Virus record (IMG/VR): IMGVR_UViG_2928716645_000002
Coordinates: 1 to 64,000 of that record
Direction: 5' to 3' (one strand)
DNA: 64,000 nt
Source of the DNA: a virus
Taxonomy: Duplodnaviria; Caudoviricetes
Shown: piece by piece, positions 1 through 64,000 of the stretch
Layout: each line of letters begins with the position of its first letter
Position numbering within the stretch: the first letter of the stretch is position 1
The notes under the pieces: generated by a model
Databases searched by the model: none
Seen by the model: the letters and a program-made list of their open reading frames with translations, nothing else
What the model was told of the DNA's origin: nothing
Made by a program: the position numbers and the translations under genes

Positions 1-303
1 GTGAGGCGGCCAGCGCAGACCCTCAGGCCGCGGGAGGCCACCGTCCTGACCCTCCTGCTCGCCGCCGACCGCGAGATGACGGCGCTCGAGATCGGCCGGG
101 ACTCCGGCTTCTACCAGAATGGCACCCCGCAGACCTGGGCCGAGCTCGGCTCGTCCTTGATCCGGCCGCTGCTGATCGCCGGCGCCGCGGCGAAGTGCGG
201 CCGCAAACCTCTTCGCTTCGAAATCACGGAACGCGGTCGGATCGCGCTCGCGCTCTTCAAGGCCATCGCCAACAGAAAGGTTCGACATGGCACTCACGGT
301 TGA
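1..303 (+). CDS. hypothetical, possible winged-helix protein (may be 5'-truncated)
   Basis: ORF track; overlaps next ORF; EITERGR resembles a wHTH C-terminus. Confidence 0.5.
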   Translation: MRRPAQTLRPREATVLTLLLAADREMTALEIGRDSGFYQNGTPQTWAELGSSLIRPLLIAGAAAKCGRKPLRFEITERGRIALALFKAIANRKVRHGTHG

Positions 304-676
304 GGAGAAGATGAACGGGGCCGAGGCCCGAGCTCGGCAGCTGACGGCGGAGAAGCATTTCTTCGACCAGGCGCAGCCGTTCTTCCCCCTCGGTTTCTCG
401 ATCGGTTATCGCAACCCGGGGCATTGGGACGTCTACGCGAAGCAGTGCCCCGGCTACGCGTCGGCTTGGCAAGCCGCGCATCCCGAAGGGTCTACCAGCG
501 CCACCGACGGCGATCGCGAGCGGGCCTTCCGCATCCGCGGGGTGCCCGGCGACGTCGTGGTCTACGACGAGCGCTGGAACCCCCACCGTCCGAAACCGAG
601 CGAGATCCGATTCCGCAGCATCACCGCGGCGATGATCTGGATCTGCGAAGAACTCATGCAGGAGCCGAGCACATGA
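287..676 (+). CDS. hypothetical phage protein
   Basis: AAGG SD; ATGA coupling to next ORF. Confidence 0.6.
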   Translation: MALTVEEKMNGAEARARQLTAEKHFFDQAQPFFPLGFSIGYRNPGHWDVYAKQCPGYASAWQAAHPEGSTSATDGDRERAFRIRGVPGDVVVYDERWNPHRPKPSEIRFRSITAAMIWICEELMQEPST

Positions 677-897
677 ACACCCCGCTCCTCTGGGTCGGCA
701 TCACGCTCCTGATCGTCGCGGCATTCTGCCTCGCCAAAACGTGGTTTCAGCCCGCCGGCATCTTCGCGACCATCGGAGCAACGCTCCTCGTGATCGTGAT
801 CCTCTCGGTCGCCCTGCCGGCGCTTGGCGGGGCCGTTGGGTATGCATTCACCACCATCTTCGACATGAAAGGGGACCGGGACGATGGCCAGCGCTGA
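673..897 (+). CDS. small membrane protein
   Basis: MNTPLLWVGITLLIV..., hydrophobic segments; coupled start. Confidence 0.55.
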   Translation: MNTPLLWVGITLLIVAAFCLAKTWFQPAGIFATIGATLLVIVILSVALPALGGAVGYAFTTIFDMKGDRDDGQR

Positions 898-1546
898 AGC
901 GAATATCCGCGACCTTTCGAGAGACGCGCTGATCGACATCATCATGCGCGAGACCACGGACCAGATCGTGGCCGATGGATGGGAAAAGCTCGGCAGGCCG
1001 AATGTGTTGGTGCAGGGATGCATGTTCATCCGCCGCGGCGTACGAACCGATCCGACCGATGGCTATGTAGACCCTGACGCAGCGGCCAAGAAGTTTGCCG
1101 GCTTTATCGCGGATGCAATCCTGTCTGCAGCGGCCATCCAGCCGGAAAAGAGCGGCGCCTTTGAGTTCCCCTATACTCGGACATTCCAAGCAATCGCCGC
1201 CGCGACATCACTGTACGCAGGCGGTATCGGCATCAACGTATCGGTGCAGAAGTTTCAGGACGCATTTAACAACTACCCAGGGGGAACAGCCCTACGACCA
1301 GGTCGTCCCGACGAGGGACAGACGCCCGCCGCGCGCTGGCGAGCCGCCGGCGAGCCGGATCCGCACGGCGTTCGCTATGACTGCGAACGCGCGCAGCTGG
1401 CCGGCGGCGACCTCACCGACGACGAGGTGGCGAATGCCGTATTCCTCGACCCCAGCATCAACAACCTGACGATCGCGAAGGACCGTATCCGCTGGCTGTC
1501 TCGCAAGCTCGAGTCCGGCGCCATCGATTCCGGCGCGGCACGATGA
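884..1546 (+). CDS. hypothetical phage protein
   Basis: 220 aa ORF overlapping both neighbours. Confidence 0.6.
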   Translation: MASAEANIRDLSRDALIDIIMRETTDQIVADGWEKLGRPNVLVQGCMFIRRGVRTDPTDGYVDPDAAAKKFAGFIADAILSAAAIQPEKSGAFEFPYTRTFQAIAAATSLYAGGIGINVSVQKFQDAFNNYPGGTALRPGRPDEGQTPAARWRAAGEPDPHGVRYDCERAQLAGGDLTDDEVANAVFLDPSINNLTIAKDRIRWLSRKLESGAIDSGAAR

Positions 1547-1815
1547 GGAAACCTGAAATGAAGAAGCTATTCGCTATCGGCGCATGCGCGCTGCTGCTTT
1601 CCGGGTGCAATCCGTCGGCGGAGCAAAGAGCACGGGTCAACTCGCAACTTCCACCTGGATGCACGATCAGAGAGTTGGGCACATTCGGGAGCATCGAAAA
1701 CCTCGTCGCCGTCATCTGCGATGGACGCTCAACAAAAGCGTTGAACTTCACGGAGACCCACAGCACCGGCAAGGTCACGGTGACAAAACAGATGGCGGTT
1801 CTTCAGGTCGATTGA
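1543..1815 (+). CDS. putative lipoprotein
   Basis: signal peptide with lipobox LLLSGC. Confidence 0.6.
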   Translation: MRKPEMKKLFAIGACALLLSGCNPSAEQRARVNSQLPPGCTIRELGTFGSIENLVAVICDGRSTKALNFTETHSTGKVTVTKQMAVLQVD

Positions 1816-2024
1816 CCCGCTTCGGCCCCCTGGACGCTCGGGGCTCGGACTTCCGGTACAGGCGCTCCCGACAAGCTGGCCGGTCGTAGATTCTCGGGGG
1901 CGTGCCGTTCACCGGACAGGGTGTAGGCGGAACGGAGGGCACACGAAACGGGGGAGTAGTCACCGGCGGGCGACACCGGCACCGCGGGAGGCGAAACCCC
2001 GGCCCACACGGAAAGGACGAGACG

Positions 2025-2300
2025 ATGACGTCGATCGACGAAGAACAAGCGGTGCGCGAGCTCGGCGAACGGATCGGCTTCGGCCGCATGATGCAGCTTG
2101 GCGAACGGCTTTGGCGTGAGAACCTCGGGCGGCACGAGGTCGGTGACCTTCGTGGAGGCGAGTTTTCCGTCGGGCCGGCCGTGGCGTCCTTAGTGCCCTG
2201 CCCGCATCCCGACCAGGTTGACGACGGACACTGCGTATGGTGCTGCGGCTCCGGTCGCGTGACCAAGCGCGTACTCGCCTCGATGCAGGTGAAACGATGA
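2025..2300 (+). CDS. hypothetical protein with CxxC-like motif
   Basis: AAGGA SD; MTSIDEEQ...; coupled to next ORF. Confidence 0.55.
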   Translation: MTSIDEEQAVRELGERIGFGRMMQLGERLWRENLGRHEVGDLRGGEFSVGPAVASLVPCPHPDQVDDGHCVWCCGSGRVTKRVLASMQVKR

Positions 2301-2545
2301 ACTTCGCACCAGTCAGCACACTCGCCGATCTCGAGACGCTCGACGATGAGCAGATCAGCGAGGGCTATCGCTCGGCCGAGCGCGGAGATCCCGAGCCCGG
2401 CCCGAACCGCGGCCGCTCATTTTGGCACGGCTGGCGAAACCGTATGATCGATATGGGAGAGTTGCCTGGCGACGATGCGTCCAGGTCTTTGGCCCGCGAA
2501 TATCTGGCTGCTCAGCGGCAGCAGCGGGCATCGGAGGGAAAATGA
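2297..2545 (+). CDS. hypothetical phage protein
   Basis: ATGA overlaps on both sides. Confidence 0.55.
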   Translation: MNFAPVSTLADLETLDDEQISEGYRSAERGDPEPGPNRGRSFWHGWRNRMIDMGELPGDDASRSLAREYLAAQRQQRASEGK

Positions 2546-3075
2546 ACTTGATTGAAAGTGCCCGCGAATTCGCGCGGGAGAAGCACGCACCGCAAAAACG
2601 GAACTACACCGACGAGCCGTATTTCGTGCACCTCGAGGAGGTCGCCGGCATCGTCGAACGCGCCGGTCTCACGGAGGCCGCGATCGCCGCTGCATGGCTG
2701 CACGACACCGTCGAGGACACCGACGCCACCCTGCCCGAGATCTGCGCGAAGTTCGGCTCGGCCGTAGCGCTGATGGTGCTCGACCTCACCGACACGCCGC
2801 CAGGACCAGGCTTGAACCGTGCTAGCCGACGGGAAATCGATCGTCGGCGCCTCGCCGCGGCAGGTCCAGAAACCCAAGGGATCAAGTGCGCGGATTTGAT
2901 CAGCAACACGTCGACGATCGTGATGCACAATCGAGGTTTCGCGACCAAGTATCTGCCGGAGAAGCGCGCCACGCTCGAGATCCTGACGAAGGCGCCGGCG
3001 CCACTGCTCGATCAAGCCTGGGCGTCGCTGCGCGCGGCCGAGGTCGAACTGGCCGCTCGGCAGCAGGAGGTCTGA
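2542..3075 (+). CDS. HD-domain protein, RelA/SpoT hydrolase (SAH/Mesh1)-like
   Basis: H..QKR...EPY..H, AAWLHDTVEDT and IKCADLISN motifs; GGAGG SD. Confidence 0.85.
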   Translation: MNLIESAREFAREKHAPQKRNYTDEPYFVHLEEVAGIVERAGLTEAAIAAAWLHDTVEDTDATLPEICAKFGSAVALMVLDLTDTPPGPGLNRASRREIDRRRLAAAGPETQGIKCADLISNTSTIVMHNRGFATKYLPEKRATLEILTKAPAPLLDQAWASLRAAEVELAARQQEV

Positions 3076-3077
3076 CC

Positions 3078-3305
3078 ATGCCGCAGATTTTCCCGGGGAT
3101 CGACGATAGCGCTGTCCGGCGCGGCTCAGCTCTCGTTTGCTGCGAGGAAGAGGAACCAATCCTGTGGCCCCGATGCGAGATCACGGGGTGCGAGAACGGC
3201 ATCTGCATCGGCATGAGCAAGAGCCTTTGCTATCCCCACGGCATCGAGTTCGGCTCCTTCACCAAGGAACAATTTGAAGCCTACCGGGCTTCTCGAAAAT
3301 CGTGA
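3078..3305 (+). CDS. small Cys-rich protein
   Basis: AGGAGG SD; C-x4-C...C-x2-H pattern. Confidence 0.55.
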   Translation: MPQIFPGIDDSAVRRGSALVCCEEEEPILWPRCEITGCENGICIGMSKSLCYPHGIEFGSFTKEQFEAYRASRKS

Positions 3306-3312
3306 GCAGACT

Positions 3313-3603
3313 ATGTCGAACCCGCAGCAGCTAATCACCATGGATGAGCTCGAGGCCGGCAACATCGAACAGATGTGGCTGGAGGCAGTCGTCACGAAAC
3401 TGGACCTCAAGGGGAAGCCCGGCTCGGAGATCACCCAGGAGCGCGTGAAGGACACCAACGTCACCACGCTCTGGCACAAGAACCAGCCGGTCGCGATCTC
3501 GGTCCGGCAGCGCAACGACTGGAATTGGACCGCACTGACGATGGTCGAGATCCCGCCGATGAAGACGGAATTGGCAGGAGCGGCCGGAATCGAACCGACA
3601 TAA
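3313..3603 (+). CDS. hypothetical protein
   Basis: ORF whose 3' end runs antisense into tRNA-Trp. Confidence 0.5.
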   Translation: MSNPQQLITMDELEAGNIEQMWLEAVVTKLDLKGKPGSEITQERVKDTNVTTLWHKNQPVAISVRQRNDWNWTALTMVEIPPMKTELAGAAGIEPT

Positions 3604-3645
3604 CCGGTGTTGGAAGCCGGTGTCTTACCACTAGACGACACTCCC
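3572..3645 (-). tRNA. tRNA-Trp(CCA)
   Basis: CCGGC TT-CCA-AC ACCGG; GGTTCGATTCC; CCA end. Confidence 0.85.
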
Positions 3646-3657
3646 ATGGAGACAAGC

Positions 3658-3918
3658 ATGACAAACACGAAAGAGAGATTGGAGCAGAAGATCGGAGCGA
3701 GACGTCGCCAAGCTGGCATCACCATGGAGTCACCCAATAGCTGGCAACGCTTCGCCGTCACCGCCGTCGAGGCCGCCGTGGAGGAAATCGACGCCCTTCG
3801 CGCCTCTCTCGAAGATATCCAACGCACGGCGACAGTCGGAACGCTCGGGCCCCTCGGATACGAGGACACGTTGAGGAAGATTCGCGATCTCGTCGCGCAA
3901 GCGCTGGCCGTAGCTTGA
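3658..3918 (+). CDS. hypothetical protein
   Basis: fills the spacer between two tRNAs; GGAG SD. Confidence 0.5.
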   Translation: MTNTKERLEQKIGARRRQAGITMESPNSWQRFAVTAVEAAVEEIDALRASLEDIQRTATVGTLGPLGYEDTLRKIRDLVAQALAVA

Positions 3919-3993
3919 TGGTCCTGACTGGGTGAATCGAACACCGCGTCTCCCGGTCCACGGCCGAGCGTCCTACCATTGAACGAAGTCAGG
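3919..3993 (-). tRNA. tRNA-His(GTG), C33, A73
   Basis: CTCGG CC-GTG-GA CCGGG; acceptor CCTGACT/AGTCAGG-ACCA. Confidence 0.7.
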
Positions 3994-3998
3994 ATATG

Positions 3999-4071
3999 TG
4001 GTCGCAGGTAGCGGCTTCGAACCGCCCTATCCCGACTTATGAGATCGAGACCCTACCCGAGAGGCCCTGCG
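3999..4071 (-). tRNA. tRNA-Met/Ile(CAT) with short D-loop
   Basis: TCGAT CT-CAT-AA GTCGG; T-arm; ACCA. Confidence 0.65.
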
Positions 4072-4281
4072 ATGACTGAACTGACGGCCGCTGAGATGCG
4101 CGATCGATGCGCCAAATGGCACGACGACATGGAAGTGCGCTTTCGCCAAAAAGTGCAGGAGGTGTTGGCAATCCCAGGCCATGAGGAATCGTGCCCGGGG
4201 TTGCTTGAAGCGAATGATCAGATGGCCGATTTGCACAAGAGCTACGCGGTCGCGATGCGCGCGCTGTCGACGACACGGTGA
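4072..4281 (+). CDS. hypothetical protein
   Basis: fills inter-tRNA spacer. Confidence 0.45.
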   Translation: MTELTAAEMRDRCAKWHDDMEVRFRQKVQEVLAIPGHEESCPGLLEANDQMADLHKSYAVAMRALSTTR

Positions 4282-4358
4282 TGGGAGCCGCGACAGGCCT
4301 CGAACCTGCAGCCTACGGTTTTGGAAGCAGGCGCTCGTCCGCCTGAGCTTCACTCCCG
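4282..4358 (-). pseudogene. degenerate tRNA (CCA anticodon-like)
   Basis: D-arm and T-arm intact; acceptor and anticodon stems mispaired. Confidence 0.6.
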
Positions 4359-4365
4359 AGATCGA

Positions 4366-4442
4366 TGGCAGCGCCAGTCGGAATCCAACCGATCACCTCC
4401 GGGTCCACAACCCAGCGCTCTACCCCTTGAATTATGGCAGCT
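4366..4442 (-). tRNA. tRNA-His(GTG)-like, possibly degenerate
   Basis: CTGGG TT-GTG-GA CCCGG; T-loop TTGGATT; bulged acceptor. Confidence 0.55.
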
Positions 4443-4521
4443 CATCAGGAAGAAGGGCTAGACATCAAAGCTTTTGGTTGTACGTTCTGCGATTTTAAAC
4501 CGGGCTAGTCGGGGATTTACG

Positions 4522-4983
4522 ATGGATCAGTTTCTACGAGTATTTGGTGAAGTCTTGCAATCGAAGCCGGAATTCGTTCTTGCGGCGATAGCGACGCTCA
4601 CGATCCCTGTCGCGTTGCTTGCGGCCGCATTGAACTCTCGCCGGAGGTCAAGCACGGAACGAAAACAACTCGTCGACGAACTGTTGGCCAATCCCGCGGT
4701 GCAGGACAGGCTGCGAGATCCACAACTCAACATATCGGAATTCGTTGCTCAGATGCTGAGGAGCGCCGAAGAAGGCGAGGCATCTCCACGGCACGGTTGG
4801 GGAAGCATGTTGGCCAAGGTAAACCAAGACATCACCTGGGATGTTTCTGGTATCATCGGGCTAATCGTGACGATTGTGCTTATGATCATGGTGGTTTCGC
4901 GAAGCTATGCGGATATGCCGAAAGAGATCATAGCCGGCTGGACGACAATCTTGGGCTTCTACTTCGGCAAGGCAACGAAGTAG
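4522..4983 (+). CDS. membrane protein (about 3 TM)
   Basis: hydrophobic segments; C-terminal ILGFYFG. Confidence 0.65.
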   Translation: MDQFLRVFGEVLQSKPEFVLAAIATLTIPVALLAAALNSRRRSSTERKQLVDELLANPAVQDRLRDPQLNISEFVAQMLRSAEEGEASPRHGWGSMLAKVNQDITWDVSGIIGLIVTIVLMIMVVSRSYADMPKEIIAGWTTILGFYFGKATK

Positions 4984-5034
4984 TGCAGCCGCCCTTATGA
5001 GAAGCAGCCCCTACCCTACCGAGGGCCGGCGGCG
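4984..5034 (-). pseudogene. 5' fragment of a tRNA-Met(CAT)-like gene
   Basis: GCTGCTT CT-CAT-AA GGGCGGC anticodon arm; no T-arm or CCA. Confidence 0.5.
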
Positions 5035-5041
5035 TTGATGA

Positions 5042-5118
5042 TGGCAGGCGCGACAGGACTCGAACCTGTGGATGTCGGAATCAAAATCCGATGCCTTGAC
5101 CAACTTGGCTACGCGCCC
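5042..5118 (-). tRNA. tRNA-Gln(TTG)
   Basis: TCGGA TT-TTG-AT TCCGA. Confidence 0.9.
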
Positions 5119-5123
5119 GTGAA

Positions 5124-5198
5124 TGGCGCTCCCTACGGGAGTCGAACCCGTTTCCTCACCTTGAAAGGGTGATATCCTGACCGGTAGACGAAGGGAGC
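5124..5198 (-). tRNA. tRNA-Glu(TTC)
   Basis: TCACC CT-TTC-AA GGTGA. Confidence 0.9.
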
Positions 5199-5202
5199 AA
5201 TA

Positions 5203-5589
5203 ATGTTTGGAAGCGAAATCGAGACCGTTACCGGCGAGATGCTGATCGAAGCCAATGAGGCGACGGTTGAACAGCGCGGGAAGATGAACGCAATCGAGGC
5301 GGTCGTGGCGAGCTTGCACAGCAGGTACCCATCGAACCAGATTGTCGCTGCCACCTTTCGGCTCCAAGCGCTCGCCTCTTTGATGAGCAAAGACGACCTG
5401 AAGGGGTTGCAGCTTCGGTTGCATGGAAAAGACCACGCGCTTATCAACGAGGCGGCCTTCCATGCCGCTGCCAAGTGTAGGCTCGTGATGCCGCCTGAGG
5501 ACGCGACCTCTCGAGACGCGCTCGCGTTCGACAAGGACGAGTTTATTCGACTGGCGATGCAGTATGCTGAGCCGGATGGCTCCGCCTGA
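5203..5589 (+). CDS. hypothetical protein
   Basis: 128 aa ORF filling the spacer. Confidence 0.55.
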   Translation: MFGSEIETVTGEMLIEANEATVEQRGKMNAIEAVVASLHSRYPSNQIVAATFRLQALASLMSKDDLKGLQLRLHGKDHALINEAAFHAAAKCRLVMPPEDATSRDALAFDKDEFIRLAMQYAEPDGSA

Positions 5590-5590
5590 A

Positions 5591-5664
5591 TGGCGCGGGC
5601 TGCCGGACTCGAACCGACTTAGCCTGGGTGGAAACCAGGTGATCATCCCATGACCCAAGCCCGC
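5591..5664 (-). tRNA. tRNA-Gly(TCC)
   Basis: CCTGG TT-TCC-AC CCAGG. Confidence 0.8.
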
Positions 5665-5678
5665 GTAAGGAGTACGAA

Positions 5679-5894
5679 ATGGACGAGACCGCCCAACTCA
5701 TGTCGCTGTTAGAAGCGCAGGCGAAGTCGCTCCGAGACGGCCACCTGACGATCCTGCGCTTCACCGCAAACTGGCGCGTCGGCTTCGGAACGCCGAGCGA
5801 GCGCGATGATATCGCCAAGGCAGCCGACGGGCCAACATTTGCGGCCGCCGCGCGCAAGGCCCTCGCTAATCCAACAGAGCACTGCCTCTATTAG
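5679..5894 (+). CDS. hypothetical protein
   Basis: AAGGAG SD; fills spacer. Confidence 0.6.
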   Translation: MDETAQLMSLLEAQAKSLRDGHLTILRFTANWRVGFGTPSERDDIAKAADGPTFAAAARKALANPTEHCLY

Positions 5895-5895
5895 G

Positions 5896-5982
5896 TGGCG
5901 GAGAGGACAGGGATCGAACCTGCGCGTCCCGAAGGACTCGGCGCCTTAGCAAAGCGCTGCCTTACCGCTCGGCCACCTCTCC
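5896..5982 (-). tRNA. tRNA-Ser(GCT)
   Basis: GCGCT TT-GCT-AA GGCGC; long V-arm; G73. Confidence 0.9.
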
Positions 5983-6139
5983 AAAATTGTCCCGGGAATC
6001 CCCGGATTGACCGCCCGCCCTGCCCCGCGCTAATTGCGCGCGCGCCCCGAGGGGGGGTCTCGAGGGGGGGGTCTGTCGCGATCGCTCAGGACGCAACCCG
6101 CCCGCTCTTGGCCGCACCAAGGGCGGGCATTTTCGTGGA

Positions 6140-6216
6140 TGGCGATCGCCGCCGGACTCGAACCGGCAACCTCCGCGGTAGGAATGCGGTGCTCTGTCCA
6201 GTTGAGCCAGGCGACC
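6140..6216 (-). tRNA. tRNA-Arg(CCT)
   Basis: CCGCA TT-CCT-AC CGCGG. Confidence 0.85.
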
Positions 6217-6244
6217 ACTGATTTGTCAAAACGCGGAGTTCGAC

Positions 6245-6793
6245 TTGGTGGAAATCAGCTACAACATCAGCGTGCGTGAGCTCCGCGCCTATTGGGAGAA
6301 GGTGCACAATCTCGCCGACGGCGAAAGGATCGGAGTGTATCCGCGGGAATGCATGCCTTCCTGGACGGGGCTATGCGATGAACTGCCTTGGGAAACGTAC
6401 ACACTCGATGGCGGATACTTCTCGGCCAAGCATCACGGATTTCGAGGCGTCTACCGACTGTTTGCCTTGGAGAACGCGGGAGATTTGAAATCGGCGCCGA
6501 CATTCCGCCGGCTTGGCGGGGACGACCCGACGGGTACACTCTACATCGGCGAGGCCGGCGATCTAGCGAAGCGCCTTAACCAGGCGCGTAGATCGGCGCG
6601 GAGCCATCGTCGTGAGGACTCCCACGGTGCCATTAGTGCGATGCGGCAAATTCCGAAGCTGAACTTCCCCATCGAGAAGATCGGGGTCGCTCTGATGTAT
6701 ACGGACAGGTTGACGCGCATGATCGAGCGCGACCTCCTCTATTCGTACATCAACACATTCGGCGACAGTCCACCGTTGAATTACAAGATTTGA
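6245..6793 (+). CDS. GIY-YIG superfamily nuclease-like protein
   Basis: GVYRLF...LYIGEAGDLAKRL...IERDLL...PPLN. Confidence 0.65.
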   Translation: MVEISYNISVRELRAYWEKVHNLADGERIGVYPRECMPSWTGLCDELPWETYTLDGGYFSAKHHGFRGVYRLFALENAGDLKSAPTFRRLGGDDPTGTLYIGEAGDLAKRLNQARRSARSHRREDSHGAISAMRQIPKLNFPIEKIGVALMYTDRLTRMIERDLLYSYINTFGDSPPLNYKI

Positions 6794-6824
6794 GCCACGA
6801 TCAACTTGGACCGACTGCGAAAAA

Positions 6825-6900
6825 TGGCGCGCTCGGCAGGACTCGAACCCGCATGCGGCGGAGTAGAAATCCGCTGGCCGTCCAGTTGGCCCACGAGCGC
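6825..6900 (-). tRNA. tRNA-Arg(TCT)
   Basis: GCGGA TT-TCT-AC TCCGC. Confidence 0.85.
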
Positions 6901-6948
6901 TTGCAAAAGATCTGAAAAATAATCCTCGGTTTTGGCGTTTTTGTTCCA

Positions 6949-7023
6949 TGGAGGTGCGGGCCGGAATCGAACCGGCTCGTGGCGGTTTTGCAGACCGCAG
7001 CGTTCCCATTTCGCCACCGCACC
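6949..7023 (-). tRNA. tRNA-Cys(GCA)
   Basis: GCGGT CT-GCA-AA ACCGC; U73. Confidence 0.9.
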
Positions 7024-7024
7024 A

Positions 7025-7100
7025 TGGCAGCCTCTCGCGGGCTCGAACCGCGGACCACTCGGCTCAGAACCGAGCGCTCTACCAACTGAGCTAAGAGGCA
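7025..7100 (-). tRNA. tRNA-Gln(CTG)
   Basis: CTCGG TT-CTG-AG CCGAG. Confidence 0.85.
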
Positions 7101-7137
7101 TCAGAAGGGCGAGGCGCGTGCGCCCCGCCCTGTTCAA

Positions 7138-8445
7138 TCAGTCCGCCTGCTCGAGCTGGTGGATGAACCGAAGCACCCCCTCCGAGAAGCCGTCGATTTG
7201 CGTCCAGCGGCCGTAACCGACGCCGTTCAGGTTGGAAGCGACGTTGATCATATAGGCGTGACGCGCGACCGGATCTGGCACGCGATCCGAGCTCTGCTCG
7301 TCGGTGATGACGATCAGCCGGTCGTGCTGGATCCGGTTAATATGGCTTACCGCCGCGCCGAGCGCCGTTCCGCCGTGCGGCTGAGACCGTACGATTGCGT
7401 CGACACCGGCCATGCCGCGCCGCGGTGGAACCTCGACGACTTGGTTGGAGAACGTGAAGAGACGCAGATCGGCGTTCACGACGGCGCCGAGCGCGGCCGC
7501 GGCATCGATCCTCTTCATGTCCGACTTGCCCGACATCGCCCAATCCATGGATCCGGAAACGTCGATCAGGACGACCGTCTTCCCGGCGAGCTTCGGCATC
7601 TCACCGATAGCCGCCAACAAGGCCTGATCGAGATGCGGCTCGAAGCGCGGAGCGGCCCGCGCCGCAGCCACGTAACGGAACGGGAAGACGCGTCCGGCAC
7701 CGCGCCGCGCCACGATCGCATCCCGCACCAACGCCTCGTCGACGCCGGCCTGCGCCATGTTACGCAGGTTGCGCAGCAAGGCCAGGTAGCCGAGCTTGTT
7801 CTCGCGGAGCAGGCGCTCGAAGGCCTCCTTCTTGTCAGCGCCGCCGGAGAGCGCGACCTCCCAGGTATCCGGCGTCATCAAGGTGCGGTCCCGGACGCGC
7901 TTGAACAACGCCGATTGCTCGTCATTCGCCGGTTTCGGACGAACCAGGCGCAGGACGTCGCGGAGCTTGATGGCACCGTCCCGGTCGTACTTGGCCAGGC
8001 GGTACTCGTCGAACTTCTGGAACGCCCGAGCCAGGCCGTTGCGCATCTGCGCCGGCACCATCTTGCGGCCTTTGCGCCACAGGATGGCGAGGAGTTCAGC
8101 CATCTCGTCCGCACGCTGAATGACTCGCTCGACGGTCTCGGCGACCAGTGGATTGCCGGCGCCGGTCTTCGACAGCACCTCAAGCAGGAGCAGCGGGACG
8201 TGACGCAGGTTGTGCACCTCCCTGGCCTCGATCGCGATCGCGGCCAGGATCTCAGGCTTCACCTCCGCCGCGGTCTCGACGATTCGATCGGAGATCGCCT
8301 TGCCGTCCTCATAGAACTCGCTCTCCCAAAGCAGGCAGGACATAACGGTCCGGCGGAGCTGCTGCTCGGCAGAGAGATGGCGCGCGGCCGGTCCGCCCTC
8401 GTGGGTGAAAACCGGCGCCGACTTGTGTGGGGTGTTGAGACGCAT
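7138..8445 (-). CDS. rsr: Ro60/TROVE-domain RNA-binding protein (TROVE + vWA)
   Basis: THEGGPA, FDEYRLAKY, LRDVLRLVRPKP, TWEVALS, ALLRNLRN; vWA MIDAS DVSGSM and VITDEQ; AAGGAGG SD. Confidence 0.92.
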   Translation of the reverse strand: MRLNTPHKSAPVFTHEGGPAARHLSAEQQLRRTVMSCLLWESEFYEDGKAISDRIVETAAEVKPEILAAIAIEAREVHNLRHVPLLLLEVLSKTGAGNPLVAETVERVIQRADEMAELLAILWRKGRKMVPAQMRNGLARAFQKFDEYRLAKYDRDGAIKLRDVLRLVRPKPANDEQSALFKRVRDRTLMTPDTWEVALSGGADKKEAFERLLRENKLGYLALLRNLRNMAQAGVDEALVRDAIVARRGAGRVFPFRYVAAARAAPRFEPHLDQALLAAIGEMPKLAGKTVVLIDVSGSMDWAMSGKSDMKRIDAAAALGAVVNADLRLFTFSNQVVEVPPRRGMAGVDAIVRSQPHGGTALGAAVSHINRIQHDRLIVITDEQSSDRVPDPVARHAYMINVASNLNGVGYGRWTQIDGFSEGVLRFIHQLEQAD

Positions 8446-8467
8446 GTCGTCCTCCTTCGATTTGGAA

Positions 8468-8577
8468 GTCGCCATGACGGGATTTGGCAAGCGGCGAGCG
8501 CGGGATATGGGCCGAAGCCCGCTCTTTCATGGCAAGAAGTATCCGCGATCTATCAGCGCAAGCCCCGTCATGGCGAC
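8468..8577 (-). ncRNA. Y RNA-like gene 1 (no tRNA-like module)
   Basis: 14-bp terminal stem GTCGCCATGACGGG/CCCGTCATGGCGAC; GCTG...CTTGC motif shared with the neighbouring RNAs. Confidence 0.65.
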
Positions 8578-8584
8578 GGTTGGA

Positions 8585-8718
8585 CGGCATTGTGAGAGCG
8601 AGCAAGTGTCGGATGCGGTTTGCCAGACCAACTGGGCGTCGACCCCGTAAAGGCGGGGTCGATTGGAATCGAACCAATGAAGGAACCGCATACCTGCAGC
8701 GTCGCACTCACGATGCCG
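8585..8718 (-). ncRNA. YrlA-like Y RNA 2
   Basis: long terminal stem enclosing T-arm ATTGGTTCGATTCCAAT, closed acceptor-like hairpin and D-like AGTTGGT. Confidence 0.8.
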
Positions 8719-8725
8719 AAAATAG

Positions 8726-8884
8726 GCGCCCCATTGCAGGACCGGGCAAGTATCGAAACCGGACACGGTAAGCGCTCTACCACTGAGCTATCGGGATTTC
8801 TCCCGAGTGGGATTCGAACCCACGACCTCTCGCTCCCAAAGCGAAGTAACCGATTTCTGCAGCGCCGATCCCGCAATGTGGCGC
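8726..8884 (-). ncRNA. YrlA-like Y RNA 3
   Basis: long terminal stem enclosing permuted tRNA domain: T-arm GTGGGTTCGAATCCCAC, hairpin TCGGGAGAAATCCCGA, D-arm GCTCAGTGGTAGAGC. Confidence 0.88.
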
Positions 8885-8951
8885 GGGTAGATTGATGGCA
8901 CACCGAAGATTCGGCATGCCGGTTTCTTCGACAGTTATCCACCGTCGATAT

Positions 8952-9027
8952 TGGTCAAGGCGGTCGGACTCGAACCGACGGCTTCCGGTACCCAAAACCG
9001 GCGGGTTAGCCGCTACCCCACGCCCTG
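8952..9027 (-). tRNA. tRNA-Pro(TGG)
   Basis: CCGGT TT-TGG-GT ACCGG. Confidence 0.85.
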
Positions 9028-9032
9028 ATGAT

Positions 9033-9111
9033 TGGTGCCCACGGCAAGAGTCGAACTTGCATGCTCCAGTTACGGTACTTGTGCTTCGTAGGCACAGCCG
9101 GTTACGTGGGC
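9033..9111 (-). tRNA. atypical tRNA-Arg(ACG) lacking a normal D-arm
   Basis: perfect acceptor, anticodon and T stems; 8 nt between acceptor and anticodon arm; 19-nt variable region. Confidence 0.65.
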
Positions 9112-9115
9112 GAAA

Positions 9116-9190
9116 TGGTACTGCCAGCGGGACTCGAACCCGCGTCAACCGGCTGAGAACCGGTCATCCTAACCGCTAGACGATGGCAGC
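9116..9190 (-). tRNA. tRNA-Glu(CTC)
   Basis: ACCGG TT-CTC-AG CCGGT. Confidence 0.88.
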
Positions 9191-9230
9191 AGATTTGACG
9201 GCCGGACAGATTTGCCCGACAATCGGCGAC

Positions 9231-9662
9231 ATGAAAACCTTCGCCTATGCCGCTGTTTTCGAGCCCGGCGATCGCCGCGGCATCGTGGTGACGTTCCCGG
9301 ATGTCCCGGAGGCAATCACGCAGGGCAAAGACGACGACGATGCGCGGGATCAAGCCGAGGAGGCGTTGGGCCTTGCCCTGCTCTCCTATCTCGAGCGCGG
9401 ATTGGACCTGCCAAAGCCGGCGGCGCGCGGCCGCGAGTTCGTCACTATCCACGTCGCGCCCGACATCGCCATCAAGCTGGCGGTGCTGCGAGCGTTCGCC
9501 GCTGCGGGCATATCGAAATCTGAGCTCGGCCGACGCATTGGCAAGGACGAGAAGGAGGTCCGGCGCATGCTGGATCCGTCCCATCCCACGAAGCTCGCGC
9601 CAATGGCTGAGGCCCTCCGCGCGCTCGGCAAGCGCCTGGTCGTTGGCGTCGACGACGCCTGA
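9231..9662 (+). CDS. hicB: HicB family antitoxin (HicB + HTH), orphan
   Basis: VTFPDVPEAITQG...AEEAL; C-terminal ISKSELGRRIG HTH. Confidence 0.85.
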   Translation: MKTFAYAAVFEPGDRRGIVVTFPDVPEAITQGKDDDDARDQAEEALGLALLSYLERGLDLPKPAARGREFVTIHVAPDIAIKLAVLRAFAAAGISKSELGRRIGKDEKEVRRMLDPSHPTKLAPMAEALRALGKRLVVGVDDA

Positions 9663-9665
9663 AAA

Positions 9666-9739
9666 TGGCTCCCCGACCAGGACTCGAACCTGGATGGACC
9701 GGTTAACAGCCGGGCCGCTTACCATTAGCGGATCGGGAA
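9666..9739 (-). tRNA. tRNA-Asn(GTT)
   Basis: CCCGG CT-GTT-AA CCGGT. Confidence 0.85.
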
Positions 9740-9878
9740 AATGAACCTAGTCGCACTTCCTGGGAGGGCGGCTTGACCAGGTTGTGGAAAGCGGGAATAG
9801 CCACCGCGAGGCCTTTCGGCCGGCGCGGCGGTCGCTAGCTTGCATTGAGCGATTCGTCGCGCACAACCCCGAGCGGCA

Positions 9879-10817
9879 ATGACAGATTTACCTTCACCGC
9901 GGCCGTACCGAGTTTTGAGCCTGGATGGCGGCGGAGCCAAAGGGTTCTACACGCTTGGAGCTCTCAAGGAGATCGAGGCGGTCGCCGGCCGGCCTCTGTG
10001 TGAGACGTTCAATCTCATCTACGGCACGAGCACGGGGGCTATCATCGCGGCTCTTCTAGGTTTGGGGAGCCGGGTCGAGGAGATCGAATCTCTTTATCGG
10101 CTGCGAGTCGTCGAAGTAATGGGTGAGATCCTACCTCGTAGGAAAACGGCCGCATTGGAAGCACTTGCACAAGACGTCTTCGGGGAACGCCGCTTTGACG
10201 CTTTCAAGACCGACATGGGCATTGTCGGCACTCGCTGGGACGACGATCGGCCAATAATCTTCAAGACCAACGCGGGGCAAGCGTTCACTGGCGTCGGTTC
10301 GTTTGAGCCGGGCTTCGGCTGCACTATAGCCGACGCAGTCGTTGGGTCGTGCTCGGCCTATCCGTTCTTTCTTAAGAAAATGGTGACGACTGGTCGTGGC
10401 GATCGGATCGAAGTCAGAGATGGCGGCTTCGTCGCGAACAATCCTACGCTCTATGCCGTCGCCGATGCCGTGGAATCGCTCGGGCATGACCGCGAAAACC
10501 TTCGGGTCGTCAGTCTCGGCGTGGGCGAATATCCCGCGCCGACACTTCCGGCCACCAGCGCACGGAAATGGATCAGCAAATGGCCGACGGTAAAATTCTC
10601 GCAGAAACTGTTGGAGATCAACACGCAGTCGATGGAGCAGCTAAGCCGTGTGTTGTTTGGCGGTGTGCCCCTTATCCGTATCAACGCGAAGTACACACAG
10701 CCCGAGATGGCAACAGACATGCTTGAGGCAAACATGGAAAAACTGGCCAAGCTTTGGAGTCGTGGACGAGACTCAGCGCGAGAGTACGACGGGGAACTTA
10801 AACGCTTTTTGATTTAG
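9879..10817 (+). CDS. patatin-like phospholipase (CBASS effector, CapE/CapV-like)
   Basis: LDGGGAKG, GTSTG and DGG motifs; directly upstream of the CD-NTase. Confidence 0.88.
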   Translation: MTDLPSPRPYRVLSLDGGGAKGFYTLGALKEIEAVAGRPLCETFNLIYGTSTGAIIAALLGLGSRVEEIESLYRLRVVEVMGEILPRRKTAALEALAQDVFGERRFDAFKTDMGIVGTRWDDDRPIIFKTNAGQAFTGVGSFEPGFGCTIADAVVGSCSAYPFFLKKMVTTGRGDRIEVRDGGFVANNPTLYAVADAVESLGHDRENLRVVSLGVGEYPAPTLPATSARKWISKWPTVKFSQKLLEINTQSMEQLSRVLFGGVPLIRINAKYTQPEMATDMLEANMEKLAKLWSRGRDSAREYDGELKRFLI

Positions 10818-10828
10818 GAGAATTGGAC

Positions 10829-11719
10829 GTGGCAATTTCGGAAGCACAACTCGAAACTTGGAACAAGCTAGGCCCTACAGCGCAGTTCACCTCCACCTAC
10901 GAAGCACTGCGAGACGTTCTGAATGATTCCAGCTCACCATACTGGCCAAAGAGCTTCGAGATATTTCTGCAGGGCTCCTACAAGAACTCTACCAACGTTT
11001 ATGGAGACAGTGATGTAGATGTGGTGATCCGCCTGGATTCGATCTTCTACACTGACCTTTATTTCCTCAGCGAGGAAGAGAAACAGCGTTACAATTCTCA
11101 ACGTACGGAGGGGAACTATAGCCTCGAGGAATTTAAAACATCGGTCATTTCTTGGCTCACCAAAAAGTATGGCAACGACGTCCAACCTGGCAACAAAGCA
11201 GTCTTCATCAAAGGCAACGGCACCAGCCGTCGAGACGCCGACGTTCTTATCTGCGCAAAGTTACGTCGCTACTATAGCTTCCCCGAGTTCGGGCAACCAC
11301 ACTACGTCGATGGAATTTGCTTTTTCTTACCCAGCGGCATCCGGATCGAGAACTTCCCCGAGAAGCACGCCGAGAACTGCACGACAAAGCACCAGGACAC
11401 GCGGCAATGGTTCAAGCCAACTGTTCGCATCTTCAAAAATCTTCGCAACACGATGATCAAAAATAAGATCATCGAAGACGGGCTGGCTCCGTCCTATTTT
11501 ATCGAGGGAATGCTGTATAACGTTCCCCCAACCAAGTTCGGTGGCAGCGAACAGATGAACTTCAAGGACGTATTGAATTGGCTGCTATCAGCAGATCGCG
11601 ACAAATTTGTTTGCGCGAACGAACAATTTAAACTTCTTGGCGGCGCGCATGTCACATGGCCTGCAGCAAACTGCACTCAGTTCTTGAATGCTGTGAAGTC
11701 CTATAATGACGCAGCTTAG
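10829..11719 (+). CDS. CD-NTase, CdnE-like cyclic nucleotide synthase
   Basis: LQGSYKNSTNVYGDSDVDV, DADV, IENFP..H, FKPTVRIFKN, PSYFIEGMLYNVP; AGGAG SD before GTG. Confidence 0.85.
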   Translation: MAISEAQLETWNKLGPTAQFTSTYEALRDVLNDSSSPYWPKSFEIFLQGSYKNSTNVYGDSDVDVVIRLDSIFYTDLYFLSEEEKQRYNSQRTEGNYSLEEFKTSVISWLTKKYGNDVQPGNKAVFIKGNGTSRRDADVLICAKLRRYYSFPEFGQPHYVDGICFFLPSGIRIENFPEKHAENCTTKHQDTRQWFKPTVRIFKNLRNTMIKNKIIEDGLAPSYFIEGMLYNVPPTKFGGSEQMNFKDVLNWLLSADRDKFVCANEQFKLLGGAHVTWPAANCTQFLNAVKSYNDAA

Positions 11720-11812
11720 TACCTATCGGCGGGGTGCGGATTAGGCACCTGCCGGCAGGTCGAGCGCAAAAGTGCAGATCAACCGCAAATCGGCAGGTGG
11801 TGCTGGTGATGA

Positions 11813-11887
11813 TGGTGGACCCGGAGGGAATTGAACCCCCTACCCGCCGCGTGCAAAACGGCCGCTCTCCCGGTGAGCTACGGGCCC
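11813..11887 (-). tRNA. tRNA-Ala(TGC)
   Basis: GCCGT TT-TGC-AC GCGGC; G3:U70. Confidence 0.9.
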
Positions 11888-12393
11888 TTGAAGTTTATTC
11901 GAGATTTGTCCTTGCCGGCGGCGCGCCAGTTCGCCATCCACTGTGCGTTGAACGCGCGCTTTGCCGTCACGCACACTTCGCACCGACACCCAAGGCGGTA
12001 CTTTCCAACGCCATGGGGAGCGGATCGACCGGTAGAACCTGCGATCTGATTGCATGACCGATGCGAAAACGAGATGTTGTTCAAATCGAAGAACGTCGCC
12101 TTCGGATCGTTCGATCTCTGCCACGAGCTCTTGTGCTCGATGGACAGTTCTTCGACGCTGTCGATTGGCTTACTGCACCTGAAACAAACGTTCAGGTCGA
12201 GCTTGCACACCAAATCGAACATGATCAGCTTGCGGAGTTGGTGACAAGCTGTCCCGAACTTCATCCCGAGCAGTTCGTCCTTGGTATCGTTTGCTCGACG
12301 CCACGCCCCGCGGCGCCGTGTGCGCAGCTCTTCGGCAGGATCAAGATCAATGGGGACTTCCCCGCCGTCGGCGGGTAAACTGGAATCGGTCAT
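11878..12393 (-). CDS. HNH-like endonuclease
   Basis: CFRC...SIEH...NNISFSHRSCN; start uncertain. Confidence 0.65.
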   Translation of the reverse strand: MTDSSLPADGGEVPIDLDPAEELRTRRRGAWRRANDTKDELLGMKFGTACHQLRKLIMFDLVCKLDLNVCFRCSKPIDSVEELSIEHKSSWQRSNDPKATFFDLNNISFSHRSCNQIAGSTGRSAPHGVGKYRLGCRCEVCVTAKRAFNAQWMANWRAAGKDKSRINFKGP

Positions 12394-12522
12394 TTGAGCC
12401 GCTACCACGGTTCGAGTGATCAGGCTCGGCTCGGTGTTACCAGCACCGGGTCGAGCCGCCACAGAATCTATCTGAACCGATAGAGCTTGCAAAGCATGCC
12501 CGCGGACCCAGCGCGCGTGCCC

Positions 12523-12610
12523 CGATAGGTTTACAGTTTCGGCGATCGCGTTGACACTTTCGCCGATACGCTTGTCAGTTTGGCCGATCTGATTGACAGC
12601 TTCGGCGAAT
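12523..12610. repeat. about four degenerate 21-bp tandem repeats
   Basis: CGAT..TTGACAGTTTCGG-like units at 12523, 12543, 12564, 12585. Confidence 0.55.
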
Positions 12611-12611
12611 T

Positions 12612-12686
12612 TGGTGCCCGGAAATGGAATCGAACCACTGACGCGCACGCCTTCAACGTGCCGCTCTACCGCTGAGCTACCCGGGC
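12612..12686 (-). tRNA. tRNA-Phe(GAA)
   Basis: GCACG TT-GAA-GG CGTGC. Confidence 0.88.
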
Positions 12687-12721
12687 AAATTGCGAGTATG
12701 CGCAATTTCGCAAACTGAAGA

Positions 12722-12795
12722 TGGCGCGGGCACCGGGAGTCGAACCCGGGCTGCGAGAGTGGCACTCTCGCCGACTACCGTAATCTTTTGCCCGC
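12722..12795 (-). tRNA. tRNA-Gly(GCC)
   Basis: CGAGA GT-GCC-AC TCTCG; atypical D-arm. Confidence 0.75.
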
Positions 12796-12802
12796 ATTGA
12801 AT

Positions 12803-12887
12803 TGGTGGGTAACCGCGGAATCGAACCGCGCACGCGCTAAGGCGCAGGTTTTACAGACCCGCTCAGTCACCAGACTTGGCGTTACCC
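12803..12887 (-). tRNA. tRNA-Tyr(GTA)
   Basis: CGGGT CT-GTA-AA ACCTG; V-arm. Confidence 0.8.
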
Positions 12888-12905
12888 GAGATGTCGCCGC
12901 GCTAG

Positions 12906-13163
12906 TTAGGCCGCGGTTTCCTTCGTCTTGGAGGTCTTGCGAAGAATTTCGTGAGCGAAGGAAATGTCAGTTGCTTTGTCGACGATCGGGCGGAAACGGC
13001 GGACGAACCAGCGATGATTTTCGTGGTTCGGATCGGCGCAACAATCGACGCGCATAAACTCAGGCTCGACCGCAAGGCATGTATAGACCTGCTTGCTACG
13101 CAAGCACGTCCCGCCGCCTCGGGCATCGATGCATTCGACAGGCTGCCCGACCCCGAACATCAT
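12906..13163 (-). CDS. hypothetical phage protein
   Basis: MMFGVGQPVECID...RRFRPIV; GAGGG SD. Confidence 0.55.
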   Translation of the reverse strand: MMFGVGQPVECIDARGGGTCLRSKQVYTCLAVEPEFMRVDCCADPNHENHRWFVRRFRPIVDKATDISFAHEILRKTSKTKETAA

Positions 13164-13180
13164 TCCCTCGTCCCCCGAAC

Positions 13181-13258
13181 TGGTTGCGTGGCCCGGGAGT
13201 CGAACCCGGTATTTCCGGCTTATGAGGCCAGCGTGGTGATCCATTCCACTCGCCCGCC
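13181..13258 (-). tRNA. tRNA-Met(CAT), initiator-like
   Basis: CTGGC CT-CAT-AA GCCGG; unpaired 1:72; ...CGCAACCA end. Confidence 0.7.
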
Positions 13259-13261
13259 AAA

Positions 13262-13352
13262 TGGTGCCGAGGCTCTCGCCTCAGCGGCGCCGACGTACGT
13301 CCGGCCTGGCGCTATTCGTTAAGTCCGACGACTAAAGATCGTTCGTGGCCGA
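13262..13352 (-). ncRNA. unknown structured RNA ending in hairpin + ACCA
   Basis: GCTGAGGC-GAGA-GCCTCGGC-ACCA; occupies a slot between tRNAs; 5' end uncertain. Confidence 0.4.
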
Positions 13353-13366
13353 ACTGAGTCTTGAAT

Positions 13367-13452
13367 TGGCGGAGAGCAGAGGAGTCGAACCCCCATCCCG
13401 AAGGAGCAACGGTTTTCAAGACCGCTGGCAGACCATCCCGCCCGTACTCTCC
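13367..13452 (-). tRNA. tRNA-Ser(TGA)
   Basis: GCGGT CT-TGA-AA ACCGT; V-arm. Confidence 0.85.
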
Positions 13453-13455
13453 AAT

Positions 13456-13533
13456 TGGCTTCCCCTGCTGGACTCGAACCAGCGGCCTCGGCCTTCGGAC
13501 GGCCGCGTTCTCACTCCACTGAGCTAAGGGGAA
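13456..13533 (-). tRNA. tRNA-Arg(CCG)
   Basis: CGGCC GT-CCG-AA GGCCG. Confidence 0.8.
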
Positions 13534-13569
13534 AAAAGGACCGGCGGCAGACGAAGCCGCCGCCGGCAA

Positions 13570-14106
13570 TCACTTCTCGAGCTCGACGTCCCAGTACAGA
13601 TAGTCCGCCCAGGACTCGTGCAGGAAGTTCGGCGGGAAGAGCCGCTGGGCCGCCAGCAGGTCAAACTGCGTCGGCTCGAACGGCGCCCGCAACGGCTTCA
13701 CGCGAAAGCGGTCCTTGCGCATGTTGCACGGACTGCACGCCGCGACGATGTTCGTCCAGGACGTCTGGCCGCCGTCGGCACGCGGGATGACGTGGTCGAA
13801 CGTCAACTCCCCCCGGAGGTGCTGCTCGCCGCAATACTGGCAGCGGAAACGATCGCGGAGGAAGACGTTGAACCGCGTGAAGGCGACCCGAGCCGGCGGC
13901 CGCACGTATTCGCGCAACGCGATCACCGACGGCAGCCGCATCTCTGTCGACGGGCTCCTGACGACCTGGTCGTATTCCGCGACAACTGCGTGAGATCCCT
14001 TAACCACCGCCTTGACCGCATCCTCCCAATTAAAGAGCGACAACGGAAAATAGCTGAGCGGTTGGAAGTCCGCGTTGAGCACCAACGCGGGGCAGTTCTG
14101 AAACAT
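13570..14106 (-). CDS. HNH endonuclease (McrA/HNH_5-like)
   Basis: LVLNADFQPL, VFLRDRFRCQYCG, TFDHVIP, NIVAACSPCN; AAGGAGG SD. Confidence 0.92.
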   Translation of the reverse strand: MFQNCPALVLNADFQPLSYFPLSLFNWEDAVKAVVKGSHAVVAEYDQVVRSPSTEMRLPSVIALREYVRPPARVAFTRFNVFLRDRFRCQYCGEQHLRGELTFDHVIPRADGGQTSWTNIVAACSPCNMRKDRFRVKPLRAPFEPTQFDLLAAQRLFPPNFLHESWADYLYWDVELEK

Positions 14107-14125
14107 CGTCGCCTCCTTGCGTTGG

Positions 14126-14201
14126 TGGTGCCCCTGGGGTGGATCGAACACCCTCATCTGACCGTTATGAGCGGCCGGCCTTCCCATCTGGCTCCAAGGG
14201 C
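14126..14201 (-). tRNA. tRNA-Ile2/Met(CAT)
   Basis: GGCCG CT-CAT-AA CGGTC. Confidence 0.75.
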
Positions 14202-14206
14202 GGAAT

Positions 14207-14284
14207 TGGTCGGTGTGGCAGGATTCGAACCTGCGGCCCCTTCCGTCCGAGGGAAGTACGCTGACCTGGCTGCGCTACACACCG
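14207..14284 (-). tRNA. tRNA-Pro(CGG)
   Basis: CTTCC CT-CGG-AC GGAAG; C1:G72, A73. Confidence 0.88.
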
Positions 14285-14285
14285 A

Positions 14286-14359
14286 TGGCGCCCCTGACGA
14301 GGATCGAACTCGCCTTCCCGCATCGACAGTGCGGTCCCTTCCCAGATGGGTACAGGGGC
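14286..14359 (-). tRNA. tRNA-Asp(GTC)
   Basis: CCGCA CT-GTC-GA TGCGG; G73. Confidence 0.82.
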
Positions 14360-14362
14360 AAT

Positions 14363-14446
14363 TGGTGCGCTTGGCCGGGGTCGAACCGGCATGGTTTCCC
14401 GGCGCCCCCTCAAGACGCTGCGTCTACCGAATTCCGCCACAAGCGC
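14363..14446 (-). tRNA. tRNA-Leu(GAG)
   Basis: GCGTC TT-GAG-GG GGCGC. Confidence 0.85.
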
Positions 14447-14460
14447 GTAAAGTTGTCCGC

Positions 14461-14619
14461 ATGCTCGAAAACGTCCCTTGCAACCATTGCGAAGAAGAGT
14501 TCTCTCCGGAAGAACTGGTCGCCCTCCCGCCGCCGGCCGGCGATGGCGAGTTGATCTGCAAGCGTTGTATCGAAATCATCCTGAGACGAGCGATCGCGAA
14601 ACTGCCTCGGGAAAACTGA
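14461..14619 (+). CDS. small zinc-finger protein
   Basis: CNHC...CKRC; fills spacer. Confidence 0.45.
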   Translation: MLENVPCNHCEEEFSPEELVALPPPAGDGELICKRCIEIILRRAIAKLPREN

Positions 14620-14624
14620 TCATT

Positions 14625-14713
14625 TGGTGAACGAGGCAGGATTCGAACCTGCGCGGGGCTCAAGGCCCGTGCGGTTAAGAGCCGCGTGCCGTCGACCGCT
14701 TGGCTACTCGTCC
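14625..14713 (-). tRNA. tRNA-Lys(CTT) with long variable arm
   Basis: CGCGG CT-CTT-AA CCGCA followed by GGGC-CTTGA-GCCC hairpin. Confidence 0.8.
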
Positions 14714-14715
14714 AT

Positions 14716-14806
14716 TGGTGAACCGGGAGGGACTCAAACCCCCGATGTGGCCGTGAGGCCAGCCGGATTAAAAGTCCGGGCCGTTCGTCGTTACGGTAAC
14801 CGGTCC
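14716..14806 (-). tRNA. tRNA-Lys(TTT) with long variable arm
   Basis: CCGGA CT-TTT-AA TCCGG followed by TGGCC-TCAC-GGCCA hairpin. Confidence 0.75.
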
Positions 14807-14949
14807 ATCTTCTCGATGGTTGCGGCGGCCAGCCGCTCCGGTTTCGTGTGGCGCGCCGTGACGGCGTTGCTCTTCGCTTTGGCGCGCGCGAGCGCGGCTT
14901 GGCTCTCGGCCGACAGCACATGCACGCCGGCGGGCAGCTTATCCGTCAT
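14791..14949 (-). CDS. small hypothetical protein
   Basis: GGGAG SD; MTDKLPAG... Confidence 0.45.
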   Translation of the reverse strand: MTDKLPAGVHVLSAESQAALARAKAKSNAVTARHTKPERLAAATIEKMDRLP

Positions 14950-14973
14950 GTCGAGCTCCCTTTGCTTTCGAAT

Positions 14974-15048
14974 TGGTGCACGCTGCTGGTATCGAACCAA
15001 CTGCCACTCGCTTATCAGGCGAGGCCCTCACCGGTCGGACTAACGTGC
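14974..15048 (-). tRNA. tRNA-Ile(GAT)
   Basis: CTCGC CT-GAT-AA GCGAG. Confidence 0.8.
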
Positions 15049-15079
15049 CTGGTTGAACGTGTGCAAAACTTGCACGGGC

Positions 15080-15154
15080 TGGTGCGTCCGGATGGAATTG
15101 AACCACCGGCATCGACCATGTCGGGATCGCGCTCTACCACTGAGCTACGGACGC
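15080..15154 (-). tRNA. tRNA-Val(GAC), C33
   Basis: CGATC CC-GAC-AT GGTCG. Confidence 0.82.
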
Positions 15155-15158
15155 AAAT

Positions 15159-15293
15159 TGGATCGACGCGGACCGGTCTTCACCCGTCGCCGGGCGGCCC
15201 TCTGGGTGGCGCCCAGAAACCGATGTATGGGCCTGCTCTCGCGCACTGAGCCGGCGGCGTCGCGATCGCTGCCGGCGGCACGCGCCGCGTCGA
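15159..15293 (-). ncRNA. unknown 135-nt tRNA-like ncRNA (9-bp terminal stem + TCCA)
   Basis: TCGACGCGG...CCGCGTCGA-T-CCA; 2-4 nt from flanking tRNAs. Confidence 0.65.
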
Positions 15294-15295
15294 AA

Positions 15296-15370
15296 TGGTG
15301 CGCGCCGACGGGATCGAACCGCCGACACCCTGTGTGTAGGACAGGCGCTCTACCGCTGAGCTAGGCGCGC
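15296..15370 (-). tRNA. tRNA-Val(TAC), C33
   Basis: CCTGT CC-TAC-AC ACAGG. Confidence 0.85.
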
Positions 15371-15377
15371 GATATCG

Positions 15378-15457
15378 TGGTGCCCCAGGCCGGACTCGAA
15401 CCGGCAACAGAAACTGCTTTTGAGGCAGCGGCGTCTACCACGTTCCGCCACCGGGGC
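15378..15457 (-). tRNA. tRNA-Leu(CAA), short variable region
   Basis: GCTGC CT-CAA-AA GCAGT. Confidence 0.82.
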
Positions 15458-15481
15458 AATGAAATCACAATGGAAGTGCAA

Positions 15482-15565
15482 TGGTGCGGACGGAGGGGAT
15501 CGAACCCACACTCCGAAGAACCGGTTCCTGAGACCGGCGCGTCTACCAAGTTCCGCCACGTCCGC
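15482..15565 (-). tRNA. tRNA-Leu(CAG)
   Basis: CCGGT CT-CAG-GA ACCGG. Confidence 0.88.
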
Positions 15566-15570
15566 GTTGA

Positions 15571-15646
15571 TGGTGCTGTCACCAGGGCTCGAACCTGGCG
15601 CCTCGACCCTACCAAGATCGCGCTCTACCCGATGAGCTATGACAGC
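15571..15646 (-). tRNA. tRNA-Thr(GGT)
   Basis: CGATC TT-GGT-AG GGTCG. Confidence 0.85.
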
Positions 15647-15674
15647 AAGCCGCAAGGAAAGCTTGCAGGTTGAA

Positions 15675-15749
15675 TGGTGCCCGCAGGAGGACTTGAGTCT
15701 CCGCGCGTCCGCCTACAATGCGGCTGCTCTCCATCTGAGCTATGCGGGC
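15675..15749 (-). tRNA. tRNA-Thr(TGT), aberrant T-arm
   Basis: GCCGC AT-TGT-AG GCGGA; T-loop region ACTCAAGT. Confidence 0.6.
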
Positions 15750-15750
15750 G

Positions 15751-15825
15751 TGGTGCCGGCGACAGGACTTGAACCCACAACCGTCTCCTTACGAAGGAGC
15801 TGCGCTACCGTTGCGCCACGCCGGC
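15751..15825 (-). tRNA. tRNA-Thr(CGT)
   Basis: GCTCC TT-CGT-AA GGAGA. Confidence 0.82.
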
Positions 15826-15980
15826 GAGCAAATTTACAAACGGCCGGGACTGGCCCGGCCAATAGAAAAACGTTCGCTGCCGAAACCACCGTTTGCCGCT
15901 CCACTGAAGGAGACCAGTACCGGTCAGCGAGATCGCCTTATGTCCTTGCGGGGGCGACCATCCCGTATTCGAAATTCACG

Positions 15981-16175
15981 TCATGCAGCCGTGCGCGCAC
16001 CGCGACGATGCGGTTGCGCTCGGTTGAGGTAATCGAGGTAGATCTTGCGGGCCTGGGCCTCGGTCACGCCGCGGCGGACGACAACGGTCCGCACGAAGGC
16101 GAGCGCCACCGGCGAGGAGAAAATCCTCTGCTCGGTACGGTTCTCGAGTCCTGTGGTGTTGTTGGTCCGGGACAT
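15981..16175 (-). CDS. small hypothetical protein
   Basis: GAAGGG SD; upstream of the tRNA array. Confidence 0.35.
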   Translation of the reverse strand: MSRTNNTTGLENRTEQRIFSSPVALAFVRTVVVRRGVTEAQARKIYLDYLNRAQPHRRGARTAA

Positions 16176-16745
16176 CGCCCTTCTCCGCCTAGTGTGGCGG
16201 AGGACGATTCCTGCCGCCGGTTACGCTCTTGCTGGTGTGGGTAGCCCGGACGTACCGAGCAGATAATTCGAACCTTGCCTCGTCACGTGCATGCACGCCC
16301 AATCGCTCGACCGGGTAAACGGTCGTTCGATGGCGGCGGCGACGATATGTGCGGCTATGCGCAACACGGGCTTCGGTCCTAAGAGCGCAGGCAAATCATT
16401 TGCCGGCGGATTTGATGGGGCAGCGGTATGCGCAGAACTTCTGGAATCCGTCAAGCCCCTGCTCGCAGCAACCGGCTGACGCAGCTGCTCTCCGCTAGTT
16501 CACCTCCATGCGCGGATTGCCGAGTAACTGGTTCAAGATGCGTGCGATTTGATTCCTGTTGCGGCTGGCGCGTCGCGGCCGAAAAATTTTTCAATGGAGG
16601 GGCTCCAACCTTACGGAAAGCGGTGCTTTCGAGCCGCCAACGCCTCCCGTCGCAGGACCAATTGACCAAAATCTTGGCTTTCGACTGCCCACAAACCCAA
16701 CGCCTAGCGGCTTCCCGCGCCCCCGATTCAGCGCGATCATATGCA

Positions 16746-17192
16746 ATGGCCCCCAAACACCACCCTACCCCTCTCTCCGGCGGCGACCGCAAGGCGCTGA
16801 CGAAGGAGCTGCGGCGCGCACGGGCGGTGACGACGATCCTTGCCACACGGTCGGCCGAGAAGCGCGCCGCCGGCGAGGCGCTGATCCGCGAGGCCGACGA
16901 CCTGCTCTGCCAGAGCTGGAACGAGAAGATGTGGGCCGATGGCGGCCCGGTCGACCCGTCGCCCGCGATCGACCAGGCCATCAATGCCGGCTATCCGTGG
17001 CTCGAGATCAAATGCACCCGCTGCAAGACGCCGCGCGCGGTCGACCTGGCCGCCCTGCGACACGTGCCGACAACCAACGTGCATGACCTCGCAGGCCGCC
17101 TCCGCTGTGTGAAATGCAGCAAGGCCGGGAAGCGGCCGGCCGCCGAGTTGCTGCAGCTGTGGCAGCGCTGCCCGATTGGAGACGAGCCATGA
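16746..17192 (+). CDS. hypothetical zinc-ribbon protein
   Basis: CTRC...CVKC; coupled to next ORF. Confidence 0.65.
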   Translation: MAPKHHPTPLSGGDRKALTKELRRARAVTTILATRSAEKRAAGEALIREADDLLCQSWNEKMWADGGPVDPSPAIDQAINAGYPWLEIKCTRCKTPRAVDLAALRHVPTTNVHDLAGRLRCVKCSKAGKRPAAELLQLWQRCPIGDEP

Positions 17193-17647
17193 CCGAGCTC
17201 ACGCGCCGGCGCGACAAGGAAGCCGCCCGGGAGAAATGGGACGTCTTTCATGGCGATGTCCGCGTCGGGGCGATCGGACTGCGCGCCGGCGTGCCGAACC
17301 ACGCTGACCAATGGGAATGGAAATGCGGCTTCTATCCGGGCTGTGCTCGGTCGACCCGCGGCCCCGCCGCGACGTTCGACGAGGCGCGCGCGGGGTTCGA
17401 GGCGGCATGGGGCGAGTTGCTGCCGACCCTGACCGAGGCGGACTTCCAGGCCTGGCGCGATCATCGCGACTGGATCGCACGCAAGCAGGCCATGTGGGAC
17501 CACGGCGAAAAGCTGCCTTCTCAACAGCCGTCGTCGCTGATGCGCTGTCCCTGCGGCGCGACATTTGATAGCCACCTGCCGGCCGAAAGCCAGATTCACA
17601 CCCCGCACATCTATGCTGCGCAAAGGCGCGATGGAATTCGACGATGA
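17189..17647 (+). CDS. hypothetical protein
   Basis: ATGA coupling on both sides. Confidence 0.65.
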   Translation: MTELTRRRDKEAAREKWDVFHGDVRVGAIGLRAGVPNHADQWEWKCGFYPGCARSTRGPAATFDEARAGFEAAWGELLPTLTEADFQAWRDHRDWIARKQAMWDHGEKLPSQQPSSLMRCPCGATFDSHLPAESQIHTPHIYAAQRRDGIRR

Positions 17648-17904
17648 AGATGAAGGAAGACCGCTGGGCGGATCCGGAGAAAGCCGCCCGGCGGATCATG
17701 GAGCACGCCCGCGCGTTCGAGCCGATCCAAGATGGCCGGATCTACATCGAGAAGATCAACTATCCGATGATCTACCAGGACAAGGCGACGCCGGCCGAAT
17801 ATTGGGCCGGGCTCAAGCATGCGATCGGCCAAAACTGGCTTGAGTACCACGAGAGCGGGACCTTCGTGAGAATGACGCAAGCGGGTAAGGACTTGTTCGC
17901 GTGA
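17644..17904 (+). CDS. hypothetical protein
   Basis: coupled start; 86 aa. Confidence 0.6.
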   Translation: MKMKEDRWADPEKAARRIMEHARAFEPIQDGRIYIEKINYPMIYQDKATPAEYWAGLKHAIGQNWLEYHESGTFVRMTQAGKDLFA

Positions 17905-17926
17905 CGCAGTTCCAGCCCCGGAACTA

Positions 17927-17951
17927 GGAACGTGGCTTCTTTGGATTCGTT
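17927..17951 (+). promoter_or_regulatory. EcfG (general stress sigma)-type promoter
   Basis: GGAAC-N16-CGTT. Confidence 0.6.
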
Positions 17952-18016
17952 AGGGGCAACTGATGACGAGAACGCATCGCGTTCCCGACTTTCCTGCAAG
18001 CGGAAAGGAACGCGCC

Positions 18017-18220
18017 ATGATCAAACGTCGACAGCGCTTTAAACAAACCACGTCTCTCAAGGACCGGCTCATCTCATGGGCCGAAGACGTGCGCAAGAAA
18101 GCTGACCGGCTCGCACCTGGCCCGGAAAAGGAGGATCTCCTCAAGAGGGCCAGAATAGCAGATACCGCCGCCCACCTTGATGACTGGGCGAGATCGAGTG
18201 AATTGCAGCCGCCAACGTGA
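18017..18220 (+). CDS. small hypothetical protein
   Basis: AAGGA SD; MIKRRQRFKQTTSLKDRL. Confidence 0.6.
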   Translation: MIKRRQRFKQTTSLKDRLISWAEDVRKKADRLAPGPEKEDLLKRARIADTAAHLDDWARSSELQPPT

Positions 18221-18301
18221 ATCCCCCGAAAATCTGGTCATCCCTTGGAACAAACTTGCGTTTCGCAAGTTGCGGGTGCGCATACCCCCGGGGAAGGACT
18301 G

Positions 18302-18478
18302 ATGAACGATCTAATCGACACGGATGGCAGGCAAAAATCGCCACCGCCCCTTAGCACCTGCACCCGTTGCGGAGGGATTACCTTGGCAATGTCCATCCTC
18401 GATAGCCGCCAAGGCAAGAGCTATCGCCTGCGCCGCTGCATAACCTGCGAGAAGCTCAATTGGGCCGAGGAAGATTAA
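18302..18478 (+). CDS. small zinc-ribbon protein
   Basis: CTRC...CITC; AAGGA SD. Confidence 0.5.
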   Translation: MNDLIDTDGRQKSPPPLSTCTRCGGITLAMSILDSRQGKSYRLRRCITCEKLNWAEED

Positions 18479-18912
18479 GGGCCGGCCACCGAATGTCCGC
18501 CTTGAAACCCATTTCTGAAACGATCATTATCCGTTCATCACCGGCCAAAGGCTCTGCCGTGGGCGTCGGTGGCTGAGAGACCAATAGCGCTCCCGCCTGC
18601 AAGGACGGAGTTGCGCCATGAGCCAGCCCTTCAGCGATGAGACAATGCTCAGCGAGCCATCGACGACGCGATCCTGGTGCGTGAACAGACGCGACGACAT
18701 ATCGCCAACGCAGCTTTCCGGTCCTTCCAATTGGAACTAGCGCTTTTGAACGCCCAAGGCGTGGGTTCGAATGACGTGCCAAAAAGATAGTTTCATGCGT
18801 TTTAGGATTTCGCGGCGCACCCCAGGAACAACTGTTCACTTTGTAACTTAAGGAGACCACCAAGAGCGCATCGAGAACTCAAGTGGACCAACCTACTCAA
18901 GATCAGCGACCA

Positions 18913-19059
18913 ATGCCGCTTAAAGCCATGAACTGGCAGCGGCGGTGCTCCAGATGCTCTGACATCCCCGAACTCGTCCGTGCCTTCCTCGATCCTGTCG
19001 GCGGGAAAACCGTGCGGCTCATGGAATGCAAATGCGGCGAACGCATCTGGAGCGACTAA
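18913..19059 (+). CDS. small zinc-ribbon protein, resembles 18302-18478
   Basis: CSRC...LD...GK..RL..CKC...W. Confidence 0.45.
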   Translation: MPLKAMNWQRRCSRCSDIPELVRAFLDPVGGKTVRLMECKCGERIWSD

Positions 19060-19947
19060 ATGGCAGAATGACCGATTGGGCTATGGCCGCCTCAGTTGCG
19101 GCCTCTTTCATTTGAGTTGCGGCCAAACACTAGGACAACCGTCGCCGTGAGACGGCTCCGGCGCTTTGCGGGGCTAGCGTGCGCGCCAGAGCCGTCCCCA
19201 CGCGCGCTCCGTGTCCGAGAGCGCAATGCATATTACCGGGAAAAGCGGCAAACACCGACGGAACCCTGGACTACCCCCTAATCGTAAGAAAAGGCCCCAG
19301 CACCTCTGGGGGCCGGAGGCCAGTGCTGAGGCCAGTCATTCCTTTAGTGAATCGGGGACGTGACCCGAGACCCCAAGGCTAGCACGGCTATCAAGAGCTG
19401 CCACTTTTCGGTCGGAGCCCCCGTAATCGCACGGAATGCTTCCAAAAGTTGCGTCGTGCTACGACCGAATCCGGGTCGGCAAATCTCACTCAGCACGGGA
19501 CGGCCGGCCCAAAGCTCGCAGCCGGTCATCTTCCGCAAGAGGATGGCCGGCGCGGGTGGATGCTTGCAGGATTCCTTGATCACGCGGGCAAGAGCAACGC
19601 CCGCCCTTCGTCCGTCACCACCATGGTGACGTGGGCTTTGCCCTTGGCACGGGGGCCGGCCATCGGCGATCAGGTACAAAAAAGGATGGCCCCAGCTCCC
19701 GGGGTGAGTGCTGAGGCCGGCAAGTAGTCCCACTCCTTAGTGGCGATTCAACGTCGTGGACTGCTGCTTGTTCCCCCAAGCGAAACGGCCCCAGCGAGAG
19801 GACATGCTGAGGCCGATTCGGTGCCCCACCAGGTGCCAGCCGGGGTCCGCGCTCCAACTAATGGAGAAGGTGCCGCGGGTCTTCGGGGGCAAGAGCCGGG
19901 GCACATTCATTCGTCCATTGCCGCTCTGCCGCGAGCAGCACATTGCT

Positions 19948-19972
19948 AACGACGCTTCGAAGTTGCCGTTCC
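19948..19972 (-). promoter_or_regulatory. EcfG-type promoter
   Basis: GGAAC-N16-CGTT on - strand. Confidence 0.55.
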
Positions 19973-19983
19973 TAACGACTTTT

Positions 19984-20177
19984 TCATCGCCGACCCGAGC
20001 CGGCGCTCAACTCGCTTGCGGCTGGTGCCGACCTTCTTGACGGCCTTCTTCACCGACGCGGCCGACTTGCCGGTCTTCTTCGCCTCATAGGCGCACTTCG
20101 TAATCCTGCCCGCCGGCGACGCGCACTCGGTCCTGCTTGCGACCGCGCGCGGTCTGCTTCTTCGCTTTCTTTGCCAT
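19984..20177 (-). pseudogene. DUF3606-like small basic protein, frameshifted
   Basis: MAKKAKKQTARGRKQDRVRVAGGQDYEVR, then YEAKKTGKSAASVKKAVKKVG in another frame; GGAGG SD. Confidence 0.6.
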
Positions 20178-20341
20178 TCCGGCCTCCCAATCGCGCCGCA
20201 GTTTCGTTGCGGCAGATCGGAAATAACGACTCAACGACTTCGGTTCCTACCACTGCATTGCGGGCATAAGTGCAGGCCCAGCGAAGAGGCGGTTGACGCA
20301 GGTGCTATAACTGGTGGCACCGATTGATTCGAGACCACACC

Positions 20342-20617
20342 ATGAAGAGCAATGCACAACGTCGCCTGCCGCCACAGGCATCCCGTCCGGCTTATCGGAG
20401 CCTCGAAGGCTGGGCGCTCGGCATGTTGATCGAGCACCACGCCGTGAGGGAGTGCGAGCACCACGGTCATGCCCTCGATCGCAGCGACTCCGATGCGTGG
20501 AACCGGGCTCGCGGGGCGGCGTGGAACCAGCCGTTCCCGGGCTCCACGCCGGAAGAGTGCCAGGCCGCGATCGACGAAGTCCTGCGCGGCATCGGAGATA
20601 CCTGTCCCGACTGCTAG
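20342..20617 (+). CDS. hypothetical protein
   Basis: ECEHHGH...CPDC. Confidence 0.55.
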   Translation: MKSNAQRRLPPQASRPAYRSLEGWALGMLIEHHAVRECEHHGHALDRSDSDAWNRARGAAWNQPFPGSTPEECQAAIDEVLRGIGDTCPDC

Positions 20618-20683
20618 CCGAGACTCCACTTCGCTGAGCGGCGTCCTATATTGATACCATTCAGTGTAGGTGGAGTTTTGAGT

Positions 20684-21529
20684 ATGGCCCCGCGCGCCAA
20701 TTGGAAGGGCTTTTTGCGGTTGTCCCTGGTGACGTGCCCCATCGCACTGTTCCCGGCGACCTCTGAATCCGACAAGATCAGCTTCAACCAGATCAACAAG
20801 AAGACCGGCCACCGGATCAAATATCTGAAGATCGACGCCGACACCGGCGAAGAAGTTGACTCTGACGACATCATCAAGGGCTACAAGGTCGATACCGACC
20901 GATACCTCGAGATCACCAAGGACGAGCTCGAGAACATCGCCCTGGAATCGACCCGCACCATCGAGATCGACGAGTTCGTACCCAGGAGCGAGATCGACGA
21001 TCTGTATCTCGTGCGGCCCTACTACATCGTCCCCGATGGCAAGGTCGGCCATGACGCCTACGCCGTCATCCGCGAAACCATCAGATCACTCGATAAGGTC
21101 GCCCTCGCCCGCGTGGTTTTGACCAATCGCGAACACGTCATTTCGCTCGAGGCGCGAGACAATGGATTGATGGGCATGCTGCTGCGCTATCCCTATGAGG
21201 TGCGCGATTCAGCCGAGTATTTCGAGGACATCCAGGACGTGAAGATCACGAAGGATATGCTCGATCTGGCCAAACATATCGTCGAGCAGAAATCGGGCCA
21301 CTTCGAGCCGGACAAGTTCGAAGATCACTATGAGCAGGCGCTGCAGGAGCTGCTCGACCAGAAGCGCAAGGGCCAACCGATCGCAGCGACACGAAAGCCC
21401 GCGCCGAGCAACGTGTTCAACCTGATGGATGCCTTGAAGCAGAGCATCCAGAGCGGCGGCAAGACGGCGCCCGCGAAATCCGGCAAGGCGAAGAAGGCGC
21501 CGGCCAAGCCGCGCCGCAAAGCGGGCTGA
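20684..21529 (+). CDS. ku: Ku protein (NHEJ)
   Basis: MAPRANWKGFLRLSLVTCPI..., RPYYIVP, NLMDALKQS, basic tail. Confidence 0.95.
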   Translation: MAPRANWKGFLRLSLVTCPIALFPATSESDKISFNQINKKTGHRIKYLKIDADTGEEVDSDDIIKGYKVDTDRYLEITKDELENIALESTRTIEIDEFVPRSEIDDLYLVRPYYIVPDGKVGHDAYAVIRETIRSLDKVALARVVLTNREHVISLEARDNGLMGMLLRYPYEVRDSAEYFEDIQDVKITKDMLDLAKHIVEQKSGHFEPDKFEDHYEQALQELLDQKRKGQPIAATRKPAPSNVFNLMDALKQSIQSGGKTAPAKSGKAKKAPAKPRRKAG

Positions 21530-21530
21530 C

Positions 21531-22133
21531 GTGCCCGTCCCGAAGTTCCAGCCCTGTATCCCGGTTTCCACGAAGGCCGTCCCGACCGGTCCGGACTGGC
21601 TGCACGAGGTCAAATACGATGGCTACCGCGGCCGCGTCGACCGCGACGGCAACATCGTGCGCGTCAACTCCAAGTCCGGGCTCGACTGGACGTGGCGCTT
21701 CCCATGGATCGTCGAGAGTGCCCTGAGGCTGCCCGTGACGCAGTTCGCGATCGACGGCGAGATCTGCGTGCTCGACGTCCGCGGGATCTCCGACTTCGAC
21801 GCCCTGCATTCCAACCGGCACAACGAGGAGGCCAAGTTGTACGCCTTCGACCTGGTCGCGCTCGATGGCGATGACCTGCGCGAGCTGCCGCTGTTCGAGC
21901 GCAAGGGACGCTTGGCAAAGCTGCTCGCACGCCGGCCGGAGGGCATCTTCGTTGCGCCCTTCGAGCGAGGGGAGATCGGCCCGGACCTGTTTCGCGCGGC
22001 CTGCGACATGGGCCTTGAGGGCCTGGTCTCCAAGCATCGCGAGCGTCGCTACAGGCCGAAGACCTGCGATTGGGTGAAAGTCAAGAACCGGGCGCACCCC
22101 GCCTACCGCCGCGTCGCTGATCAGTTCGGGTAG
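21531..22133 (+). CDS. ATP-dependent DNA ligase, adenylation domain only (LigD-like)
   Basis: HEVKYDGYR, IDGE, YAFDL, EGLVSK, WVKVKN. Confidence 0.9.
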   Translation: MPVPKFQPCIPVSTKAVPTGPDWLHEVKYDGYRGRVDRDGNIVRVNSKSGLDWTWRFPWIVESALRLPVTQFAIDGEICVLDVRGISDFDALHSNRHNEEAKLYAFDLVALDGDDLRELPLFERKGRLAKLLARRPEGIFVAPFERGEIGPDLFRAACDMGLEGLVSKHRERRYRPKTCDWVKVKNRAHPAYRRVADQFG

Positions 22134-22146
22134 CGCGCAGCGCTCG

Positions 22147-22338
22147 CTACTCACCGCCTATATCGATGTTGTCGAAGTCGTCGTCTGGGATCTTGTCAGA
22201 CCTTCGATGCAACTTGGTCGCCGCGACTTCCAACTCCTCGTCCAGCTCGACGAAGGTCTCGGCCGTCTCGGCCTTAGCCAAATGCTCCTCGATCAAGCGC
22301 CACAGCGCGACCCTGAACTCATATTTGCTGAAAGCCAT
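22147..22338 (-). CDS. small acidic hypothetical protein
   Basis: ORF track; GGAG SD. Confidence 0.4.
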   Translation of the reverse strand: MAFSKYEFRVALWRLIEEHLAKAETAETFVELDEELEVAATKLHRRSDKIPDDDFDNIDIGGE

Positions 22339-22474
22339 CCGCGTTACTCCGTGCCGGCCCCGGCTCTACCAGAGCGATGCACCCGCCGTGCCATACCCGT
22401 CAACCGGTTTCAGTGATACTCCTAGATCAGCGCGAAGCGCTCGCTAGGCTCGGCTTCCGGGAGTAGGCTGCGAC

Positions 22475-22663
22475 ATGACCGACCAGACCGCCAAAACCGC
22501 GCGACTGATGAAGGTCGCCGAAGCGATCGTTCGAGAGATGGACCGGCAGGGCATCGCCGAAGCGGTCGCCGATCTCGGCTTCGACGTGATGGAGCTGGCG
22601 CGGGTGGTGGTTCGGACGGCGGACGGCGACGTTATCCCGTTCCGGCGCCCACCCGGTCATTAG
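22475..22663 (+). CDS. small hypothetical protein
   Basis: ORF track; GGAG SD. Confidence 0.5.
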   Translation: MTDQTAKTARLMKVAEAIVREMDRQGIAEAVADLGFDVMELARVVVRTADGDVIPFRRPPGH

Positions 22664-22870
22664 GGGAACGCGGAGCGCTGGCTATTGCGCGATCAGAGCG
22701 CCAACCTCGTAGGCGAGCGCGAGCAGGCTGATGCCGACCAGCAGGATCATCGCGGCCGGAAACAGTGATCTGGGCTTGGTCGAAATCACGGTGTCGCTCA
22801 TCCAACCGGACATAGCTCCGGCCGAACTCCAGTCATATCCGGACTGATACGGAGAGCGGCTCAGAAACGC

Positions 22871-22906
22871 AAAAAAGCCCGACCATCCCTTTCGGGACAG
22901 CCGGGC
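22871..22906 (-). terminator. intrinsic terminator downstream of the late operon
   Basis: GCCCG..TCCCGAAAGGGA..CGGGC-TTTTTT. Confidence 0.6.
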
Positions 22907-23034
22907 AAGTCGCGTTTTGGGTCGCAAGTTCGGGATGCCGCGGACCTCTCCGCAACCGCCCTTGGTCAGCCGTCGCAACTTGGAGGTAAACGACGGGTTC
23001 ATCGCGGCGCGGGCATGCGCCGGATCAGTTCTCT

Positions 23035-23400
23035 CTATTCGTCGATGCCGCCGTAGGTACTTGGCGCATACGGCCAGTCTGGCAGGTCGACGGTCTGACC
23101 GGCGAGCTTGTGCGGGCTATCCCCGCAAAACTCGATCCGGCCGTCGCGGATGAAGTAGTGGCACTCGGTACGCATCTGTCCCGCGGGCAAACGCTTCTCG
23201 CCGTCATGGTTCGACTGGAGCAGCACCGATGGGTTGAACGTTGGGCGCTCGTAATCGCCGTTGAACTGCCACTTCGGGCCCAACGAGCTCTTGATCGTGA
23301 TGCCGTGCACTTCGTCACAGCCTGGACACCAATGCATCAAGCGCTGGTGCTGTCCGTTGTTGCTGGTGGCACTGCGCAACTTCGTGCCGATCTGTGCCAT
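23035..23400 (-). CDS. DUF6527-like metal-binding protein
   Basis: HWCPGC...WQFNGD..PTFNPSVL...CHYFIRDGRIEFC. Confidence 0.7.
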   Translation of the reverse strand: MAQIGTKLRSATSNNGQHQRLMHWCPGCDEVHGITIKSSLGPKWQFNGDYERPTFNPSVLLQSNHDGEKRLPAGQMRTECHYFIRDGRIEFCGDSPHKLAGQTVDLPDWPYAPSTYGGIDE

Positions 23401-23831
23401 CAGCGCGGCCGCCCATAATCCGGACCGATGTTCGGTACCGGGTACTGACGCCCGTCAAGGTCGGCAGTGAACTCGCCGCCGCGGAGAAAGCCGTGATAGT
23501 TGCCGGCGACGATCGATGGCGAGCAAGTGATGTTCGGCCATTCGCCGGTGACCTGCCAGCCGTTGCCGTTCGAGGACATGCGGTCGATGCACCAGATTTC
23601 GCCGTTCGGGCAGACGAGTTCGATCGGCGCGCGCTTGCCGAACCAGTCGCGATAGTAGTGCGGCGACAGGAAGTCCTTACCGAGGTCACGATCGAGATAC
23701 CAATCGTTGAACCAACCCATTCCGGGCAGGAAGATCCGTCGGTCATTGCGCCAGAAACCGTCCGCAACGGCTTTGTCGCCCAGCGCCTTGTATTCGTCGA
23801 AGCTGAGCAGCTTCGGCGTGAGCCGAGTCAT
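23400..23831 (-). CDS. DUF6527-like protein (second, divergent)
   Basis: CPNG...WQVTG..PNITCSPSI...YHGFLRGG. Confidence 0.55.
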   Translation of the reverse strand: MTRLTPKLLSFDEYKALGDKAVADGFWRNDRRIFLPGMGWFNDWYLDRDLGKDFLSPHYYRDWFGKRAPIELVCPNGEIWCIDRMSSNGNGWQVTGEWPNITCSPSIVAGNYHGFLRGGEFTADLDGRQYPVPNIGPDYGRPR

Positions 23832-23846
23832 GGTGCCTCCGTGATG

Positions 23847-24011
23847 CTACTGGGGGATGGACGCGAGGATGAAGCAGAGCGCCACGACCAAGAGGCCGAT
23901 GAATGCGACGCCGAAACCCGCGTTAGTCTCGTCGACGGTGTTCGCGATATTCACCATCACGAATCCGGCCAGCACCGCGACGACGCCGGCGACGGCGGCA
24001 ATCGTGACCAT
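23847..24011 (-). CDS. small 2-TM membrane protein
   Basis: MVTIAAVAGVVAVLAGF...FIGLLVVALCFIL. Confidence 0.45.
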   Translation of the reverse strand: MVTIAAVAGVVAVLAGFVMVNIANTVDETNAGFGVAFIGLLVVALCFILASIPQ

Positions 24012-24029
24012 CAAGTCCATTGCTGCCGC

Positions 24030-24419
24030 CTAAGCGATGAGGGAAATCGTGACGGCGATCGCGGCCGCAACGATCGTGGTAAAGATCCAGACCTCCCTGC
24101 CCCATCGGTCGGGCGCAAAGACCCGTATGACGCAGGCGACACCGAGTATCTGGATCAGGGCGGTGATCAGCAGCACTGGGCTGTGCAGCATGGAGTCAAC
24201 GTCCGCGCCGCGGTTGTCGAGGTGGCGCCAATACCAAATCCAGATCCGGGAAGCCGCTTCGGGCGCGAAGGCAACGAACAGCGATATCGCGGCCTGAAGA
24301 CGGACCCGCTTCACACCGTTCTCGAGGATCTCGCGGGCCATGTAGACGCCGAACATGAAGCAGGCAAAGATCAGCAGGAACGCCAGAGTGCCGTTCGCCC
24401 CCTCGAGCAATTTCAACAT
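24030..24419 (-). CDS. 4-TM membrane protein
   Basis: four hydrophobic segments; lysis region. Confidence 0.6.
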   Translation of the reverse strand: MLKLLEGANGTLAFLLIFACFMFGVYMAREILENGVKRVRLQAAISLFVAFAPEAASRIWIWYWRHLDNRGADVDSMLHSPVLLITALIQILGVACVIRVFAPDRWGREVWIFTTIVAAAIAVTISLIA

Positions 24420-24420
24420 T

Positions 24421-24705
24421 TCAATTTCCTTGCCTCTGGCCGAATGACCGCATGTGATGAACGAGTTGCGCAATTTCGTCGTGCCGTGGCGATGCCCGCG
24501 CGGACTCGCTCGACGAACGCGAAAGGCTTACTGCTTCACGAAGCCTGCCCTGGGCGTTGCTGATCTCACGATCAGCGGTGTCGAGCCGCCGCATCGTGGC
24601 GTCGTGGTCATGCAATGCATTTTCGGCTGAAGCCTTATCGATCTCCTCTTCATCGAATGGCTCGATGAGGTGGAGTTGGCGCAATATGGTTCGCATGAGG
24701 CTCAT
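24421..24705 (-). CDS. hypothetical protein
   Basis: coupled ORF. Confidence 0.55.
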   Translation of the reverse strand: MSLMRTILRQLHLIEPFDEEEIDKASAENALHDHDATMRRLDTADREISNAQGRLREAVSLSRSSSESARASPRHDEIAQLVHHMRSFGQRQGN

Positions 24706-25229
24706 CGCGGCCTCCGCAAAAGGGCCCCATCAATTTTCGAGGCGATGCTGTCGACCTTCACCTTCAATTCAGTGGCCGCCGTTGCTGCGACGGAGCTGTT
24801 ATCCCTCGCCAAGGTCACCATGCCGGTGAGGACGCGGACAGCGTCAGCCTGGGCGGCAAATGTGCCGATCAGGTCTTTCAGCTTCTCGATGTTGTTGCCG
24901 TGGTAGAACTCGATCCGCTGGTTCACCATCTCGAACGCCGTGGCCTGCACCTTGATGGCCTCGGCGAGTGCTTCCGTGACGCGGTTTCTCTCCTCGGTCG
25001 ACTCCGCGACCTTGGTCAGGGCCGCATTGTTGGCTTCGACCAGCTTGCTGAACCGAGCGAGCTCTTCCTTCCGCTCGATGTGGAGACGGTTGTTCGCTTT
25101 GAAGAGCACCACGATTGCTCCAGCCAGGACGGGAATGGTCGCAAGCAGGACCGCGATCACAGCTCCTGCCGGCCCCCACCCCGCGAGGGTTTGGGCAACG
25201 ATCTCCGGTGTGCCGGCGGCGCCCATCAC
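24702..25229 (-). CDS. membrane-anchored coiled-coil protein (lysis region)
   Basis: N-terminal TM plus coiled coil. Confidence 0.6.
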   Translation of the reverse strand: MMGAAGTPEIVAQTLAGWGPAGAVIAVLLATIPVLAGAIVVLFKANNRLHIERKEELARFSKLVEANNAALTKVAESTEERNRVTEALAEAIKVQATAFEMVNQRIEFYHGNNIEKLKDLIGTFAAQADAVRVLTGMVTLARDNSSVAATAATELKVKVDSIASKIDGALLRRPR

Positions 25230-25468
25230 CGCTTACCTGCCTTCTTGCGCCGGGCGCATGCCCGGGCGACGTCGCGATCGCCTATCGCCTGAACGGCAAC
25301 CGCGGCGAGCGCGCTGTTCGGCACCGCGCGCATTTCGGCGGCAACCTGTTTCTGGAAGTCCTGAGACCATGCCCGGACCGGCGGACAAACAACCGCCGGC
25401 GCCGGATCGGGCATGGTGCAGGTAAGCTGGACCGCAATGAAGGCCCAGCCGGTGCAGGTGAACGTCAC
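25226..25468 (-). CDS. possible spanin component
   Basis: Cys/Pro-rich (PAPAVVCPP); downstream of endolysin. Confidence 0.4.
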   Translation of the reverse strand: MTFTCTGWAFIAVQLTCTMPDPAPAVVCPPVRAWSQDFQKQVAAEMRAVPNSALAAVAVQAIGDRDVARACARRKKAGKR

Positions 25469-25731
25469 GCTGATCCCTCCTCGAGCCGCTTGATGGCGTC
25501 GTCGACCGACTTCGGGGCATTGGCTTGCGCCTCGAGCTCGGCCTGCTGAGCCTCAATGGTGGCGTTCTGCTGCTGGACCGTGGCCTCGGCCGCGCCGAGA
25601 TCCTTGGCGTTTTGGTCGGCTCGCTGCCGCGCCAAGAAGTCGTTCAGCGAGTTCCCGAAGGCGTTGAAGAACGCCTCCAGGAGCGGCTGCAGCGCGGTCA
25701 GGACGGCGGCTAGTGTTGCCCCGCTGAACAT
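25465..25731 (-). CDS. possible spanin-like coiled-coil protein
   Basis: N-terminal hydrophobic segment plus Gln/Ala coiled coil. Confidence 0.45.
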   Translation of the reverse strand: MFSGATLAAVLTALQPLLEAFFNAFGNSLNDFLARQRADQNAKDLGAAEATVQQQNATIEAQQAELEAQANAPKSVDDAIKRLEEGSA

Positions 25732-25740
25732 GGCGCCGCC

Positions 25741-26436
25741 TTAGGTCTTGGTGACGCTCGAGACCGCGGCGTTGACATCCGGAACGGCGTCCGGCGCCAG
25801 GTTCAGACGCGCGATGATCTTCTGGGCGATGGCATCGGGGCCACCCATCCAGGAGGTCAGCCAGTCCGGCGAGTGATCGATGACGTACTGGAGAGCCTTG
25901 GCGAGCACGGCGTTGTGCACCTCGGCGGTGAGCGCCTTATCCTTGGTGGCATCCTTCACCATGTTGATGGCGTAATCGATGCCCTTCTGGAGCAACTGGT
26001 CGGCGCGGACCGACACCACGACGGCGTAGATCTGAGCCGGCAGCTTCCGGAGCAGCCAGGTCACGAACGCGAAGATCAGCGTGCCGATCGCCCCGGCCCA
26101 CTGCGCGATCGTGGCGCCATATGCCCAAGTCACCTTGGTGGTCTCGCTGGTCGCCTGCGCGACGGTCTCCGGCGCCGCGGCATCCGCCGCAAAGGCGACG
26201 TCGATCGCGAGCGAGGCGCCGACGAGCACGGCGAATACGAGCGCGAACGGCCGCAAACTCCGCGGCAGGACGATGGCAGCCAGCACCAGGCCGAGCAGAA
26301 CGGCAAACAGGGTTCCGGTCGGATCGAAGCCAGGCCCGGCGTCGGCGAAGAAGCTCGAGTTGAAGGAGCCTGCCAGCGCCAGGCTTGGCGCGAGCAGAAG
26401 CGGCACGGCAAAAGCCGCGCTGTAGAAGCGGTTCAT
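25741..26436 (-). CDS. membrane protein, holin candidate
   Basis: multiple TMs; directly after endolysin. Confidence 0.5.
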   Translation of the reverse strand: MNRFYSAAFAVPLLLAPSLALAGSFNSSFFADAGPGFDPTGTLFAVLLGLVLAAIVLPRSLRPFALVFAVLVGASLAIDVAFAADAAAPETVAQATSETTKVTWAYGATIAQWAGAIGTLIFAFVTWLLRKLPAQIYAVVVSVRADQLLQKGIDYAINMVKDATKDKALTAEVHNAVLAKALQYVIDHSPDWLTSWMGGPDAIAQKIIARLNLAPDAVPDVNAAVSSVTKT

Positions 26437-26515
26437 GTTTCACCTTTGGATGTGGAAATGCGCGAGGTCCGTCGCGCGGCGGTCTATGCGACCTCAGGCG
26501 GATCGATGAGATCCG

Positions 26516-27301
26516 TCAGGCCTCATTCGTGGACAACCGGCCGTCGCTACGGACGATCGGAAGATGGTTGAAGCCGATCTGGCTGGCCGGCGGCGGCGGC
26601 ACGTCCTTCGGCCACCAGAACCCTTGGTTTAGACGCGACGTCGCGAAGGGCTCGATATTGACGGCGTCAGACTGGTTGCCGCCGAGCCCCATGACGTTGC
26701 CGTGCTGATCCTTCCCGACCACGACCGTGATGTGGCCGCCTCCGGTCCGCTTCATGGGAGCGAAGGCGCCGACTGCCGGCCCCGCGAGCTTCACGGCCGG
26801 CCATTTGCCGGCGAAGTCCAGCGCCCACAGCGTCTCGGTCCCCTTGAGACCGACCTTGGTCAGGATGTGGTTGGCGAAGAGCGCGCACCACGGGATCGAG
26901 TCGTGGGTATACTCCGCGGCAATATCGCCGCCCTCGTCCTTCGCCCAATCGATGATGACCGGGTTGTCTTTTGAGCCGGCGCCTTCCTTCGTCCCGATCA
27001 GCTTGATGCCCGCCTCGAGCCAAAGCGGCCGGCCGATTTCTTTTGCCGGCGCCGTGACCGGGGCCTTTCCCGCTAAGGCGGTATCCAGGGCCGCAGCAGT
27101 CAAGGGTCCGACCTCGCCGTCAACGGTGAGGCCGGCGCGTTTCTGGAACGTCTCGACAGCGGTATCCGTTGCCGGTCCGAACCACCCGCTACCGATCAGG
27201 GCATACCCGATCGACTTCAACGCAAGTTGAACTTGCTGCACGGCATCGCCGCTTGCGCCCATGCGCAAGGGCTTCGCCGCCACGAGGGCGGAGATCGTCA
27301 T
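26516..27301 (-). CDS. endolysin: PG-binding domain + TIGR02594/CHAP-like peptidase
   Basis: FGPATDTAVETFQ..GLTVDGEVGP; DSIPWCALF; GGGHI; LGGNQSD. Confidence 0.88.
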   Translation of the reverse strand: MTISALVAAKPLRMGASGDAVQQVQLALKSIGYALIGSGWFGPATDTAVETFQKRAGLTVDGEVGPLTAAALDTALAGKAPVTAPAKEIGRPLWLEAGIKLIGTKEGAGSKDNPVIIDWAKDEGGDIAAEYTHDSIPWCALFANHILTKVGLKGTETLWALDFAGKWPAVKLAGPAVGAFAPMKRTGGGHITVVVGKDQHGNVMGLGGNQSDAVNIEPFATSRLNQGFWWPKDVPPPPASQIGFNHLPIVRSDGRLSTNEA

Positions 27302-27461
27302 CAGCTTCTCCTTTTTATGCAAAAGCCGCCCTCTGGGCGGCCTGGGGTCATCAAAGGGTGTGGAACACCCGCCACTGTTGCTGAAAGACAACTTCCGGCG
27401 CTTGCTCGGTCTGGTTGTGGCGGCGTATGGTCACCGCCGCAAATTCTGGAATTGAGTTGGA

Positions 27462-29069
27462 ATGGAAGTAATTCGATATTTGCCGTCGCTTAAGACGGCT
27501 GCCCGGTGGCCGGGAAAGAACGGCGCACTTTGGCTGTTCTCATCATGCGACGGCATGGGGCCGGCACTGTTTCTCTTTCTGATCGCTCTCGCAACGCATT
27601 GGCACCATCATTTGCTACGCGGAGCGCTAACTGCCCCGAGTCTTCAACAATGGGTCGGAGGATGTGCGTTCCTTGCGTTCAGTTTCGTCAAGGCTTCTGA
27701 GCTGTCCTTTCCCGTAAGGCTGCTCCTGCGCTTTCTCGGCACTGCTCTGACGATCGTCACGATGTCGCAAATGATGCCAAACTCGATCGCGTTCCCTGCG
27801 CTGTCGACCGAACAATGGATGGCAATTTACGTCCTTCCCTGGGTGGCGATCGGCGGCGGCGTCGTCGGATGGTGGCGACCCGCCGGCTACATTCTGCCGA
27901 TTTGCGCCTGCGGTTGGTATCGATTTGCGTTTGCTTCGGCTCTCGGCTTTCCGTTCGGCTGGAATGAAGAGATGACGCTGCAGGAGTCAGCACTATTCCT
28001 CGTGTCTGGCGCCGTTGTCATTGCGACCATTATTAGATTGCTTCCGAGCCTCCGGCACTATCGGGATTCGATCTTCGCGTCGCTCATCATGGCGGCATGC
28101 GCGATTCACTTCGCGAACTACTTCTATTCCGGCGTTGCGAAGTTGTCTCTCGACGGAGGACCGTTGAGTTGGCTTACAACCAATACGACCTACACGCTGT
28201 TGGCCTCGGCCGATCGACTTGGCGTCAACGTCTTCTCGACGATGCCACTCGGGCAACTTCTGTATAGCTCGTTTCGGGCGCATATCCTTTTGATGAACAT
28301 CGTCACCATGGGCATCCAATTGTTTGCCTTGGTCGCGACCCCTTTCTTGCCAGCGATCCGCGTCATGCTGCTCGTTTATGACGTGATGCATCTGGCGATC
28401 GGCGGATTGACCGGAATCGTCTTCTACCTATGGATGTCCATCAACATAGCGTTTGCCATCGCGATGGGCTATCTGACCGTCACGTTCAATTGGCTATCGC
28501 GTTTGGTGTTCGTGGGTATGATGCTTCTCGCACCACGGGCCTTTACGATCTTTGAGGCAGGCTGGTACGAAACCCACGCGTTCAATAACATCACGATCGA
28601 GGCCGTGAACGAGGACGGGACCTCAGTCAGGATATCCCCCCGCATTTTCGGATTCTTCTCCTACGTTCTGATGAGCGACGCCGTGCTCGATCAGAAATGG
28701 AAGAAGGACAACGCAATCCCCACCAGCTTCTTTGGAACCACGTATTACAGCCGGGAGCGCGAGACCGCGAATTCCTGCGTCTTGACGCAGCCAAAGGAGC
28801 CAATGGCGCTTGGCACCTATATCAAGCCAACAATCCAAGCCCTCCACGCCGGGGTACTGCAGCCCAAGCGCTTCTGGCCTGATTGGTTAGTCTATCCTCC
28901 CCAGCATTTCCTCCAGAACGACGACGCTTTCGCGCCAACTTCGTCAATCCAGTGGGACCGCGTCACGGCTTACCGTTTCGTTTGGCGCGCAACCTGCATC
29001 AGGGACGTGCCACACGGATACGAACTCGACACGCTCAGATCTGACGCGGTATTGGTGCCTGTACGATGA
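27462..29069 (+). CDS. multi-TM membrane protein, HTTM-like
   Basis: about 11 TMs; YFYSGVAKL motif; start may be 27555. Confidence 0.6.
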   Translation: MEVIRYLPSLKTAARWPGKNGALWLFSSCDGMGPALFLFLIALATHWHHHLLRGALTAPSLQQWVGGCAFLAFSFVKASELSFPVRLLLRFLGTALTIVTMSQMMPNSIAFPALSTEQWMAIYVLPWVAIGGGVVGWWRPAGYILPICACGWYRFAFASALGFPFGWNEEMTLQESALFLVSGAVVIATIIRLLPSLRHYRDSIFASLIMAACAIHFANYFYSGVAKLSLDGGPLSWLTTNTTYTLLASADRLGVNVFSTMPLGQLLYSSFRAHILLMNIVTMGIQLFALVATPFLPAIRVMLLVYDVMHLAIGGLTGIVFYLWMSINIAFAIAMGYLTVTFNWLSRLVFVGMMLLAPRAFTIFEAGWYETHAFNNITIEAVNEDGTSVRISPRIFGFFSYVLMSDAVLDQKWKKDNAIPTSFFGTTYYSRERETANSCVLTQPKEPMALGTYIKPTIQALHAGVLQPKRFWPDWLVYPPQHFLQNDDAFAPTSSIQWDRVTAYRFVWRATCIRDVPHGYELDTLRSDAVLVPVR

Positions 29070-29443
29070 CGGAACCGACCAACTATCTGCTCTATGATGG
29101 TGAATGCCCGTTCTGCTCCAGCTACGTCCGATGGTCGCGCTTGCAAGAAAGCGTGCCTGGATTTCGGCTGCTCGACGCCCGCGAAAATCCTTCTCTAGTT
29201 GCCGATCACCGAGAGGCGGGACGCGAGGTCAATACCGGGATGATCCTTTCTCTGAACGGCATCCCGTATCATGGCCACCTGGCGCTCAATCGCCTGGCGC
29301 TCCTCAGCACGAGTTCAGGATTTCTGAATAAGCTCAACTCGCTTCTGTTCCGATCCGAAGCGGTCTCCAGCTTCGCATATCCTCTGATGGTGGCCGGCCG
29401 CAACACGGTTCTGAAGCTGCTCGGACGGAACCAAGTATCGTAG
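29066..29443 (+). CDS. DCC1/DUF393 thiol-disulfide oxidoreductase-like protein
   Basis: LLYDGECPFC; YP...GRN. Confidence 0.82.
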   Translation: MTEPTNYLLYDGECPFCSSYVRWSRLQESVPGFRLLDARENPSLVADHREAGREVNTGMILSLNGIPYHGHLALNRLALLSTSSGFLNKLNSLLFRSEAVSSFAYPLMVAGRNTVLKLLGRNQVS

Positions 29444-29586
29444 ATCGTCAGACCTATTGCGCACGAAAGCGATGCGAAACCAACCTCTTAGCCAATGGCA
29501 CGACGTGTGGAGTTACCGCAACGCGAACGCTTGCTCGGCAAGGTTGCGGCGAGGTATTGTCGCCGCCGAATTTAGAACGGGGCGGC

Positions 29587-30720
29587 ATGGGAACACTTCG
29601 ATTTTTGCTAGCACTTTGCGTCGTCGTCACTCACGCGCCAGGCAGCCAGCTTTTTGGCCATAGCCTTCTGAGCGGCATTACCGCCGTCCAAGGCTTCTAT
29701 GTGATATCCGGCTTTCTGATCACCATGGTGCTCAACACGCGCGCCGGATATCGCGATGTCAGCCAATTCTATCTCAGCCGGTATCTGCGCCTTTGGCCGG
29801 CCTACGCCGTGGTGGCGCTGCTGACGTTCCTTGTCCTCAAGCGCTCGACATTCGTTGCAGGCCTCGAGCATCTGGATTTCGCCGGCGTCGTCTTTGTCGT
29901 GTTCAGCAATTGCGCGATCTTCTTCCAGGACCTTTACCTGTTTCTTGGCATCAGCCCGGACGGATCACTTTTCCCGACCTCTCACTTCGGCACCGAGCCG
30001 GGCCAACAGCTCAACAGCTTGATGCTGGTCCCCCAGATGTGGAGCGTCGGCGTAGAGCTCACTTTCTATGCGATCGCACCATTTATCTGTCGCTCGCCGC
30101 TACGTTTACTCGGACTGCTTTCCTTCGGCATCGCCGTTCGCCTGGCGATCGGATACTGGTCACCGCACGATATCGATCCATGGCACTATCGCTTTTCGCC
30201 GGCCGAAATGGCCATGTTCGCTGCTGGCGGCCTGTCCTATTTTGCCAGCAAAGCTCTGCGGATGGTCCCGGCCGGCATATTACAGATTGCAGGAGCCACC
30301 ACGCTTGTGGCAGTTTCGTTCATCGTGCTGGCGACACCGCTGTCAATTCAGGACTTTTCACAAACTCTGTTCCTGCTCAATCCGAAAGTGATCCTGATAA
30401 TCGCCGTGTCGTGCCCGCTCCTCTTCGCGGCCTTCCGGACATCGCGCCTCGATAGCATAATCGGCGAGTTGAGCTACCCGATGTATCTCTCTCACCTCTT
30501 CGTCTATGCGGTGATGAAAGACCATGCGCCGTCGGTGATGACGCCGGACAATTTCGCCTATGTCTGCGGAACCGTCCTGTTCAGCGCGGCGCTGCTCTGG
30601 GTGATCGTTCTGCCCGTCGACCGCTACCGGAAGAGGTTCGGGGCGCGCGTGCCAGATGCAATAGAGACGACGGCCGCCGCATCCAGCGAAATCTTAACAG
30701 GACCGCACGGCGCCACGTAG
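29587..30720 (+). CDS. acyltransferase-3 (OafA-like) membrane O-acyltransferase
   Basis: LRFLLALCVVVTH, FYVISGFLI, RYLRLWP, WSVGVELTFY, GELSYPMYLSH. Confidence 0.9.
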   Translation: MGTLRFLLALCVVVTHAPGSQLFGHSLLSGITAVQGFYVISGFLITMVLNTRAGYRDVSQFYLSRYLRLWPAYAVVALLTFLVLKRSTFVAGLEHLDFAGVVFVVFSNCAIFFQDLYLFLGISPDGSLFPTSHFGTEPGQQLNSLMLVPQMWSVGVELTFYAIAPFICRSPLRLLGLLSFGIAVRLAIGYWSPHDIDPWHYRFSPAEMAMFAAGGLSYFASKALRMVPAGILQIAGATTLVAVSFIVLATPLSIQDFSQTLFLLNPKVILIIAVSCPLLFAAFRTSRLDSIIGELSYPMYLSHLFVYAVMKDHAPSVMTPDNFAYVCGTVLFSAALLWVIVLPVDRYRKRFGARVPDAIETTAAASSEILTGPHGAT

Positions 30721-30721
30721 A

Positions 30722-33217
30722 TCACACCCATCCTAGCGTCGCGGCATGATGAGCGTCCGCGCGCGCATCGGAGAGCGCGGATTTGTAGAAGGCGAATTCA
30801 TCCAGTCGACCGGAGAGGCGGAATGTTCCAGGCGAGGCACCACCGGAAAATGAATTGCCAAGCATTGTCAGTTTCGAATTTCTGGTGATGAGGTTCTTCG
30901 AAACCGCCAGGGTCTGGCGGGTTTCCTTGCCTACCACGCGGATAAACAAGTTGCCGCCGCTCCTCCCGACAATCACGTGATAGAAAGTATGCAAATCTAG
31001 AGAAAGGGTACTGCTGAGAGTAGCGGTTGTTGCGTCCGCATACTTCACCAAAAGAACAAGCTTGTTATTCTGAACCGCAACGAGGAAACTGTTGTCGGTG
31101 TCGCCATTCGATGTAACCCATCCGTTCACCACCCACGGATCAAACGATGCGGACGGCGTTGGTAACGCGTCGAAGCGAACCCAGAATTCAAACGTAAAAT
31201 CTGAGCCGGCCAAATTCCAATCAGTGCTGGCAGCCATCGAAATGTAGTCATCTGCGCTGTTCAGCGAGACCGCAAACGTGCCGTCACCGGTAGCACCGTT
31301 TAGTGCCAATAAGACGCTACCAACATACGCAGCATCAGCACTCGCAGTTGTTCCGAGATTGGTTGCAACCGCCCCCGCTACTTCACCGAAATCATAATAT
31401 CGGCTTGGTGCGTCTGCGAGAACCGCAGCCCGATACGCAAGTGAAGGCGTCGCGCGCCAAGTGCCGGGCAACTTGTAATAAGCCATAGTGCCGCGACTGA
31501 CGAACGTTGAGACATCAGTGGCGTTACCGGATACGTTCGCCGATTGGACCTCGAAATAAGGCATCATCGCGCGAGGGAATGCCGTCAAGAGTTTCTTTGT
31601 GGTCCGGTATTGATGAACGTCCGAAATCTCGTTTGCGGTGTTCGAAACACCCCAAAACAACGCATCAGCAAGGATTGCCCAAGGCGCGTCCATAACGGAG
31701 ACTTGAGCAAAAATGCCGTCGTTGAAATCAAACGGGAAGTTTACCCGGTTCAATGTGCCGGGTGCCGATCCTGATGCGACCGTAACTGACAACTGAGAGA
31801 GTGCGATGCTGCGAAGTGAGTTCAACCGCTGAAAATACAAGGCTTTCGGATCAACATATTTGGGGTCGTTCATCACCAGTGCAGGACGGCACACGTATAG
31901 GAACGCCGTGAAAGAAATGCCATCCCACGCAATCGTTGTTCCGGCCGAAATTTCGAACGCCTCCGATGACGCAAGATCACGATGAAACCAAGACGAACTG
32001 CCGCCTGCGATGACACAGGACCAAGCATTGAGAACATACAGCGTTTCACCGGCAGGCACCGTCAACGAAAACTTGCCTGTGTAGAGAACATACGCGGCAG
32101 GATCGAGCATCGCGGCCATGCCCAGCCAGTATTTGTACTCGTCAGCCGACAACGCGTTTCCCGGCTGACCGCGCTCGCCCACACGATTGAAATTCCAGTC
32201 AGCGAATGTGCCGGCTCCCCCTGAGTTGTCGGCCGTCATCGAAATGACGCCGTTTATCGGATCGTAGGTACAGACACCTTCCATCCAATTCGTCGGCGCT
32301 GCGTTTGACGATGCACGTAGCCGCACACCGTTCTGGTAGGACAGCCCAACTTGCGTTGAAAACGTCTTCGTACCGGTGCCGCTGACCGCGAGTGACGTTG
32401 GACTCGTCCCTTCGGTCGCGCTCTGGCCGATCAGCAGCCATTTTCCGGCAGCCAGATCGGCCGAGAATGATCCGGCGGTATGCGCCACGACGCACTGGTA
32501 GATATTCTTGTTCGGACCGACGACGACCGAGGCCGGCGGCCCAACCACGTAGTTTGTCGCAGTTGCCCAGGCCGCGGCGCCGCTCCACGGAACAGGACCA
32601 GTGTCTCCCTTGTCGCCCTTGGAGGCGAGCAACTGCCAGTACGCGGCATTCGGCGGTGCATGGCCGGAACCTACCGTCGTATTGACCCACACATAGGATG
32701 AACCGCCACTCGAGACGAAGTCACCGACGGCGTAGGTCGCGGCGTTGTCGTAGGCCCCGCGGGCGTTGAAGCCCCTATAAATGCCCAGGAAGTTCCAAGT
32801 CCCAGCGCTCTTGAACCACATCTTGCCGGACGTTGGCTGGAGCGCGTACTGACCATCTGAACCTAGCGAGGGATCCGGGGCCGAAAGCGAGATATCGACG
32901 AACCAGAAAAAGCCCGTGGTATTCATCGCCGCAACAAGCGTCGAAACGTCCGCCATCGCCTGCGCGCCGGCGACGCGCTGCGGAAACCACTGCCAGATCG
33001 TATAGGCGACGTTCGTCTGAGCTCCGCCGCCCCACGCCGGAATGACCAGGTGGGTGGCGTCGGTCACGTCGGTAATGAGGGTCTGGTAGTTGCCGATCTG
33101 AAGGACGTCACCGGGCCGCACGTTCACGCCCGACCAGATCGTTCCTGATCCGGACACAGTCGTGCCGCCGGCCGCGACGGTAACCGTCCCGGTCGAGTAA
33201 CTGGCAAGCGCCGTCAT
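30722..33217 (-). CDS. tail fibre / receptor-binding protein with C-terminal LamG/ConA-like domain
   Basis: YSTGTVTV N-terminus; CBM-like repeats; DFTFEFWV...GRLDEFAFYKSALS. Confidence 0.8.
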   Translation of the reverse strand: MTALASYSTGTVTVAAGGTTVSGSGTIWSGVNVRPGDVLQIGNYQTLITDVTDATHLVIPAWGGGAQTNVAYTIWQWFPQRVAGAQAMADVSTLVAAMNTTGFFWFVDISLSAPDPSLGSDGQYALQPTSGKMWFKSAGTWNFLGIYRGFNARGAYDNAATYAVGDFVSSGGSSYVWVNTTVGSGHAPPNAAYWQLLASKGDKGDTGPVPWSGAAAWATATNYVVGPPASVVVGPNKNIYQCVVAHTAGSFSADLAAGKWLLIGQSATEGTSPTSLAVSGTGTKTFSTQVGLSYQNGVRLRASSNAAPTNWMEGVCTYDPINGVISMTADNSGGAGTFADWNFNRVGERGQPGNALSADEYKYWLGMAAMLDPAAYVLYTGKFSLTVPAGETLYVLNAWSCVIAGGSSSWFHRDLASSEAFEISAGTTIAWDGISFTAFLYVCRPALVMNDPKYVDPKALYFQRLNSLRSIALSQLSVTVASGSAPGTLNRVNFPFDFNDGIFAQVSVMDAPWAILADALFWGVSNTANEISDVHQYRTTKKLLTAFPRAMMPYFEVQSANVSGNATDVSTFVSRGTMAYYKLPGTWRATPSLAYRAAVLADAPSRYYDFGEVAGAVATNLGTTASADAAYVGSVLLALNGATGDGTFAVSLNSADDYISMAASTDWNLAGSDFTFEFWVRFDALPTPSASFDPWVVNGWVTSNGDTDNSFLVAVQNNKLVLLVKYADATTATLSSTLSLDLHTFYHVIVGRSGGNLFIRVVGKETRQTLAVSKNLITRNSKLTMLGNSFSGGASPGTFRLSGRLDEFAFYKSALSDARADAHHAATLGWV

Positions 33218-33287
33218 CTCGAGAACCTCTCGATTGAAGTTTCTTCTGTTTGCGGGGGTTGGAGCCGCTACCGGCTCCGCGCGCGGG

Positions 33288-33656
33288 CTATGGCAGCAGG
33301 GCCATCCGCTGATCCTCGTAGTGCGCCGGAACGCCGTTATCCTCGAGGATCTTGTTCAACTCTTCCAAGGTCTGCGCATTCCGGGCCGCCACTAGCAGGC
33401 TCCGGCGCTTGTTTTCCTTGATCATGAGGTCGTCGGGCTTCGCGAGGATGATTGCCGCGAGCTCCTGCGCGGTCTTGCCCTCAATCCTCGCTGCCTCTTC
33501 AAATTCCGCGGTCGCAGCAGCACCATCCTGGACCGACAGCGCCAGCATGTGCTTGCGGGCGTGCGCGACGTCGTGGCCATCGACCATGAGGAACGTGTTG
33601 ATCCGGCGCTCCGCCCGCTTCTTCTCCTGCACGAGGGGCGAGATGCTGATTTTCAT
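33288..33656 (-). CDS. tail-associated hypothetical protein
   Basis: position in tail module. Confidence 0.6.
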   Translation of the reverse strand: MKISISPLVQEKKRAERRINTFLMVDGHDVAHARKHMLALSVQDGAAATAEFEEAARIEGKTAQELAAIILAKPDDLMIKENKRRSLLVAARNAQTLEELNKILEDNGVPAHYEDQRMALLP

Positions 33657-34219
33657 TGCGCCACCACATCGAAAGCGCCGACCTTGTAAGGTTGCGGCGG
33701 GACGACTGTCACACGGAACTGGCCGACCTGGTCGATCGCGAACTCGATATTGCCGTCGGTCACATCTTCCTGGTGAACCAGCTTGTTGTCGTACCAGATG
33801 TAGAGCGTGAACTGTTCGGGTTGGACGGTGAGGTGGAGTGCATCGACGCCGTCGGCCTTGATCGGCCTGATATCACCCGTGATGACGACCTCCGGCTTCG
33901 GCAGAACCTCTTTCGGCTCTTTCGTGACGTCCACGTACGCCTCGCGGATATCGACCGGCCCGTCATAAAGCATGTGATCAATACCGGCTGCCGTATAGGC
34001 GGCGGAGATCTCCTCCATCGGTCTTTCGGCATCGAGAATAACTTGGGTGATAAACCCCGTCGCGTCGTGCCTGATGAGCGTCTTCGTCTTGTTGATCGCT
34101 TCCGGCTCCTCGACCGTGGCCAAAATGGCTTCCGGACTGACCTCCACCGCCTGTCCGCCGTCGCCCGCCGGCGTATAGCCAGGAACAGCCCATGCCTCGT
34201 CGAGCGTTACTGCCGTCAT
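33653..34219 (-). CDS. tail-associated hypothetical protein
   Basis: coupled starts. Confidence 0.6.
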   Translation of the reverse strand: MTAVTLDEAWAVPGYTPAGDGGQAVEVSPEAILATVEEPEAINKTKTLIRHDATGFITQVILDAERPMEEISAAYTAAGIDHMLYDGPVDIREAYVDVTKEPKEVLPKPEVVITGDIRPIKADGVDALHLTVQPEQFTLYIWYDNKLVHQEDVTDGNIEFAIDQVGQFRVTVVPPQPYKVGAFDVVAQ

Positions 34220-34620
34220 CCTGCGATTCTCCTGAAGAGCGAGAAGTAGAGGCGACCCTGCTGGTTGCCGAACTTGAACCGAAACACGATGGATGACGTC
34301 GTCACAGCCGCGTAGATCCAGAAGTCCGTGCCGCCTCCACGAAACGACTCGCACATGAGGTACTGCGCACCGGGATTCAGAAGGATGCTCGGATCGCAAT
34401 ATCCCAGCATGAACGGCGGCGCGTCGAGCGTTTCTCCGAAGTTCAACTGAGCAGTGCTGTCGTTGATACTGTCCAGGGTGCCGCTCAAATAGAACTGGTG
34501 GCCTGACCAGCGAGAATCGAAGACCGTCTGGTCAAGGTTGGCGACGGTCGCATCGATCCCCGGCTTGCTGACGACGAGTTTCGCGCTCGCGCCACCCTGC
34601 AATAGGACCCGCTGGGTCAC
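34216..34620 (-). CDS. minor tail protein
   Basis: VSKPG.D motif shared with the two upstream ORFs. Confidence 0.6.
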   Translation of the reverse strand: MTQRVLLQGGASAKLVVSKPGIDATVANLDQTVFDSRWSGHQFYLSGTLDSINDSTAQLNFGETLDAPPFMLGYCDPSILLNPGAQYLMCESFRGGGTDFWIYAAVTTSSIVFRFKFGNQQGRLYFSLFRRIAG

Positions 34621-35057
34621 CCGAGGCTCCTATTGAAGATCATGTAGTCCACGTAGATCCCGTAGGACTCCGAGATCGTGTTGTTGAACGTCAATGCGCT
34701 GTTGGAAATCCGGAAGCCGTTTTGGATCTCGTAGTAGACCACACCACCGATTGTGAGGTCTCGCGCCATCGCCATATCGAGCCGGTATGGGTAAGAGACA
34801 ACACCCGAGTCGATGTACGTTCTAAACGCAACATACGGATTTTGCGGAAGCGTCACCGTATAAGGAATATTCACGTCGCCGCTCAATGGTGGCAGAAAGA
34901 CGCTGCCGGACAGGATGACTTGTTCGTTCTTGGTGTCCGGCTTGAGGAGAAAGTCGCCCGGCACCGTTGCCGTAACTACGTCAACGCCCGGACGCGACAA
35001 CCAGACACCGTAACCGCCAAGGCTCGGATGCAAACCCATAAGGAAGCGTCGAGCCAT
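34617..35057 (-). CDS. minor tail protein
   Basis: LSRPGVD motif. Confidence 0.6.
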   Translation of the reverse strand: MARRFLMGLHPSLGGYGVWLSRPGVDVVTATVPGDFLLKPDTKNEQVILSGSVFLPPLSGDVNIPYTVTLPQNPYVAFRTYIDSGVVSYPYRLDMAMARDLTIGGVVYYEIQNGFRISNSALTFNNTISESYGIYVDYMIFNRSLG

Positions 35058-35494
35058 CACTGAACCTGCCAAGCGATATAGAACAGGGTGACAGATGCTC
35101 CGTACAGCCGCGAATGCCTATAGGTCCACAGGCCAGAGTCTGTTGCGGTGAATCCGTCCGTTTCGCATAGCACCGCGAACGGCACTCGCTGGATCGCGAC
35201 GCTACTATTGGCATCACGCATCACCATCGATTGGCTATAGGCAGCCATACCCGAGTTGAGACCGTACGCAATGATGTCAATGGCTGGCGGCTTCGGATAA
35301 GTGGTGGCGTAGAAAACCTTCCCGCTCACCAGGAAGCTATAACCTGGCAAAATTCCGACCTCTAACGGCCGCCCCTGGTTGAGACGACTGTCCAGCGCCA
35401 AATACTTGTAGTCGACAGCCGGTGGCGACTGCGCATCGAAGCCAGGCTTGGAAACCGTCACTCGGGTTGAGTCGATGTAAATCCTAACGGACAC
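35057..35494 (-). CDS. minor tail protein
   Basis: VSKPGFD motif. Confidence 0.6.
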   Translation of the reverse strand: MSVRIYIDSTRVTVSKPGFDAQSPPAVDYKYLALDSRLNQGRPLEVGILPGYSFLVSGKVFYATTYPKPPAIDIIAYGLNSGMAAYSQSMVMRDANSSVAIQRVPFAVLCETDGFTATDSGLWTYRHSRLYGASVTLFYIAWQVQ

Positions 35495-35500
35495 CGCCCG

Positions 35501-38500
35501 TCACTCCGAGATGATGAGGGTGCCGGCTGTCAGGTTGAAGACCACCTTGCCGTCCGAGCTCTGGATGATACCCGCAGTCAGCGTCCCGACATTCGCAGTG
35601 ATCGCACTCAGCACGCCGATGTTCATCATCCGGGCCGTAACCGTCCCGTCGAGGTACATATTCGCCGTGATACCGATCGAGGCGACGCCGGCGATAGTGC
35701 CAACGGTGAAGACCGGCGTCGGTGCTCCGCCGTTGTAGCCAGGAAGCTGGATCTGAAATTTGTCGGCGACGACAGTGAAGGCGGATGTCCCAGAACCCCC
35801 GTTGACCAGTTGGATGCCAGATATGTAACCGTTCACATTCAGTGTGAGCGACCATGCCGCCGCGGCGTATCCCTCGACCGTGGCAATTGCCGTTGCCTGC
35901 TCACTGATGGTGGCATTGACGTCCCCGAACTGGGCGGTGACGGAGGTCTCGAGGTCAGCGACTGCCTGCTGCGCGTCGACTGCAACGGTCTGAACTATCG
36001 CGATTTCGGCAAACGCTGCGCCAACTCGGGCGGACATCTCCGACCGAATGGTTTTGGTATCCAGCCAGTTGCGCGAGGTCAGATTGGCGACAGCGGTAGA
36101 GATCAGTTGCAGATTTGCATTGATCTCGTCGTTGTTTTGATCGGTGACCTCCGTGACCTGCTTTTTCAAGGCCGCGTTAAAGGACTCGAGCGAGACCATG
36201 CCGGGCGCCAGCTTGACCGTCGGGGCATCGAGATCAACGGTCGAATATGCGCCCCGCATCGTCGCGTTGACGGCCTGCACTCGAAGTGTCGCAGCAGCCA
36301 GGCTGACGATGACATCGAACTGGTTCTCGGCACCCTCGTAGACCTGTGTCCAGCTCTTGCCGTCGTCATAGGAAATGCCGGCGACGTAGTAGATCGCGCC
36401 TTCGGTCGGAAACCAGCTGGCGAACAGCCTCGGCTCCGCAGTGCCCTGGCTGATGTAGGCGTTGAGGCCAAATACCAGCGGCACCTTGTCGTTCGACGGG
36501 TACTGCGGGCTTGGCAGGATTGGCGGCGTGCCGAGGTCGGTCGCGTGAACGCGCTCGTCATCGACCACCAGGCTGAGCGAGCAGGTGTGGCCGTTCGGCG
36601 AGCCGTTCAGGACGAGGCAGAGCTTGGACGAGCTCTCGCCGGTTCCGAGTTCAAACGACGGCGGCTCGCCGCCATCCTCGCGCGCAAGGACGGCAGTCAG
36701 GGTTGTCGATTGCGACGACTCGGCTGCCGCTAGGCTGGCCGGGTTGAGGTTCGCGATCGCTGCATTCGCACCCTCGGTACACAGAACCGGGCCGAAGAAC
36801 TTTCCGTTCGGCCGGCGCAGCCGGATGTAGAACGGCCCGCTATCCCATGTCGGCGCCGGATCCAGCGTCAGCGCGTTGCCGGCCACGCCGACGACCGCTC
36901 CTCCGTAGCCATAAGCCTGCGGTAGCTCGGACTGCACCCGAACGACGGAGCCGAGCGTGATGGCCCTGCCCTCGTACTCGACGCCGATCGTGACGTTCTC
37001 ACGCCGATAGAAGGACTGGAGGTAGGTGAAGCCACATTCGCGGAACGCCTGTTGACGATTGACGATGCCGTCGATGCGGATCGTCGTGGCGTTGAGTGAC
37101 GTGAAGGTATCGCCGTTCGGCGGATACTGGACCTGGGCCGCCTGCCAGGTGTTCTCGTCGACGTATTCGAGAATGACGGCGTCAGGGTCTTCCTCGCCCA
37201 GCATCGTGAAATCGATCGCGGTCGAGTCCCGCACGATCTCGCGGTCGGTCAGCAGCATGGTCGGGACGTCGCGCCATTCGTCGCGGACGATCGATACGGT
37301 GTCCCCGAGCCAGAAGTGCTTCGCCCTCGCGACGCCGAGGATCTTGTCGAAGGCCTCCGGCACCGCGACAGCGGAATCGAACCTGAAATCGAAGGTATCG
37401 TTGCGGCTCGTGCAGCCGGCGGCGAAGTTCACGACGGCGTTGAAATCGACCTTCGAGATGCCGAGGCCAGACCCGTACTGGGTATTCGCGACGCTGTCGA
37501 AGAACGCCCAGCCCGGGCTTCGCGTCGCCTGCGATACGAAGGCCGACCCGTTCCAGACCTGCAGCACCCGAGTGCCCAGCACGCCGAATTTGTACGAGCC
37601 CTGGGTCGACTGGGACGCCTTGATCCGGATCGCGATGGTCGAGACGTCCGGGAAGGAATTGTTGCCCTTGAGGAAAGAGCGCAGACCAGCCCAGATCACG
37701 GAATTGGAGCCGCCGGTGCCGGCGAGCTCAGCGTCTTCACGGCGGAAGCGGACCAGATAGCGGCCCGGGAACACATCGACCTTGACGCTGTTGCGGACAG
37801 GCGCCTGTGACCCGTACTGGAACGTGGTCGAGAACAGCGGGTTGAACGGTCCGGTCTGAGTGCCGGCGTCATCGCATGACGCATACTCGGCCGTCAGCCA
37901 AACGTTTGAATAGCCGATAGAGCCGTCCTTGCCACTGACGGTAAAGCAGCCGGCAGCGAACGCGAAGTCGACAGCGATCGACTGCGTCTCCGTTCCCGCC
38001 GGATTCGCGACGAATGGGCCGATCCAGGCTCCGGGTGTCCTCGCCGACGGCGGGATAGGATTGCCGTTCGTATCGTATTGACCACCCGATGTGCCCGTTC
38101 CCGACGGCAGCTGCTGCCCGTTGACCTCAACCGATTGGTCGACATTGGTCGGAAACAACGTGACCGTGGCGCCAGGTTCATAGAACGCGACCTGTGCTCC
38201 GGCGAACGAGGCCGAGACGCCGTTGGTCTGATCCCAGAAGACCGTGTCGTCGACATAGATCTTCTCGTAGGACATGCTGCCCATCGAGACGGAGAGTAGC
38301 AGGTTGAGATATTGATCGTTGCCGATGAACTCGGCCCATGGCGTCGCGGCGAAGTCCGGGAAGGCCTTCAGGCGGCCGTACCAAACCGGCAGCGGCTGCC
38401 CGAGCTTCGCGACGTTCCCCTGCGCCGTCACCGAATAAATCTGATCGGCGTTCGAGCTCGGCGAATTGGTCGCGCCGGCCTTGGGCAGGATCAGAGCGTT

Positions 38501-39004
38501 GACGAGCAGCGTGCCGCCAATCGCAAGGCCGGCGCCGAGCGCCGTGGCACCGAAGCTGCCCGCGGTGAGGCCGAACAGGCCGACAGGAGCCCAGAGCGCG
38601 AAGGCCGACACCGCGACCAGCGCGACGATGCCGATGACCTGCTTGACAGCATTGCCGCCCTGCCCGCCGCCGCGCGGGAAACTCATGAAGCGAACCTGGT
38701 CGGACGCCCCGATCCGGCGCCGACGCCAATCCTTCCGCAGCACCGCCTCGCCGTTGATCTCGAGGATCGTCGGCAGTCCCTTCGCGAACTGCCAGCCATA
38801 GGTGCGATCGCGCCAAGCCCAACCGGTACGGCGCAGGAAGGACGTCACGGTCTCGCGCGGGCGCGGCTCGGCGCGAGCGACCTCGAGGCCGGGCATCACG
38901 AGATGCACGGCTGGACGGCGGGCAGCGCGCTCGCGCCGGCGGCGGTCACGCGGCCGCGGCGCCGGTGCGCGTGGCGCCCGTGCTGGTTTCAACGATCCAT
39001 GCAT
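35501..39004 (-). CDS. tail tip / host-specificity protein (lambda gpJ-like)
   Basis: GQPLPVWYGR; C-terminal VNGYISGI...ADKF; follows NlpC/P60 gene. Confidence 0.82.
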   Translation of the reverse strand: MHGSLKPARAPRAPAPRPRDRRRRERAARRPAVHLVMPGLEVARAEPRPRETVTSFLRRTGWAWRDRTYGWQFAKGLPTILEINGEAVLRKDWRRRRIGASDQVRFMSFPRGGGQGGNAVKQVIGIVALVAVSAFALWAPVGLFGLTAGSFGATALGAGLAIGGTLLVNALILPKAGATNSPSSNADQIYSVTAQGNVAKLGQPLPVWYGRLKAFPDFAATPWAEFIGNDQYLNLLLSVSMGSMSYEKIYVDDTVFWDQTNGVSASFAGAQVAFYEPGATVTLFPTNVDQSVEVNGQQLPSGTGTSGGQYDTNGNPIPPSARTPGAWIGPFVANPAGTETQSIAVDFAFAAGCFTVSGKDGSIGYSNVWLTAEYASCDDAGTQTGPFNPLFSTTFQYGSQAPVRNSVKVDVFPGRYLVRFRREDAELAGTGGSNSVIWAGLRSFLKGNNSFPDVSTIAIRIKASQSTQGSYKFGVLGTRVLQVWNGSAFVSQATRSPGWAFFDSVANTQYGSGLGISKVDFNAVVNFAAGCTSRNDTFDFRFDSAVAVPEAFDKILGVARAKHFWLGDTVSIVRDEWRDVPTMLLTDREIVRDSTAIDFTMLGEEDPDAVILEYVDENTWQAAQVQYPPNGDTFTSLNATTIRIDGIVNRQQAFRECGFTYLQSFYRRENVTIGVEYEGRAITLGSVVRVQSELPQAYGYGGAVVGVAGNALTLDPAPTWDSGPFYIRLRRPNGKFFGPVLCTEGANAAIANLNPASLAAAESSQSTTLTAVLAREDGGEPPSFELGTGESSSKLCLVLNGSPNGHTCSLSLVVDDERVHATDLGTPPILPSPQYPSNDKVPLVFGLNAYISQGTAEPRLFASWFPTEGAIYYVAGISYDDGKSWTQVYEGAENQFDVIVSLAAATLRVQAVNATMRGAYSTVDLDAPTVKLAPGMVSLESFNAALKKQVTEVTDQNNDEINANLQLISTAVANLTSRNWLDTKTIRSEMSARVGAAFAEIAIVQTVAVDAQQAVADLETSVTAQFGDVNATISEQATAIATVEGYAAAAWSLTLNVNGYISGIQLVNGGSGTSAFTVVADKFQIQLPGYNGGAPTPVFTVGTIAGVASIGITANMYLDGTVTARMMNIGVLSAITANVGTLTAGIIQSSDGKVVFNLTAGTLIISE

Positions 39005-39005
39005 G

Positions 39006-39416
39006 TCAATTCGGCTCGAAAAACCGGAGTTTCTTCCAACCCATTTGCCGCAGGGCCAGAACGGTTTCGCAGGCGACACCCTGCCTCTCATCGCAGTGGA
39101 TGACCCGCTGCTCAGGCTTCAGCCAGACACCGATGTGCGCCGGCATCTGCAGGTGGGCCATCAGAACGAGCGCACCGTCTGCGGCACTGACCAACCCGCC
39201 CGGCCCTTCCGGCACTTCGCGCCAGAGATCCCGCTCCGGATGCCCGTCGAAGGACTCCAGCACCCACCGCTTTGAGAAATCATTCGGGACCGGGATGCGC
39301 GGGAGGCCTCGCCCGAACAATTCCTTCTCGACATGGCAGACGAAATCCCAGCAGTTGCGGGTCTGCCAGGCCCACGGTTCACCGATCAGCGGCGCAAGAA
39401 ATTCGGAACGCGTCAT
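39006..39416 (-). CDS. NlpC/P60 tail assembly protein
   Basis: LIGEPW...NCWDFV...HIGVW...VIHC. Confidence 0.8.
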   Translation of the reverse strand: MTRSEFLAPLIGEPWAWQTRNCWDFVCHVEKELFGRGLPRIPVPNDFSKRWVLESFDGHPERDLWREVPEGPGGLVSAADGALVLMAHLQMPAHIGVWLKPEQRVIHCDERQGVACETVLALRQMGWKKLRFFEPN

Positions 39417-39934
39417 GTCAGGCTCGGAAACTGCACATAGTCGTAGTTTTTCGTGAGCTTCGGAAACCGCTTGTTCTGCAGATTCCTCACCATCACGGTG
39501 CCGCTGATCGAGGCGCCGACAACCTTGACGTTGCGGAGCTCGAACTCGACCGCGCCGTATGACGGTTGCGTCAGATCGGTCGCGAGGTATTCCCGGTACA
39601 GGACCGAGATGTATTCGCGGTAGCCGAGCGCCGCTCGAATCTTCGGCAGCAACTCGCGATTGACGTTGTCGATCTTGATGTTGGTCTGCGGCGGCTGCCC
39701 CTGCCGCTGTTCCGGATATGTCGACTCGAACGGGCATGCGATGAACGTCACGTTCTCGCCAGGATTGCGCGGCGCCGCCAACTCAATGCCGAATGTCATG
39801 TCATCGCCGACGTTCGCGACAACCCGCGCCGCGACATCAAAGGAAGACTGCCAGATCTCGAGCGTGTGGTAGACCCGCGCGCTGGGCGGGCACGACGCAT
39901 AGGCCTCGAGGAGCGCTTCGTTATGGGTCGCCAT
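39413..39934 (-). CDS. DUF1833-like minor tail protein
   Basis: EAYAS...TLEI...IDNV; synteny. Confidence 0.72.
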   Translation of the reverse strand: MATHNEALLEAYASCPPSARVYHTLEIWQSSFDVAARVVANVGDDMTFGIELAAPRNPGENVTFIACPFESTYPEQRQGQPPQTNIKIDNVNRELLPKIRAALGYREYISVLYREYLATDLTQPSYGAVEFELRNVKVVGASISGTVMVRNLQNKRFPKLTKNYDYVQFPSLT

Positions 39935-40305
39935 CAGAGATTAAACACCATGAGCGTCATGGTGGCAGCGATGCGGCTTGCCGATGTCGGCACATAGCTG
40001 GGCTTGCCACCCTTTGCGAACTTGCAGGTCTTCGTGGCGTAGGCGGAGCCGAGCCAGACCGGCGCCGTGAATCGACCGCTGCCGTTGTTGAGCGTGTCTC
40101 GCACCCACGCCACAAAGACGTCGTGCTCGGCATTCGTGAAACTGATCGTCTGGACGATCGTGCCTACGTTGTCGCCGGGCCGCGGCCGCTCGCGGGTATT
40201 GCCGCCTTCCATGTCCGTCGCGATCGGTTCGAGGAACCGCTTCTGGATCTGGAATCCACTCTTCTGCGGTCGGCTGTTGACCGCGGGCCAGGACGGAAGG
40301 GCCAT
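39934..40305 (-). CDS. distal tail protein
   Basis: TDMEGG..R.R; follows tape measure. Confidence 0.65.
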   Translation of the reverse strand: MALPSWPAVNSRPQKSGFQIQKRFLEPIATDMEGGNTRERPRPGDNVGTIVQTISFTNAEHDVFVAWVRDTLNNGSGRFTAPVWLGSAYATKTCKFAKGGKPSYVPTSASRIAATMTLMVFNL

Positions 40306-40308
40306 CGC

Positions 40309-43300
40309 TTAGCTCCCGAAACCCTTTTGGCGCGACGAAATGGCCTGCGAGATCGGGCCGTTCCGCGCCGCGTCGTCGACCATGAGGCCGGTGACGGCGT
40401 TCTTGAACACGATGTCGACCTGCGTGCCGTTGTTGGACCGGCTGACGCTGGTCTGCGGATCGGAGCCCGACGGCGCGTTGTAGATATTCACGACCACGTT
40501 GCCCGAGGCGCCGCCGTTGTCGTTTGCGGCGCCGATCCCGCCGGCGGAGACGCCCAGGCGACCGTCGGGACCGCGCCGCAGCGGCATCACGGCCTCCTCG
40601 CCAGCCTCACCCATGAGGCCGGTGCCGCCATTGGCCATCGGGAAGAGCGTCGGCCGGGTTACGACGCCACCGCGCGCGAACGGCACGATGTTGCCGCGGG
40701 AGAAGATGTTGCCCAGCGCGCTCGGCGCCACCGGGCCGAACAGGTTGCTGCCGGCGGTACCTGGCGCGCCATAGGTGACGCCGCTCGAGCCGAGGAGCGA
40801 CCCAAAATCGAGGCCTCCACCGGTCAGGCCGCCGAACGAGCTCTGGAGGCTGCGCATCAGCGGGCCAACCACCAGCAGCTTGACGATCATCTCCTCGATT
40901 GCGCGGATCACCAGCTTCGAGGTGTCCGAGAACGCCTGGCCGAAGCTCTTGGTGCTGTCGAGCGCGTCGGTGATGCCGGTCACCAGATCGCTGGAAACGG
41001 TCGACGAGACGGAGGCAAACGCCGCATTGGTGCGGAGGGCTGCGGCCTCGACCGAGCTCAGCGCCGTCGCGACGTCCGGATAGATGGTCTTGAGCTGCTG
41101 CGCGATCTGGACGTCATCGGGCGACAGCAGCGAAGTCTGGGAGCCGAACCGGATATCGTTCTGGACCTGCCTGATGGCGTTTGCCTGAGCCGCGGCGCCC
41201 AAGGCCTTGGCCTGCGCATCGATCGCGGCCTTGTCCTGGTCGGTCATTTGCTTGTGGTTGCGGACCGCATCGGTCAGCGCCGTCATCCGGGCCACGTATT
41301 CGGCCGCGGCGCCGGCGGACATCCCGATGGTCGCAGTCTGAATCGCGGTCGCGTCGGCCTGCGCCTTGATCTGCAGCGAGCCGTCGGCCTGCGCGCGGGC
41401 GAGATCCAGTTGATCCTTGATCTGCTTTGCCGTCAGGCCGGCACCGGCTTCCTGCGCCCGCTGGAGCTCGAGCGTCTTCTGCCGGACGCTGTCCAGGACG
41501 CCGGCCGACTGGCCGAGCGCCGACATCCGCGCCGACTGGACGCTGGAAGCGATGTCGAGTTGCAGGGCCGACGTCGCGCGGCTTGTGTCGGCCGGCGAGG
41601 CGTTGATCTGGGCCGCCTTGGCGCGGATCTGCTCGAGCCCGGCGGCGAGACGCTCCGCGGGGCTGGCCGCAGCGCCGAGGAATTCGACGAGCGCGTTCTT
41701 CGGCAGGGCCGCCAGCGCTGCGCTGGTCGCCGCAATCGACCGCTGCAACTGGTCCATGGTCTGACCGACCTTGGCCAGCTTCTGGTCGACGTCCGGGGCC
41801 GCTGCGAGGTCTTGGAGCAGCTTCAGTTGGTTCTGGAGATCCTGCGTCTGCCCGATAATCGGCAGTGCGGCCCGGATGGCCTGCTGCTGCGCCAGCGATT
41901 GCTGCGCATTGCGGGCATCCTCCGCGGCAGTCTTCTGTCGCTGAAGCGCCGCGGTGAGCTTGTCGACTTGCGCCTGGGCGGCAGCGATTGCAGCGGGGTC
42001 CGCGATGGCCCCCGCCAGAAAACCGGTATTCGGGTCGACAGTTCGTCCCCCGGTCTTCTGCAGAAGGTCAAGTTTCCGCCTCGCCGCCTCCAACTGTGCA
42101 TCGAGCGTCTGCACCGGGTTGAGAACATTGTAGATGCTCTTGCCGATGGAATCCCAGGCATTGGAAACGGCGTTGCCGAGCGCCGTCCACGCCGTCCGCG
42201 TCGTCGACACCGTGTTCGCGACGTCTACCAAGCCCGATTTCACGGCGGTGGCGAGCACCACCTGGGCGGCATAGACCTTGTTCTGAGCGACGAGGTCCGC
42301 GATGTTTTGCTTCGTCGCGGCATCCAGGAAGCCGAGCCGCTGATTGAGATCCTCGGCGCCCTTCACCGGATCGGCGAAGGCCTGAGCGAGCGTCTTCGCC
42401 GCTTCCGATGCATCGGTGCCGTAGATGGTCGCGATATCCTTGCCCATCTGGACGATCGGCAGGATGTTGTCGTTCGCGATCTTGCCGGTCTCCGCCAGCG
42501 TTGCCGCAAATGAGCGCGCTTCCGCCACGGAAAACCCGGACCGGGAAGCGCCGGCGTCGGCGAGCGAGTTGATGCTGCCCGGCGTCGCGCCGCTCGCGCG
42601 GCCGGATCCAAGCAGGGACCGGTTCACCTCCTGCTGCTTGTCCTGGAACGAGATCAGCGCCGCGACGCCGAGCCCGATCGCGCCGGCGATGCCGCCCCAA
42701 ACAACGCGGCCGACGCTGAGCAGGCCGAGGAACTTCGACCCGATCGTGCTAGCGAAGTCGGTGATGCTCGCCTTCGACGATTGGAAGATCTGGAAGACCT
42801 GGCCGCCCTGCTGCGCCAAGATCATGAATGGCGATTGGCCGAGAGCAATGCCGGTCAGAACGTCGTTAAGCTGGTAACCGAGGTTCGTCAGTTCGCCAGA
42901 TGCGACGCGCCCCACGGTGCTGGCATTCTTCAGCTGCTGCTGGACGTCGGTTAGTCGCTTCGCCAGCATCACCTGCGCCTGCTCGTACTCGCCGGTCGAG
43001 ATGTAGCCGTCGTTCAGCAGCTTCTTGTAGGACGCCATTTCGGCGCCCAGCCGCGTGAATTCCGTCTCCAGCGGCGCGATCTTGGCGCGCAGCTGCTCGG
43101 CCGCGGCGGTCATCTTCTGCTCGGCGGCGATCGCTTCATCGAATTCGGCCGCCATCGCTGCGCCGGCGGCGTCGATATCCATGAACGCAGCGGCGGAGGC
43201 CCTCGCCGATTTCGTGACCTGGTCGTAGCCGTAGGCCTGCGCGACCGCCTGCTGCGTGCTCGCAGCGATGTGCGCGGCCCGCGCCTGCTCAATCTGGTCC

Positions 43301-44142
43301 AGCCGCGCCACCTGCGCGGCAAGCGCTTCATAGGTGGCACCCTGCGACGTCGCCGAGGCGCCGCCGCCGCCCAGCGCTTCGGTCAGGCTGCGCTGGAAAT
43401 TGGCGCCGGCCTGCTCCGCACGCATCCTGGCGATATCGTCCAGTTGCCGCAGATTGGCGTCGAAGACGCTCCCGGAGTCCTTCGCCGATTTCGCCGCGCC
43501 GGCAATCATCAGGCGGTCGAGATCCTGACCGAATGCCGCACCTGCCTCTGCCGCCCTGGCCCGCGCAATCCCCTCGAGGCCGCCGAACTGAGCCATGAAG
43601 GCGTCAGCGCTCTCTTGCGCCGATTTGGTGTCGCCGCCGATGTTGAACTGCGCGTTGATCGCGGCCTGGGACCGCTGCGCCACGGTCAACTGCTCGATCG
43701 CGGCCGCGGCGCGCGTCGCCACCTCGGCATGGACCGAGTATTCCTCGTTCAGACGCGTGACGGCGCCGGCGATCGAGACGAACCCCTTCTCGGCCAGCGA
43801 CGCGGCGTCGGCGGTCAGGCCGAACTTCTGATAGGCGGCGTCGAGGAGCAGGTTGACGCGGTCAAGGCCCATGCCACGGTCGGCGGCGTTGCCGATGCGG
43901 CGAATGATGGCCTCGAACTGCGCGCCGGCGCCGTAGCCGTCGAGCAGCGATTTGCTGACCGAGGCCATGCCGCCCGGGATCTTCGCCAGCGCGGCATCCG
44001 ACTGCGCCAGCGCCGCATTGCGAGCCTTGTCGCTCGCAATCATCTTGTTGTCGGCGTCGACCTTCTGCTGCGCGCCCCGGACATAGCCCGAGGCATCGAA
44101 GTCAGAGGTGACCCGCAGGGACGACAGCGCCACTCCCGCCAT
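40309..44142 (-). CDS. tail tape measure protein
   Basis: 1277 aa, Ala-rich; GQSPFMILAQQGGQ; FARGG...GEAGEEAVMPL. Confidence 0.92.
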   Translation of the reverse strand: MAGVALSSLRVTSDFDASGYVRGAQQKVDADNKMIASDKARNAALAQSDAALAKIPGGMASVSKSLLDGYGAGAQFEAIIRRIGNAADRGMGLDRVNLLLDAAYQKFGLTADAASLAEKGFVSIAGAVTRLNEEYSVHAEVATRAAAAIEQLTVAQRSQAAINAQFNIGGDTKSAQESADAFMAQFGGLEGIARARAAEAGAAFGQDLDRLMIAGAAKSAKDSGSVFDANLRQLDDIARMRAEQAGANFQRSLTEALGGGGASATSQGATYEALAAQVARLDQIEQARAAHIAASTQQAVAQAYGYDQVTKSARASAAAFMDIDAAGAAMAAEFDEAIAAEQKMTAAAEQLRAKIAPLETEFTRLGAEMASYKKLLNDGYISTGEYEQAQVMLAKRLTDVQQQLKNASTVGRVASGELTNLGYQLNDVLTGIALGQSPFMILAQQGGQVFQIFQSSKASITDFASTIGSKFLGLLSVGRVVWGGIAGAIGLGVAALISFQDKQQEVNRSLLGSGRASGATPGSINSLADAGASRSGFSVAEARSFAATLAETGKIANDNILPIVQMGKDIATIYGTDASEAAKTLAQAFADPVKGAEDLNQRLGFLDAATKQNIADLVAQNKVYAAQVVLATAVKSGLVDVANTVSTTRTAWTALGNAVSNAWDSIGKSIYNVLNPVQTLDAQLEAARRKLDLLQKTGGRTVDPNTGFLAGAIADPAAIAAAQAQVDKLTAALQRQKTAAEDARNAQQSLAQQQAIRAALPIIGQTQDLQNQLKLLQDLAAAPDVDQKLAKVGQTMDQLQRSIAATSAALAALPKNALVEFLGAAASPAERLAAGLEQIRAKAAQINASPADTSRATSALQLDIASSVQSARMSALGQSAGVLDSVRQKTLELQRAQEAGAGLTAKQIKDQLDLARAQADGSLQIKAQADATAIQTATIGMSAGAAAEYVARMTALTDAVRNHKQMTDQDKAAIDAQAKALGAAAQANAIRQVQNDIRFGSQTSLLSPDDVQIAQQLKTIYPDVATALSSVEAAALRTNAAFASVSSTVSSDLVTGITDALDSTKSFGQAFSDTSKLVIRAIEEMIVKLLVVGPLMRSLQSSFGGLTGGGLDFGSLLGSSGVTYGAPGTAGSNLFGPVAPSALGNIFSRGNIVPFARGGVVTRPTLFPMANGGTGLMGEAGEEAVMPLRRGPDGRLGVSAGGIGAANDNGGASGNVVVNIYNAPSGSDPQTSVSRSNNGTQVDIVFKNAVTGLMVDDAARNGPISQAISSRQKGFGS

Positions 44143-44545
44143 TTACGTGCCCTCCCTCTCTCAATGCCTTGCGGCTTTCTTCGGCTTCCTTCTCCCGATC
44201 GGCCTCGCGCTGAACGTGCTCGAGAAATTCCTCGTCCATGGCGCTGACAAACGCCAAGAACGTCTCGAACTCGACGCCACGAATGTCATAGCGTCGCGCG
44301 TAGGTATCGATGGAAAGGAAGGTGATGGGTGACTGGCCGCCCATGGCGCCGTATTGCCGATCGAACCGAAGGGCATGCCATGCACGCCAATAAGTTCCGG
44401 CCCAGAATGGCAATACGGTATCGTCGGGCCGCTCTGCCTCTGCCGCGAACTCTACGGCGTCAGGATCTTCTTCGGCTAGTTCGAGAAGCCAGTCGTCAAT
44501 GCCCTTCTGCTCGAACTCATAGCGAAGGGCCGCCCTCAGTTTTTT
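44102..44545 (-). CDS. tail assembly chaperone T portion (reached by -1 frameshift)
   Basis: -1 frame open from the slippery site into WRAWHALRFDR... Confidence 0.7.
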   Translation of the reverse strand, partial: KKLRAALRYEFEQKGIDDWLLELAEEDPDAVEFAAEAERPDDTVLPFWAGTYWRAWHALRFDRQYGAMGGQSPITFLSIDTYARRYDIRGVEFETFLAFVSAMDEEFLEHVQREADREKEAEESRKALREGGHVNGGSGAVVPAGHL

Positions 44546-44982
44546 ATTTTGGCCGCGACGAACTCGGCCTCTTCACGGCCGACTCGCGTCGCCGCGCCGT
44601 AGATCGAGCCGCGGATATACCGGTACTCGGGATCAGTCAGGATCTCGATCGCCTTCTCCGGCGAGAACGGAATGTCCTGCTCATCGTCGTCGACCAGGCC
44701 CTCCCAGCCGAGCAAGAGGTGCTCGACAGCTAGATTGCCGTGGGCCTCGGCGAGAACGTCGTCGGGGACGTTATCGCCGTACTTTCGGGCAAGCTTGGCG
44801 CCGATGGCGTCCCTTGCGATCTTGAAGGGAGCGTAATTCGTCGATCGAACGAACCAACGGATGGCACCGGAGGGGTCGATATCGATCGCCGGTATCCAGT
44901 CGCCCTCTCGCTCCTTCTGGCTGTCGGCCCTCATTGAGGACAACTTCAACTTACGCACTGTCTTTTCGGGGGTTTCAGTCAT
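44536..44982 (-). CDS. tail assembly chaperone G
   Basis: LLLGWEGL..PFSPE; ends A AAA AAC TGA. Confidence 0.75.
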   Translation of the reverse strand: MTETPEKTVRKLKLSSMRADSQKEREGDWIPAIDIDPSGAIRWFVRSTNYAPFKIARDAIGAKLARKYGDNVPDDVLAEAHGNLAVEHLLLGWEGLVDDDEQDIPFSPEKAIEILTDPEYRYIRGSIYGAATRVGREEAEFVAAKIKN

Positions 44983-45157
44983 GGCTTGGTGTCACCTTGG
45001 TGAGCAAGGGAAGCCTGGCGGGCGCCAGGGGGTGACCAGCGATCCTGAGGACACCAATCCTCTACCGGCACCGACCGGTCCGGATCGCTGGGATTTCGGG
45101 GCACCGCGCAACGCGCGCGATGCTGTTGGCGAATTCGTTCGGCGCAGTCGCCGCCGG

Positions 45158-46639
45158 CTATTCGACGTACTCGAAGCGATCGAGCAGGATGTGCGCGTTG
45201 GTCGCGACGTCCTGCGCGGCCTGGTAATCGAAGTCGGCCATGACCTGCGTGTTCTTGGCCGTGGCCTGCGGGTTGCCGCCACCGCGATAAACCGCTCGCG
45301 GCACCTGCCAGATCAGCGCCTGGCCGTTCTTCTGAACCCGCGAGTTGATATTGCGGGGGGTACCGTTCCGGAACGCCAACACCTCGGTCAGGCTGCCGAA
45401 ATAGGTCGTCAGCTTGCCGGTGACGGTGCATTCGCCGTCATCCAGCCCAACCGGCGCGTCGGAGTCGACCGCGTCCAGCGCCTGCAGATTGTTGTTGATC
45501 TGGACCGAGAAGCCCTTGGCCCAGTTCGGCGAGCCGAGTTGCGCCTGGTTGACACCGAGACGGCCGACGTTCGCATTGGCCGCCATGACGACACCCGTCG
45601 TCACCGGATCCGGGGTCGCGTCGAGCGTCACAGTCGTCTCGTCACCGCCGAGGCCCAAGAAATCCGCGGACCACTTCAGCTTGTCGCCGCTCTGCATGTC
45701 GACGTTGAAGGTGTTCACCCGCATGCCGAGATACTTGATGAACGCCGGCGTCTGCATGCCGAGAAAGCCCTTCTCGATAGTCATCGTGTTGGGCGTGACG
45801 CCGTTCTTGATCTGGTCGCTGACGAAAACCGAGATCGTCTTGCCGGTGCCGGGATCGGCTGCCCAGCCCGACGGCAGATTGTCCAGTGTCAGTTTGTTGG
45901 CGGCGATCGCAGCGATGCGCGCGTAAGCCGCATTCCGAGCCTTGGCGCCGGCGGTGACCAGGAAGGCGAACGTCGAAGCGTCGGCGGTGCCGCCAACCTT
46001 GATCCACTGTCCGACAGCGAGACCGAGCGTGGTGAAATCGAGGGTCGTGGACCCCAGCCCGTCGACCAGCGCCGTGACGTCGCTGGCGACACCGGCGAAA
46101 CCGACCACCTTGAGCCGTGCGGTACCTGGAGGCGCCGCCTCCGCGACCATGCCGGCGCCGCCGACAACGGTGGTGCCCGTGGACGCCGAGGCGCGGAAGA
46201 TCTGGTTGTTCGCCGCCTGGCCGAAGCCGGTCGCGCGCACCAGCATGCCGATCTTCACCGCGGCACCGCCCGACACCACGGCATAGGTGCTCGCCGTGGT
46301 GCCGGCATCGGTGACGACGCTGTCCGCGGTGCCATCGTTGAAGAACACCGGGGCATTCACCCACGTATTCTCGAACGCCGACATGAGGAGTTCGGACAGC
46401 GGCGAGCCATCGTCGGGGAAGGAGATCTCGCCGTTGATGCCGCCGTTGGTCGTCTCGTTCGTCTTGATCGGATCGCCGAGCATGCGGTCATCGCGGATCT
46501 CTTCCGAGTCCACATACGTCGGCGCCAGGGAAAGCGACTCGCCGGTCATCCTGACCTTGCGCATGCGCGGCGTCGTCGGGGTGACGCCGGGCGTGGTCTC
46601 CCGAACGAGAGCGAGTTGCGTACGGTTGGATGAGGTCAC
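45158..46639 (-). CDS. major tail tube protein
   Basis: SNRTQL..ETTPG..MTGESL..SEEIR; synteny. Confidence 0.82.
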   Translation of the reverse strand: MTSSNRTQLALVRETTPGVTPTTPRMRKVRMTGESLSLAPTYVDSEEIRDDRMLGDPIKTNETTNGGINGEISFPDDGSPLSELLMSAFENTWVNAPVFFNDGTADSVVTDAGTTASTYAVVSGGAAVKIGMLVRATGFGQAANNQIFRASASTGTTVVGGAGMVAEAAPPGTARLKVVGFAGVASDVTALVDGLGSTTLDFTTLGLAVGQWIKVGGTADASTFAFLVTAGAKARNAAYARIAAIAANKLTLDNLPSGWAADPGTGKTISVFVSDQIKNGVTPNTMTIEKGFLGMQTPAFIKYLGMRVNTFNVDMQSGDKLKWSADFLGLGGDETTVTLDATPDPVTTGVVMAANANVGRLGVNQAQLGSPNWAKGFSVQINNNLQALDAVDSDAPVGLDDGECTVTGKLTTYFGSLTEVLAFRNGTPRNINSRVQKNGQALIWQVPRAVYRGGGNPQATAKNTQVMADFDYQAAQDVATNAHILLDRFEYVE

Positions 46640-46706
46640 GGCGTTCTCCCAATGAAAAAGGCGCCCGATGGGGCGCCTTGCGTGAGGTCAGCGATGGTTG
46701 GTGGGG

Positions 46707-46952
46707 TTACTTCTCGGAGGTCGCCGGGGCCGCTGGCGGGCTCGTCTCGAGTTTGTTCGGCGGCACGATCACCGGAGCCGGCATCGGCACCGACTTCTCG
46801 TCCTTCTCCTTGATGAAGCCGCGCGACTCCAGCGTCTCGATGCTGTGCGGCTCGAGGTTGTCGTCGGTCTTGACGACGTTGCTGCGCTCATCATCGGGCT
46901 TGAAGCGGCGGTTCACTGTGTTGAATGCCTTCAGGACGGAGTACTCGGTCAT
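46707..46952 (-). CDS. hypothetical protein
   Basis: AGGAG SD; neck region. Confidence 0.5.
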   Translation of the reverse strand: MTEYSVLKAFNTVNRRFKPDDERSNVVKTDDNLEPHSIETLESRGFIKEKDEKSVPMPAPVIVPPNKLETSPPAAPATSEK

Positions 46953-46965
46953 GGGCTCATGTCTC

Positions 46966-47439
46966 CTATTGGGCTTCTCGCAAGCCCCATTCGATGCTGG
47001 CGGACAGCAGGTAATAGTTCCCGTTCTCAGCGCCGGGATCACCCGCGGCCAGGTCAGCGGCCAAGAACTCCAGTCGGTCTTCCAGCAGCGTCAGCCCGCG
47101 GAACATCCGGACGAGCCCCTTCGCGATGCGCCGCGCCGCGACGGCACCGGTTTTGCGAGGCGTGAAGACGTGAAACCAGAGCGTGCCTTCCTCGTCCCAG
47201 CGATTGTCGCCGGCGCCCTCGCCGCCGCCGATGGTTTCCTGGCCGTAGAAGGACGAAACCAGCATGACGAGCACCCACGCCGATATCTCGCCGCTCGGCG
47301 CGCTGTCGCCCTCGTTTTCGTAGACCAGCGGCGCGACGCTGAAATCCCATTGCCCTGGGACCAGGCTGTTGGTCTCGAGATCGACATAGCCGAGGAGCGC
47401 GCGGAGCGCGTCGAACACCTCATCGTTGGGCAGATCCAT
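46966..47439 (-). CDS. tail terminator-like protein
   Basis: YENEG...G.LWFHVFTP..G; synteny. Confidence 0.6.
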   Translation of the reverse strand: MDLPNDEVFDALRALLGYVDLETNSLVPGQWDFSVAPLVYENEGDSAPSGEISAWVLVMLVSSFYGQETIGGGEGAGDNRWDEEGTLWFHVFTPRKTGAVAARRIAKGLVRMFRGLTLLEDRLEFLAADLAAGDPGAENGNYYLLSASIEWGLREAQ

Positions 47440-48092
47440 CAGGACACCTTCATCGACAGCACCAGCGCCGGATAGGTCATCTGCGCGCCGGCCATGGTGT
47501 CGGGCCGCAGCTTTCGGCGCGCATATGGCCGATAGCCCCGCCGGAATTGGCCCTTCAGGATGTAGCCACCCGGCAGCGGGATCAGCGTGCGCTTCGCCGT
47601 AACGAAGTTGCCGAACCGCGCCATAAGGGCCTTCTTGACGTCTTCGATGATGCCCGGCGGCACCGACATCCGCATGTGACCGACATCGATCTTGCGGCTG
47701 TACGGCCGGTTGTTGGTCAGGATCACGGTCGCATTGAGCGGAATTTCGTCGAAGCTCTTCACGATGCCGCCGGGCGTCATGATGAACCAAGATCGTTTGT
47801 AGTCGCCCGAGTCTTCCGGTGAGCGCTCCACCGCAGTCTGAAGCGCGTACTCGACGATTTCGCGCCACCAACGGAAGACATACAGGATCGGGCCCGGCGG
47901 CGTGACGGTCTCTTCTTCGGCGTCGAGCCGACCGTTGACGTATTTGTCGTACCGCTCCGAGCCGATGCCTTCCTGGATCGCCTTCGACAATTCGGAGCGC
48001 GCGAAGGCGGCCATTTCCTTGGCGATGTTCTCCGGTGCGATCCCCGCAGTTGCGAACTTGAGATCCCGCTCAAACGTCGAGATGCGGGGCAT
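47439..48092 (-). CDS. neck / tail completion protein
   Basis: SP.DSGDYKRSW...NNRPYSRKI. Confidence 0.6.
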   Translation of the reverse strand: MPRISTFERDLKFATAGIAPENIAKEMAAFARSELSKAIQEGIGSERYDKYVNGRLDAEEETVTPPGPILYVFRWWREIVEYALQTAVERSPEDSGDYKRSWFIMTPGGIVKSFDEIPLNATVILTNNRPYSRKIDVGHMRMSVPPGIIEDVKKALMARFGNFVTAKRTLIPLPGGYILKGQFRRGYRPYARRKLRPDTMAGAQMTYPALVLSMKVS

Positions 48093-48094
48093 TT

Positions 48095-48475
48095 CTAGCC
48101 GTCCACGATCATCTTGACGCGAACGATCTCGCTATCGACCGCTATCGGATCGACCGATTTCACCGTCTTGGCGCCCCCTTTGACTATGGCGACATCGCCA
48201 ATGACCGGGATAGCGGGATCAACGTTAAAGGGGGGCGCGGCCGGAGCTGGAGCGTGTTGCGGCCAACCATCTGCCCGGATCTGCGTCATGGAGATGATCA
48301 CGACGAACGGCTGCTTGTAGATTCCGGCTGCAATGGCCTCGGCGTTCAGGCGATAGCTGCGGACATGCGCCCGTACGTTGACCTCGTCCTTGTGAGCGCC
48401 GATGACGCGGCGAAGAACGACATCTTCACCCTCGTCCGCCAGCGATGCGTCCAGATCGTCGATGTGATCCGACAT
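48095..48475 (-). CDS. head-tail joining protein
   Basis: synteny. Confidence 0.55.
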   Translation of the reverse strand: MSDHIDDLDASLADEGEDVVLRRVIGAHKDEVNVRAHVRSYRLNAEAIAAGIYKQPFVVIISMTQIRADGWPQHAPAPAAPPFNVDPAIPVIGDVAIVKGGAKTVKSVDPIAVDSEIVRVKMIVDG

Positions 48476-48477
48476 GG

Positions 48478-49167
48478 CTATGCCGCAAGCGCAACGTAGC
48501 GCCACTGGTCGAGAGTGGCGGCGATTTCCGGCGGGAGCGTAGAACTGCCTGGCGTTCCTCCGACCCAGAATACCTTCCGGTCCACGTCGACCACCTCGAT
48601 CTCCTTGAGGAGAGGATCGCGCTTCCGCGCGGAGCGGGCTCCCTTGACGAGATCAATGACCGCCTTCTCGATATCGTAGGGCAACGTGCGATCGTTACCT
48701 GCGTCCTGCAGTCGGTAGCCTGCGGTGAACGAGACCACCACCTTGTGGCAACCATGCCAGGAGGAGACCCTGTCGTTTCGAAGCCGCGATAGCAGGCCGG
48801 CCGCACCGTCGATTTCGAAATCGGCCTCTTGGAGCGCAGTGTCGCCGACAACAACCGAGGCCACCGCGGTCACGGGGCGCCTGGCCAAGATCAAATGCCG
48901 GCGCGGGTTCGCCGCACCGACGCCGCTAAACCTCCGAATCCCGTGATCCTCGAAGCGAAACGTCTGGACCAACTCCTCCGAAGCCAGCGTCATCGAGCCA
49001 TCGGACGCCTGCGGCACCCGGAGATAGGCGCAAACCGCGGCCGAGGCCTGATTTATCTTCTCCGTCAGGTACGCGTCCTCGGCAGATCCGGAAATTCCGA
49101 GGTCAGCCTTCACGGCCTCAAGCGTGGTGAGCGCTTTCGTGGCGGCCGGTGTCGCGACGGTGAACAT
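48478..49167 (-). CDS. head-tail adaptor
   Basis: LTTLEAVKADL...FTAGY...LPYDIEKA. Confidence 0.75.
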   Translation of the reverse strand: MFTVATPAATKALTTLEAVKADLGISGSAEDAYLTEKINQASAAVCAYLRVPQASDGSMTLASEELVQTFRFEDHGIRRFSGVGAANPRRHLILARRPVTAVASVVVGDTALQEADFEIDGAAGLLSRLRNDRVSSWHGCHKVVVSFTAGYRLQDAGNDRTLPYDIEKAVIDLVKGARSARKRDPLLKEIEVVDVDRKVFWVGGTPGSSTLPPEIAATLDQWRYVALAA

Positions 49168-49189
49168 CGGCGCCTCGCGCTACCAGATC

Positions 49190-49660
49190 CTAAGCAATCG
49201 GAGTCGCGCCGTCGCCGGCGATCTGGCCGTCGGGGCTTTTGACTTCGCTCTGCGGGGACGGAACATCGAGACCGAGCGCCTCGAGCGCGCGCTGAATGGC
49301 CGAGATCACCTCGGCTTCCGACGTCGCCGCCGCGATGTCGATCTTGTGCTCGGCGGCGATGGCTTCGAGTTGCGCATGCGTCAGAAGAGCGAGCTTTGCA
49401 GTCGCCTCGTCACGCTTGGCCTGCAGTTCGGCAGCGGCTTGAACGCGCGCCTGCTCTTCCTCGAGCAATCTTGCGGCCTCATCGTCCTCGACACCGCGGT
49501 CCATCTTGGATTCGCGGGTCTCTTTGGCCCATTTTTCGGCGATCGCAGCCTCGGCAAGCGCACCGGAGACCTCCTCACCGACCAAAATCTGACGCGGATA
49601 GACGCTGCCATCTTCGACGCCGGAGAATTCCTTTGTGACCTTTGCGCGGATGAGGCTCAT
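49190..49660 (-). CDS. hypothetical head-associated protein
   Basis: ORF between capsid and adaptor genes. Confidence 0.55.
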   Translation of the reverse strand: MSLIRAKVTKEFSGVEDGSVYPRQILVGEEVSGALAEAAIAEKWAKETRESKMDRGVEDDEAARLLEEEQARVQAAAELQAKRDEATAKLALLTHAQLEAIAAEHKIDIAAATSEAEVISAIQRALEALGLDVPSPQSEVKSPDGQIAGDGATPIA

Positions 49661-49823
49661 GCTGATCTCTCATTTCTGGGCGAAAAATCGCGAAAAATGG
49701 CTCAAAATGAGCGATTTTTCGCGATTTTGGCTGTTTTTGGGTCAAAAGTCGCTGTTTTTGGCTTGTTTTCGGGCGTTCTCGGCCGGCTCCCGCGAACGAA
49801 AGCCGGCCGAGTTGAGCGCTGAA

Positions 49824-50267
49824 TTACGACACCGCCTGAACGACCGGCGCGTTGTTGGCGCCATCCAGGATGGCCATAGCGGCAAAAGCCGCGGCGCCAG
49901 CGTTGTTCGCCGGCGTGACAGTCAAGCGCGTGTAGCGCTTGCTGCCCCGATAGCCGAGCTTGCGGACCTGTCCGTCGCTATCGAACTTGAAACCGGCGGC
50001 CGTCAGCGGAGCGACGCCGACAGTCTCGCTGATCATGTCGCCATCGGCGACGGTGTTCGCGCCCGACATATCGGCATTGTTGCTCTCCTCGAGCAGAACG
50101 GCGAACGTCGCGTCGGCGTCGGCGACCGCGCCGATCTGGATGGCGTACGTCAGCCGGGTGAAGCCCTGGATGTCGATGATCGAACCGACCTGGGCGGTGT
50201 TGTCGGCAACCGAGACGGCCGCGAGGACCGCCTTCAACTGCATTCCATTGGCGCTATCGCGGCGCAT
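49824..50267 (-). CDS. head decoration/cement-like protein
   Basis: IDIQGF...GYRGSKRYTRL; directly after capsid gene. Confidence 0.65.
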   Translation of the reverse strand: MRRDSANGMQLKAVLAAVSVADNTAQVGSIIDIQGFTRLTYAIQIGAVADADATFAVLLEESNNADMSGANTVADGDMISETVGVAPLTAAGFKFDSDGQVRKLGYRGSKRYTRLTVTPANNAGAAAFAAMAILDGANNAPVVQAVS

Positions 50268-50368
50268 GTGCGTTTCCTTTCGGAATATGGGTGAAAATGC
50301 GGGGGAAGACTCTCGCGGCCCGCACCGAAGCGCGGACCGCCTGGCCCTTGGCGGACCGTCGGTCTCGG

Positions 50369-51787
50369 TTACGAGGCCGAGAACTTCAGAACCTTGATGG
50401 CCTCGAAGTTCTGGACGCCGCCGCCGACGCGCTTGGTCGTGTAGAAGAGGATGTACGGCTTGGCGGTGAACGGGTCGCGCAGAACGCGGATGCCGACGCG
50501 GTCGATGATCAGGTAACCGCGCTTGAAGTCACCGATCGCGATCGACGTGCTGTTCGCGCCGATGTCCGGCATGTCCGGCATCTCGACCGCCATGCGGCCG
50601 ATGATCTCCTCGACGAAGCCCTCCGGACGGAGAACCATGTTGAGCAGATAGTTGCCCTGGCCGTCCTTCAGCTTCCGGACGGCGCCGAGCGTCTTGCGGT
50701 TCGCAACCCAGGTCGAGTTGTTGCGGTAGAGCGTCTTGAGCGAGTGATAGAGGTCGATCAAGCAGTCCGCGCCCTTCGGCGGGGTGTCGTCGGTCTTGAA
50801 CGCGCCCGCGGCACCGGTCGGGACGTACCCGATCTTGCCCCATGCGTACGCGGTGTCGGCGACGATCGGGTAGCCGCCGATGAAGCCGGCCGGCTTGAGG
50901 ACGCCGTCACCTGAGATGAAGGCAACACCCTCCTTCTGGGCGAACTCCAACTGGACTTCGCCGGCAAGCCAGGTGGCGATGTCCATGAAGGAGTCGTCGA
51001 GCAGGCTCTGCGAAGCCGCCGGCATGGCGTACATTTCCATGATCGGGAACTTCAGCTCGGCGAGATTCGCGCCCGCGGTCTGCGAGCGGGAATCCGTCTC
51101 GCCGACCCAGCCCGACGCGGTGCCGTGCTGGTTGACCAGCTTCTTGTACTCGGCGGTGCCGATCTGGCGGACCGTCGCCAGGTCGCGCATCGGCGAGATC
51201 TCCTTCACGACCTCGTTGATCGTCTGCTCGATCTCCGGCAGGACGGTGTAGCCGCCGTCGGGATCGGAGCCGACGGTCATCGCCGCCTTGACCTCCAACT
51301 GGCGGAAGGCATGCTCGCCGCCGACGGCACCCTCACCGCGGCGGAAGTAGGTGTTGAACGCCTTGGCATACGCCGCGTAGCCCTCGTTCTGAGTCCGCGG
51401 GTCGACCTTGGCGCCGCCCTGGCCGCCGCTGACCGTGAGCGCGGCCTGCTTCTCGTTCAGCTTGTCGATCTCGGCGGCGATCTTGTCGACCTTGGCGCCG
51501 ATCTCCTTCTGGGTCTTGACCGCTTCGTCGACAGCAGCGTTGACCTTGTCGACCTTCTCGGCGGTGACGGCGTCCGCCTTACCCTTCAGGGCCTCATCGT
51601 TCGAGGCCTTGAAGTCGGCGAAGATCTTCTCGAGCCCCGCGAATGCCTTGGCCTGGTCGGTCTTGAAGTTGCCGAGGTCGGTGGTGAGCTGCTGCAGCAC
51701 CTCCGCCGGACTCGCATCAGCGCGCACGCGGCCGGCGAGGATCGCTCGCGGCATAGCGGTGCCGCTCAGCATGACGCTCTTGGTCAT
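50369..51787 (-). CDS. major capsid protein (HK97 family)
   Basis: GSDPDGGYTV, ISPMR, SQSLLDDS, GDFKRGY, KRVGGGV. Confidence 0.95.
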   Translation of the reverse strand: MTKSVMLSGTAMPRAILAGRVRADASPAEVLQQLTTDLGNFKTDQAKAFAGLEKIFADFKASNDEALKGKADAVTAEKVDKVNAAVDEAVKTQKEIGAKVDKIAAEIDKLNEKQAALTVSGGQGGAKVDPRTQNEGYAAYAKAFNTYFRRGEGAVGGEHAFRQLEVKAAMTVGSDPDGGYTVLPEIEQTINEVVKEISPMRDLATVRQIGTAEYKKLVNQHGTASGWVGETDSRSQTAGANLAELKFPIMEMYAMPAASQSLLDDSFMDIATWLAGEVQLEFAQKEGVAFISGDGVLKPAGFIGGYPIVADTAYAWGKIGYVPTGAAGAFKTDDTPPKGADCLIDLYHSLKTLYRNNSTWVANRKTLGAVRKLKDGQGNYLLNMVLRPEGFVEEIIGRMAVEMPDMPDIGANSTSIAIGDFKRGYLIIDRVGIRVLRDPFTAKPYILFYTTKRVGGGVQNFEAIKVLKFSAS

Positions 51788-51827
51788 GACGTTCTCCTGA
51801 TCTGTGATGTGGTGGTGATGGGTGTCG

Positions 51828-52826
51828 TTAAGCCTTCAGCGACTGGCTGAGCGCGAGCGCGCCCTTGATCCAATCGTTGTTGCCAGCGTCATGCGTGGCA
51901 GCAGCGGCAGCGTCTTGCGTACCGCTATTCTCTCGGGCAGCAGCGTCTGGCTTGCCGCCTTTGATCTCCTGCAGAAGGGCGCGCGCCTGGCTGCGCGACA
52001 TGCCGCCTTCCTTGGTCAGCAAGGACTCGACTTTGCGGACCGAATTGAACTGCGCGGCCGCTTTCGTGGCCGCCGGATCCTCGGTGAGGGAGTCCTTCGA
52101 CATCAACGCAGTGGCAAATCCGAGCTTGATCGCCTGCTCCGCCGAGAAGAAGGTCTCCTCGTCCATCCAATTTTCGATCTTCGACGCCTTCTCTCCGGTG
52201 CGGCGCGCGTAGATGTCGCGCAGCGCGTAATCGAACGGCTCGAGGTAGTCGGCGCACTCCTGCATGTCGTGGCGATTGCCGATCGCGATGACCCATGCGT
52301 TGTGGATCATGATGAAGGCGCCCTCGCCCATCAGACGCTCGTCACCGGCCATCGCGATGATGCTCGCGGCCGATGCGGCCAGGGCGAGCACCTTCACCGT
52401 GATCTTGCCCTTGTATTGCCGGAGCGTGTTGTAGATCGCGATGCCCTCGAACATATCGCCGCCAGGGCTGTTGATCTGGACTTCGCAGGGCTCGTCGTTG
52501 AACTTCGCGAGCTCGGTGGACACGGACTTCTCGGTGATGCCGCCACCCGTCCACCAGTCGTAGCCAATGACGTCATCGATCTTGATGATGTTCTTGGTGT
52601 CCTGGTTGACCGGGCGGATTCCGGCCTTCCACTTCGTGAGAATGTCCTCACTGGGCGGAGCCGACGCGATATCGGTGCGCGGCTTGATGTCGATCCGCGG
52701 GGGCCGCGCGTTGATGGTGATCACGTCAGCTCCGCCCTCGGCGCCGGCCGCACCATCGTCTGTCGCCAGAATCGCGGCAGCATCGAGTACCGCGCGCGCA
52801 TGCGCCCGTTGGTTCTTGTCAGCCAT
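51828..52826 (-). CDS. ClpP-type prohead protease
   Basis: INSPGGD, LAASAASII, MIHN, ETFFSAEQAI. Confidence 0.9.
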   Translation of the reverse strand: MADKNQRAHARAVLDAAAILATDDGAAGAEGGADVITINARPPRIDIKPRTDIASAPPSEDILTKWKAGIRPVNQDTKNIIKIDDVIGYDWWTGGGITEKSVSTELAKFNDEPCEVQINSPGGDMFEGIAIYNTLRQYKGKITVKVLALAASAASIIAMAGDERLMGEGAFIMIHNAWVIAIGNRHDMQECADYLEPFDYALRDIYARRTGEKASKIENWMDEETFFSAEQAIKLGFATALMSKDSLTEDPAATKAAAQFNSVRKVESLLTKEGGMSRSQARALLQEIKGGKPDAAARENSGTQDAAAAATHDAGNNDWIKGALALSQSLKA

Positions 52827-52841
52827 GGGGGATCCAGTTCG

Positions 52842-54152
52842 TTACGGTTTGGTGGGGTCTTCGGACGGGTCATCCAGCGGCGGGCCGCCGTTGTGTCCCA
52901 GCATCGCGGCCATCGCCGCTGCGGCGTCTGAGCCGGCGGGCACCATGTTCGTTGGCTGGAGATAGATGTCTCCGCCTTCGACCGGGTCCATGTCTTCCTT
53001 TTCGCGGATATCGTTGACCGACAGCCATCCCCACTGGCGTCCGACGGCATAGGCCGCGTAGCGGGTCTTGATGTCGCCCCGGATCAGGCCGGCCGGATTG
53101 AACCGGACGTAGACCGTCGGATCGGCGTCACCGAGCAGATCGCGACGGATCGATTCCGCCCACATCGTTAGGTAGTCCTGCAGCGTGTAGGCGACGAACG
53201 CGGAGCCGATCTGCTCGATGCCGCTGCCCCAGGATGTCGTCTTCGACGTCAGACCGATCAGGTGCGGCGGGACGCCGAACCGCATCGCGATGTCGTACTG
53301 CGTCAACTCCATGATCTGGAGCAGTTGCGCGTCGACCGACGTCATGGCGATGCGCGCGTATTCGAGGCCGTCCTCGAGCAGCAGCAGCTTTTGCGCGTTG
53401 TCGGCGCCGCGGAATTCCTCGAGGCTCGCCTTCAATCGAGCAACTTCGGGGTCCGTCAGCGACTTCGGATGCTTCAGAACGCCGCCGGGGACAGCTCCGT
53501 TCTTAAATATCTTCGCCGCATACTTCTGCGCCTGGATCGAAAGACCGATCTCCTCCGCGGCGTAGCCAATGACGGAGAGGCCCCGGACACCGTCGATCGA
53601 CATGCCGCGCAGGTGGAAGATGTCGTCCTGCGTCAGATCGACTGTGCCGCCCGCCTTTGACGTGTAGACGTACTTCAGCGACAGATCGGCATTCTGCGAG
53701 ACCTGAACGCTGCCCGGCATCAGCGGAATCAGCGACTTGATCTTGCCGAGGGACCGAACCTTCAGCGCGTAGCCGTTGCCGCGGAGCAGGACGCTGAGCT
53801 GCATCATGCTCTTGAACTCGCTGGGGGTCTGCCACGAGTTCGGCTTGACCTGCAACACGTTCCAGAGCGGATGATCGTCGGCATCGATCCGCTTTTTGGG
53901 GTCGACCCGGCGCTTGAAATCGAGCGGCATCGATTTGACGGCGCTCGCGAGAATGTTGGCGCAGCGATACGCCGTCGTGACGCGCATCGCGCCTTCCGGC
54001 GTGAACATCGCGCCGGACTCGCTCGTCAACCCGCCGCGAAGGAATTCGACCAGGCGCGGATCGGTGAGATCGATCGACTCGCCAACGTCTCCGGCCGCTC
54101 GAGGCGCCGCCGGCGCGACACCGCGAGGTGAAAGCGACTTAAGCAGCCCCAT
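52842..54152 (-). CDS. portal protein (HK97 family)
   Basis: KPNSWQT, LRGNGYA, IFHLR, FKNGA.PGG, FGVPPHLIG. Confidence 0.95.
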   Translation of the reverse strand: MGLLKSLSPRGVAPAAPRAAGDVGESIDLTDPRLVEFLRGGLTSESGAMFTPEGAMRVTTAYRCANILASAVKSMPLDFKRRVDPKKRIDADDHPLWNVLQVKPNSWQTPSEFKSMMQLSVLLRGNGYALKVRSLGKIKSLIPLMPGSVQVSQNADLSLKYVYTSKAGGTVDLTQDDIFHLRGMSIDGVRGLSVIGYAAEEIGLSIQAQKYAAKIFKNGAVPGGVLKHPKSLTDPEVARLKASLEEFRGADNAQKLLLLEDGLEYARIAMTSVDAQLLQIMELTQYDIAMRFGVPPHLIGLTSKTTSWGSGIEQIGSAFVAYTLQDYLTMWAESIRRDLLGDADPTVYVRFNPAGLIRGDIKTRYAAYAVGRQWGWLSVNDIREKEDMDPVEGGDIYLQPTNMVPAGSDAAAAMAAMLGHNGGPPLDDPSEDPTKP

Positions 54153-54382
54153 TAGCGAGCACCAAACGTTGCGACCGCAACGAAGATCGCGCCAGGTACG
54201 GTATAGGCGAGCGGCGGGTAGACCTGATACAGGCCGTATCCGAGCAACGCGGTTCCGCCGAACAACATGGCGTCGCGCAGATCGAACGGCGCGACGATCG
54301 CGGCGCCTGCAGCGAGCAGACCGCGTCCAACGGCTCGAGCGGCCCTCGCCGGCGCCGTAACTATTCGCTGCCAGCGTGACAT
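54152..54382 (-). CDS. small membrane protein
   Basis: hydrophobic; between terminase and portal. Confidence 0.55.
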   Translation of the reverse strand: MSRWQRIVTAPARAARAVGRGLLAAGAAIVAPFDLRDAMLFGGTALLGYGLYQVYPPLAYTVPGAIFVAVATFGAR

Positions 54383-54400
54383 TCGGCCCTGCCTGTATGC

Positions 54401-56086
54401 TTAGAGCACCAGGAGACCGCGGCGCTTGAGCACCGATGCGCCTGTTGCTTCAGGGTTGGTTGCCATGAACCAAGCAGAATCGAACATCGCCATGACCGGA
54501 TCGATCTTGGCGTCGCCGGCGGTCTGCTTCGTGGCGCGGATCGCGGTCGCGGTCGGCTCAATCTTCAGATTGGCGACGCACCAGTCCATCATTGCGCTCG
54601 GCGCGTGGCGGAGCGTTCCGCTCGCCAGCTTCCGCTCGCAGGTTTTGATGGCATTCATCATGCCGAAGCCCTGCGGCGCTCCGAAGAGAAGCTTGGCGTC
54701 GACCGTGACGCCGATCTCGTCGAGGGCGTCGGTGAACTCGCCGAGCCCCGCGGGGTCGACGGCAACGCCGCCGAGCAGTCCGCGATCCTTCACCAGCTTG
54801 ATGATGCGGACAATCCTCGACACGTCGTCGAGCTCGTCGTCGACGATCGTCAGATCTCCGGCATTCTCGAAGTCAGTGAGCCGCGGAGCGATTGCCGGCC
54901 TGCGATCGAGGACACCTCGGTGGCACCAAGCGTGAGACCAAAGCAGCCAATGTCGCGTAACCGCGTGCCTGCCCAGCAAACTCAGGCCGAAGAGGTCGTC
55001 GAGACCGCCGCCGTCCACGCCTGGCACGATCACGTCACAGACGCGAAACAGCGAGCGGAACGTGATCGCTTTGTCAGATCGGCGGGTCCAATATTCCGCC
55101 CCCGGCCAGCGATTGGCCCGGAGGTTCATTCCGATCTCGATGTTGAGATGCTTGGCGAGGAAGGTTCGAAGCGCGTCCTCGTTGCCGCGCTGGGCTTTGG
55201 TCAGTTCGCTCAGCAGCCATTCGGTGCTGACGGACAGTTCGAGGTTCGGGTTTGTGATCCGCCAGTTCGCTGGATCGAGGTAGGACTTGGCCTTGATCAT
55301 GAACTCCGGGAATTCGTAGAGCATCCCGAAGCTGGTCGGATCCACGATTTTGCCGTCGCGCACGTCGCGGAAGTAGTCGAGCTTCTCCTTGAACACGCCG
55401 GCCGGCGGCGCGTCAGACTGCGTCGAGAGATAAACGACGAAGCCTTCTTTCCTCGAGACCAGACCACCGGTCGCCTCCTGGAACATCGCCGCGGCGTTGG
55501 CGCGCTTGCCGAAGATCCAGAGCTCGTCGACGAGGACGAAGGCGGCCTTCTTGCCGCCGACGACGTCGGTATCGGCGGCGACAACCTTCAGGACCGCGTC
55601 CGTCGTCAGGTGTGTGATCTGACGGTAGTTGTCCTGGACGTGCAGCAGATCCCGCAGTTTCGGATGCAGCCTGACCATGGCTGCCGCCGGCGTGAACGAG
55701 TTGTTGGCGATCTCGATCGTCGGCGCCAGGATCAGCAGTTCCGCGCCGTGACGCCAGTTCCTGACCAAGGCCGTGACCATGATGCCGGCGGCGATCGTCG
55801 ACTTGGTGTTCTTCTTGCTGATCAGCAGGAAGAACTCACGGATGAGCCGTTTGGCCTGCTCGTGGTCGTAGGCGCCAAAGATCGTCCGGACGAAGTCAAA
55901 GACCCAGGGCTCGCAGACCTCGCCGAACGTTGGTTGCCGCGGCAGGTCGTAGATCTGCAGCGACTTGAACACCTCGAGCGCGGCATCCGCCTCGCTCGGG
56001 AAGAGCGGGTCGAAGGGGACGAGCGTGTCTCCCGCCACGACGCGCCTTTCCCAGTCGGGACAGGCGGTGGACCAGACCGGCGTCAT
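54401..56086 (-). CDS. terL: terminase large subunit
   Basis: WSTACPDW, ISKKNTKS Walker A, VDELW, VDGGGLDDL, KIDP. Confidence 0.93.
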   Translation of the reverse strand: MTPVWSTACPDWERRVVAGDTLVPFDPLFPSEADAALEVFKSLQIYDLPRQPTFGEVCEPWVFDFVRTIFGAYDHEQAKRLIREFFLLISKKNTKSTIAAGIMVTALVRNWRHGAELLILAPTIEIANNSFTPAAAMVRLHPKLRDLLHVQDNYRQITHLTTDAVLKVVAADTDVVGGKKAAFVLVDELWIFGKRANAAAMFQEATGGLVSRKEGFVVYLSTQSDAPPAGVFKEKLDYFRDVRDGKIVDPTSFGMLYEFPEFMIKAKSYLDPANWRITNPNLELSVSTEWLLSELTKAQRGNEDALRTFLAKHLNIEIGMNLRANRWPGAEYWTRRSDKAITFRSLFRVCDVIVPGVDGGGLDDLFGLSLLGRHAVTRHWLLWSHAWCHRGVLDRRPAIAPRLTDFENAGDLTIVDDELDDVSRIVRIIKLVKDRGLLGGVAVDPAGLGEFTDALDEIGVTVDAKLLFGAPQGFGMMNAIKTCERKLASGTLRHAPSAMMDWCVANLKIEPTATAIRATKQTAGDAKIDPVMAMFDSAWFMATNPEATGASVLKRRGLLVL

Positions 56087-56288
56087 TGCGATCGCGACGA
56101 CCGGTGCCGCCGGCGAAACTCTTTGTACCGGCCAGTTACGAGGGGCTCGGCGCGCCGCTTGCCACACCTGCTGGCGATGCCGACGGCCCGGTCAAGACGG
56201 CAATGTGGTAGGCGCCGCATGATCGCCATCGTGACGATGCGCGTCCCCGGGCGCTCGTGGTACGATCCCCGCCCGAGCGGCATGGCGA

Positions 56289-56750
56289 TTACTCGTTGAC
56301 CGCAGTGTTGTCGACGACCAGGCCAATCTTCGGCGGCTCCGGCGGCTGGAAGGCGCCTGACGCCGCGACGAGCTCAGCGGCCGCCTTGCGCTCGGCCTTT
56401 TTCCCAACCTTCTCGGGCTTCGGCGGCTGCAGCGGCGCCGGCGCCTGGCTGCCGGCACGCGCGAGATCGGACATCGCCTGCGCGGCCGCGGCCACGCGCG
56501 TCATCTCCTCAAGCTTTTTGATGCAGGTCGCGTTGCCTTTCTTGGCCTGCGTGTAGAGCATACCGACGACCTCGGCCCGCTTCTTGGCGACACCGGTCGC
56601 GATCTCCTCCCGGAACGACTTCACCAGCGTCGGGGTCGATATCCCGAGCGCTCGAGCGCAGTCGTCCTGGGACATCCCGCACGAGATCCACTGCTCAACC
56701 TTCGTGCGCTGCGTTTTTGTCGGCTTGAACGCCGGCCGCCCTCGGCCCAT
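56289..56750 (-). CDS. terminase small subunit-like protein
   Basis: GRPAFKPT; HTH ARALGISTPTL; GKKAERK; upstream of terL. Confidence 0.7.
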   Translation of the reverse strand: MGRGRPAFKPTKTQRTKVEQWISCGMSQDDCARALGISTPTLVKSFREEIATGVAKKRAEVVGMLYTQAKKGNATCIKKLEEMTRVAAAAQAMSDLARAGSQAPAPLQPPKPEKVGKKAERKAAAELVAASGAFQPPEPPKIGLVVDNTAVNE

Positions 56751-56804
56751 GCCGAAACTCCAATTTCTTTGCCAGTTTTGGCGTTCCGGCCGAATTTTCT
56801 GGCT

Positions 56805-56888
56805 GGCCAAAAAAAATTGCGGGAATGAGACCCCGTGCGGTAGGGGGTCCCGTCGGTTCCTAGACTTTCCGACCCCATACCCCCTTGG
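56805..56888 (-). other. putative cos / packaging region
   Basis: G-rich GGGGGTATGGGG...CCCC...ATTTTTTT just upstream of terS, as in HK97-like phages. Confidence 0.4.
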
Positions 56889-57503
56889 CCTCGAGCCGGT
56901 AGCGGCCATGGTGCATGCCGGCGCGTCGGTTGCGGGCTGGCGTCGGATTGGCTGGCGTTCAGCCTGGCCGAATAGTGTCAGCCCCTGCAGGCTATGTGCT
57001 GGCGCCGCGCCGCGCGCGGCAACCGCCCGCGCTCCAGTCTCGACTAGCTCGGTTGTGTGGTTGTGTCCTGTTGACGTGGCGGGCGCGCGCCGATCCGTCG
57101 GGCTATGCCGCACCGTGCGGCGCGCTGTCGCTTGGCAGTCCATCCCATGCGTCGGCGGCGCTGATGCAGCGCTCAACCCGGATGACCGGCAACACGATGA
57201 TGACTGCAGGTTGGCGCCGTTGTCGGCGGGCGCGGCGCGGTGCGGCGGGCTGTAGCTCGACTACCTCGCCCATGCCGCGCCCCTGACATGCGAAACCCGC
57301 CGAGGCGGTGCGGCCTGGCGGGCTTTGGATTGCAGCGACAATGCGTCACCGTGCTTGCTCTGAATCGGAAATTGAGTCGGCTGTCAAATCGCTGTTGCCC
57401 GGGTTGTCGGTGGATGATGGCGCCGACGGTGCGCCATGCCTCTCAATTCCGTGGTACTTGCCGGGCTAGATGACTGCGGCATAACTCAATCTTGAGGCGT
57501 CCA

Positions 57504-57815
57504 ATGATCGATACAAAGGCGAGTAAGGCAACAGCCAAGCGCAAGCCAGCGAGCCGGGCATTTGCATCCGCTGACACGTCACTGAGAATCAGCGCGGCCG
57601 AATTCCGGACCTGGCAGGAAGGCGCCGGGCTGTCGAATGCCGCAGCTGCCCGGCTGCTCTACGTGGCGGAAAACACGTTGGCACAATACCGCGCCAACGG
57701 CGCCGGTCCTGATATCGCCCGACAAATCTGGGCGATCATTGCAGGGATAAGGCCGGACACTGGGCGCCAACGCGCCGAGCTACTGGGCCGGATCAATGCG
57801 GCCCTAGACGGCTAA
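57504..57815 (+). CDS. HTH-like DNA-binding protein
   Basis: GLSNAAAARLLYVAENTLAQY. Confidence 0.55.
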   Translation: MIDTKASKATAKRKPASRAFASADTSLRISAAEFRTWQEGAGLSNAAAARLLYVAENTLAQYRANGAGPDIARQIWAIIAGIRPDTGRQRAELLGRINAALDG

Positions 57816-57957
57816 CGCCTCAATATTGCGATACCGACCCGGGCCAGCACAAACTTTTTTCGCAATTTTGCGTTTTGCCAGTTGACGGCCGCGCGAATAT
57901 CTGCGCATGTGCGCATCACCACGGCGCGATTGTGCGCAACTTCAAAGGCCCGGCGAA

Positions 57958-58122
57958 ATGATCCCCTTCATTTCCTTTTGCATCGCTAACCCGGCTTTCA
58001 CTCTGGCCATGCTCGCAGCGATCTATACCGCTTGCTGGGCCGCCCTTGCCCCCTTCCTTTACGCGCCCGCCAAGTCTCGGCGCCTTTCGATCCGGCGCCG
58101 TGCGCGCCGCGACCGCCGCTAG
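57958..58122 (+). CDS. small membrane peptide
   Basis: motif + SD upstream. Confidence 0.45.
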   Translation: MIPFISFCIANPAFTLAMLAAIYTACWAALAPFLYAPAKSRRLSIRRRARRDRR

Positions 58123-58133
58123 GAGCTAGGCAC

Positions 58134-58352
58134 ATGCGAACGAAGCAAACATTGAAAACCGGAACGCGCATTGAATTGCATGGCACGCCAGCAATCGGCG
58201 CCTTTCCCGCGGTCGCTCCGGAGAGCGCGACAATCGCGCAATGGACTGCGGCAAGCGGTCCGCTCATGCCGGGTTGGCATATCGTCAAGTTTTCCGATGG
58301 CGGAAGGCTTTGCATCCACGAAAACCGATTCCGGGTTATCGACAACCGCTAA
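58134..58352 (+). CDS. small hypothetical protein
   Basis: AGGAG SD. Confidence 0.55.
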   Translation: MRTKQTLKTGTRIELHGTPAIGAFPAVAPESATIAQWTAASGPLMPGWHIVKFSDGGRLCIHENRFRVIDNR

Positions 58353-58567
58353 CCCGTTCCACCGCGCAACTGTGCGCAACTGAAAAGGCCAAGCCCATGG
58401 AAGATTTTCTAGACTTCACCCTGTTTTGCATCGCGGCGGTTGCCGGGACGTTCATCATCTTCGCTTGCTGTCTCTGACGATTTGCAGCCTATGCCGTGCG
58501 CGTCACGGCATAACCGGCAAACCGCCGACCCGCGCAATAGTGCGCAACTCAAAAGGAAGTAACTGAA

Positions 58568-59446
58568 ATGACTGTCTACACCGCAACCGCCCGTTTCGAT
58601 GGTACCGCCCGCGCGCTCACCGAGAACGAATTGCGCAAGTTGGCGCCGTCGGTCTTCGCGGTCGACGCGCACCATTCGCGTTCGGAGCGTTTCCAGCCTA
58701 TCCCGACTTTCGACGTGCTGCGCGCGCTGATGGCGGAGGGCTTCCAGCCCGTCGGCGCGAAACAGAGCGTTGCCCGGCTCGATGATCGCCGCGATTTCAC
58801 AAAGCATCTGATCCGGCTCCGCCGTCTCGACAACGCCACGGCGTACACCGTCGGTGATACCGTCTGCGAAATCCTCCTCAAGAATGCGAACGACGGAACG
58901 TCCGCCTATGACTTGATCGCAGGCCTTTTCCGTGTCCGTTGCCTCAATAGCCTTGTGGCACAGGTCGGCACGGTCGAGTCCGTCAAGGTCCGCCATACCG
59001 GCTCCGCGCAGGATGTTTCGCACAAGGTGATTGAAGGCACCTATCGCGTGCTGGGCGAGGCTCAGAAGGCGCTGGCGGCGCCGCAGGACTGGGCGCGCCT
59101 GGCCCTCAACACCGACGAAAAGCAGGTGCTGGCGGAAGCCGCGCACGTTCTGCGGTTCGGTGACGCGGAAGGCGAAACCAGCACGCCGATTCAGCCCGCG
59201 CAGTTGCTGCAGCCGCGTCGCCGCGACGACGTCGCCGCCGATCTGTGGACCACGTTCAATGTGGTTCAGGAAAACGTCATTCGTGGCGGGCTGACGGCGC
59301 GCGGCCGCGACGCCAATGGCCGGCGGCGCCGCGTCACCACCCGCGCCGTTAACGGGATCGATCAAGACGTGAAACTGAACCGCGCCCTGTTCACCCTCGC
59401 CGCCAAGATGGCGGAGCTCAAGGGCGCCGCCCCGCTCGCCGCCTAA
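58568..59446 (+). CDS. DUF932-family protein
   Basis: APSVFA..H.SRSERF.PIPT, FTKHLIRLR, NANDGTSAY, RVRCLN, DLWTTFNVVQEN. Confidence 0.88.
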   Translation: MTVYTATARFDGTARALTENELRKLAPSVFAVDAHHSRSERFQPIPTFDVLRALMAEGFQPVGAKQSVARLDDRRDFTKHLIRLRRLDNATAYTVGDTVCEILLKNANDGTSAYDLIAGLFRVRCLNSLVAQVGTVESVKVRHTGSAQDVSHKVIEGTYRVLGEAQKALAAPQDWARLALNTDEKQVLAEAAHVLRFGDAEGETSTPIQPAQLLQPRRRDDVAADLWTTFNVVQENVIRGGLTARGRDANGRRRRVTTRAVNGIDQDVKLNRALFTLAAKMAELKGAAPLAA

Positions 59447-59749
59447 GCGATTGCAGCCCATGCCCGGGCTTGTCCCGGGCATGATCGGCAACCGCCGGCA
59501 ACCGCGCAATTGTGCGCAACTCGAAAAGGGAAAACTGCCATGAAGTATCGCCGCCACGAAACCGACCGCAAGCCCTGTGACAAGCGGACTCGCCGCGACG
59601 CGGTCCGCAACGGGAAGCGTGCTTACCTGAATTCCTGCCTGTGAGTACCGCTTCACTTTTGCGGCTTGTCCGCCTCTCATTCTTCGTCCGCGACGCTAGC
59701 GTGGTTATCAGCGTCGCAAGCATTCTCCTCATTCCCTAGGGAAACACCG

Positions 59750-60202
59750 ATGGAACTGAATAACCCTCATCTGCCGCGCAAAGGTGCCCGCGTCATGAAC
59801 GGCACCGATGATCGCGATTTGGGAGTCGTCATTGACGTCCGCGACAATCCCAACGGACCGGTACAGGTGAAATGGGACGGCGGAGAAACGGGTTGGCACG
59901 GCGCCGATGGTATCTATTTGGCGCGGCCGAACTCGTTTCTTTTCAACTGTTGCGCGGGCGACATCGCGCCCGATTGGTCGCAGTTCAAATCCCTGGAAAT
60001 CGGCGGGTGCGTCACCGAGACGGAAGAGAATGGCGACACGTTCACCATCGGCGGGAAGCCCGATAGTGAAGCCGAATTCTGGACGGTTTACGCCCGCCAC
60101 CATTCTGGCGAGGCGGAAGCGATCACGGATTGCAAAACCCGCGATGCGGCGGAATGCGCCGCCTCGCAACTGCGCGACCTTTCCCACCTTCCCATGACTT
60201 GA
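59750..60202 (+). CDS. hypothetical protein
   Basis: ORF with SD. Confidence 0.55.
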   Translation: MELNNPHLPRKGARVMNGTDDRDLGVVIDVRDNPNGPVQVKWDGGETGWHGADGIYLARPNSFLFNCCAGDIAPDWSQFKSLEIGGCVTETEENGDTFTIGGKPDSEAEFWTVYARHHSGEAEAITDCKTRDAAECAASQLRDLSHLPMT

Positions 60203-60293
60203 CGTTGCGACACTGCGCAGTGCCTGGCGCTGCGCAGCACGGAACGCCAAAGCGGACCAACGCGCGATTGTGCGCAACGAAAAGGACTCGGAC

Positions 60294-60497
60294 ATGCGAG
60301 GGATTTGGACTCTCTACGTTGACCAATACGGCAACCATTGGGGTGCCAGCACGGTGGCAGAGCTGCGCGCCAAGATCGGCCGCGGCAGGGTCGCCAAGAT
60401 GTATCGCGACAAGCCGCACGGCGGCGCCGTCCATTGCGGCTACATCGTTGGGCCGTATTGGTGCACGGCCTATCGGCCGGTTGAACTGGCCGCCTAG
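60294..60497 (+). CDS. small hypothetical protein
   Basis: motif + AAGGA SD. Confidence 0.55.
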   Translation: MRGIWTLYVDQYGNHWGASTVAELRAKIGRGRVAKMYRDKPHGGAVHCGYIVGPYWCTAYRPVELAA

Positions 60498-60559
60498 CGG
60501 CGCCGTTTCGAGACTTCACCCCGCGCGATTGTGCGCAACTGAAAGAGGAGCAATTCAAC

Positions 60560-61123
60560 ATGGCTTGGCAGTTCTATGACTTTTTCGACCATCCGACCAT
60601 CGAAGGGCCGTTGCCCGAAAAGCGCTGGATCAAGCACGCCAGCGACAAGCGACACAAGGTCCGCCACAGCTCGAAAGTCACCCGCTCCACCGGCGGCGTA
60701 TCCGCCAATGACCTGAACGAACGGCACACGCTCGAATATGCCCGCTGGCTGGCCCAGCGCGACGGGATCACTATCCCGCCCGGCTCCGAATATATCGTTC
60801 AGCGGGCTGACGTGAACGTCCCGGGCAGCAAGCCTCAATCCCGAATCCGCGCGGTCGAATTCGGCAAGCGGCGGACCACGCAAAGCGGCTACGGTCGCAG
60901 CGCCTGCACTAGGCACCATTGGGACGTCGCCGCCCGGATCGAAATTCCGAACTGGGATTGGCAACCCGCCGAACCGGTTGAGGAGATCATCCCGGAAGCG
61001 GTCCCGGTCCCGGTTGCGCCTTCCTTCAAGATCCCGGCGCGGATCCTGCGCACGTCTTGCCTTGTGCCCGTTCTGGCGCGTGTCCCGGTTGCGCCTTCCT
61101 GCGCAATCCGGCTTGCGGCTTGA
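60560..61123 (+). CDS. hypothetical protein
   Basis: motif + GAGGAG SD. Confidence 0.6.
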   Translation: MAWQFYDFFDHPTIEGPLPEKRWIKHASDKRHKVRHSSKVTRSTGGVSANDLNERHTLEYARWLAQRDGITIPPGSEYIVQRADVNVPGSKPQSRIRAVEFGKRRTTQSGYGRSACTRHHWDVAARIEIPNWDWQPAEPVEEIIPEAVPVPVAPSFKIPARILRTSCLVPVLARVPVAPSCAIRLAA

Positions 61124-61494
61124 TGGTGGCGCCGATGAAACGCCAGCAAGCTCCGACGTTCAGTCAGTTGTGCGACGCGCTGCAGTCGCGCCCCGCTCCG
61201 TGCTCGCAAGCCGAGTGGCGCGAGGCCTCAACCGCCATGCGCCTGGCCCGCCGCCATCCCGGCCGCGTCGGCAGGACCATCTATATCGAGTGCGGGACGT
61301 TCGCGCGGCGCGTTTACCTTGAAGCGACCTGGGGCGGGATGAATTGCTACAACGGCCCGCACCCGTTCGGTTATGTCAACATGATCGCGCATCACCGATT
61401 CATGTTCCAGCAGGGACTGCGGGAAGGCCGCGTTGCGGAGGCAAGACAATTTGCGGAGGCCTCGCGCCTCCGCGGTCCGGTGCCGCTGCCATGA
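61123..61494 (+). CDS. hypothetical protein
   Basis: TGATG coupling. Confidence 0.5.
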   Translation: MVAPMKRQQAPTFSQLCDALQSRPAPCSQAEWREASTAMRLARRHPGRVGRTIYIECGTFARRVYLEATWGGMNCYNGPHPFGYVNMIAHHRFMFQQGLREGRVAEARQFAEASRLRGPVPLP

Positions 61495-61697
61495 CGCGGA
61501 AGCCTCAACCCCGCAAACAGCGCTGCCCGTACTGCAGGCAGCTGCGGCCCTTCTACATGATCGCAGCGCACATCACCCAATGCGAGGCCCTACGGTAGGG
61601 TCTCGGCTACGGCCGATTTCCGCAGTGGATGACGTTCACCCCCGGCGGCGGCTGATTCCTAATTCGCGCGATAGTGCGCAAAGCGAAAGGATGACAC

Positions 61698-61895
61698 ATG
61701 CGAACAATCAAACCCGCGACGCCCGATAACGCAATTTGCCTCGGGAACGCGATAGAGGCGATGAAAAAGGCACGCCACTGGATGCGCGCGGCCGAATGCC
61801 CGAAGGCGCTCGAAGCGCTGCAGGAAGCGCTAAAAAGCGCGGAAGGTGCAAAGCGCCACATGCAACACCGGCTGAACCGCACCGCGGCCCGCTGA
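61698..61895 (+). CDS. small hypothetical protein
   Basis: motif + AAGGA SD. Confidence 0.55.
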   Translation: MRTIKPATPDNAICLGNAIEAMKKARHWMRAAECPKALEALQEALKSAEGAKRHMQHRLNRTAAR

Positions 61896-61941
61896 ATTCT
61901 TCCCCCTCGGCTACGGCTAATTTTGAAAGGAGATCACCTCA

Positions 61942-62844
61942 ATGAGCACAATCACGATTTGGACTTGCACCACCGAAGGCGACAACTGCGGGACCGAAAC
62001 GACGGTCCATGCCACGGAAGCCGCGGCGGTGGATTATGTGCGCGGGAGCCTGCGCGATATCCTCAAGCGGAACCCCGAGCGCCTGGCCGCGATCGAGGCC
62101 GCGACCGCAGAGAATATCGCGGAGCTCTGGGAAGACTCCGTTGACGGCCCCTGCATCATCGAAGAGCAGGCCGTTGCGTTGCCGCCGTTCGCGGTTGCAA
62201 TCTATGAAACTCGGCACGGCGACGAAACGCGACTCTACCCCAACAGCGACGCGGCGCGCGCCTGGCGCAGCGAGATCGCCGCCGAGAACTGGGCGGCACG
62301 AATGGACGAGGACAAACCAGCCGATCCGGACGAGGTAGCCGAAGCCTATTTTGAGCGCGTCGGAGAGATGCGCGGCGATTTCTTCCGGCTCGAGGAATTG
62401 GAGATTGTCGGCGGCACAGTCCCGGTTGCGCCTGCGCAGGATTGGCGCCAGATCGCGCGCGACCTGGCCGCCGCGCTCGACTCCTGCACCCATCAGATTG
62501 GCCAGATGCGCGGCATGTTCAGCGACGAGGACGGCACAATTTCGGGAGCAGTTTCCGACGCCGAAGACGCAGCCGCAGCCTACCGCCGGGCGGCCGCCGG
62601 CCTCCCGCCTGCGCCCGCGCCACAATTCATCGGACAGGATGACCGCGCTTGCGCGGAAGGCTGGGGGCTGTTCGAGAACAGCGACACCGGCAAACTGGAA
62701 ATTCAGGCCGACGCCGAGTCCTCAATCTTTGTTTGCGACGGCGTGAGCCACGACGACGAAGCCGAGGTCTTCGTAAAGACTCAGGCAGCCGCGGGCAGCG
62801 AGTACCACGCCTTGGCGCTGCTGCGCGTCGGTACCGCGCAATAG
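61942..62844 (+). CDS. acidic hypothetical protein
   Basis: AAGGAG SD; 300 aa. Confidence 0.65.
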   Translation: MSTITIWTCTTEGDNCGTETTVHATEAAAVDYVRGSLRDILKRNPERLAAIEAATAENIAELWEDSVDGPCIIEEQAVALPPFAVAIYETRHGDETRLYPNSDAARAWRSEIAAENWAARMDEDKPADPDEVAEAYFERVGEMRGDFFRLEELEIVGGTVPVAPAQDWRQIARDLAAALDSCTHQIGQMRGMFSDEDGTISGAVSDAEDAAAAYRRAAAGLPPAPAPQFIGQDDRACAEGWGLFENSDTGKLEIQADAESSIFVCDGVSHDDEAEVFVKTQAAAGSEYHALALLRVGTAQ

Positions 62845-62971
62845 TCCCGGCTACGATCGATTTTGCACCCCCGAGCTACGGCCGATTTTGCAAACACCGC
62901 TTGACAGATTCGGCCGACGCAAATTAGAGAACCAGCCCTGCGCGATTGTGCGCAAATTGAAAGGACGAGAA

Positions 62972-64000
62972 ATGCAGCATTCCGCCACCTATTCGCCCGA
63001 CGATAACAAGCTGCGCCTTTATCCGGCGCACCGCCTCGACGCCGAGGATTACGCGCGCGTGAAGGCCGCCGGCTTCAAGTGGGCGCCGCGTCAAGAACTG
63101 TTCGTCAAACCGACCTGGAGCCCCGGCGCCGAAGACTTGCTGATTGAGATGTGCGGCGAAATCGGCGACGAAGACACCACGCTGACCGACCGCGCCGAGC
63201 AGCGCGCGGACCGCTTCGAGGAGTACAGCGACAAGCGGCTTTCGGAAGCCAACCGCGCGCGCGAGGCCGTGGACCAGATCGCGGAGCGGTTTGCGATGGG
63301 GCAGCCGATCTTGGTCGGCCATCACTCGGAGAAGAGCGCGCGGCGCGACAAGGAGAAGATGGACGCCGGCATGCGCAAGGCGCTGAAGCTCTGGGACACC
63401 TCGAATTATTGGACTGCGCGCGCGGCCGGCGCAATCGCTCACGCCAAATACAAGGAACTGCCGGCGGTGCGTCATCGCCGCATCAAGACAATTGAGTCCG
63501 ACAAGCGGAAGTTGGAACGGCTGCAGGCGGACACTGAACGCCAGCTGAAGGCCTGGCAGATCGTCGCCGACATCACCGACCCGGAGAAGCAGCGCGCGGC
63601 CGGCTTGGCCGTGGCCAACGCGGGCGGCTTTTGGTCGATGTCGTTTCCGCTGGCGGATTATCCGCGCGACCCGCCGGCCTCGCAGTATGAGGGACCGATG
63701 GGGCTTTGGTCGGCGATTGACGGGAACGTCATCACCGCCGCGCAGGCTGCCGCTATCGCGATTCCGAGCCTGGAGCGGTCCGGGCCTTCGCGAGCCCGTT
63801 GGTTGGCCCACTATGACAACCGGCTGGCCTACGAACGCGCGATGCTGGCCGAACAGATCGGCGCCGAGGCCACCGCTAACCCGCTGGCCGACCGCTTCGC
63901 CTTCGCCGTCGGCGGTCAGATTCAGACGCGCCGCGGCGACGAGTGGCTTACGATTGTGAAGGTCAGCAGGGGCGCTAACGGTTCGGTTTCCAGCATTCAA
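62972..64000 (+). CDS. DUF3560-domain protein (3'-truncated by window; absent from ORF track)
   Basis: MQHSATYSPDDNKLRLY...GFKWAP...GQPILVGHHSEKSARR; motif + AAGGA SD. Confidence 0.82.
   Translation, partial: MQHSATYSPDDNKLRLYPAHRLDAEDYARVKAAGFKWAPRQELFVKPTWSPGAEDLLIEMCGEIGDEDTTLTDRAEQRADRFEEYSDKRLSEANRAREAVDQIAERFAMGQPILVGHHSEKSARRDKEKMDAGMRKALKLWDTSNYWTARAAGAIAHAKYKELPAVRHRRIKTIESDKRKLERLQADTERQLKAWQIVADITDPEKQRAAGLAVANAGGFWSMSFPLADYPRDPPASQYEGPMGLWSAIDGNVITAAQAAAIAIPSLERSGPSRARWLAHYDNRLAYERAMLAEQIGAEATANPLADRFAFAVGGQIQTRRGDEWLTIVKVSRGANGSVSSIQ

Follow-up and report, generated by a model that had tools for sequence, protein, structure and literature searches.

The viral record IMGVR_UViG_2928716645_000002 is an approximately 108-kb Bradyrhizobium provirus (107,984 bp), and positions 1 to 64,000 of it make up the window. 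Its tRNA block forms an accessory arm of about 13 kb at the provirus end. ARAGORN identified 33 tRNA genes between positions 3572 and 15825, all on the minus strand and all (33/33) encoding CCA, and no tRNA gene elsewhere in the 107,984-bp genome. Rfam added two more, Thr(UGU) and a third tRNA with a CAU anticodon, which gave a total of 35 tRNAs covering all 20 amino acids (Table 1). Three extra tRNA-like units, an Arg(ACG) RNA and a His-like and a Trp-like unit, bring the sum to 38, the number of tRNA or tRNA-like genes that the preliminary description gave for this block. Under strict wobble rules, the tRNA set together with the Arg(ACG) RNA reads approximately 90% of the codons in 20 large phage genes. 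No phage tRNA matches GCC (Ala), the commonest codon in these genes, and therefore the tRNA set alone cannot replace the host pool; the rare codons AGA, AGG, and UUG do have matching array tRNAs. The interior of the block also holds a CBASS operon, a HicB-like gene, two HNH-type genes, and several unknown plus-strand open reading frames (ORFs).

Table 1. Genes and RNA features of the accessory arm, by position in the window
Feature	Position	Strand	Basis
SAH, RelA/SpoT-type HD hydrolase (Mesh1/PaSpo-like), 217 aa	2422-3075	+	Pfam, PHROG, PDB matches
tRNA-Trp(CCA)	3572-3645	-	ARAGORN, Rfam
tRNA-His(GUG, C33)	3919-3993	-	ARAGORN, Rfam
tRNA(CAU)	3999-4071	-	ARAGORN
Trp-like relic	4282-4362	-	alignment to His, Trp tRNAs
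His-like relic	4366-4441	-	alignment to His, Trp tRNAs
tRNA-Gln(UUG)	5042-5118	-	ARAGORN, Rfam
tRNA-Glu(UUC)	5124-5198	-	ARAGORN, Rfam
tRNA-Gly(UCC)	5591-5664	-	ARAGORN, Rfam
tRNA-Ser(GCU)	5896-5982	-	ARAGORN, Rfam
tRNA-Arg(CCU)	6140-6216	-	ARAGORN, Rfam
tRNA-Arg(UCU)	6825-6900	-	ARAGORN, Rfam
tRNA-Cys	6949-7023	-	ARAGORN, Rfam
tRNA-Gln(CUG)	7025-7100	-	ARAGORN, Rfam
Ro60 (Rsr-like; TROVE + vWA)	7138-8490	-	Pfam, PHROG
Third Y-RNA candidate (weak)	~8478-8585	-	short 5', 3' motifs only
Y-b	8586-8717	-	fold z -6.3
Y-a	8725-8884	-	partial Rfam YrlA match, fold z -3.2
tRNA-Pro(UGG)	8952-9027	-	ARAGORN, Rfam
Non-canonical tRNA-Arg(ACG)-like RNA	9033-9111	-	fold features, conservation
tRNA-Glu(CUC)	9116-9190	-	ARAGORN, Rfam
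HicB-like protein	9183-9662	+	Pfam HicB_lk_antitox E 3.5e-6; PHROG 497 E 4e-27
tRNA-Asn(GUU)	9666-9739	-	ARAGORN, Rfam
Type I CBASS, patatin-like phospholipase effector	9879-10817	+	Pfam Patatin E 3e-24; PADLOC E 2.5e-136
Type I CBASS, CD-NTase	10823-11719	+	weak SMODS; PADLOC cyclase E 3.9e-118
tRNA-Ala(UGC)	11813-11887	-	ARAGORN, Rfam
HNH-like ORF	~11878-12600	-	weak Pfam HNH E 7e-4 in ORF 11878-12765
tRNA-Phe	12612-12686	-	ARAGORN, Rfam
tRNA-Gly(GCC, G32)	12722-12795	-	ARAGORN, Rfam
tRNA-Tyr	12803-12887	-	ARAGORN, Rfam
tRNA(CAU)	13185-13257	-	Rfam tRNA 40.7 bits
Multi-hairpin RNA	13262-13352	-	conserved in G2, G3
tRNA-Ser(UGA)	13367-13452	-	ARAGORN
tRNA-Arg(CCG, G32)	13456-13533	-	ARAGORN
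HNH endonuclease	13570-14187	-	Pfam HNH E 4e-14; PHROG 16726 E 1.6e-31
tRNA(CAU), Met	14126-14201	-	ARAGORN, without Rfam match
tRNA-Pro(CGG)	14207-14284	-	ARAGORN, Rfam
tRNA-Asp	14286-14359	-	ARAGORN, Rfam
tRNA-Leu(GAG)	14363-14446	-	ARAGORN, Rfam
tRNA-Lys(CUU), class II	14625-14713	-	ARAGORN, Rfam
tRNA-Lys(UUU), class II	14716-14806	-	ARAGORN, Rfam
tRNA-Ile(GAU)	14974-15048	-	ARAGORN, Rfam
tRNA-Val(GAC, C33)	15080-15154	-	ARAGORN, Rfam
135-nt CCA-ended RNA	15159-15293	-	between two Val genes; fold z -2.05
tRNA-Val(UAC, C33)	15296-15370	-	ARAGORN, Rfam
tRNA-Leu(CAA)	15378-15457	-	ARAGORN, Rfam
tRNA-Leu(CAG)	15482-15565	-	ARAGORN, Rfam
tRNA-Thr(GGU)	15571-15646	-	ARAGORN, Rfam
tRNA-Thr(UGU), odd T-loop	15675-15749	-	Rfam
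tRNA-Thr(CGU)	15751-15825	-	ARAGORN, Rfam

The block was compared with four array-bearing Bradyrhizobium relatives, five genomes in all with this one, and with one further relative whose accessory arm is different. The order of the array genes is common to the five proviruses, and the tRNA stems have been maintained through compensatory changes. The orthologues of Gln(UUG), Glu(UUC), and Gly(UCC) keep their order in the relatives, the Arg(UCU)-Cys-Gln(CUG) stretch is 87 to 91% identical in genomes G2, G3, and G4, and tRNA-His is identical to its G3 orthologue over 80 nt. Several tRNAs do have the odd loops or arms that had been noted at first sight. Both tRNA-Lys genes encode long variable arms (class II), and across six Lys genes from four genomes the class-II cloverleaf has 23 pairs, of which 11 show compensatory changes; the host tRNA-Lys(UUU) gene and the Lys genes that fill the same slot in the C9-type prophage encode tRNAs of ordinary shape and 76 nt in length. 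Position 33 is a C in the tRNAs for His, Val(GAC), and Val(UAC), and position 32 is a purine in those for Arg(CCG), Gly(GCC), and Thr(UGU), both features recurring in several tRNAs and several genomes. Relaxed constraint could be an alternative source of these features.

The Arg(ACG) RNA combines an acceptor stem, an anticodon arm with ACG, a T arm, and a terminal ACCA with an 8-nt linker in the place of the D arm and a variable region of 19 nt. G3, G4, and the C9-type prophage all keep this RNA, with one compensatory pair in each of three stems, and the slot is filled in G2 by a canonical tRNA-Arg(ACG). The His-like unit (28.7 bits against the Rfam tRNA model, below threshold) and the Trp-like unit align with the His and Trp tRNAs of their own genome and of G2, and they have broken acceptor stems and retained anticodon loops; positions 4282 to 4441 are a decayed duplicate of the His-Trp tRNA pair. 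Two CCA-ended non-tRNA RNAs had also been proposed, and both are present, but their fold z values are weak. The multi-hairpin RNA (z = -1.1) has a terminal helix with compensatory changes in G2 and G3, and its 3' end reads ACCA here and ACGA in those two genomes. For the 135-nt RNA, no counterpart was found in the relatives: in G2 and G3 the two Val genes that flank it here adjoin each other directly, in the C9-type prophage the gap between them is 67 nt, and in G4 unrelated sequence lies between them. The candidate decoy RNAs are heterogeneous and do not make up a conserved set.

The presence of Ro60 on the tRNA strand was confirmed by matches to Pfam TROVE (E 9e-17), to vWA families, and to PHROG 850 RNA-binding protein (E 3e-56), and its true start is likely the ATG at position 8475. 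Phages of Xanthomonas, Caulobacter, and Brevundimonas, as well as IMG/VR contigs, encode homologues that are 55 to 66% identical. Upstream of it, two of the three Y RNA-like genes first reported are well supported. Y-a and Y-b both have a long stem at the base and a tRNA-like domain in permuted order (T arm, closed stem, and D arm), and G4 has a version of the 60-nt tRNA-like module with 93% identity. The third was not established, since its z value was -0.5 and 56/200 shuffled sequences folded equally well. The TROVE and vWA protein with tandem same-strand RNAs upstream resembles known Ro60 (Rsr) and YrlA loci (PMC4201824; Rfam RF02553), and a long stem with a permuted tRNA-like domain is likewise found in each YrlA Y RNA (Chen et al. 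2014). However, the Rfam YrlA match within Y-a (positions 8771 to 8830; 43 bits; E ~1e-6) lies under the gathering score of 69, which sets it apart from known YrlA RNAs, and no RtcB ligase was found in the genome, unlike the Salmonella rsr-yrlBA-rtcBA operon (PMC7790460). The cassette also differs from known loci in occupying a tRNA-array junction, Pro(UGG)-Gln(CUG), where Ro60 and Y RNAs are found in three of the five array-bearing genomes. Two Ro60 protein types, only 29% identical and exchanged among relatives, occur at this junction with a common Y-RNA module, and Ro60 genes of relatives are preceded on the same strand by two or three YrlA matches.

As the preliminary description had it, a SAH-type HD hydrolase lies next to the array (Pfam HD_4 E 1e-14; PHROG 990 phosphohydrolase E 1e-33), on the strand opposite to the tRNAs. 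Its His, HD, ED, and D..N motifs are intact relative to Lmo0812, MESH1, and Rel hydrolase domains in the PDB, and neither a RelA_SpoT synthetase domain nor a toxSAS partner was found in the whole genome. The single HD_4 domain of about 200 amino acids, the catalytic motifs, and the lack of a synthetase are shared with PaSpo of Salmonella phage SSU5, whose SAH is 41% identical, and with PbcSpo of PVP-SE1. The predicted SAH stands constantly beside a tRNA array, here and in one other phage clade, a position that is not mentioned in the available parts of Jimmy et al. 2020 (PMC7229694) and Kurata et al. 2021. A SAH 70 to 84% identical flanks the array in 4/4 array-bearing relatives, so that SAH and array occur together in all five proviruses, and the record of the relative with the different arm contains neither. 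In at least one other phage clade, related SAHs lie within approximately 5 kb of large tRNA arrays. Among viral SAH loci, 18/80 had at least five tRNAs within 10 kb compared with 0/54 capsid loci; when clustered at 70% identity, the SAHs behind this link fall into only about three independent groups. Of the 80 SAH loci, 53 had neither an array nor any tRNA nearby. The closest cultured-phage SAH, among the matches listed, had no tRNAs annotated within approximately 8 kb.

The HicB-like and CBASS genes are both absent from G1 and G2, and the CBASS patch has a GC content of 0.54 compared with approximately 0.62 around it. The Ala/Phe-Asn junction, which carries CBASS here, holds other defence candidates in G2 and G3, and the junction cargo of relatives includes other CBASS, PDC-S59, and PDC-M48 genes. 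STAND-type NTPase genes are also among the junction cargo, and the defence cargo runs opposite to the tRNA strand. The HNH endonuclease, whose true start is probably below position 14126, has an 86% identical G2 orthologue in the same place. An O-antigen acetyltransferase-like gene was observed elsewhere in the window. The exchange of defence genes at fixed junctions recalls the P2/P4 prophage hotspots, in which fixed prophage positions receive strain-specific defence systems (bioRxiv 10.1101/2021.01.21.427644), except that here the hotspots are gaps between array tRNA genes and the cargo is antisense to the tRNAs.

We favor the reading, with a probability of roughly 0.55, that an inherited, ordered backbone of approximately 35 tRNAs plus SAH, with exchangeable cargo, maintains translation under tRNA attack. 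Many array tRNAs have lineage-specific non-canonical shapes. The array would sustain translation if host tRNAs were cleaved, modified, or depleted, and its altered loops and arms would make some of its members poor substrates for tRNA-targeting nucleases. Altered anticodon and variable loops let phage tRNAs evade tRNA nucleases (PMC10264068; PMC11555353; PMC11464382; PMC13096335), and arrays have been proposed or shown to act against tRNA-targeting immunity in cluster C mycobacteriophages (PMC10264068), in T5, whose tRNA-Tyr counters retron Eco7 (PMC11555353) and whose tRNA-Lys counters PARIS (PMC11464382), and in T6, where the tRNA-Tyr/SegB locus counters Septu (PMC13096335). The present array resembles these in its dense same-strand cluster, its anticodon-loop and variable-arm changes, and its internal homing-type endonucleases. 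It differs in belonging to an integrated provirus of an alphaproteobacterium rather than to a virulent phage, in the remodelling of whole arms (class-II Lys, and Arg(ACG) without a normal D arm), and in the opposite-strand defence cargo among its tRNAs, and no nuclease target is known in the host; the analysis identified no tRNA-targeting defence system of Bradyrhizobium. The SAH might strip alarmones, the 3' pyrophosphate put on tRNA CCA ends by toxic alarmone synthetases, or both: in one study, the SSU5 SAH neutralised every toxic alarmone synthetase tested (PMC7229694), and in another, SAH enzymes restored tRNA with a pyrophosphorylated CCA end (bioRxiv 10.1101/2021.04.30.441581). The exchangeable cargo on the tRNA strand consists of Ro60 with its Y RNAs, which would be an optional RNA quality-control add-on, and of homing-type endonucleases, and the opposite-strand cargo, such as CBASS, would protect the lysogen.

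An unlikely alternative is that the array boosts the tRNA supply of a large phage in a slow-growing host, that SAH degrades (p)ppGpp and so keeps the stringent response from shutting off the synthesis of tRNA and ribosomes in the infected cell, and that the odd features are drift. The set spans all 20 amino acids and not just a handful of nuclease targets; SAH has a (p)ppGpp hydrolase fold with its catalytic residues kept; SAHs are common in large phages, often without arrays; and tRNA features differ among relatives, as with class I versus class II Lys. However, the unserved GCC codon and the presence of rare-codon tRNAs do not make a supply-for-demand pattern, and the compensatory changes that preserve unusual architectures across relatives, like the repetition of C33 and purine 32, argue against drift. 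The original proposal of one interdependent system, in which array, Ro60/Y RNAs, CCA-ended mimics, and SAH replace, decoy, and rescue host tRNA, now seems distinctly unlikely. In its favor, all parts are adjacent with the RNA parts on a single strand, Ro60 occupies the same junction in three of the five genomes, and two unrelated phage contigs (L270 and L092) have an SAH no more than 2 kb from Ro60. In Rhizobium phage RHph_Y65 (Kleczkowskaviridae, NC_070967), moreover, the Ro60 gene is embedded in an array of approximately 19 tRNA genes that also includes a homing endonuclease, and a long non-coding stretch lies upstream of Ro60. That phage differs in its 207-kb circular record, its 37% identical Ro60, the lack of a nucleotide-level match to the block, and the lack of annotated SAH or defence genes in the 21-kb stretch examined. 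Against interdependence, two relatives have array and SAH without Ro60, 17/28 phage loci with a close Ro60 homologue lack any tRNA within 10 kb, SAH is near Ro60 in only 2/35 Ro60 loci, RtcB is missing, the same junctions house unrelated defence cargo, and the decoys are a mixture of two decayed duplicates, one single-genome RNA, and one with a non-conserved CCA end. It is very improbable that the prophage expresses the entire arm to benefit the host, with defence genes acting on other phages and tRNAs plus SAH serving as insurance against competitors' tRNase toxins and toxic alarmone synthetases. In favor of this reading, the element resides as a provirus in Bradyrhizobium chromosomes, with defence genes at its junctions, an O-antigen acetyltransferase-like gene, and an arm at the provirus end with host tRNA-Lys directly outside in two relatives. 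Against it, a promoter consensus scan found no more sites than in shuffled sequence, and tRNAs and defence genes, which lie on opposite strands, do not require joint expression.

The preliminary description thus stands for the tRNAs, their odd features, Ro60, and SAH, and not for the third Y RNA; across relatives, SAH accompanies the array in 5/5 genomes and Ro60 in 3/5. Its one-module idea is partly supported by the SAH linkage and the Ro60 junction, and the Ro60-less relatives and unrelated defence cargo count against it. Overall, this analysis demonstrates the architecture, conservation, and modularity of a conserved tRNA and SAH core with exchangeable add-ons rather than an obligate single system. 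It is a modular kit, each part of which is already known in other phages, and we infer that its function in these proviruses would be to counter tRNA-targeting immunity.

Comparison of the five array-bearing genomes (the genome of the window and four relatives) showed, at the level of sequence, a conserved tRNA backbone under structural constraint, with SAH, the stand-alone RelA/SpoT-type HD hydrolase, as its constant neighbour. The Ro60/Y-RNA cassette was facultative and confined to one fixed junction, and other junctions carried exchangeable defence cargo. The preliminary description had proposed that tRNAs, Ro60, Y RNAs, CCA-ended tRNA mimics and SAH form a single tRNA-protection island and had named co-occurrence in relatives as one check. 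When this comparison was made, SAH adjoined the array in all five genomes, but Ro60 and the Y RNAs were present in three, and the mimic RNAs were distributed unevenly: the tRNA-Arg(ACG)-like RNA in four, a hairpin RNA in three (with a CCA end in one) and a 135-nt RNA in the window genome, with no counterpart in any relative. A single co-inherited system does not agree with this distribution. The features are collected in the following table.

Features of the tRNA block and its surroundings (coordinates without a prefix are window positions; L061, L183 and L184 are the contigs of relatives G2, G3 and G4, and other L numbers are further viral or prophage contigs)
Feature	Location	Strand	Remarks
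SAH	2422-3075	plus	HD_4 (Pfam)
Unassigned ORFs	3274-3603, 4474-4983, 5203-5589, 5679-5894, 6245-6793	plus	coding-like GC3
Trp-like unit	4282-4362
His-like unit	4366-4441
Ro60	7138-8490	minus	Pfam TROVE E 9e-17 and vWA families; PHROG 850
Y RNA	8586-8717		candidate; upstream of Ro60; layout as 8725-8884; fold z -6.3
Y RNA	8725-8884		candidate; upstream of Ro60; YrlA match of 43 bits (gathering score 69), E ~1e-6, covering the permuted tRNA-like domain only; fold z -3.2
Ro60 cassettes, same junction	7138-8884 versus L184:8250-10453 and L186:15630-17249		two Ro60 types
tRNA-Arg(ACG)-like RNA	9033-9111; L183:5635-5716; L184:8093-8174; L268 ~9250-9330
HicB-like gene	9183-9662	plus
Type I CBASS, patatin effector	9879-10817	plus	low-GC patch
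Type I CBASS, CD-NTase	10823-11719	plus	low-GC patch
Defence cargo	9879-11719; L061:5881-6750, 9149-10468, 11645-14116; L183:7087-8924; L186:5508-9842
HNH-like ORF, weaker	~11878-12600	minus
Third CAU tRNA	13185-13257	minus	Rfam
Hairpin RNA	13262-13352
HNH endonuclease	13570-14187	minus
Class II tRNA-Lys	14625-14806; L061:4626-4711; L183:12916-13004; L184:4647-4830
135-nt RNA	15159-15293
tRNA-Thr(UGU)	15678-15749	minus	Rfam; unusual T loop
64-aa ORF	15981-16175	minus	directly upstream of first tRNA
Ku-like and ATP-dependent DNA ligase genes	20651-22133	plus	neighbouring genes
O-antigen acetyltransferase-like gene	29557-30720	plus

The record that contains the window was 107,984 bp long with 63% GC, classed as a provirus by its source and 89% complete; the window comprises its first 64 kb. 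The structural module in the window is of siphovirus type (large terminase, portal, protease, major head protein, tape measure and J-like tail protein), and a search of the 89%-complete record revealed no tyrosine integrase. It also carries a phage-borne end-joining pair of Ku-like and ligase genes and an acetyltransferase-like gene with a possible lysogenic-conversion function. In two relatives, a canonical host tRNA-Lys(UUU) gene directly flanked the provirus at its tRNA-array end (L186:4017-4092 and L187:7204-7279), and this host gene may be the attachment site. A megablast search with the whole block gave no match among cultured phages, and relatives were recovered solely via protein-seeded searches, which returned related proviruses with a capsid 72% identical to that of the window. 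Two relatives were collinear with the window genome across approximately 80 kb in whole-genome blastn, and the titles of the matching genome records name Bradyrhizobium sp. C9, B. embrapense SEMIA 6208 and sp. Ai1a-2 as hosts. All four array-bearing relatives had the array in identical gene order. The record of G1, a relative with a different accessory arm, had no tRNA, SAH or Ro60 and unrelated sequence at both ends; it stops 1.3 kb beyond the last shared gene, near the breakpoint, and absence of the array there is indistinguishable from truncation of the provirus record.

ARAGORN predicted 33 tRNA genes between 3572 and 15825, all on the minus strand and each with an encoded CCA end, often spaced by just 1 to 8 nt, and none in the rest of the 108-kb genome. 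Rfam confirmed 29 of the 33 and added two more, tRNA-Thr(UGU) and the third CAU tRNA, giving 35 tRNA genes within 12.3 kb that serve all 20 amino acids, as first described. With its density, single strand and many isoacceptors, the block is a phage tRNA array, and the addition of three tRNA-like units (Arg-, His- and Trp-like) accounts for the 38 tRNA or tRNA-like genes counted initially. The tRNA genes are under structural constraint, with syntenic orthologues in the four relatives and compensatory stem changes, two units (4282-4441) having decayed. In 20 large phage genes, the array covered approximately 86% of codons, or approximately 90% when the odd Arg RNA was counted, and it had no reader for GCC, the commonest codon; thus, the array neither matches its supply to demand nor is fully autonomous. 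A scan for sigma-70 promoters and terminators found sites no more numerous than in shuffled sequence, and therefore no transcription units were drawn. The 64-aa ORF upstream of the first tRNA, which had 93% protein identity in G2, may mark the start of the array transcription unit.

Systematically odd loops and arms had been noted among these genes, and we observed long Lys variable arms, C33, purine-32 and a non-canonical Arg(ACG). Both window tRNA-Lys genes had long variable arms, and the Lys tRNAs predicted in four related prophages were all class II, with 86 to 91 nt, pairing within the variable arm, and A or U at position 73. Their cloverleaf comprised 23 pairs, 11 of which showed compensatory changes among six genes from four genomes. 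An ordinary 76-nt tRNA-Lys was encoded by the host gene directly outside the prophage and by the C9-type prophage genes in the same slot. In the window, the His tRNA and the two Val tRNAs had C33, as did His, Ile or Val tRNAs of relatives, and purine-32 recurred in Arg(CCG), Gly(GCC) and Thr(UGU). Across the lineage, arm length was unusually variable: the G4 tRNA-Leu(CAG) and tRNA-Leu(CAA) (L184:2685-2844) had variable loops of just 5 nt and were class I-like with 77 to 79 nt, while some Asn, Gln and Met tRNAs of G3 and G4 reached 84 to 89 nt. The G2 orthologue of tRNA-Leu(CAA) (L061:3817-3896; 75 of 80 nt identical to window 15378-15457) carried the anticodon CGA, which reads a Ser codon, and kept the Leu-type body and A73, an anticodon shift with an unchanged body.

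The RNAs proposed as tRNA mimics were present and proved heterogeneous, with four kinds distinguished. The tRNA-Arg(ACG)-like RNA had a perfect acceptor stem, an ACG anticodon arm, a T arm and ACCA, with an 8-nt linker in place of the D arm and a variable region of 19 nt. Three relatives retained it, each of the three stems showing one compensatory pair, an ordinary tRNA-Arg(ACG) occupied exactly the same slot in the fourth, and it is the sole phage-encoded reader of CGC, the commonest Arg codon. We interpret this RNA as a putative non-canonical tRNA rather than a decoy. The CCGG that follows its acceptor stem might form pairs with a CTGG of the variable region, which would enclose the anticodon arm in a D-like helix; both segments are invariant among relatives, and covariation is thus uninformative on this pairing. 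The His-like and Trp-like units aligned to His and Trp tRNAs and had broken acceptor stems, which identifies them, from their alignment, as a decaying duplicate of the His-Trp tRNA pair. A CCA-ended mimic at the Trp-like unit was rejected, since the CCA of this unit is part of its terminal stem and its sequence aligns to tRNA-Trp. The hairpin RNA had compensatory changes in its terminal helix and ended in ACGA, not ACCA, in the two relatives that conserve it.

SAH lay beside the array as described and carried the HD_4 domain, but on the plus strand, opposite to the tRNAs. Aligned to Lmo0812, MESH1 and Rel hydrolase domains, it retained the catalytic His, HD, ED and D..N motifs. No RelA_SpoT synthetase domain (PF04607) was found in the genome and the ORFs neighbouring SAH had no Pfam match; thus, SAH is a predicted stand-alone small alarmone hydrolase, and on the same grounds we discarded the proposal that it acts as antitoxin to an adjacent toxSAS. 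Among 80 related SAH loci in viruses, at least 10 tRNAs lay within 10 kb in 11 and at least 5 in 18, versus 0 of the 54 capsid loci compared, and 53 had none; the tRNA-associated loci collapse to approximately three SAH clusters at 70% identity. None of the chromosomal SAH homologues in 77 bacterial genomes was beside an array. Two unrelated viral contigs had an SAH homologue within 2 kb of Ro60 (L270:7639-11650 and L092:10001-13012); L270 also had three Y-like RNAs, with no tRNA in the surrounding 10 kb. Neutralisation of toxSASs by phage SAHs (PMC7229694) and restoration of pyrophosphorylated tRNA by SAHs (bioRxiv 10.1101/2021.04.30.441581) have been described; because of these activities, the array-associated SAH may counter alarmone-based or CCA-pyrophosphorylating toxins.

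Ro60 was located on the tRNA strand, as initially reported, and contained TROVE and vWA domains, in that order; its start is probably the ATG at 8475. Two of the three proposed Y RNA-like genes are convincing candidates by sequence and fold, while the third, adjoining the Ro60 start, folded no better than shuffled sequence (z -0.5). Ro60 homologues in Caulobacter phage CcrColossus and Xanthomonas phage Olaya had two or three YrlA matches directly upstream, in agreement with Chen et al. 2014 (PMC4201824). The cassette was always at the tRNA-Pro(UGG)/tRNA-Gln(CUG) junction, and these two tRNAs were adjacent in the two array-bearing genomes that lack it. Prophages of Ai1a-2 and C9 carried a 552-aa Ro60 type only 29% identical to that of the window, and a 60-nt tRNA-like Y-RNA module was 93% identical between the two cassette types. 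The diverged G4 Ro60 was missed with the window Ro60 as the query and emerged from a match to the 60-nt Y-RNA module and from a search by Pfam family. The type-B cassette had approximately four Y-like units with a common GAGCCCCAG motif. Of 28 viral loci with a close Ro60 homologue, 17 had no tRNA within 10 kb and one was within an 11-tRNA array; the cultured Rhizobium phage RHph_Y65 likewise has Ro60 inside a tRNA array, of approximately 19 tRNAs. An Rtc-type repair operon (rsr-yrlBA-rtcBA) was rejected because RtcB is absent, with no PF01139 match in the genome and matches in control genomes.

The initial finding did not include the CBASS and HicB-like cargo. A CD-NTase (PADLOC cyclase E 3.9e-118) adjoined a single patatin phospholipase effector (E 2.5e-136), 5 nt apart on one strand, which identifies a type I CBASS. 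Gaps between tRNAs of relatives contained a different CD-NTase, a PDC-S59 candidate, an 823-aa AAA_16 ATPase and, together with a partner, a PDC-M48B protein (E 1e-136); most of this cargo ran antisense to the tRNAs. The interval that separates host tRNA-Lys from SAH, directly outside the C9 array, contained a 1,444-aa STAND-like NTPase. The same Ala/Phe-Asn slot held CBASS in the window, PDC-S59 in G2 and PDC-M48 in G3. As judged from these gene contents, the tRNA-array gaps are insertion slots for defence systems. One HNH gene was common to a relative at 86% identity. Of the five plus-strand ORFs between minus-strand tRNAs, 4474-4983 had no match in Pfam or NCBIfam and the others had none in Pfam, PHROGs, PADLOC or NCBIfam; nucleotides 3305-3652, which include most of the first ORF, were 91% identical in G3, and 6245-6793 gave a weak GIY-YIG lead (protein atlas score 0.93). 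In phage tRNA regions, resident homing endonucleases drive inheritance and amplification (PMC13096335).

Since tRNAs of other phages sustain translation under attack on host tRNAs (PMC10264068, PMC11555353, PMC11464382), those of the array would likewise sustain translation while host tRNAs are under attack, and Ro60 would contribute RNA quality control. A more ambitious reading, to which we give roughly one chance in five, is that co-adaptation has made the array a partly orthogonal tRNA set, with bodies rebuilt so as to escape recognition by host immune nucleases and CCA-modifying toxins (class II Lys, C33 and purine-32 loops, and Arg(ACG) with D-arm elements apparently moved to the variable region). 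SAH would then restore blocked CCA ends and Ro60/Y RNAs would clear damaged tRNA, forming a multi-layer anti-tRNA-immunity arm of a temperate phage.

Phage tRNA arrays, phage SAHs, phage Ro60/YrlA and prophage defence hotspots have each been described; what is new is that SAH constantly accompanies the array, that Ro60 has a fixed slot in which one type replaces another, that gaps in the tRNA array serve as slots for defence cargo and that tRNA bodies are rebuilt. To our knowledge, recent demonstrations that phage tRNAs defeat tRNA-cutting immunity have to date concerned single tRNAs in virulent coliphages. One ordered array in five related prophages of a nitrogen-fixing, agriculturally important host genus provides a natural comparison series, in which SAH is constant, Ro60/Y RNAs are present or absent, Lys is class I or class II and Arg(ACG) is canonical or rebuilt. 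Swaps of these natural alleles would make it testable whether the parts cooperate and whether re-architected tRNA bodies decode while escaping nucleases, and the locus shows that tRNA-array gaps can act as insertion hotspots for defence systems.

What the first reader, a model, noticed from the sequence alone, without database searches (positions are those of the whole stretch)
9033..9111. tRNA-Arg(ACG) with the D-arm apparently moved into the variable region
Seen: GCCCACG-TAACCGGC-[TGTGC CTACGAA GCACA]-AGTACCGTAACTGGAGCAT-[GCAAG TTCGACT CTTGC]-CGTGGGC-ACCA. Three stems are perfect but there is no D hairpin. The D-loop-like AACTGGA, also present in the D-loops of Arg tRNAs 6140 and 6825, lies 3' of the anticodon arm, and its CTGG could pair with the 5' CCGG. 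Inference: an alternative tRNA topology rather than a pseudogene.
Basis: partly seen in the sequence, partly recalled or inferred. Interest (0 to 1): 0.72.

Follow-up and report, generated by a model that had tools for sequence, protein, structure and literature searches.

The report
Rewired phage arginine tRNA
This is a conserved arginine tRNA gene of a Bradyrhizobium-type prophage in which the anticodon arm sits inside the D-arm rather than after it, a non-cloverleaf wiring shared by many phages, largely missed by one standard tRNA finder and not found described in the literature I searched.

Summary
The D-loop motif AACUGGA lies 3' of the anticodon arm. It is not a pseudogene. Four Bradyrhizobium prophages carry it, and every stem substitution among them is compensatory. 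A model built only from distant relatives scores it at 62.6 bits, against 30 or less for ordinary tRNAs.

I collected 86 distinct relatives from phage and metagenome contigs. Of these, 85 carry Arg anticodons.

Instead the 5' connector pairs around the anticodon arm: C12-G39, G13-C38, G14-C37 and C11-G48. The stretch UAACUGGA is left as a bulged D-loop equivalent, and its purine covaries with the last nucleotide before the T stem, like the 15-48 Levitt pair.

Rewired and canonical Arg tRNAs carry complementary anticodons within phage arrays. A related Bradyrhizobium tRNA array holds a canonical tRNA-Arg(ACG) next to the same Glu(CUC) neighbour.

Charging and decoding are inferred, not shown.

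This scan found the same architecture before in Felix O1-like phages. I found no paper describing it.

The parts
9105..9111 (-). acceptor stem, 5' strand (RNA positions 1-7)
   Evidence: Pairs perfectly with 9037-9043. A5-U71 changes to G-C in L002. All 7 pairs covary in the family.
9102..9104 (-). U8 A9 A10 junction nucleotides
   Evidence: U8 and A9 are invariant in 68 aligned members. Position 10 is A here and G in the main type, where it pairs with C48.
9098..9101 (-). C11 C12 G13 G14: one strand of the rebuilt D-stem-like helix. It pairs with G48, G39, C38 and C37.
   Evidence: Family covariation at the equivalent pairs: 13-37 is GC72/AU9/CG4/UA1 with none broken; 11-47 is CG71/UA3/AU2/UG2; 14-36 is G-C whenever position 14 is G.
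9097..9097 (-). C15, equivalent to position 26 or an extra anticodon-helix pair (with G34, or mismatched with A33)
   Evidence: In the main type 15-33 covaries: GU43, CG18, AU7, GC2. The register in this subtype is inferred.
9080..9096 (-). anticodon arm: 5-bp stem and loop CUACGAA; anticodon ACG at 9087-9089
   Evidence: Perfect stem. G17-C31 changes to C-G in L002. U33 and A37 are present.
9076..9079 (-). A33 G34 U35 A36 connector or bulge after the anticodon stem
   Evidence: U35 is A in L136. The length of this segment varies from 2 to 4 nt in the family.
9073..9075 (-). C37 C38 G39: second strand of the rebuilt helix
   Evidence: See the covariation.
9065..9072 (-). U40 A41 A42 C43 U44 G45 G46 A47: bulged D-loop equivalent (A14 R15 N16 N17 G18 G19 A20)
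   Evidence: Positions 43 and 44 vary freely while A41, G45, G46 and A47 are invariant. R42 covaries with the last nucleotide before the T stem: AU75, GC9, 2 exceptions. The same heptamer is the D-loop of the two canonical Arg tRNAs in the window.
9061..9064 (-). G48 C49 A50 U51: G48 pairs with C11; U51 is the Y48 equivalent that pairs with A42
   Evidence: This segment is 5 nt shorter than in the main type.
9044..9060 (-). T arm: 5-bp stem and loop UUCGACU
   Evidence: Perfect stem. A55-U65 changes to G-C in relatives, and T-loop G60 changes to A (purine kept) in L136.
9033..9043 (-). acceptor 3' strand, discriminator A76 and encoded CCA
   Evidence: The discriminator is A, U or G among the four close relatives.

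Best explanation
The element is a working tRNA-Arg(ACG) gene of a non-cloverleaf class. The acceptor, anticodon and T arms are standard, but the anticodon arm is nested inside the D-arm. The 5' connector (C11-G14) forms a short helix with two segments on the far side of the anticodon arm: C37-G39 and G48. This helix is expected to stack on the anticodon stem, as a D-stem does. The intervening UAACUGGA bulges out as a D-loop equivalent. It keeps the nucleotides that normally form U8-A14, the 15-48 Levitt pair and the G18/G19 contacts with the T-loop, plus the A20 that ArgRS reads. The RNA would be cut out of the polycistronic tRNA transcript, deaminated at A34, charged by the host ArgRS, and used to read CGU, CGC and CGA during phage gene expression. 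Shown here: the gene, its conservation, the secondary structure by covariation, and its place in Arg isoacceptor sets. Inferred: the tertiary contacts, processing, charging and decoding, and the reason phages prefer this wiring.
For: (1) In the four Bradyrhizobium prophage copies, 6 of the 9 variable columns form three compensatory pairs, one in each classical stem. Both connectors are otherwise invariant.
(2) Model R2, built only from 56 main-type relatives, scores the window element at 62.6 bits. Canonical tRNAs score 30 or less.
(3) An ungapped alignment of 56 sequences gives 13-37 as GC50/AU6 with none unpaired, and 41-55 as AU48/GC6.
(4) In 86 distinct sequences, 13-37 shows four pair types with none broken. 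10-48 and 11-47 each show four standard pair types (three Watson-Crick types and a G-U wobble at 11-47).
(5) 85 of the 86 carry Arg anticodons: ACG 42, UCG 21, UCU 13, CCU 5, GCG 4.
(6) Within phage tRNA arrays, rewired and canonical Arg tRNAs carry different anticodons, with one overlap in 16 loci. Some arrays hold four rewired Arg isoacceptors and no canonical one. The window has canonical CCU, UCU and CCG plus the rewired ACG.
(7) The L002 copy shares its first 9 and last 28 nt exactly with a canonical tRNA-Arg(ACG) next to the same tRNA-Glu(CUC) neighbour in another Bradyrhizobium genome.
(8) CGU, CGC and CGA make up 71% of Arg codons in the window's long ORFs.
(9) The element has tRNA-like spacing and an encoded CCA inside the array.
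Against: There is no direct evidence of transcription, processing or aminoacylation. The RNA-run look-up gave only one low-depth metatranscriptome contig of a relative, with foreign flanks. Nearest-neighbour energies do not favour the proposed helix: -24.7 kcal/mol against -24.4, -24.1 and an MFE of -25.7 for the alternatives. RNAalifold prefers a local hairpin. In this short subtype, A10 faces C49 and C15 faces A33, so two pairs seen in the main type are mismatched. Pair 14-36 is non-standard in 38 of 86 sequences. The A4 alignment was fitted to the model, which favours the model's structure. The element sits about 540 nt upstream of a Ro60 gene with Y-RNA-like elements, so a non-translational role cannot be excluded.
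Confidence: 0.75

Rival explanations
1. It is a tRNA-like decoy or mimic that is not used in translation. It might bait a host nuclease that attacks tRNA-Arg, or serve as a ligand of the neighbouring Ro60 system.
For: The core is non-canonical. A Ro60/TROVE gene lies at 7138-8490(-), with tRNA-like partial hits at 8799-8862 just downstream. Phage T5 is annotated with several stable tRNA-like RNAs of unknown function.
Against: The anticodons are confined to Arg and complement the canonical Arg tRNAs of the same arrays. A canonical ortholog sits at the same array position. The 7/5 acceptor/T geometry, U33, purine 37, the T-loop and the A20 equivalent are all retained. The family occurs in many phage loci where no Ro60 gene was seen nearby; these loci were not checked systematically.
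Confidence: 0.12
2. It is a D-armless tRNA with a short extra hairpin. C37-G39 pairs locally with U44-G46 (loop UAAC) and the 5' connector stays single-stranded. This fold could also exist as an alternative conformer.
For: RNAalifold chooses this fold. About 90% of cells are compatible with it. Its energy is similar to the others.
Against: Nearly all changes are one-sided, with one two-sided change and 25 broken cells. It does not explain the perfect 13-37 covariation or the 14-36 G-C, U-A and C-G pairs. It would bury the invariant GG.
Confidence: 0.08
3. One reading: the 5' CCGG pairs with CUGG of the displaced D-loop motif.
For: Four pairs are possible in this sequence. C11-G46 and C12-G45 equivalents are invariant in the family. 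Its energy is -24.1 kcal/mol.
Against: The informative pairs fail: 14-42 is unpaired in 42 of 86 and 13-43 in 10 of 86. In L195 and L206 the G14-C pair becomes G.A. It leaves the invariant CGUAR and its covariation with the connector unexplained.
Confidence: 0.04
4. It is a decaying pseudogene left by a rearrangement inside a tRNA-Arg gene.
For: Standard finders miss it. A truly decayed copy exists in another Bradyrhizobium genome (L167).
Against: The stems show compensatory evolution and the connectors are invariant. There are 86 distinct relatives across very different phages.
Confidence: 0.01

Closest known systems
Canonical bacterial and phage tRNA-Arg(ACG) (Rfam RF00005), for example the gene at L166:1501-1575(-) in a Bradyrhizobium tRNA array
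   Same: The acceptor stem, discriminator, T arm and CCA are identical to the L002 copy. The anticodon loop CUACGAA is the same. The upstream neighbour tRNA-Glu(CUC) is the same. The D-loop motif (A14 R15 .. G18 G19 A20) and a Y48 partner are present.
   Different: There is no D hairpin between positions 9 and 26. The D-stem-like helix is made of distant segments that enclose the anticodon arm. The D-loop equivalent lies 3' of the anticodon arm, so the junction is three-way rather than four-way.
D-armless mitochondrial tRNAs of animals, for example mt-tRNA-Ser(AGY/UCU) (review PMC7609411)
   Same: There is no D hairpin. The connectors on both sides of the anticodon arm are thought to extend the anticodon helix so that the overall length is kept.
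   Different: The mitochondrial forms have lost the G18/G19 and T-loop elbow nucleotides and are flexible. This family keeps them all and keeps a standard T arm. It is encoded by phages of bacteria and is limited to arginine. That review does not mention phages at all.
Unannotated tRNA-Arg(UCU)-like gene of Salmonella phage Felix O1 (AF320576 25951-26029), noted earlier in this scan
   Same: It has the same layout, a short 3' connector ending in AU, Arg identity and an encoded CCA. R2 scores it at 34.8 bits. Read by eye, its connector CUC pairs with GAG just before UAAGUGG.
   Different: The anticodon is UCU, the helix register is shifted by one nucleotide, the post-anticodon bulge is longer, and the host is different.
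Permuted and split tRNA genes (for example Cyanidioschyzon merolae, PMC3728597)
   Same: The order of tRNA segments in the gene departs from the standard order.
   Different: In those cases processing restores a normal cloverleaf. Here nothing suggests cutting and rejoining, and the mature RNA itself would have the new topology.

Membership tests
tRNA (Rfam RF00005, canonical cloverleaf) | 7-bp acceptor stem, discriminator, 3' CCA | tested here: met
   all 7 pairs covary.
tRNA (Rfam RF00005, canonical cloverleaf) | 5-bp anticodon stem and 7-nt loop with U33 and purine 37 | tested here: met
   Loop CUACGAA; the stem covaries.
tRNA (Rfam RF00005, canonical cloverleaf) | 5-bp T stem with a UUCRANY loop | tested here: met
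tRNA (Rfam RF00005, canonical cloverleaf) | D-arm hairpin between positions 9 and 26 | tested here: not met
   Only 8 nt separate the acceptor and anticodon stems. ARAGORN finds no gene.
tRNA (Rfam RF00005, canonical cloverleaf) | Score at or above the Rfam gathering threshold (29 bits) | tested here: inconclusive
   34.4 bits when scored directly. No hit in the window-wide scan. 23.2 bits with a different alignment in a short scan.
Rewired phage tRNA-Arg family (defined here, model R2; not a published family) | Connector U-A-R-Y-C-R-R-N, core CGUAR-NN-GGAGC, and helices 10-11/47-48 and 12-14/36-38 around the anticodon arm | tested here: met
   62.6 bits, E 4e-17 with R2, which was built without it. 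The core 14-mer is identical to the commonest main-type core. The 3' connector is 5 nt shorter, and A10 faces C49.
Rewired phage tRNA-Arg family (defined here, model R2; not a published family) | Arg anticodon that complements the canonical Arg tRNAs of the same array | tested here: met
   ACG here; the canonical ones are CCU, UCU and CCG. The same pattern holds in 15 of 16 other loci.
D-armless mitochondrial-type tRNA | Loss of the D-loop/T-loop elbow nucleotides, often with a reduced T arm | tested here: not met
   The GG, the A14/R15 equivalents and a standard T loop are invariant.
Functional tRNA-Arg (substrate of ArgRS) | C35, G36 or U36, and A20 presented to ArgRS; aminoacylation with Arg | not testable with these tools
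   C35, G36 and an A directly after GG are present in the sequence. Charging needs an experiment.

The most novel reading that the evidence does not exclude
Phages maintain a separate, shape-altered class of arginine tRNAs as a counter-defence. Host ArgRS, EF-Tu and the ribosome would still accept them. Nucleases that deplete normal tRNA-Arg by recognising the canonical D-arm and elbow would not see them, whether those nucleases come from host defence systems or from the phage's own host shut-off. That would make this the first natural non-organellar tRNA topology other than the cloverleaf, and one shaped by an arms race.
Probability: 0.22. Interest if true: 0.93.

Novelty: new variant of a known kind. 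Interest (0 to 1): 0.8.

Why it matters
Outside animal mitochondria, the cloverleaf with four side-by-side arms is treated as universal. Here covariation supports a different wiring, with the anticodon arm nested in the D-arm. It occurs across unrelated phages: Bradyrhizobium prophages, T5-like Vibrio phages, Felix O1 and contigs of up to 424 kb. It is confined to arginine.

If the RNA is charged and decodes, three things follow. First, it shows how much of the tRNA core can be rewired while ArgRS, EF-Tu and ribosome function are kept. Second, ARAGORN missed or misread most members tested (a correct anticodon for 4 of 86) and about 289 Vibrio phage records leave it unannotated, so phage tRNA complements are probably under-counted in annotations. 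Third, it offers a natural scaffold for orthogonal tRNA design.

It also gives a concrete way to test whether phage tRNAs evolve structural escape from tRNA-targeting immunity. A canonical and a rewired gene at the same array position form a natural matched pair for that test.

Tried and rejected
- ARAGORN with -mt, -ps, -D and -i options found nothing.
- An Rfam scan of the short stretch gave an alternative 23.2-bit alignment that uses GCCUACG in the anticodon loop as an acceptor strand. I rejected it because the full-length reading scores higher (34.4 bits) and is the conserved one.
- BLAST of the locus against the phage collection found only Vibrio phage matches to the neighbouring tRNA-Glu. 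The structural-gene region has no near match there.
- One viral scan was wasted by an off-by-one spacing error and returned only chance coding hits.
- Model S alone (connector CGG with CCG) first looked wrong for the main type, whose connector reads CCGA. It was rescued once the register was set by covariation.
- Mutual information over all column pairs gave no further convincing pairs beyond 13-37, 15-33 and 41-55.
- Thermodynamics cannot decide between the wirings.
- A search of 151 Bradyrhizobium species genomes with R1 found the element only in the genome already known, plus a canonical ortholog and a decayed copy.
- RNA evidence was not obtained. Of 17 listed runs, none holds more than 12% of the sampled words. 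Two of the four laid showed nothing. One contig (X3) carries an identical element in another flank and may be DNA. One rhizosphere metatranscriptome contig (X14, depth 2) carries a relative with 7 differences and foreign flanks. This gives no support either way.
- Four literature searches and a look through the 2020 review of non-canonical tRNAs turned up no description of this architecture. The library lacks most subscription journals.
- Phage T5 gave only a 32.8-bit hit inside its RNAX region, which I did not pursue.

Full report
**Observation**

- It has a 7-bp acceptor stem, then 8 nt (UAACCGGC), then a 5-bp anticodon stem with loop CUACGAA (anticodon ACG).
- A 19-nt region containing AACUGGA follows, then a 5-bp T stem with loop UUCGACU, the acceptor 3' strand, discriminator A and CCA.
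- It lies in an array of about 35 minus-strand tRNA genes, 4 nt after tRNA-Glu(CUC) and 5 nt before tRNA-Pro(UGG).
- AACUGGA is also the D-loop (A14-A20) of the two canonical Arg tRNAs at 6140-6216 and 6825-6900.
- ARAGORN does not call the element under any option.
- Rfam's tRNA model gives 34.4 bits when the candidate is scored directly. The element is lost to filters in a window scan.

The window is the first 64 kb of a 108-kb IMG/VR provirus record. Its terminase and portal genes are 68-81% identical at the DNA level to prophages in Bradyrhizobium sp. C9 and B. embrapense.

**Close relatives**

Pattern scans found the same layout in three further proviruses. These are prophages of Bradyrhizobium sp. 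Ai1a-2, Bradyrhizobium sp. C9 and B. embrapense SEMIA 6208, with one copy per genome.

Nine columns vary in the four-way alignment.
- Six of them form three compensatory pairs, one each in the acceptor, anticodon and T stems.
- One keeps the T-loop purine.
- One is the discriminator.
- One is U35/A35.
- Both connectors are otherwise invariant.

This is the signature of a structured RNA under selection, not of a pseudogene.

**A canonical counterpart**

A model of the four sequences (R1) was run over 151 Bradyrhizobium species genomes. It picked up a canonical tRNA-Arg(ACG) in another tRNA array (L166) and a decayed copy lacking the anticodon arm (L167).

The canonical gene shares its first 9 and last 28 nt exactly with the rewired L002 copy. 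It sits directly after a tRNA-Glu(CUC) that is 69/75 identical to the window's. The same array position therefore holds either a normal or a rewired tRNA-Arg(ACG), and only the core differs.

**A large family**

A 14-mer from the displaced motif turned up the same layout in unrelated large phage contigs. Further scans left different parts free and gave 68 distinct sequences. One of these was a metagenome scan in which the connector and both candidate partners were unconstrained.

A covariance model built from 56 equal-length members (R2) then found more copies in the same loci. The total came to 86 distinct sequences.
- The anticodons are ACG 42, UCG 21, UCU 13, CCU 5, GCG 4 and CUU 1.
- R2 contains no Bradyrhizobium-type sequence, yet it scores the window element at 62.6 bits, against 30 or less for ordinary tRNAs.
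- About 289 Vibrio phage records carry a member with no annotation under it. One is phage 234P1 (Demerecviridae, host V. crassostreae), where it fills a gap in the annotated tRNA array.
- Felix O1 has an unannotated relative with anticodon UCU at 25951-26029.
- ARAGORN overlaps 19 of the 86 members and reports the right anticodon for only 4.

**Wiring**

Three pairings for the connectors were compared. Numbering below is that of the 80-nt main type.

*Local hairpin (36-38 with 43-45).* RNAalifold prefers this fold. Almost all its changes are one-sided, and it has 25 broken cells.

*Third wiring (connector paired around the anticodon arm).* This one shows genuine two-sided covariation.
- 13-37 is GC50/AU6 with none unpaired in the ungapped alignment. 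It is GC72/AU9/CG4/UA1 with none broken in all 86.
- 14-36 is G-C whenever position 14 is G, and also occurs as A-U, U-A and C-G.
- 10-48 is GC67/AU5/CG1/UA1.
- 11-47 is CG71/UA3/AU2/UG2.
- 15-33 extends the anticodon helix (GU, CG, AU, GC).
- The A-U, C-G and U-A variants of 13-37 occur in members with different anticodons and different stems, so they are not a single inherited event.

The connector 10-15 is therefore one continuous strand of a helix. Its other strand is split into 47-48 and 36-38, plus 33. An 8-nt bulge (U A R N N G G A) lies between the two pieces. In that bulge the two N positions vary freely, as positions 16 and 17 of a D-loop do. The purine covaries with the last nucleotide before the T stem (AU75, GC9, 2 exceptions). 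This is the pattern and topology of the 15-48 Levitt pair.

Nearest-neighbour energies cannot separate the three wirings for the window sequence. The case rests on covariation. One caveat: the 86-sequence alignment was fitted to the model. The 56-sequence alignment has no gaps and gives the same answer.

**The window's element**

In its own numbering the pairs are C11-G48, C12-G39, G13-C38 and G14-C37, with C15 facing G34 or A33. U40-A47 is the D-loop equivalent, and A42 pairs with U51.

This subtype has a 2-nt rather than a 7-nt connector before the T stem, and A10 faces C49. Five members have this short connector with A10 facing C49: the four prophages and L201. L177:7349 (anticodon CCU) is a looser relative in which A faces A at that position. 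The last four nucleotides, GCAU, match positions 45-48 of the canonical Arg tRNA at 6825-6900.

**Function**

Several observations argue that this is a decoding tRNA and not a mimic.
- The acceptor/T geometry, U33, A37 and the T-loop are intact, and an A follows GG where ArgRS reads A20 (established knowledge of Arg identity).
- The family is restricted to Arg anticodons.
- In 16 arrays examined, rewired and canonical Arg tRNAs overlap in anticodon only once. Some arrays have four rewired Arg isoacceptors and no canonical one.
- The window has canonical CCU, UCU and CCG, plus this ACG.
- CGU, CGC and CGA make up 71% of Arg codons in the window's long ORFs.
- A canonical gene occupies the same array position in a relative.

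None of this shows processing or charging, and the public RNA data gave nothing usable.

Why phages keep this wiring is unknown. Phage tRNAs are known to counter tRNA-targeting defences; papers listed report Septu cleaving tRNA-Tyr and Cas12a3 cleaving tRNA tails. This array also carries a Ro60 gene. Escape from a nuclease is therefore an attractive but untested idea.

**Comparison and novelty**

The nearest known things are ordinary tRNA-Arg and the D-armless mitochondrial tRNAs. The element fails the defining D-hairpin feature of ordinary tRNA-Arg. In the mitochondrial forms the connectors are thought to lengthen the anticodon helix, but the elbow nucleotides kept here are lost there.

A 2020 review of natural non-canonical tRNAs does not mention phages, and four full-text searches found no description.

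Earlier agents of this scan reported the same architecture in Felix O1-like phages. I reached the wiring before reading those notes, and I confirmed the Felix O1 copy myself.

New in this report:
- the temperate Bradyrhizobium subtype
- the canonical counterpart next to the same tRNA-Glu(CUC) neighbour
- the covariation counts for three competing wirings
- the anticodon complementarity within arrays

Noticed in passing
window 9879-11719 (+): A patatin-like phospholipase (PF01734, E 3e-24) is followed by a weak SMODS/nucleotidyltransferase protein. The pair looks like a CBASS-type effector and cyclase, and it is inserted in the middle of the phage tRNA array on the opposite strand.
   Followed up: no
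window 7138-8490 (-) and 8799-8862 (-): A Ro60 ortholog (TROVE domain plus vWA) lies just downstream of the tRNAs. A sub-threshold tRNA-model hit (26.3 bits) with a T arm and a UUUGGGA loop lies between them.
   Followed up: partly
window 14625-14713 and 14716-14806 (-): Both tRNA-Lys genes (CUU, UUU) are 89 and 91 nt long by ARAGORN. That is class-II length, which is unusual for Lys.
   Followed up: no
window 13185-13257, 15678-15749, 4369-4441 (-): The Rfam tRNA model finds three further tRNA-like genes that ARAGORN misses. They are a third CAU tRNA, a UGU (Thr) tRNA with an odd T loop, and a 28.7-bit His-like element.
   Followed up: partly
window 9183-9662 (+): An ORF with a HicB-like antitoxin domain (PF15919, E 3.5e-6) overlaps the tRNA-Glu gene on the opposite strand.
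   Followed up: no
L177:11003-11080 (-): This member of the rewired family (45.8 bits) has an anticodon loop that reads CUU (Lys). It is the only non-Arg case among the 86.
   Followed up: partly
L238 (8.3 kb metagenome contig), also L261: One phage array carries four rewired Arg tRNAs (ACG, UCU, CCU, UCG) and no canonical Arg tRNA among 15 ARAGORN calls.
   Followed up: partly
L167:29-104 (+), a Bradyrhizobium genome: A decayed copy of the rewired gene keeps the displaced motif and T stem but lacks the anticodon arm and has a degenerate T loop.
   Followed up: no
L295 (phage T5, AY543070 41432-41503): R2 gives a 32.8-bit hit inside the annotated 'RNAX stable RNA of unknown function', next to T5 tRNA-Arg. 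T5 also has several annotated tRNA-like stable RNAs.
   Followed up: no

Follow-up and report, generated by a model that had tools for sequence, protein, structure and literature searches.

In bacteria, long variable arms are by textbook account confined to leucine, serine and tyrosine (and selenocysteine) tRNAs. The stretch of viral DNA analysed here (Caudoviricetes; positions 1 to 64,000 of the IMG/VR record IMGVR_UViG_2928716645_000002; 64,000 nt, hereafter the window) contains two neighbouring tRNA genes with lysine anticodons that are nevertheless built with such an arm. The locus raises the question of which amino acid these tRNAs accept and what the arm may be for. A first-pass annotation, made from the sequence alone, had offered two answers: lysine tRNAs resistant to nucleases, or tRNAs mischarged by LeuRS or TyrRS that alter the decoding of lysine codons.

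The lysine tRNA pair and its array

The features concerned are as follows, with coordinates referring to the window.
3572–15825, (−) strand: co-oriented tRNA array holding the lysine pair; 33 tRNAs detected by ARAGORN and 2 more by Rfam, all 20 amino acids
13570–14187, (−) strand: HNH endonuclease ORF inside the tRNA array
14625–14713, (−) strand: tRNA-Lys(CUU), 89 nt, class II shape (ARAGORN, Rfam and parse); anticodon at 14677–14679
14653–14669, (−) strand: variable arm of tRNA-Lys(CUU), 17 nt, C-GGGC-CTTGA-GCCC-CGC (4-bp stem, loop CTTGA, 3′ tail CGC)
14716–14806, (−) strand: tRNA-Lys(UUU), 91 nt, class II shape (ARAGORN and Rfam); anticodon at 14770–14772
14744–14762, (−) strand: variable arm of tRNA-Lys(UUU), 19 nt, C-TGGCC-TCAC-GGCCA-CATC (5-bp stem, loop TCAC, 3′ tail CATC)
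15378–15457, (−) strand: tRNA-Leu(CAA), 80 nt, with a 7-nt unpaired variable region (TTCTGTT) and an otherwise leucine-type body (A15, U48, A73)

The array is carried by a temperate siphovirus and has its gene order in common with arrays in alphaproteobacterial MAGs. The same order is found in the homologous arrays L150 and L197, which hold a Lys(ttt)-Lys(ctt) pair at the same place; their lysine genes are 74–78% identical to those of the window, the array median being 73%. No lysine tRNA of the normal class I shape was detected by ARAGORN or Rfam in the 108-kb phage contig, since both additional tRNAs seen by Rfam only have other anticodons, CAU (13185–13257) and UGU (15678–15749). The unusually short variable region that the first-pass annotation attributed to tRNA-Leu(CAA) was found as described. 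tRNA-Leu(GAG) and tRNA-Leu(CAG) each have a variable region of 11 nt, and all three leucine tRNAs of the phage retain A15 and U48.

Both lysine genes are intact, folded tRNA genes. ARAGORN, Rfam and our structural parse agreed on what had been reported of them, namely lengths of 89 and 91 nt, paired variable arms and A73 in both. Aligned to the full Rfam model RF00005 (1–71; gathering score 29), the CUU gene scored 51.1 bits and the UUU gene 32.9 bits, each with an insertion of 14–15 nt in the variable region. In both genes this region exceeds 10 nt and forms a stem-loop, as class II tRNAs are defined. Class II is also described by a 3-bp D stem with an unpaired position 13–22 and an enlarged D loop; the CUU gene has the short stem and enlarged loop, and the D stem of the UUU gene is of 4 bp and shifted by one nucleotide. 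Both genes combine a 7-bp acceptor stem with a 5-bp T stem, and not the 8/4 or 9/3 geometry of allo-tRNAs and tRNA-Sec.

The CUU gene has the acceptor stem GGACGAG/CTCGTTC with G2·U71, the anticodon loop CTCTTAA, A73 and an encoded CCA. Its D arm had been likened to those of tyrosine and leucine tRNAs, and the parse bears this out (3-bp stem GCC/GGC, 11-nt loop with G18G19). The UUU gene has the acceptor stem GGACCGG/CCGGTTC, again with G2·U71, the anticodon loop CTTTTAA, A73 and an encoded CCA; a 3-nt connector (TTA), which also occurs in relatives in L240, L150 and L145, precedes its shifted D stem. The D loop of this gene, AACGACGA (G18 A19), pairs with the T loop TTTGAGT (U56), giving an elbow with A19:U56 in place of G19:C56. 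Across all loci, a D loop with GA and no GG accompanied U56 in 33/47 tRNAs, as against 14/2105 for C56. The minimum free energy fold of the UUU gene is a full five-arm cloverleaf. Its low score (only 32.9 bits), the lack of G18G19 and C56 and the shifted D arm could be taken as signs of decaying pseudogenes or of tRNA-finder artefacts. We regard this as exceedingly improbable, as the departures are either compensated (A19:U56) or common to relatives (the 3-nt connector), all stems are intact, and between homologous arrays the lysine genes have diverged no faster than the genes next to them.

A family of long-armed lysine tRNAs

When the 182-nt lysine pair was compared by blastn with 50,697 records of cultured phages, no match was returned. 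The long-armed family is too divergent for blastn, and viral contigs and bacterial tRNA arrays were therefore searched by pattern scans combined with ARAGORN, using final patterns built to exclude tRNA-Leu(UAA), which can match in another register. In all, 144 distinct long tRNA-Lys were parsed and 140 retained. Two archaeal matches (L152 and L199) were left out as intron-bearing class I tRNAs, and L128 and L181 because of masked N runs.

By comparison with these genes, the pair is part of a large conserved family in phage and mobile tRNA arrays and is not peculiar to the window phage, given how widely the long-arm rule is broken in such arrays. The limitation of long arms to Leu, Ser, Tyr and Sec, on which the first-pass annotation relied, thus stands as the textbook rule and fails for phage and mobile tRNA arrays. 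Members have a common design, with a variable stem of 3–4 bp, usually a GNRA tetraloop, and a 3′ tail of 3–4 nt. The tetraloop is GNRA in 89 of the 134 long tRNA-Lys with a variable stem (GAAA in 64), and the tail measures 3–4 nt in 127/144, as compared with 3 nt in tyrosine, 1–2 nt in leucine and 1 nt in serine tRNAs. CATC, the tail of the window UUU gene, is the commonest among long-armed tRNA-Lys. The phiCbK-like Caulobacter phage CcrBL10 likewise has a tRNA-Lys(UUU) of 90 nt (MH588544, 49294–49383). The anticodon loop is CTTTTAA or CTCTTAA in 143/144; U73 is present in 41/144 with the arm design unchanged, and G2·U71 in only 10/144.

Compensatory double changes were observed at all 20 cloverleaf pairs of the 144-sequence alignment. 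The variable stem was not recovered in the MAFFT/RNAalifold consensus, because arm lengths misalign, and the variable regions were hence assessed separately. They folded better than their shuffled counterparts (mean z −3.5; 76% beat 95% of shuffles), and 32 different outer stems were counted among 122. The hairpin of the window UUU gene outfolded 200/200 shuffles (z −4.6); the 4-bp hairpin of the CUU gene, which matches the design of the family, is not by itself significantly above shuffles (z −1.3).

The first-pass annotation had suggested a survey of phage tRNA-Lys lengths. Variable regions of lysine tRNAs are bimodal in length, with 153 genes at 4–5 nt, 140 at 12–21 nt and 7 between. In a phage sample unbiased as to length, the long form made up 8/126 tRNA-Lys genes (approximately 6%). 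The same sample contained long variants of tRNA-Asn (6/32), tRNA-Ile (5/31), tRNA-Met (3/47) and tRNA-Thr (2/42), and none of Ala, Arg, Asp, Glu, His or Pro tRNAs. Long tRNA-Asn retain G73 in 20/21. Outside phages, the long form was the only gene of the tRNA(UUU) pattern found in five actinobacterial MAGs, where it stands alone on the chromosome, without phage context and in conserved synteny between metabolic genes. Our literature search, which covered few subscription journals, found no description of long-armed tRNA-Lys.

Amino acid identity

Lysine identity is the best-supported reading of both genes, and judging from their sequences it is likely that both tRNAs are charged with lysine. 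The corresponding option of the first-pass annotation, that they are genuine lysine tRNAs, gains support from identity rules applied at sequence level, from comparative data and from codon usage. For class I LysRS, the rules established with Borrelia burgdorferi comprise U35, U36 and an essential G2·U71, with A73 marginal, and G2·U71 is an antideterminant for class II LysRS, reported to impair the E. coli enzyme (PMC9976931). Recognition by class II LysRS (E. coli rules) depends on U35/U36 of the anticodon (with U34) and A73. Both window genes have U35, U36 and G2·U71; the class II elements, anticodon and A73, are also present, alongside the antideterminant.

The terminase large subunit (TerL) encoded in the window is 83–85% identical to TerL of Bradyrhizobium prophages, and a 9.4-Mb contig encodes a protein with 100% identity to it, which suggests a Bradyrhizobium-like host. 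None of the five genomes whose arrays are most similar to that of the window was found to contain this TerL. Class I LysRS is encoded by 78/81 sampled genomes of the alphaproteobacterial order taken to include Bradyrhizobium; the best 120 class I LysRS homologues listed include no named Bradyrhizobium. With the LysRS class judged from the order, G2·U71 in both genes fits charging by the class I enzyme of a Bradyrhizobium-type host. The family as a whole coexists with both LysRS classes, and members with G2-C71 occur in genomes with class II LysRS. Among 15 genomes, 5/5 with class I LysRS had long tRNA-Lys with U73, and 7/7 with A73 had class II LysRS; this association (one-sided Fisher approximately 0.02, calculated by hand) is confounded by relatedness and is suggestive only.

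The alternative raised at the outset is that TyrRS, LeuRS or SerRS recognises the class II body, so that lysine codons would be read in part as Tyr, Leu or Ser, as a deliberate mistranslation or recoding during infection. There are precedents, as nematode tRNAs with a variable arm and glycine or isoleucine anticodons are leucylated in vitro. Moreover, a long arm is found in both window genes together with A73 and U35, and the CUU gene has a Tyr/Leu-like D arm with G18G19; since TyrRS, too, relies chiefly on A73, U35 and an arm of Tyr-like geometry, some tyrosylation of members with A73 may occur. However, tyrosine identity involves G34 and A36 in addition to A73, U35 (critical) and the long arm, and the window genes lack both, their anticodons being CUU and UUU. 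Furthermore, the 41/144 members with U73 have the same arm design and would be accepted by neither TyrRS nor LeuRS. E. coli-type leucine identity calls for A73, an A15-U48 Levitt pair and G18G19 with A20a, whereas the CUU gene has G15-C48 and the UUU gene A15·C48 with G18A19. Serine identity (G73, G2-C71, an arm of 5–7 bp and approximately one unpaired 3′ nucleotide) likewise differs from the A73, G2·U71, 4–5 bp arms and 3–4 nt tails seen here, and a position weight matrix (PWM) classifier of tRNA bodies assigned only 4/140 family members to Ser and 0/140 to long Leu.

Codon usage argues in the same direction. The pair comprises the only lysine tRNAs, and the only readers of lysine codons, in an array covering all 20 amino acids, and no tRNA(UUU) other than the long form was found in the five actinobacterial MAGs mentioned above. 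In TerL, 28 AAR codons align to lysine in 71% of 119 homologues, with 15 columns at least 95% lysine, and no Leu, Tyr or Ser signal was seen at these codons among the 119 homologues. Mischarging by LeuRS, SerRS or TyrRS is thus disfavoured on sequence grounds, and we consider it improbable.

Possible role of the arm and comparison with known systems

According to our preferred reading, which we hold with moderate confidence, the pair encodes functional, lysine-accepting tRNAs with class II bodies that belong to a large mobile family and whose arm may be directed against nucleases. By the published identity rules, the parts of the tRNA read by LysRS would be the anticodon (U35, U36) and the upper end of the acceptor stem, and an extra arm should thus leave identity unchanged. 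The arm would project from the core right next to the 3′ strand of the anticodon stem. From there it could block nucleases that dock on the body of tRNA-Lys, such as AriB of PARIS or Schlafen-type enzymes, which we infer to be the most likely selected role, and the protected tRNAs would keep lysine decoding going when the tRNA-Lys of the host is destroyed. PrrC accepts anticodon stem-loops, and the arm would therefore not protect against it.

AriB cleaves tRNA-Lys(UUU) between positions 40 and 41, has Thr(UGU) and Asn(GUU) as further targets and contacts its substrate away from the anticodon loop (AriB study); a bacterial Schlafen likewise prefers tRNA-Lys(UUU). The site where the arm emerges adjoins the AriB cut, and the isotypes with long variants overlap the AriB targets. 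The AriB-type U39C40 was present in 10/20 long-armed tRNA-Lys(UUU) versus 10/34 short phage tRNA-Lys of the unselected set, small numbers from the one set not biased by the search pattern. A shield against nucleases is a plausible though tentative explanation of the arm. Weighing against it, tRNA-Ile(UAU) has long variants and yet is no reported AriB target, and the chromosomal copies of actinobacteria persist without obvious phage conflict. More tentative still is a generalisation of the shield to an anti-defence device, in which a GNRA-capped hairpin would be placed beside the anticodon stem of exactly those tRNAs that bacterial immune nucleases attack (Lys, Asn, Thr and perhaps Ile-UAU). 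Recognition by synthetase and ribosome would remain intact and docking of AriB or Schlafen be sterically blocked. This would add to point mutation a second way of making tRNAs nuclease-proof, through shape, which many phage lineages and mobile arrays would use and some actinobacterial chromosomes would have adopted.

Another possible explanation is that the arm has no defence role and was inherited from a class II, tRNA-Tyr-like ancestor whose anticodon was remoulded from GUA to GUU, UUU or CUU. The products would be ordinary lysine tRNAs, with the arm simply tolerated, as position 73 and the anticodon are what LysRS and AsnRS recognise. The arm geometry (3–4 nt tail, 3–4 bp stem) is indeed nearest to that of tyrosine tRNAs, and among non-lysine tRNAs the window genes have these as their nearest neighbours; class II features are seen in the core (a D stem of 3 bp in 63/144; G9 in 57/144 versus A9 in 117/160 short tRNA-Lys), and stand-alone copies exist on actinobacterial chromosomes. 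Tyr was also the top class of the PWM classifier (31/140), but with Lys (27), Cys (17) and Arg (17) following, the outcome is ambiguous and leaves descent from tRNA-Tyr conjectural. Furthermore, long variants cluster in Lys, Asn and Ile and not in all isotypes one step from Tyr. In the same arrays unneeded variable arms are readily lost, as leucine arms decay continuously in length (<10 nt in 74/178 tRNA-Leu, all loci), whereas lysine arms are sharply bimodal and conserved in design. We therefore consider a tolerated relic unlikely, if deserving of consideration. Far less probable, and marginally less so than mischarging, is that the RNAs are decoys that mimic tRNA-Lys so as to sequester a nuclease or some other factor that binds tRNA-Lys, without being used by the ribosome. 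The AriB study suggests that over-expressed viral tRNAs are possibly competitive inhibitors. However, a decoy would not need the acceptor stem, CCA, 7-nt loop with U33 and A37, compensated elbow and LysRS identity pair that are kept, and the set would be left without any lysine tRNA.

The long-arm rule underlies the classification of tRNAs, their identity rules and tRNA-finding software, and a long-armed Lys (and Asn) family in phages, mobile arrays and a few bacterial chromosomes means that it is not general. The family is a natural experiment on how LysRS enzymes of both classes handle an extra arm, and such genes should be annotated as tRNA-Lys, not as pseudogenes or as Leu, Ser or Tyr tRNAs. 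If the arm does protect against tRNA-Lys nucleases, it would represent a new counter-defence principle within reach of PARIS, PrrC and Schlafen assays, and would be useful in the design of nuclease-proof or orthogonal tRNAs.

Compared with canonical class I tRNA-Lys (4–5 nt variable loop, A73), the window genes have the same anticodon loops (CUUUUAA/CUCUUAA), A73, codons and presumed synthetase. Class I-shaped phage tRNA-Lys in L053, L346 and L349 have the identical acceptor stem GGACCGG/CCGGTTC with G2·U71, together with A73. What sets the window genes apart is the paired variable arm of 17–19 nt and class II-type features of the core. With bacterial tRNA-Tyr, the most frequent nearest non-lysine body, they have A73, U35, a variable stem of 3–5 bp followed by approximately 3 unpaired nucleotides and the style of the D arm in common. 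tRNA-Tyr differs in its GUA anticodon, UUCG loops and AUU tails, the family having GNRA loops and CAYC tails and the window genes G2·U71. In nematode nev-tRNAs and bacterial allo-tRNAs a long arm is likewise joined to an anticodon for a different amino acid; it is the body (Leu or Ser) that determines their charging, and they mistranslate. The acceptor/T stems of allo-tRNAs are 8/4 or 9/3, whereas those of the window genes are 7/5; the latter also lack Ser and Leu elements and keep those for lysine.

Bacterial and plasmid tRNA array units, the Mycobacterium arrays among them, are dense and mobile, hold some 30 tRNAs with variants of the D, anticodon and variable arms, and have been proposed as an anti-defence device (PMC12803027). 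The window array is of similar size, and nearly all amino acids are covered in both; class II-shaped tRNA-Lys are not described in that literature, and the window array resides in a temperate siphovirus. Phage T5 provides a parallel in that its tRNA-Lys(UUU), Thr(UGU) and Asn(GUU) resist AriB of PARIS (PMC11464382; bioRxiv 10.1101/2025.02.04.636281). Here too, phage-borne tRNAs replace those most attacked by defence nucleases, with overlap in Lys, Asn and some Thr. However, T5 tRNA-Lys has a class I body and owes its escape to point mutations at positions 39 and 41, whereas the window UUU gene retains U36-A-A-U-C with C41 and would owe its putative resistance to the added arm.

The two lysine tRNA genes and their array

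ARAGORN placed 33 tRNA genes on the minus strand of the window, between 3572 and 15825, and found no further tRNAs elsewhere on the whole contig (107,984 bp, 63% G+C). Two of them are tRNA-Lys genes, separated by two bases; they are listed here with the three tRNA-Leu genes of the array.

tRNA genes with altered variable (V) regions in the window
14625-14713, minus strand: tRNA-Lys(ctt), 89 nt (ARAGORN)
14716-14806, minus strand: tRNA-Lys(ttt), 91 nt (ARAGORN)
14363-14446, minus strand: tRNA-Leu, V region of 11 nt (parse)
15378-15457, minus strand: tRNA-Leu(CAA), V region of 7 nt, unpaired (parse)
15482-15565, minus strand: tRNA-Leu, V region of 11 nt (parse)

Both Lys genes were aligned end to end by the Rfam tRNA model (CUU gene 51.1 bits, UUU gene 32.9 bits, gathering score 29), with an insertion of 14-15 nt in the variable region of each. 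Two tRNAs were detected by Rfam only (anticodons CAU and UGU), so that the window array covers all 20 amino acids, without a class I tRNA-Lys. Anatomy was read from a position-by-position parse and the ARAGORN drawings. The CUU gene has a 7-bp acceptor stem (GGACGAG/CTCGTTC), a 3-bp D stem (GCC/GGC) with an 11-nt loop carrying G18G19, a canonical anticodon loop (CUCUUAA), a variable region of 17 nt with a 4-bp stem, and a 5-bp T arm with the loop TTCGAAT, followed by A73 and CCA. The UUU gene (acceptor GGACCGG/CCGGTTC, anticodon loop CUUUUAA, A73 and CCA) has a variable region of 19 nt with a 5-bp stem and the tail CATC, and its minimum-energy fold is a complete five-arm cloverleaf. The first-pass annotation had described 89- and 91-nt genes with paired V arms and A73, which ARAGORN, Rfam and the parse bear out in full; the parse also agrees with its Tyr/Leu-like D arm in the CTT gene and its short variable region in Leu(CAA). 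All three tRNA-Leu have shrunken V regions on normal Leu bodies (A15, U48, A73).

Both Lys genes carry G2·U71, shared elsewhere in the window by Arg(cct) only and found over all loci in 26 of 304 Lys and 52 of 1901 other tRNAs. Class I-shaped phage tRNA-Lys with the window's exact acceptor stem and A73 occur at three comparison loci (L053, L346 and L349). The UUU gene has the D loop AACGACGA and the T loop TTTGAGT, where its relatives have AGCGGCCGA and TTCGAAT, and its elbow pair G19:C56 is replaced by A19:U56. Among 2,205 tRNAs from all loci, a D loop with GA and without GG was present in 33 of 47 tRNAs with U56 versus 14 of 2105 with C56. By this covariation, the low Rfam score is that of a compensated variant rather than a sign of decay. 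Phage arrays show the A19:U56 pair repeatedly, in tRNAs of many isotypes.

Genes in the window for a terminase large subunit (TerL), portal, HK97-type major head protein, tape measure and J-like tail protein mark the phage as a siphovirus. Its TerL shares at most 57% identity with cultured phages and 83-85% with Bradyrhizobium strains, which carry the gene in prophages on chromosomes of 8.5-8.9 Mb; a protein on a 9.4-Mb contig matches it at 100% identity. From these identities we infer a Bradyrhizobium-like host. Within the array, between tRNA-Arg(ccg) and tRNA-Met, lies an HNH endonuclease ORF (13570-14187, minus strand; PF01844, E 4e-14), probably a homing endonuclease. Two small ORFs flanking the Lys pair were noted by eye: one on the opposite strand (14453-14621, plus) encodes a CxxC...CxxC zinc-ribbon-like peptide, and another of about 53 codons (approx. 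14790-14950, minus) overlaps with its end the first 16 nt of tRNA-Lys(UUU).

Distribution of long-armed tRNA-Lys

The long-armed pair is not unique to this phage. Viral contigs were scanned for the Lys(CUU) loop with a T loop downstream of it at class II spacing, and the matches were checked with ARAGORN; this gave 75 long tRNA-Lys genes (80 nt or more) at 55 loci, among them many UUU genes outside the pattern's selection. The survey of phage tRNA-Lys lengths proposed in the first-pass annotation put the long-armed share at 8 of 126 (6%) in a length-unbiased scan.

Long genes of other isotypes in the length-unbiased phage sample (long/total)
Asn: 6/32
Ile: 5/31
Met: 3/47
Thr: 2/42
Ala, Arg, Asp, Glu, His, Pro: 0 long

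Across all loci we collected 21 distinct long-armed tRNA-Asn(GUU), most of which have an arm of 4 bp and a tail of 3-4 nt (e.g. 88 nt at L196:1482; also L040:7658, L163:6149 and L007:312). tRNA-Ile(UAU) with V regions of 21-25 nt and A73 is recurrent in arrays (96 nt in L164, 93 in L180, 95 in L213, 92 in L169; 79-82 nt in Acidobacteriaceae arrays), with an arm type unlike that of Lys and Asn.

In prokaryotes, scanned with one genome per species, nearly all bacterial long Lys among the matches listed lie inside dense tRNA arrays, several of them alphaproteobacterial; isolates among these matches are Thalassospira xianhensis and Butyrivibrio sp. XPD2002. In a conserved Acidobacteriaceae array, Lys(ctt) of 75 nt adjoins Lys(ttt) of 88 nt. 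Such Acidobacteriaceae/Terracidiphilus loci (e.g. L182, L235, L162) hold about 31 tRNAs in fixed order in more than 20 species-level genomes, with tRNA-His of 78-80 nt, SeC or Stop calls and, occasionally, a CTA-anticodon tRNA that ARAGORN calls Pyl (L123). The gene order of the window array is that of an alphaproteobacterial MAG (L150) and of Rhizomicrobium (L197), which have 30 and 27 anticodons in common with it (median identity 73%) and retain the adjacent Lys(ttt)-Lys(ctt) pair at 74-78% identity. A search of the five genomes with the most similar arrays found no copy of the window TerL, so the array moves between backbones. Among cultured phages, Caulobacter phage CcrBL10 carries a 90-nt tRNA-Lys(UUU), annotated plainly as tRNA-Lys without comment.

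Stand-alone long-armed tRNA-Lys(UUU) of 85-87 nt occur on actinobacterial MAG contigs (L151, L156, L157, L174, L177, L218). In five such MAGs (Actinomycetota, Frankiales, Mycobacteriales) the long form is the sole whole-genome match to the tRNA(UUU) pattern with any V length allowed, and their LysRS is class II. Synteny is conserved, with a thiolase upstream, dehydrogenase, glyoxalase and Ada genes around and a variable segment downstream; the contig neighbourhoods hold neither phage genes nor a tRNA array. In these copies the design may be in cellular rather than phage use. Of the genomes in an order-level sample, 24 matched the pattern at normal spacing, 36 had no match and the long form was confined to G014; it should be noted that the tally takes in one unpublished genome (G109), on which the conclusions do not depend.

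Architecture and amino acid identity

We parsed 144 distinct long tRNA-Lys (140 once two archaeal genes with introns and two genes containing masked bases are left out). The anticodon loop is CTTTTAA or CTCTTAA in 143, and in the alignment of the 144 each of the 20 pairs in the four standard stems shows compensatory double changes. The V arm has 0-1 unpaired nt on its 5' side, a stem of 3-4 bp, a GNRA loop in 89 of the 134 genes whose V region folds (GAAA in 64), and a 3' tail of 3-4 nt (CATC 29, CACC 16, AAT 15, AAC 10). Shuffled controls fold less well than the V regions (mean z -3.5, with 76% of V regions ahead of 95% of their shuffles), and 32 different outer stems among 122 indicate that pairing is maintained via changes on both strands. 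Tail length divides the classes (Lys 3-4, Tyr 3, Leu 1-2, Ser 1). The core is class II-like, with a 3-bp D stem in 63/144 and G9 in 57/144, whereas in short Lys the D stem has 4 bp in 130/160 and position 9 is A in 117/160. A position-weight classifier of the body, leaving out the anticodon loop, V arm and position 73, assigned the 140 genes to Tyr (31), Lys (27), Cys (17), Arg (17), His (14), short-V Leu (12), Asp (7), Ser (4) and long-V Leu (0). Judged from sequence, long Lys is a group apart, nearest to Tyr in geometry and clearly neither Ser- nor Leu-like.

Class I LysRS uses U35 and U36, with A73 marginal and G2·U71 essential; the latter is an antideterminant for E. coli class II LysRS, and A73 with U35 are the main TyrRS determinants (PMC9976931). 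Both window genes have U35, U36 and G2·U71. The first-pass annotation had offered mischarging by LeuRS or TyrRS as one option, to which the indirect evidence runs contrary, pointing to lysine. The LeuRS pair A15-U48, whose bases the phage's own Leu tRNAs retain, is missing (G15-C48 in the CUU gene, A15·C48 in the UUU gene), as are G34 and A36 for TyrRS and G73, G2-C71 and the 1-nt tail for SerRS; Ser, Leu or Tyr tRNAs with a changed anticodon were rejected by these identity rules, and allo-tRNAs by the 7/5 geometry. Of the 144 family members, 100 have A at the discriminator position, 41 have U and 3 have G (A in 155/160 short Lys of the same loci), and the U73 genes were counted against charging by TyrRS or LeuRS. 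Long Asn keep the Asn discriminator G73 in 20 of 21, so the arm travels with cognate identity marks.

Codon use agrees. The Lys pair are the only AAA/AAG readers in an otherwise complete set. At the 28 AAR codons of the window TerL, K is found in 71% of 119 homologues, a conservation equal to that of R, E or L in their own columns, with no L, Y or S signal among these homologues; in the 15 columns where K reaches 95% or more, the window codon is always AAG or AAA. The window pair are thus likely Lys-accepting tRNAs, and long Lys with A73 may undergo partial tyrosylation, given that A73 and U35 are the main TyrRS determinants.

Both LysRS classes co-occur with long-armed tRNA-Lys. Class I is encoded by Thalassospira, Methyloligellaceae and three further alphaproteobacterial-type genomes, and class II by Butyrivibrio, Acidobacteriaceae, Marinifilum, Gemmatimonadota, Verrucomicrobia and five others. 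Class I LysRS was found in 78 of 81 sampled genomes from the order of G003 (Methyloligellaceae), which we take to include Bradyrhizobium (GTDB taxonomy). Caulobacter vibrioides matches the class I family; the controls that hit the class II family at E ≤ 1e-60 did not include it. G2·U71 is also present in the chromosomal tRNA-Lys(UUU) of one genome encoding class I LysRS. Each of the five class I genomes has long Lys with U73, and every one of the seven A73 genomes is class II, which, in a small and related sample, fits A73 being marginal for class I. In the chromosomal array of G003 (L186/L354), a class I-shaped tRNA-Lys(CUU) adjoins a long-armed tRNA-Lys(UUU), both with U73; its chromosomal tRNA-Lys(UUU) outside the array has A73 and G2·U71.

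Possible role of the arm and relation to known systems

Several defence nucleases favour tRNA-Lys(UUU) as their substrate. The cut made by PARIS AriB falls between positions 40 and 41; Thr(UGU) is a further target, Asn(GUU) and Thr(CGU) are cleaved more weakly, and the enzyme recognises U36-A-A-U-C|A41 and depends on additional contacts away from the anticodon loop (PMC11464382; bioRxiv 10.1101/2025.02.04.636281). The V arm exits the core directly 3' of position 43, adjoining the AriB-cut strand, and the most attractive mechanism would be a steric shield against tRNA-Lys nucleases. Among isotypes with long variants, Lys, Asn and some Thr overlap the AriB targets, but Ile(UAU) does not. The window CUU gene has C39; the UUU gene retains U36-A-A-U-C, with C41, so any resistance would need a source elsewhere in the molecule. 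An anti-nuclease purpose is conceivable, and we advance it tentatively.

There is room for the arm being a tolerated relic of anticodon remoulding, in keeping with the chromosomal actinobacterial copies and the Tyr-like arm geometry. Lys V length is bimodal (4-5 nt in 153, 12-21 nt in 140, in between in 7), and that of Leu at the same loci spreads continuously over 5-20 nt (under 10 nt in 74 of 178); phage arrays thus remodel variable arms both ways. E. coli-type LeuRS does not need the long V arm (PMC9976931). Arms are lost in Leu but a defined arm is kept in Lys, so inertia is not what retains arms in these arrays.

The observation of the long-armed Lys pair is solid, and by all sequence-level criteria the genes are tRNA and tRNA-Lys with class II architecture, one that the literature searched, including tRNA-array and phage-tRNA papers, does not describe for tRNA-Lys. 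T5-type resistant tRNA-Lys are class I with point changes, unlike the class II window genes, which differ from allo-tRNAs in their 7/5 geometry. Long Lys bodies are clearly unlike tRNA-Leu and tRNA-Ser; their geometry is closest to bacterial tRNA-Tyr, whose G34 and A36 the window genes lack.
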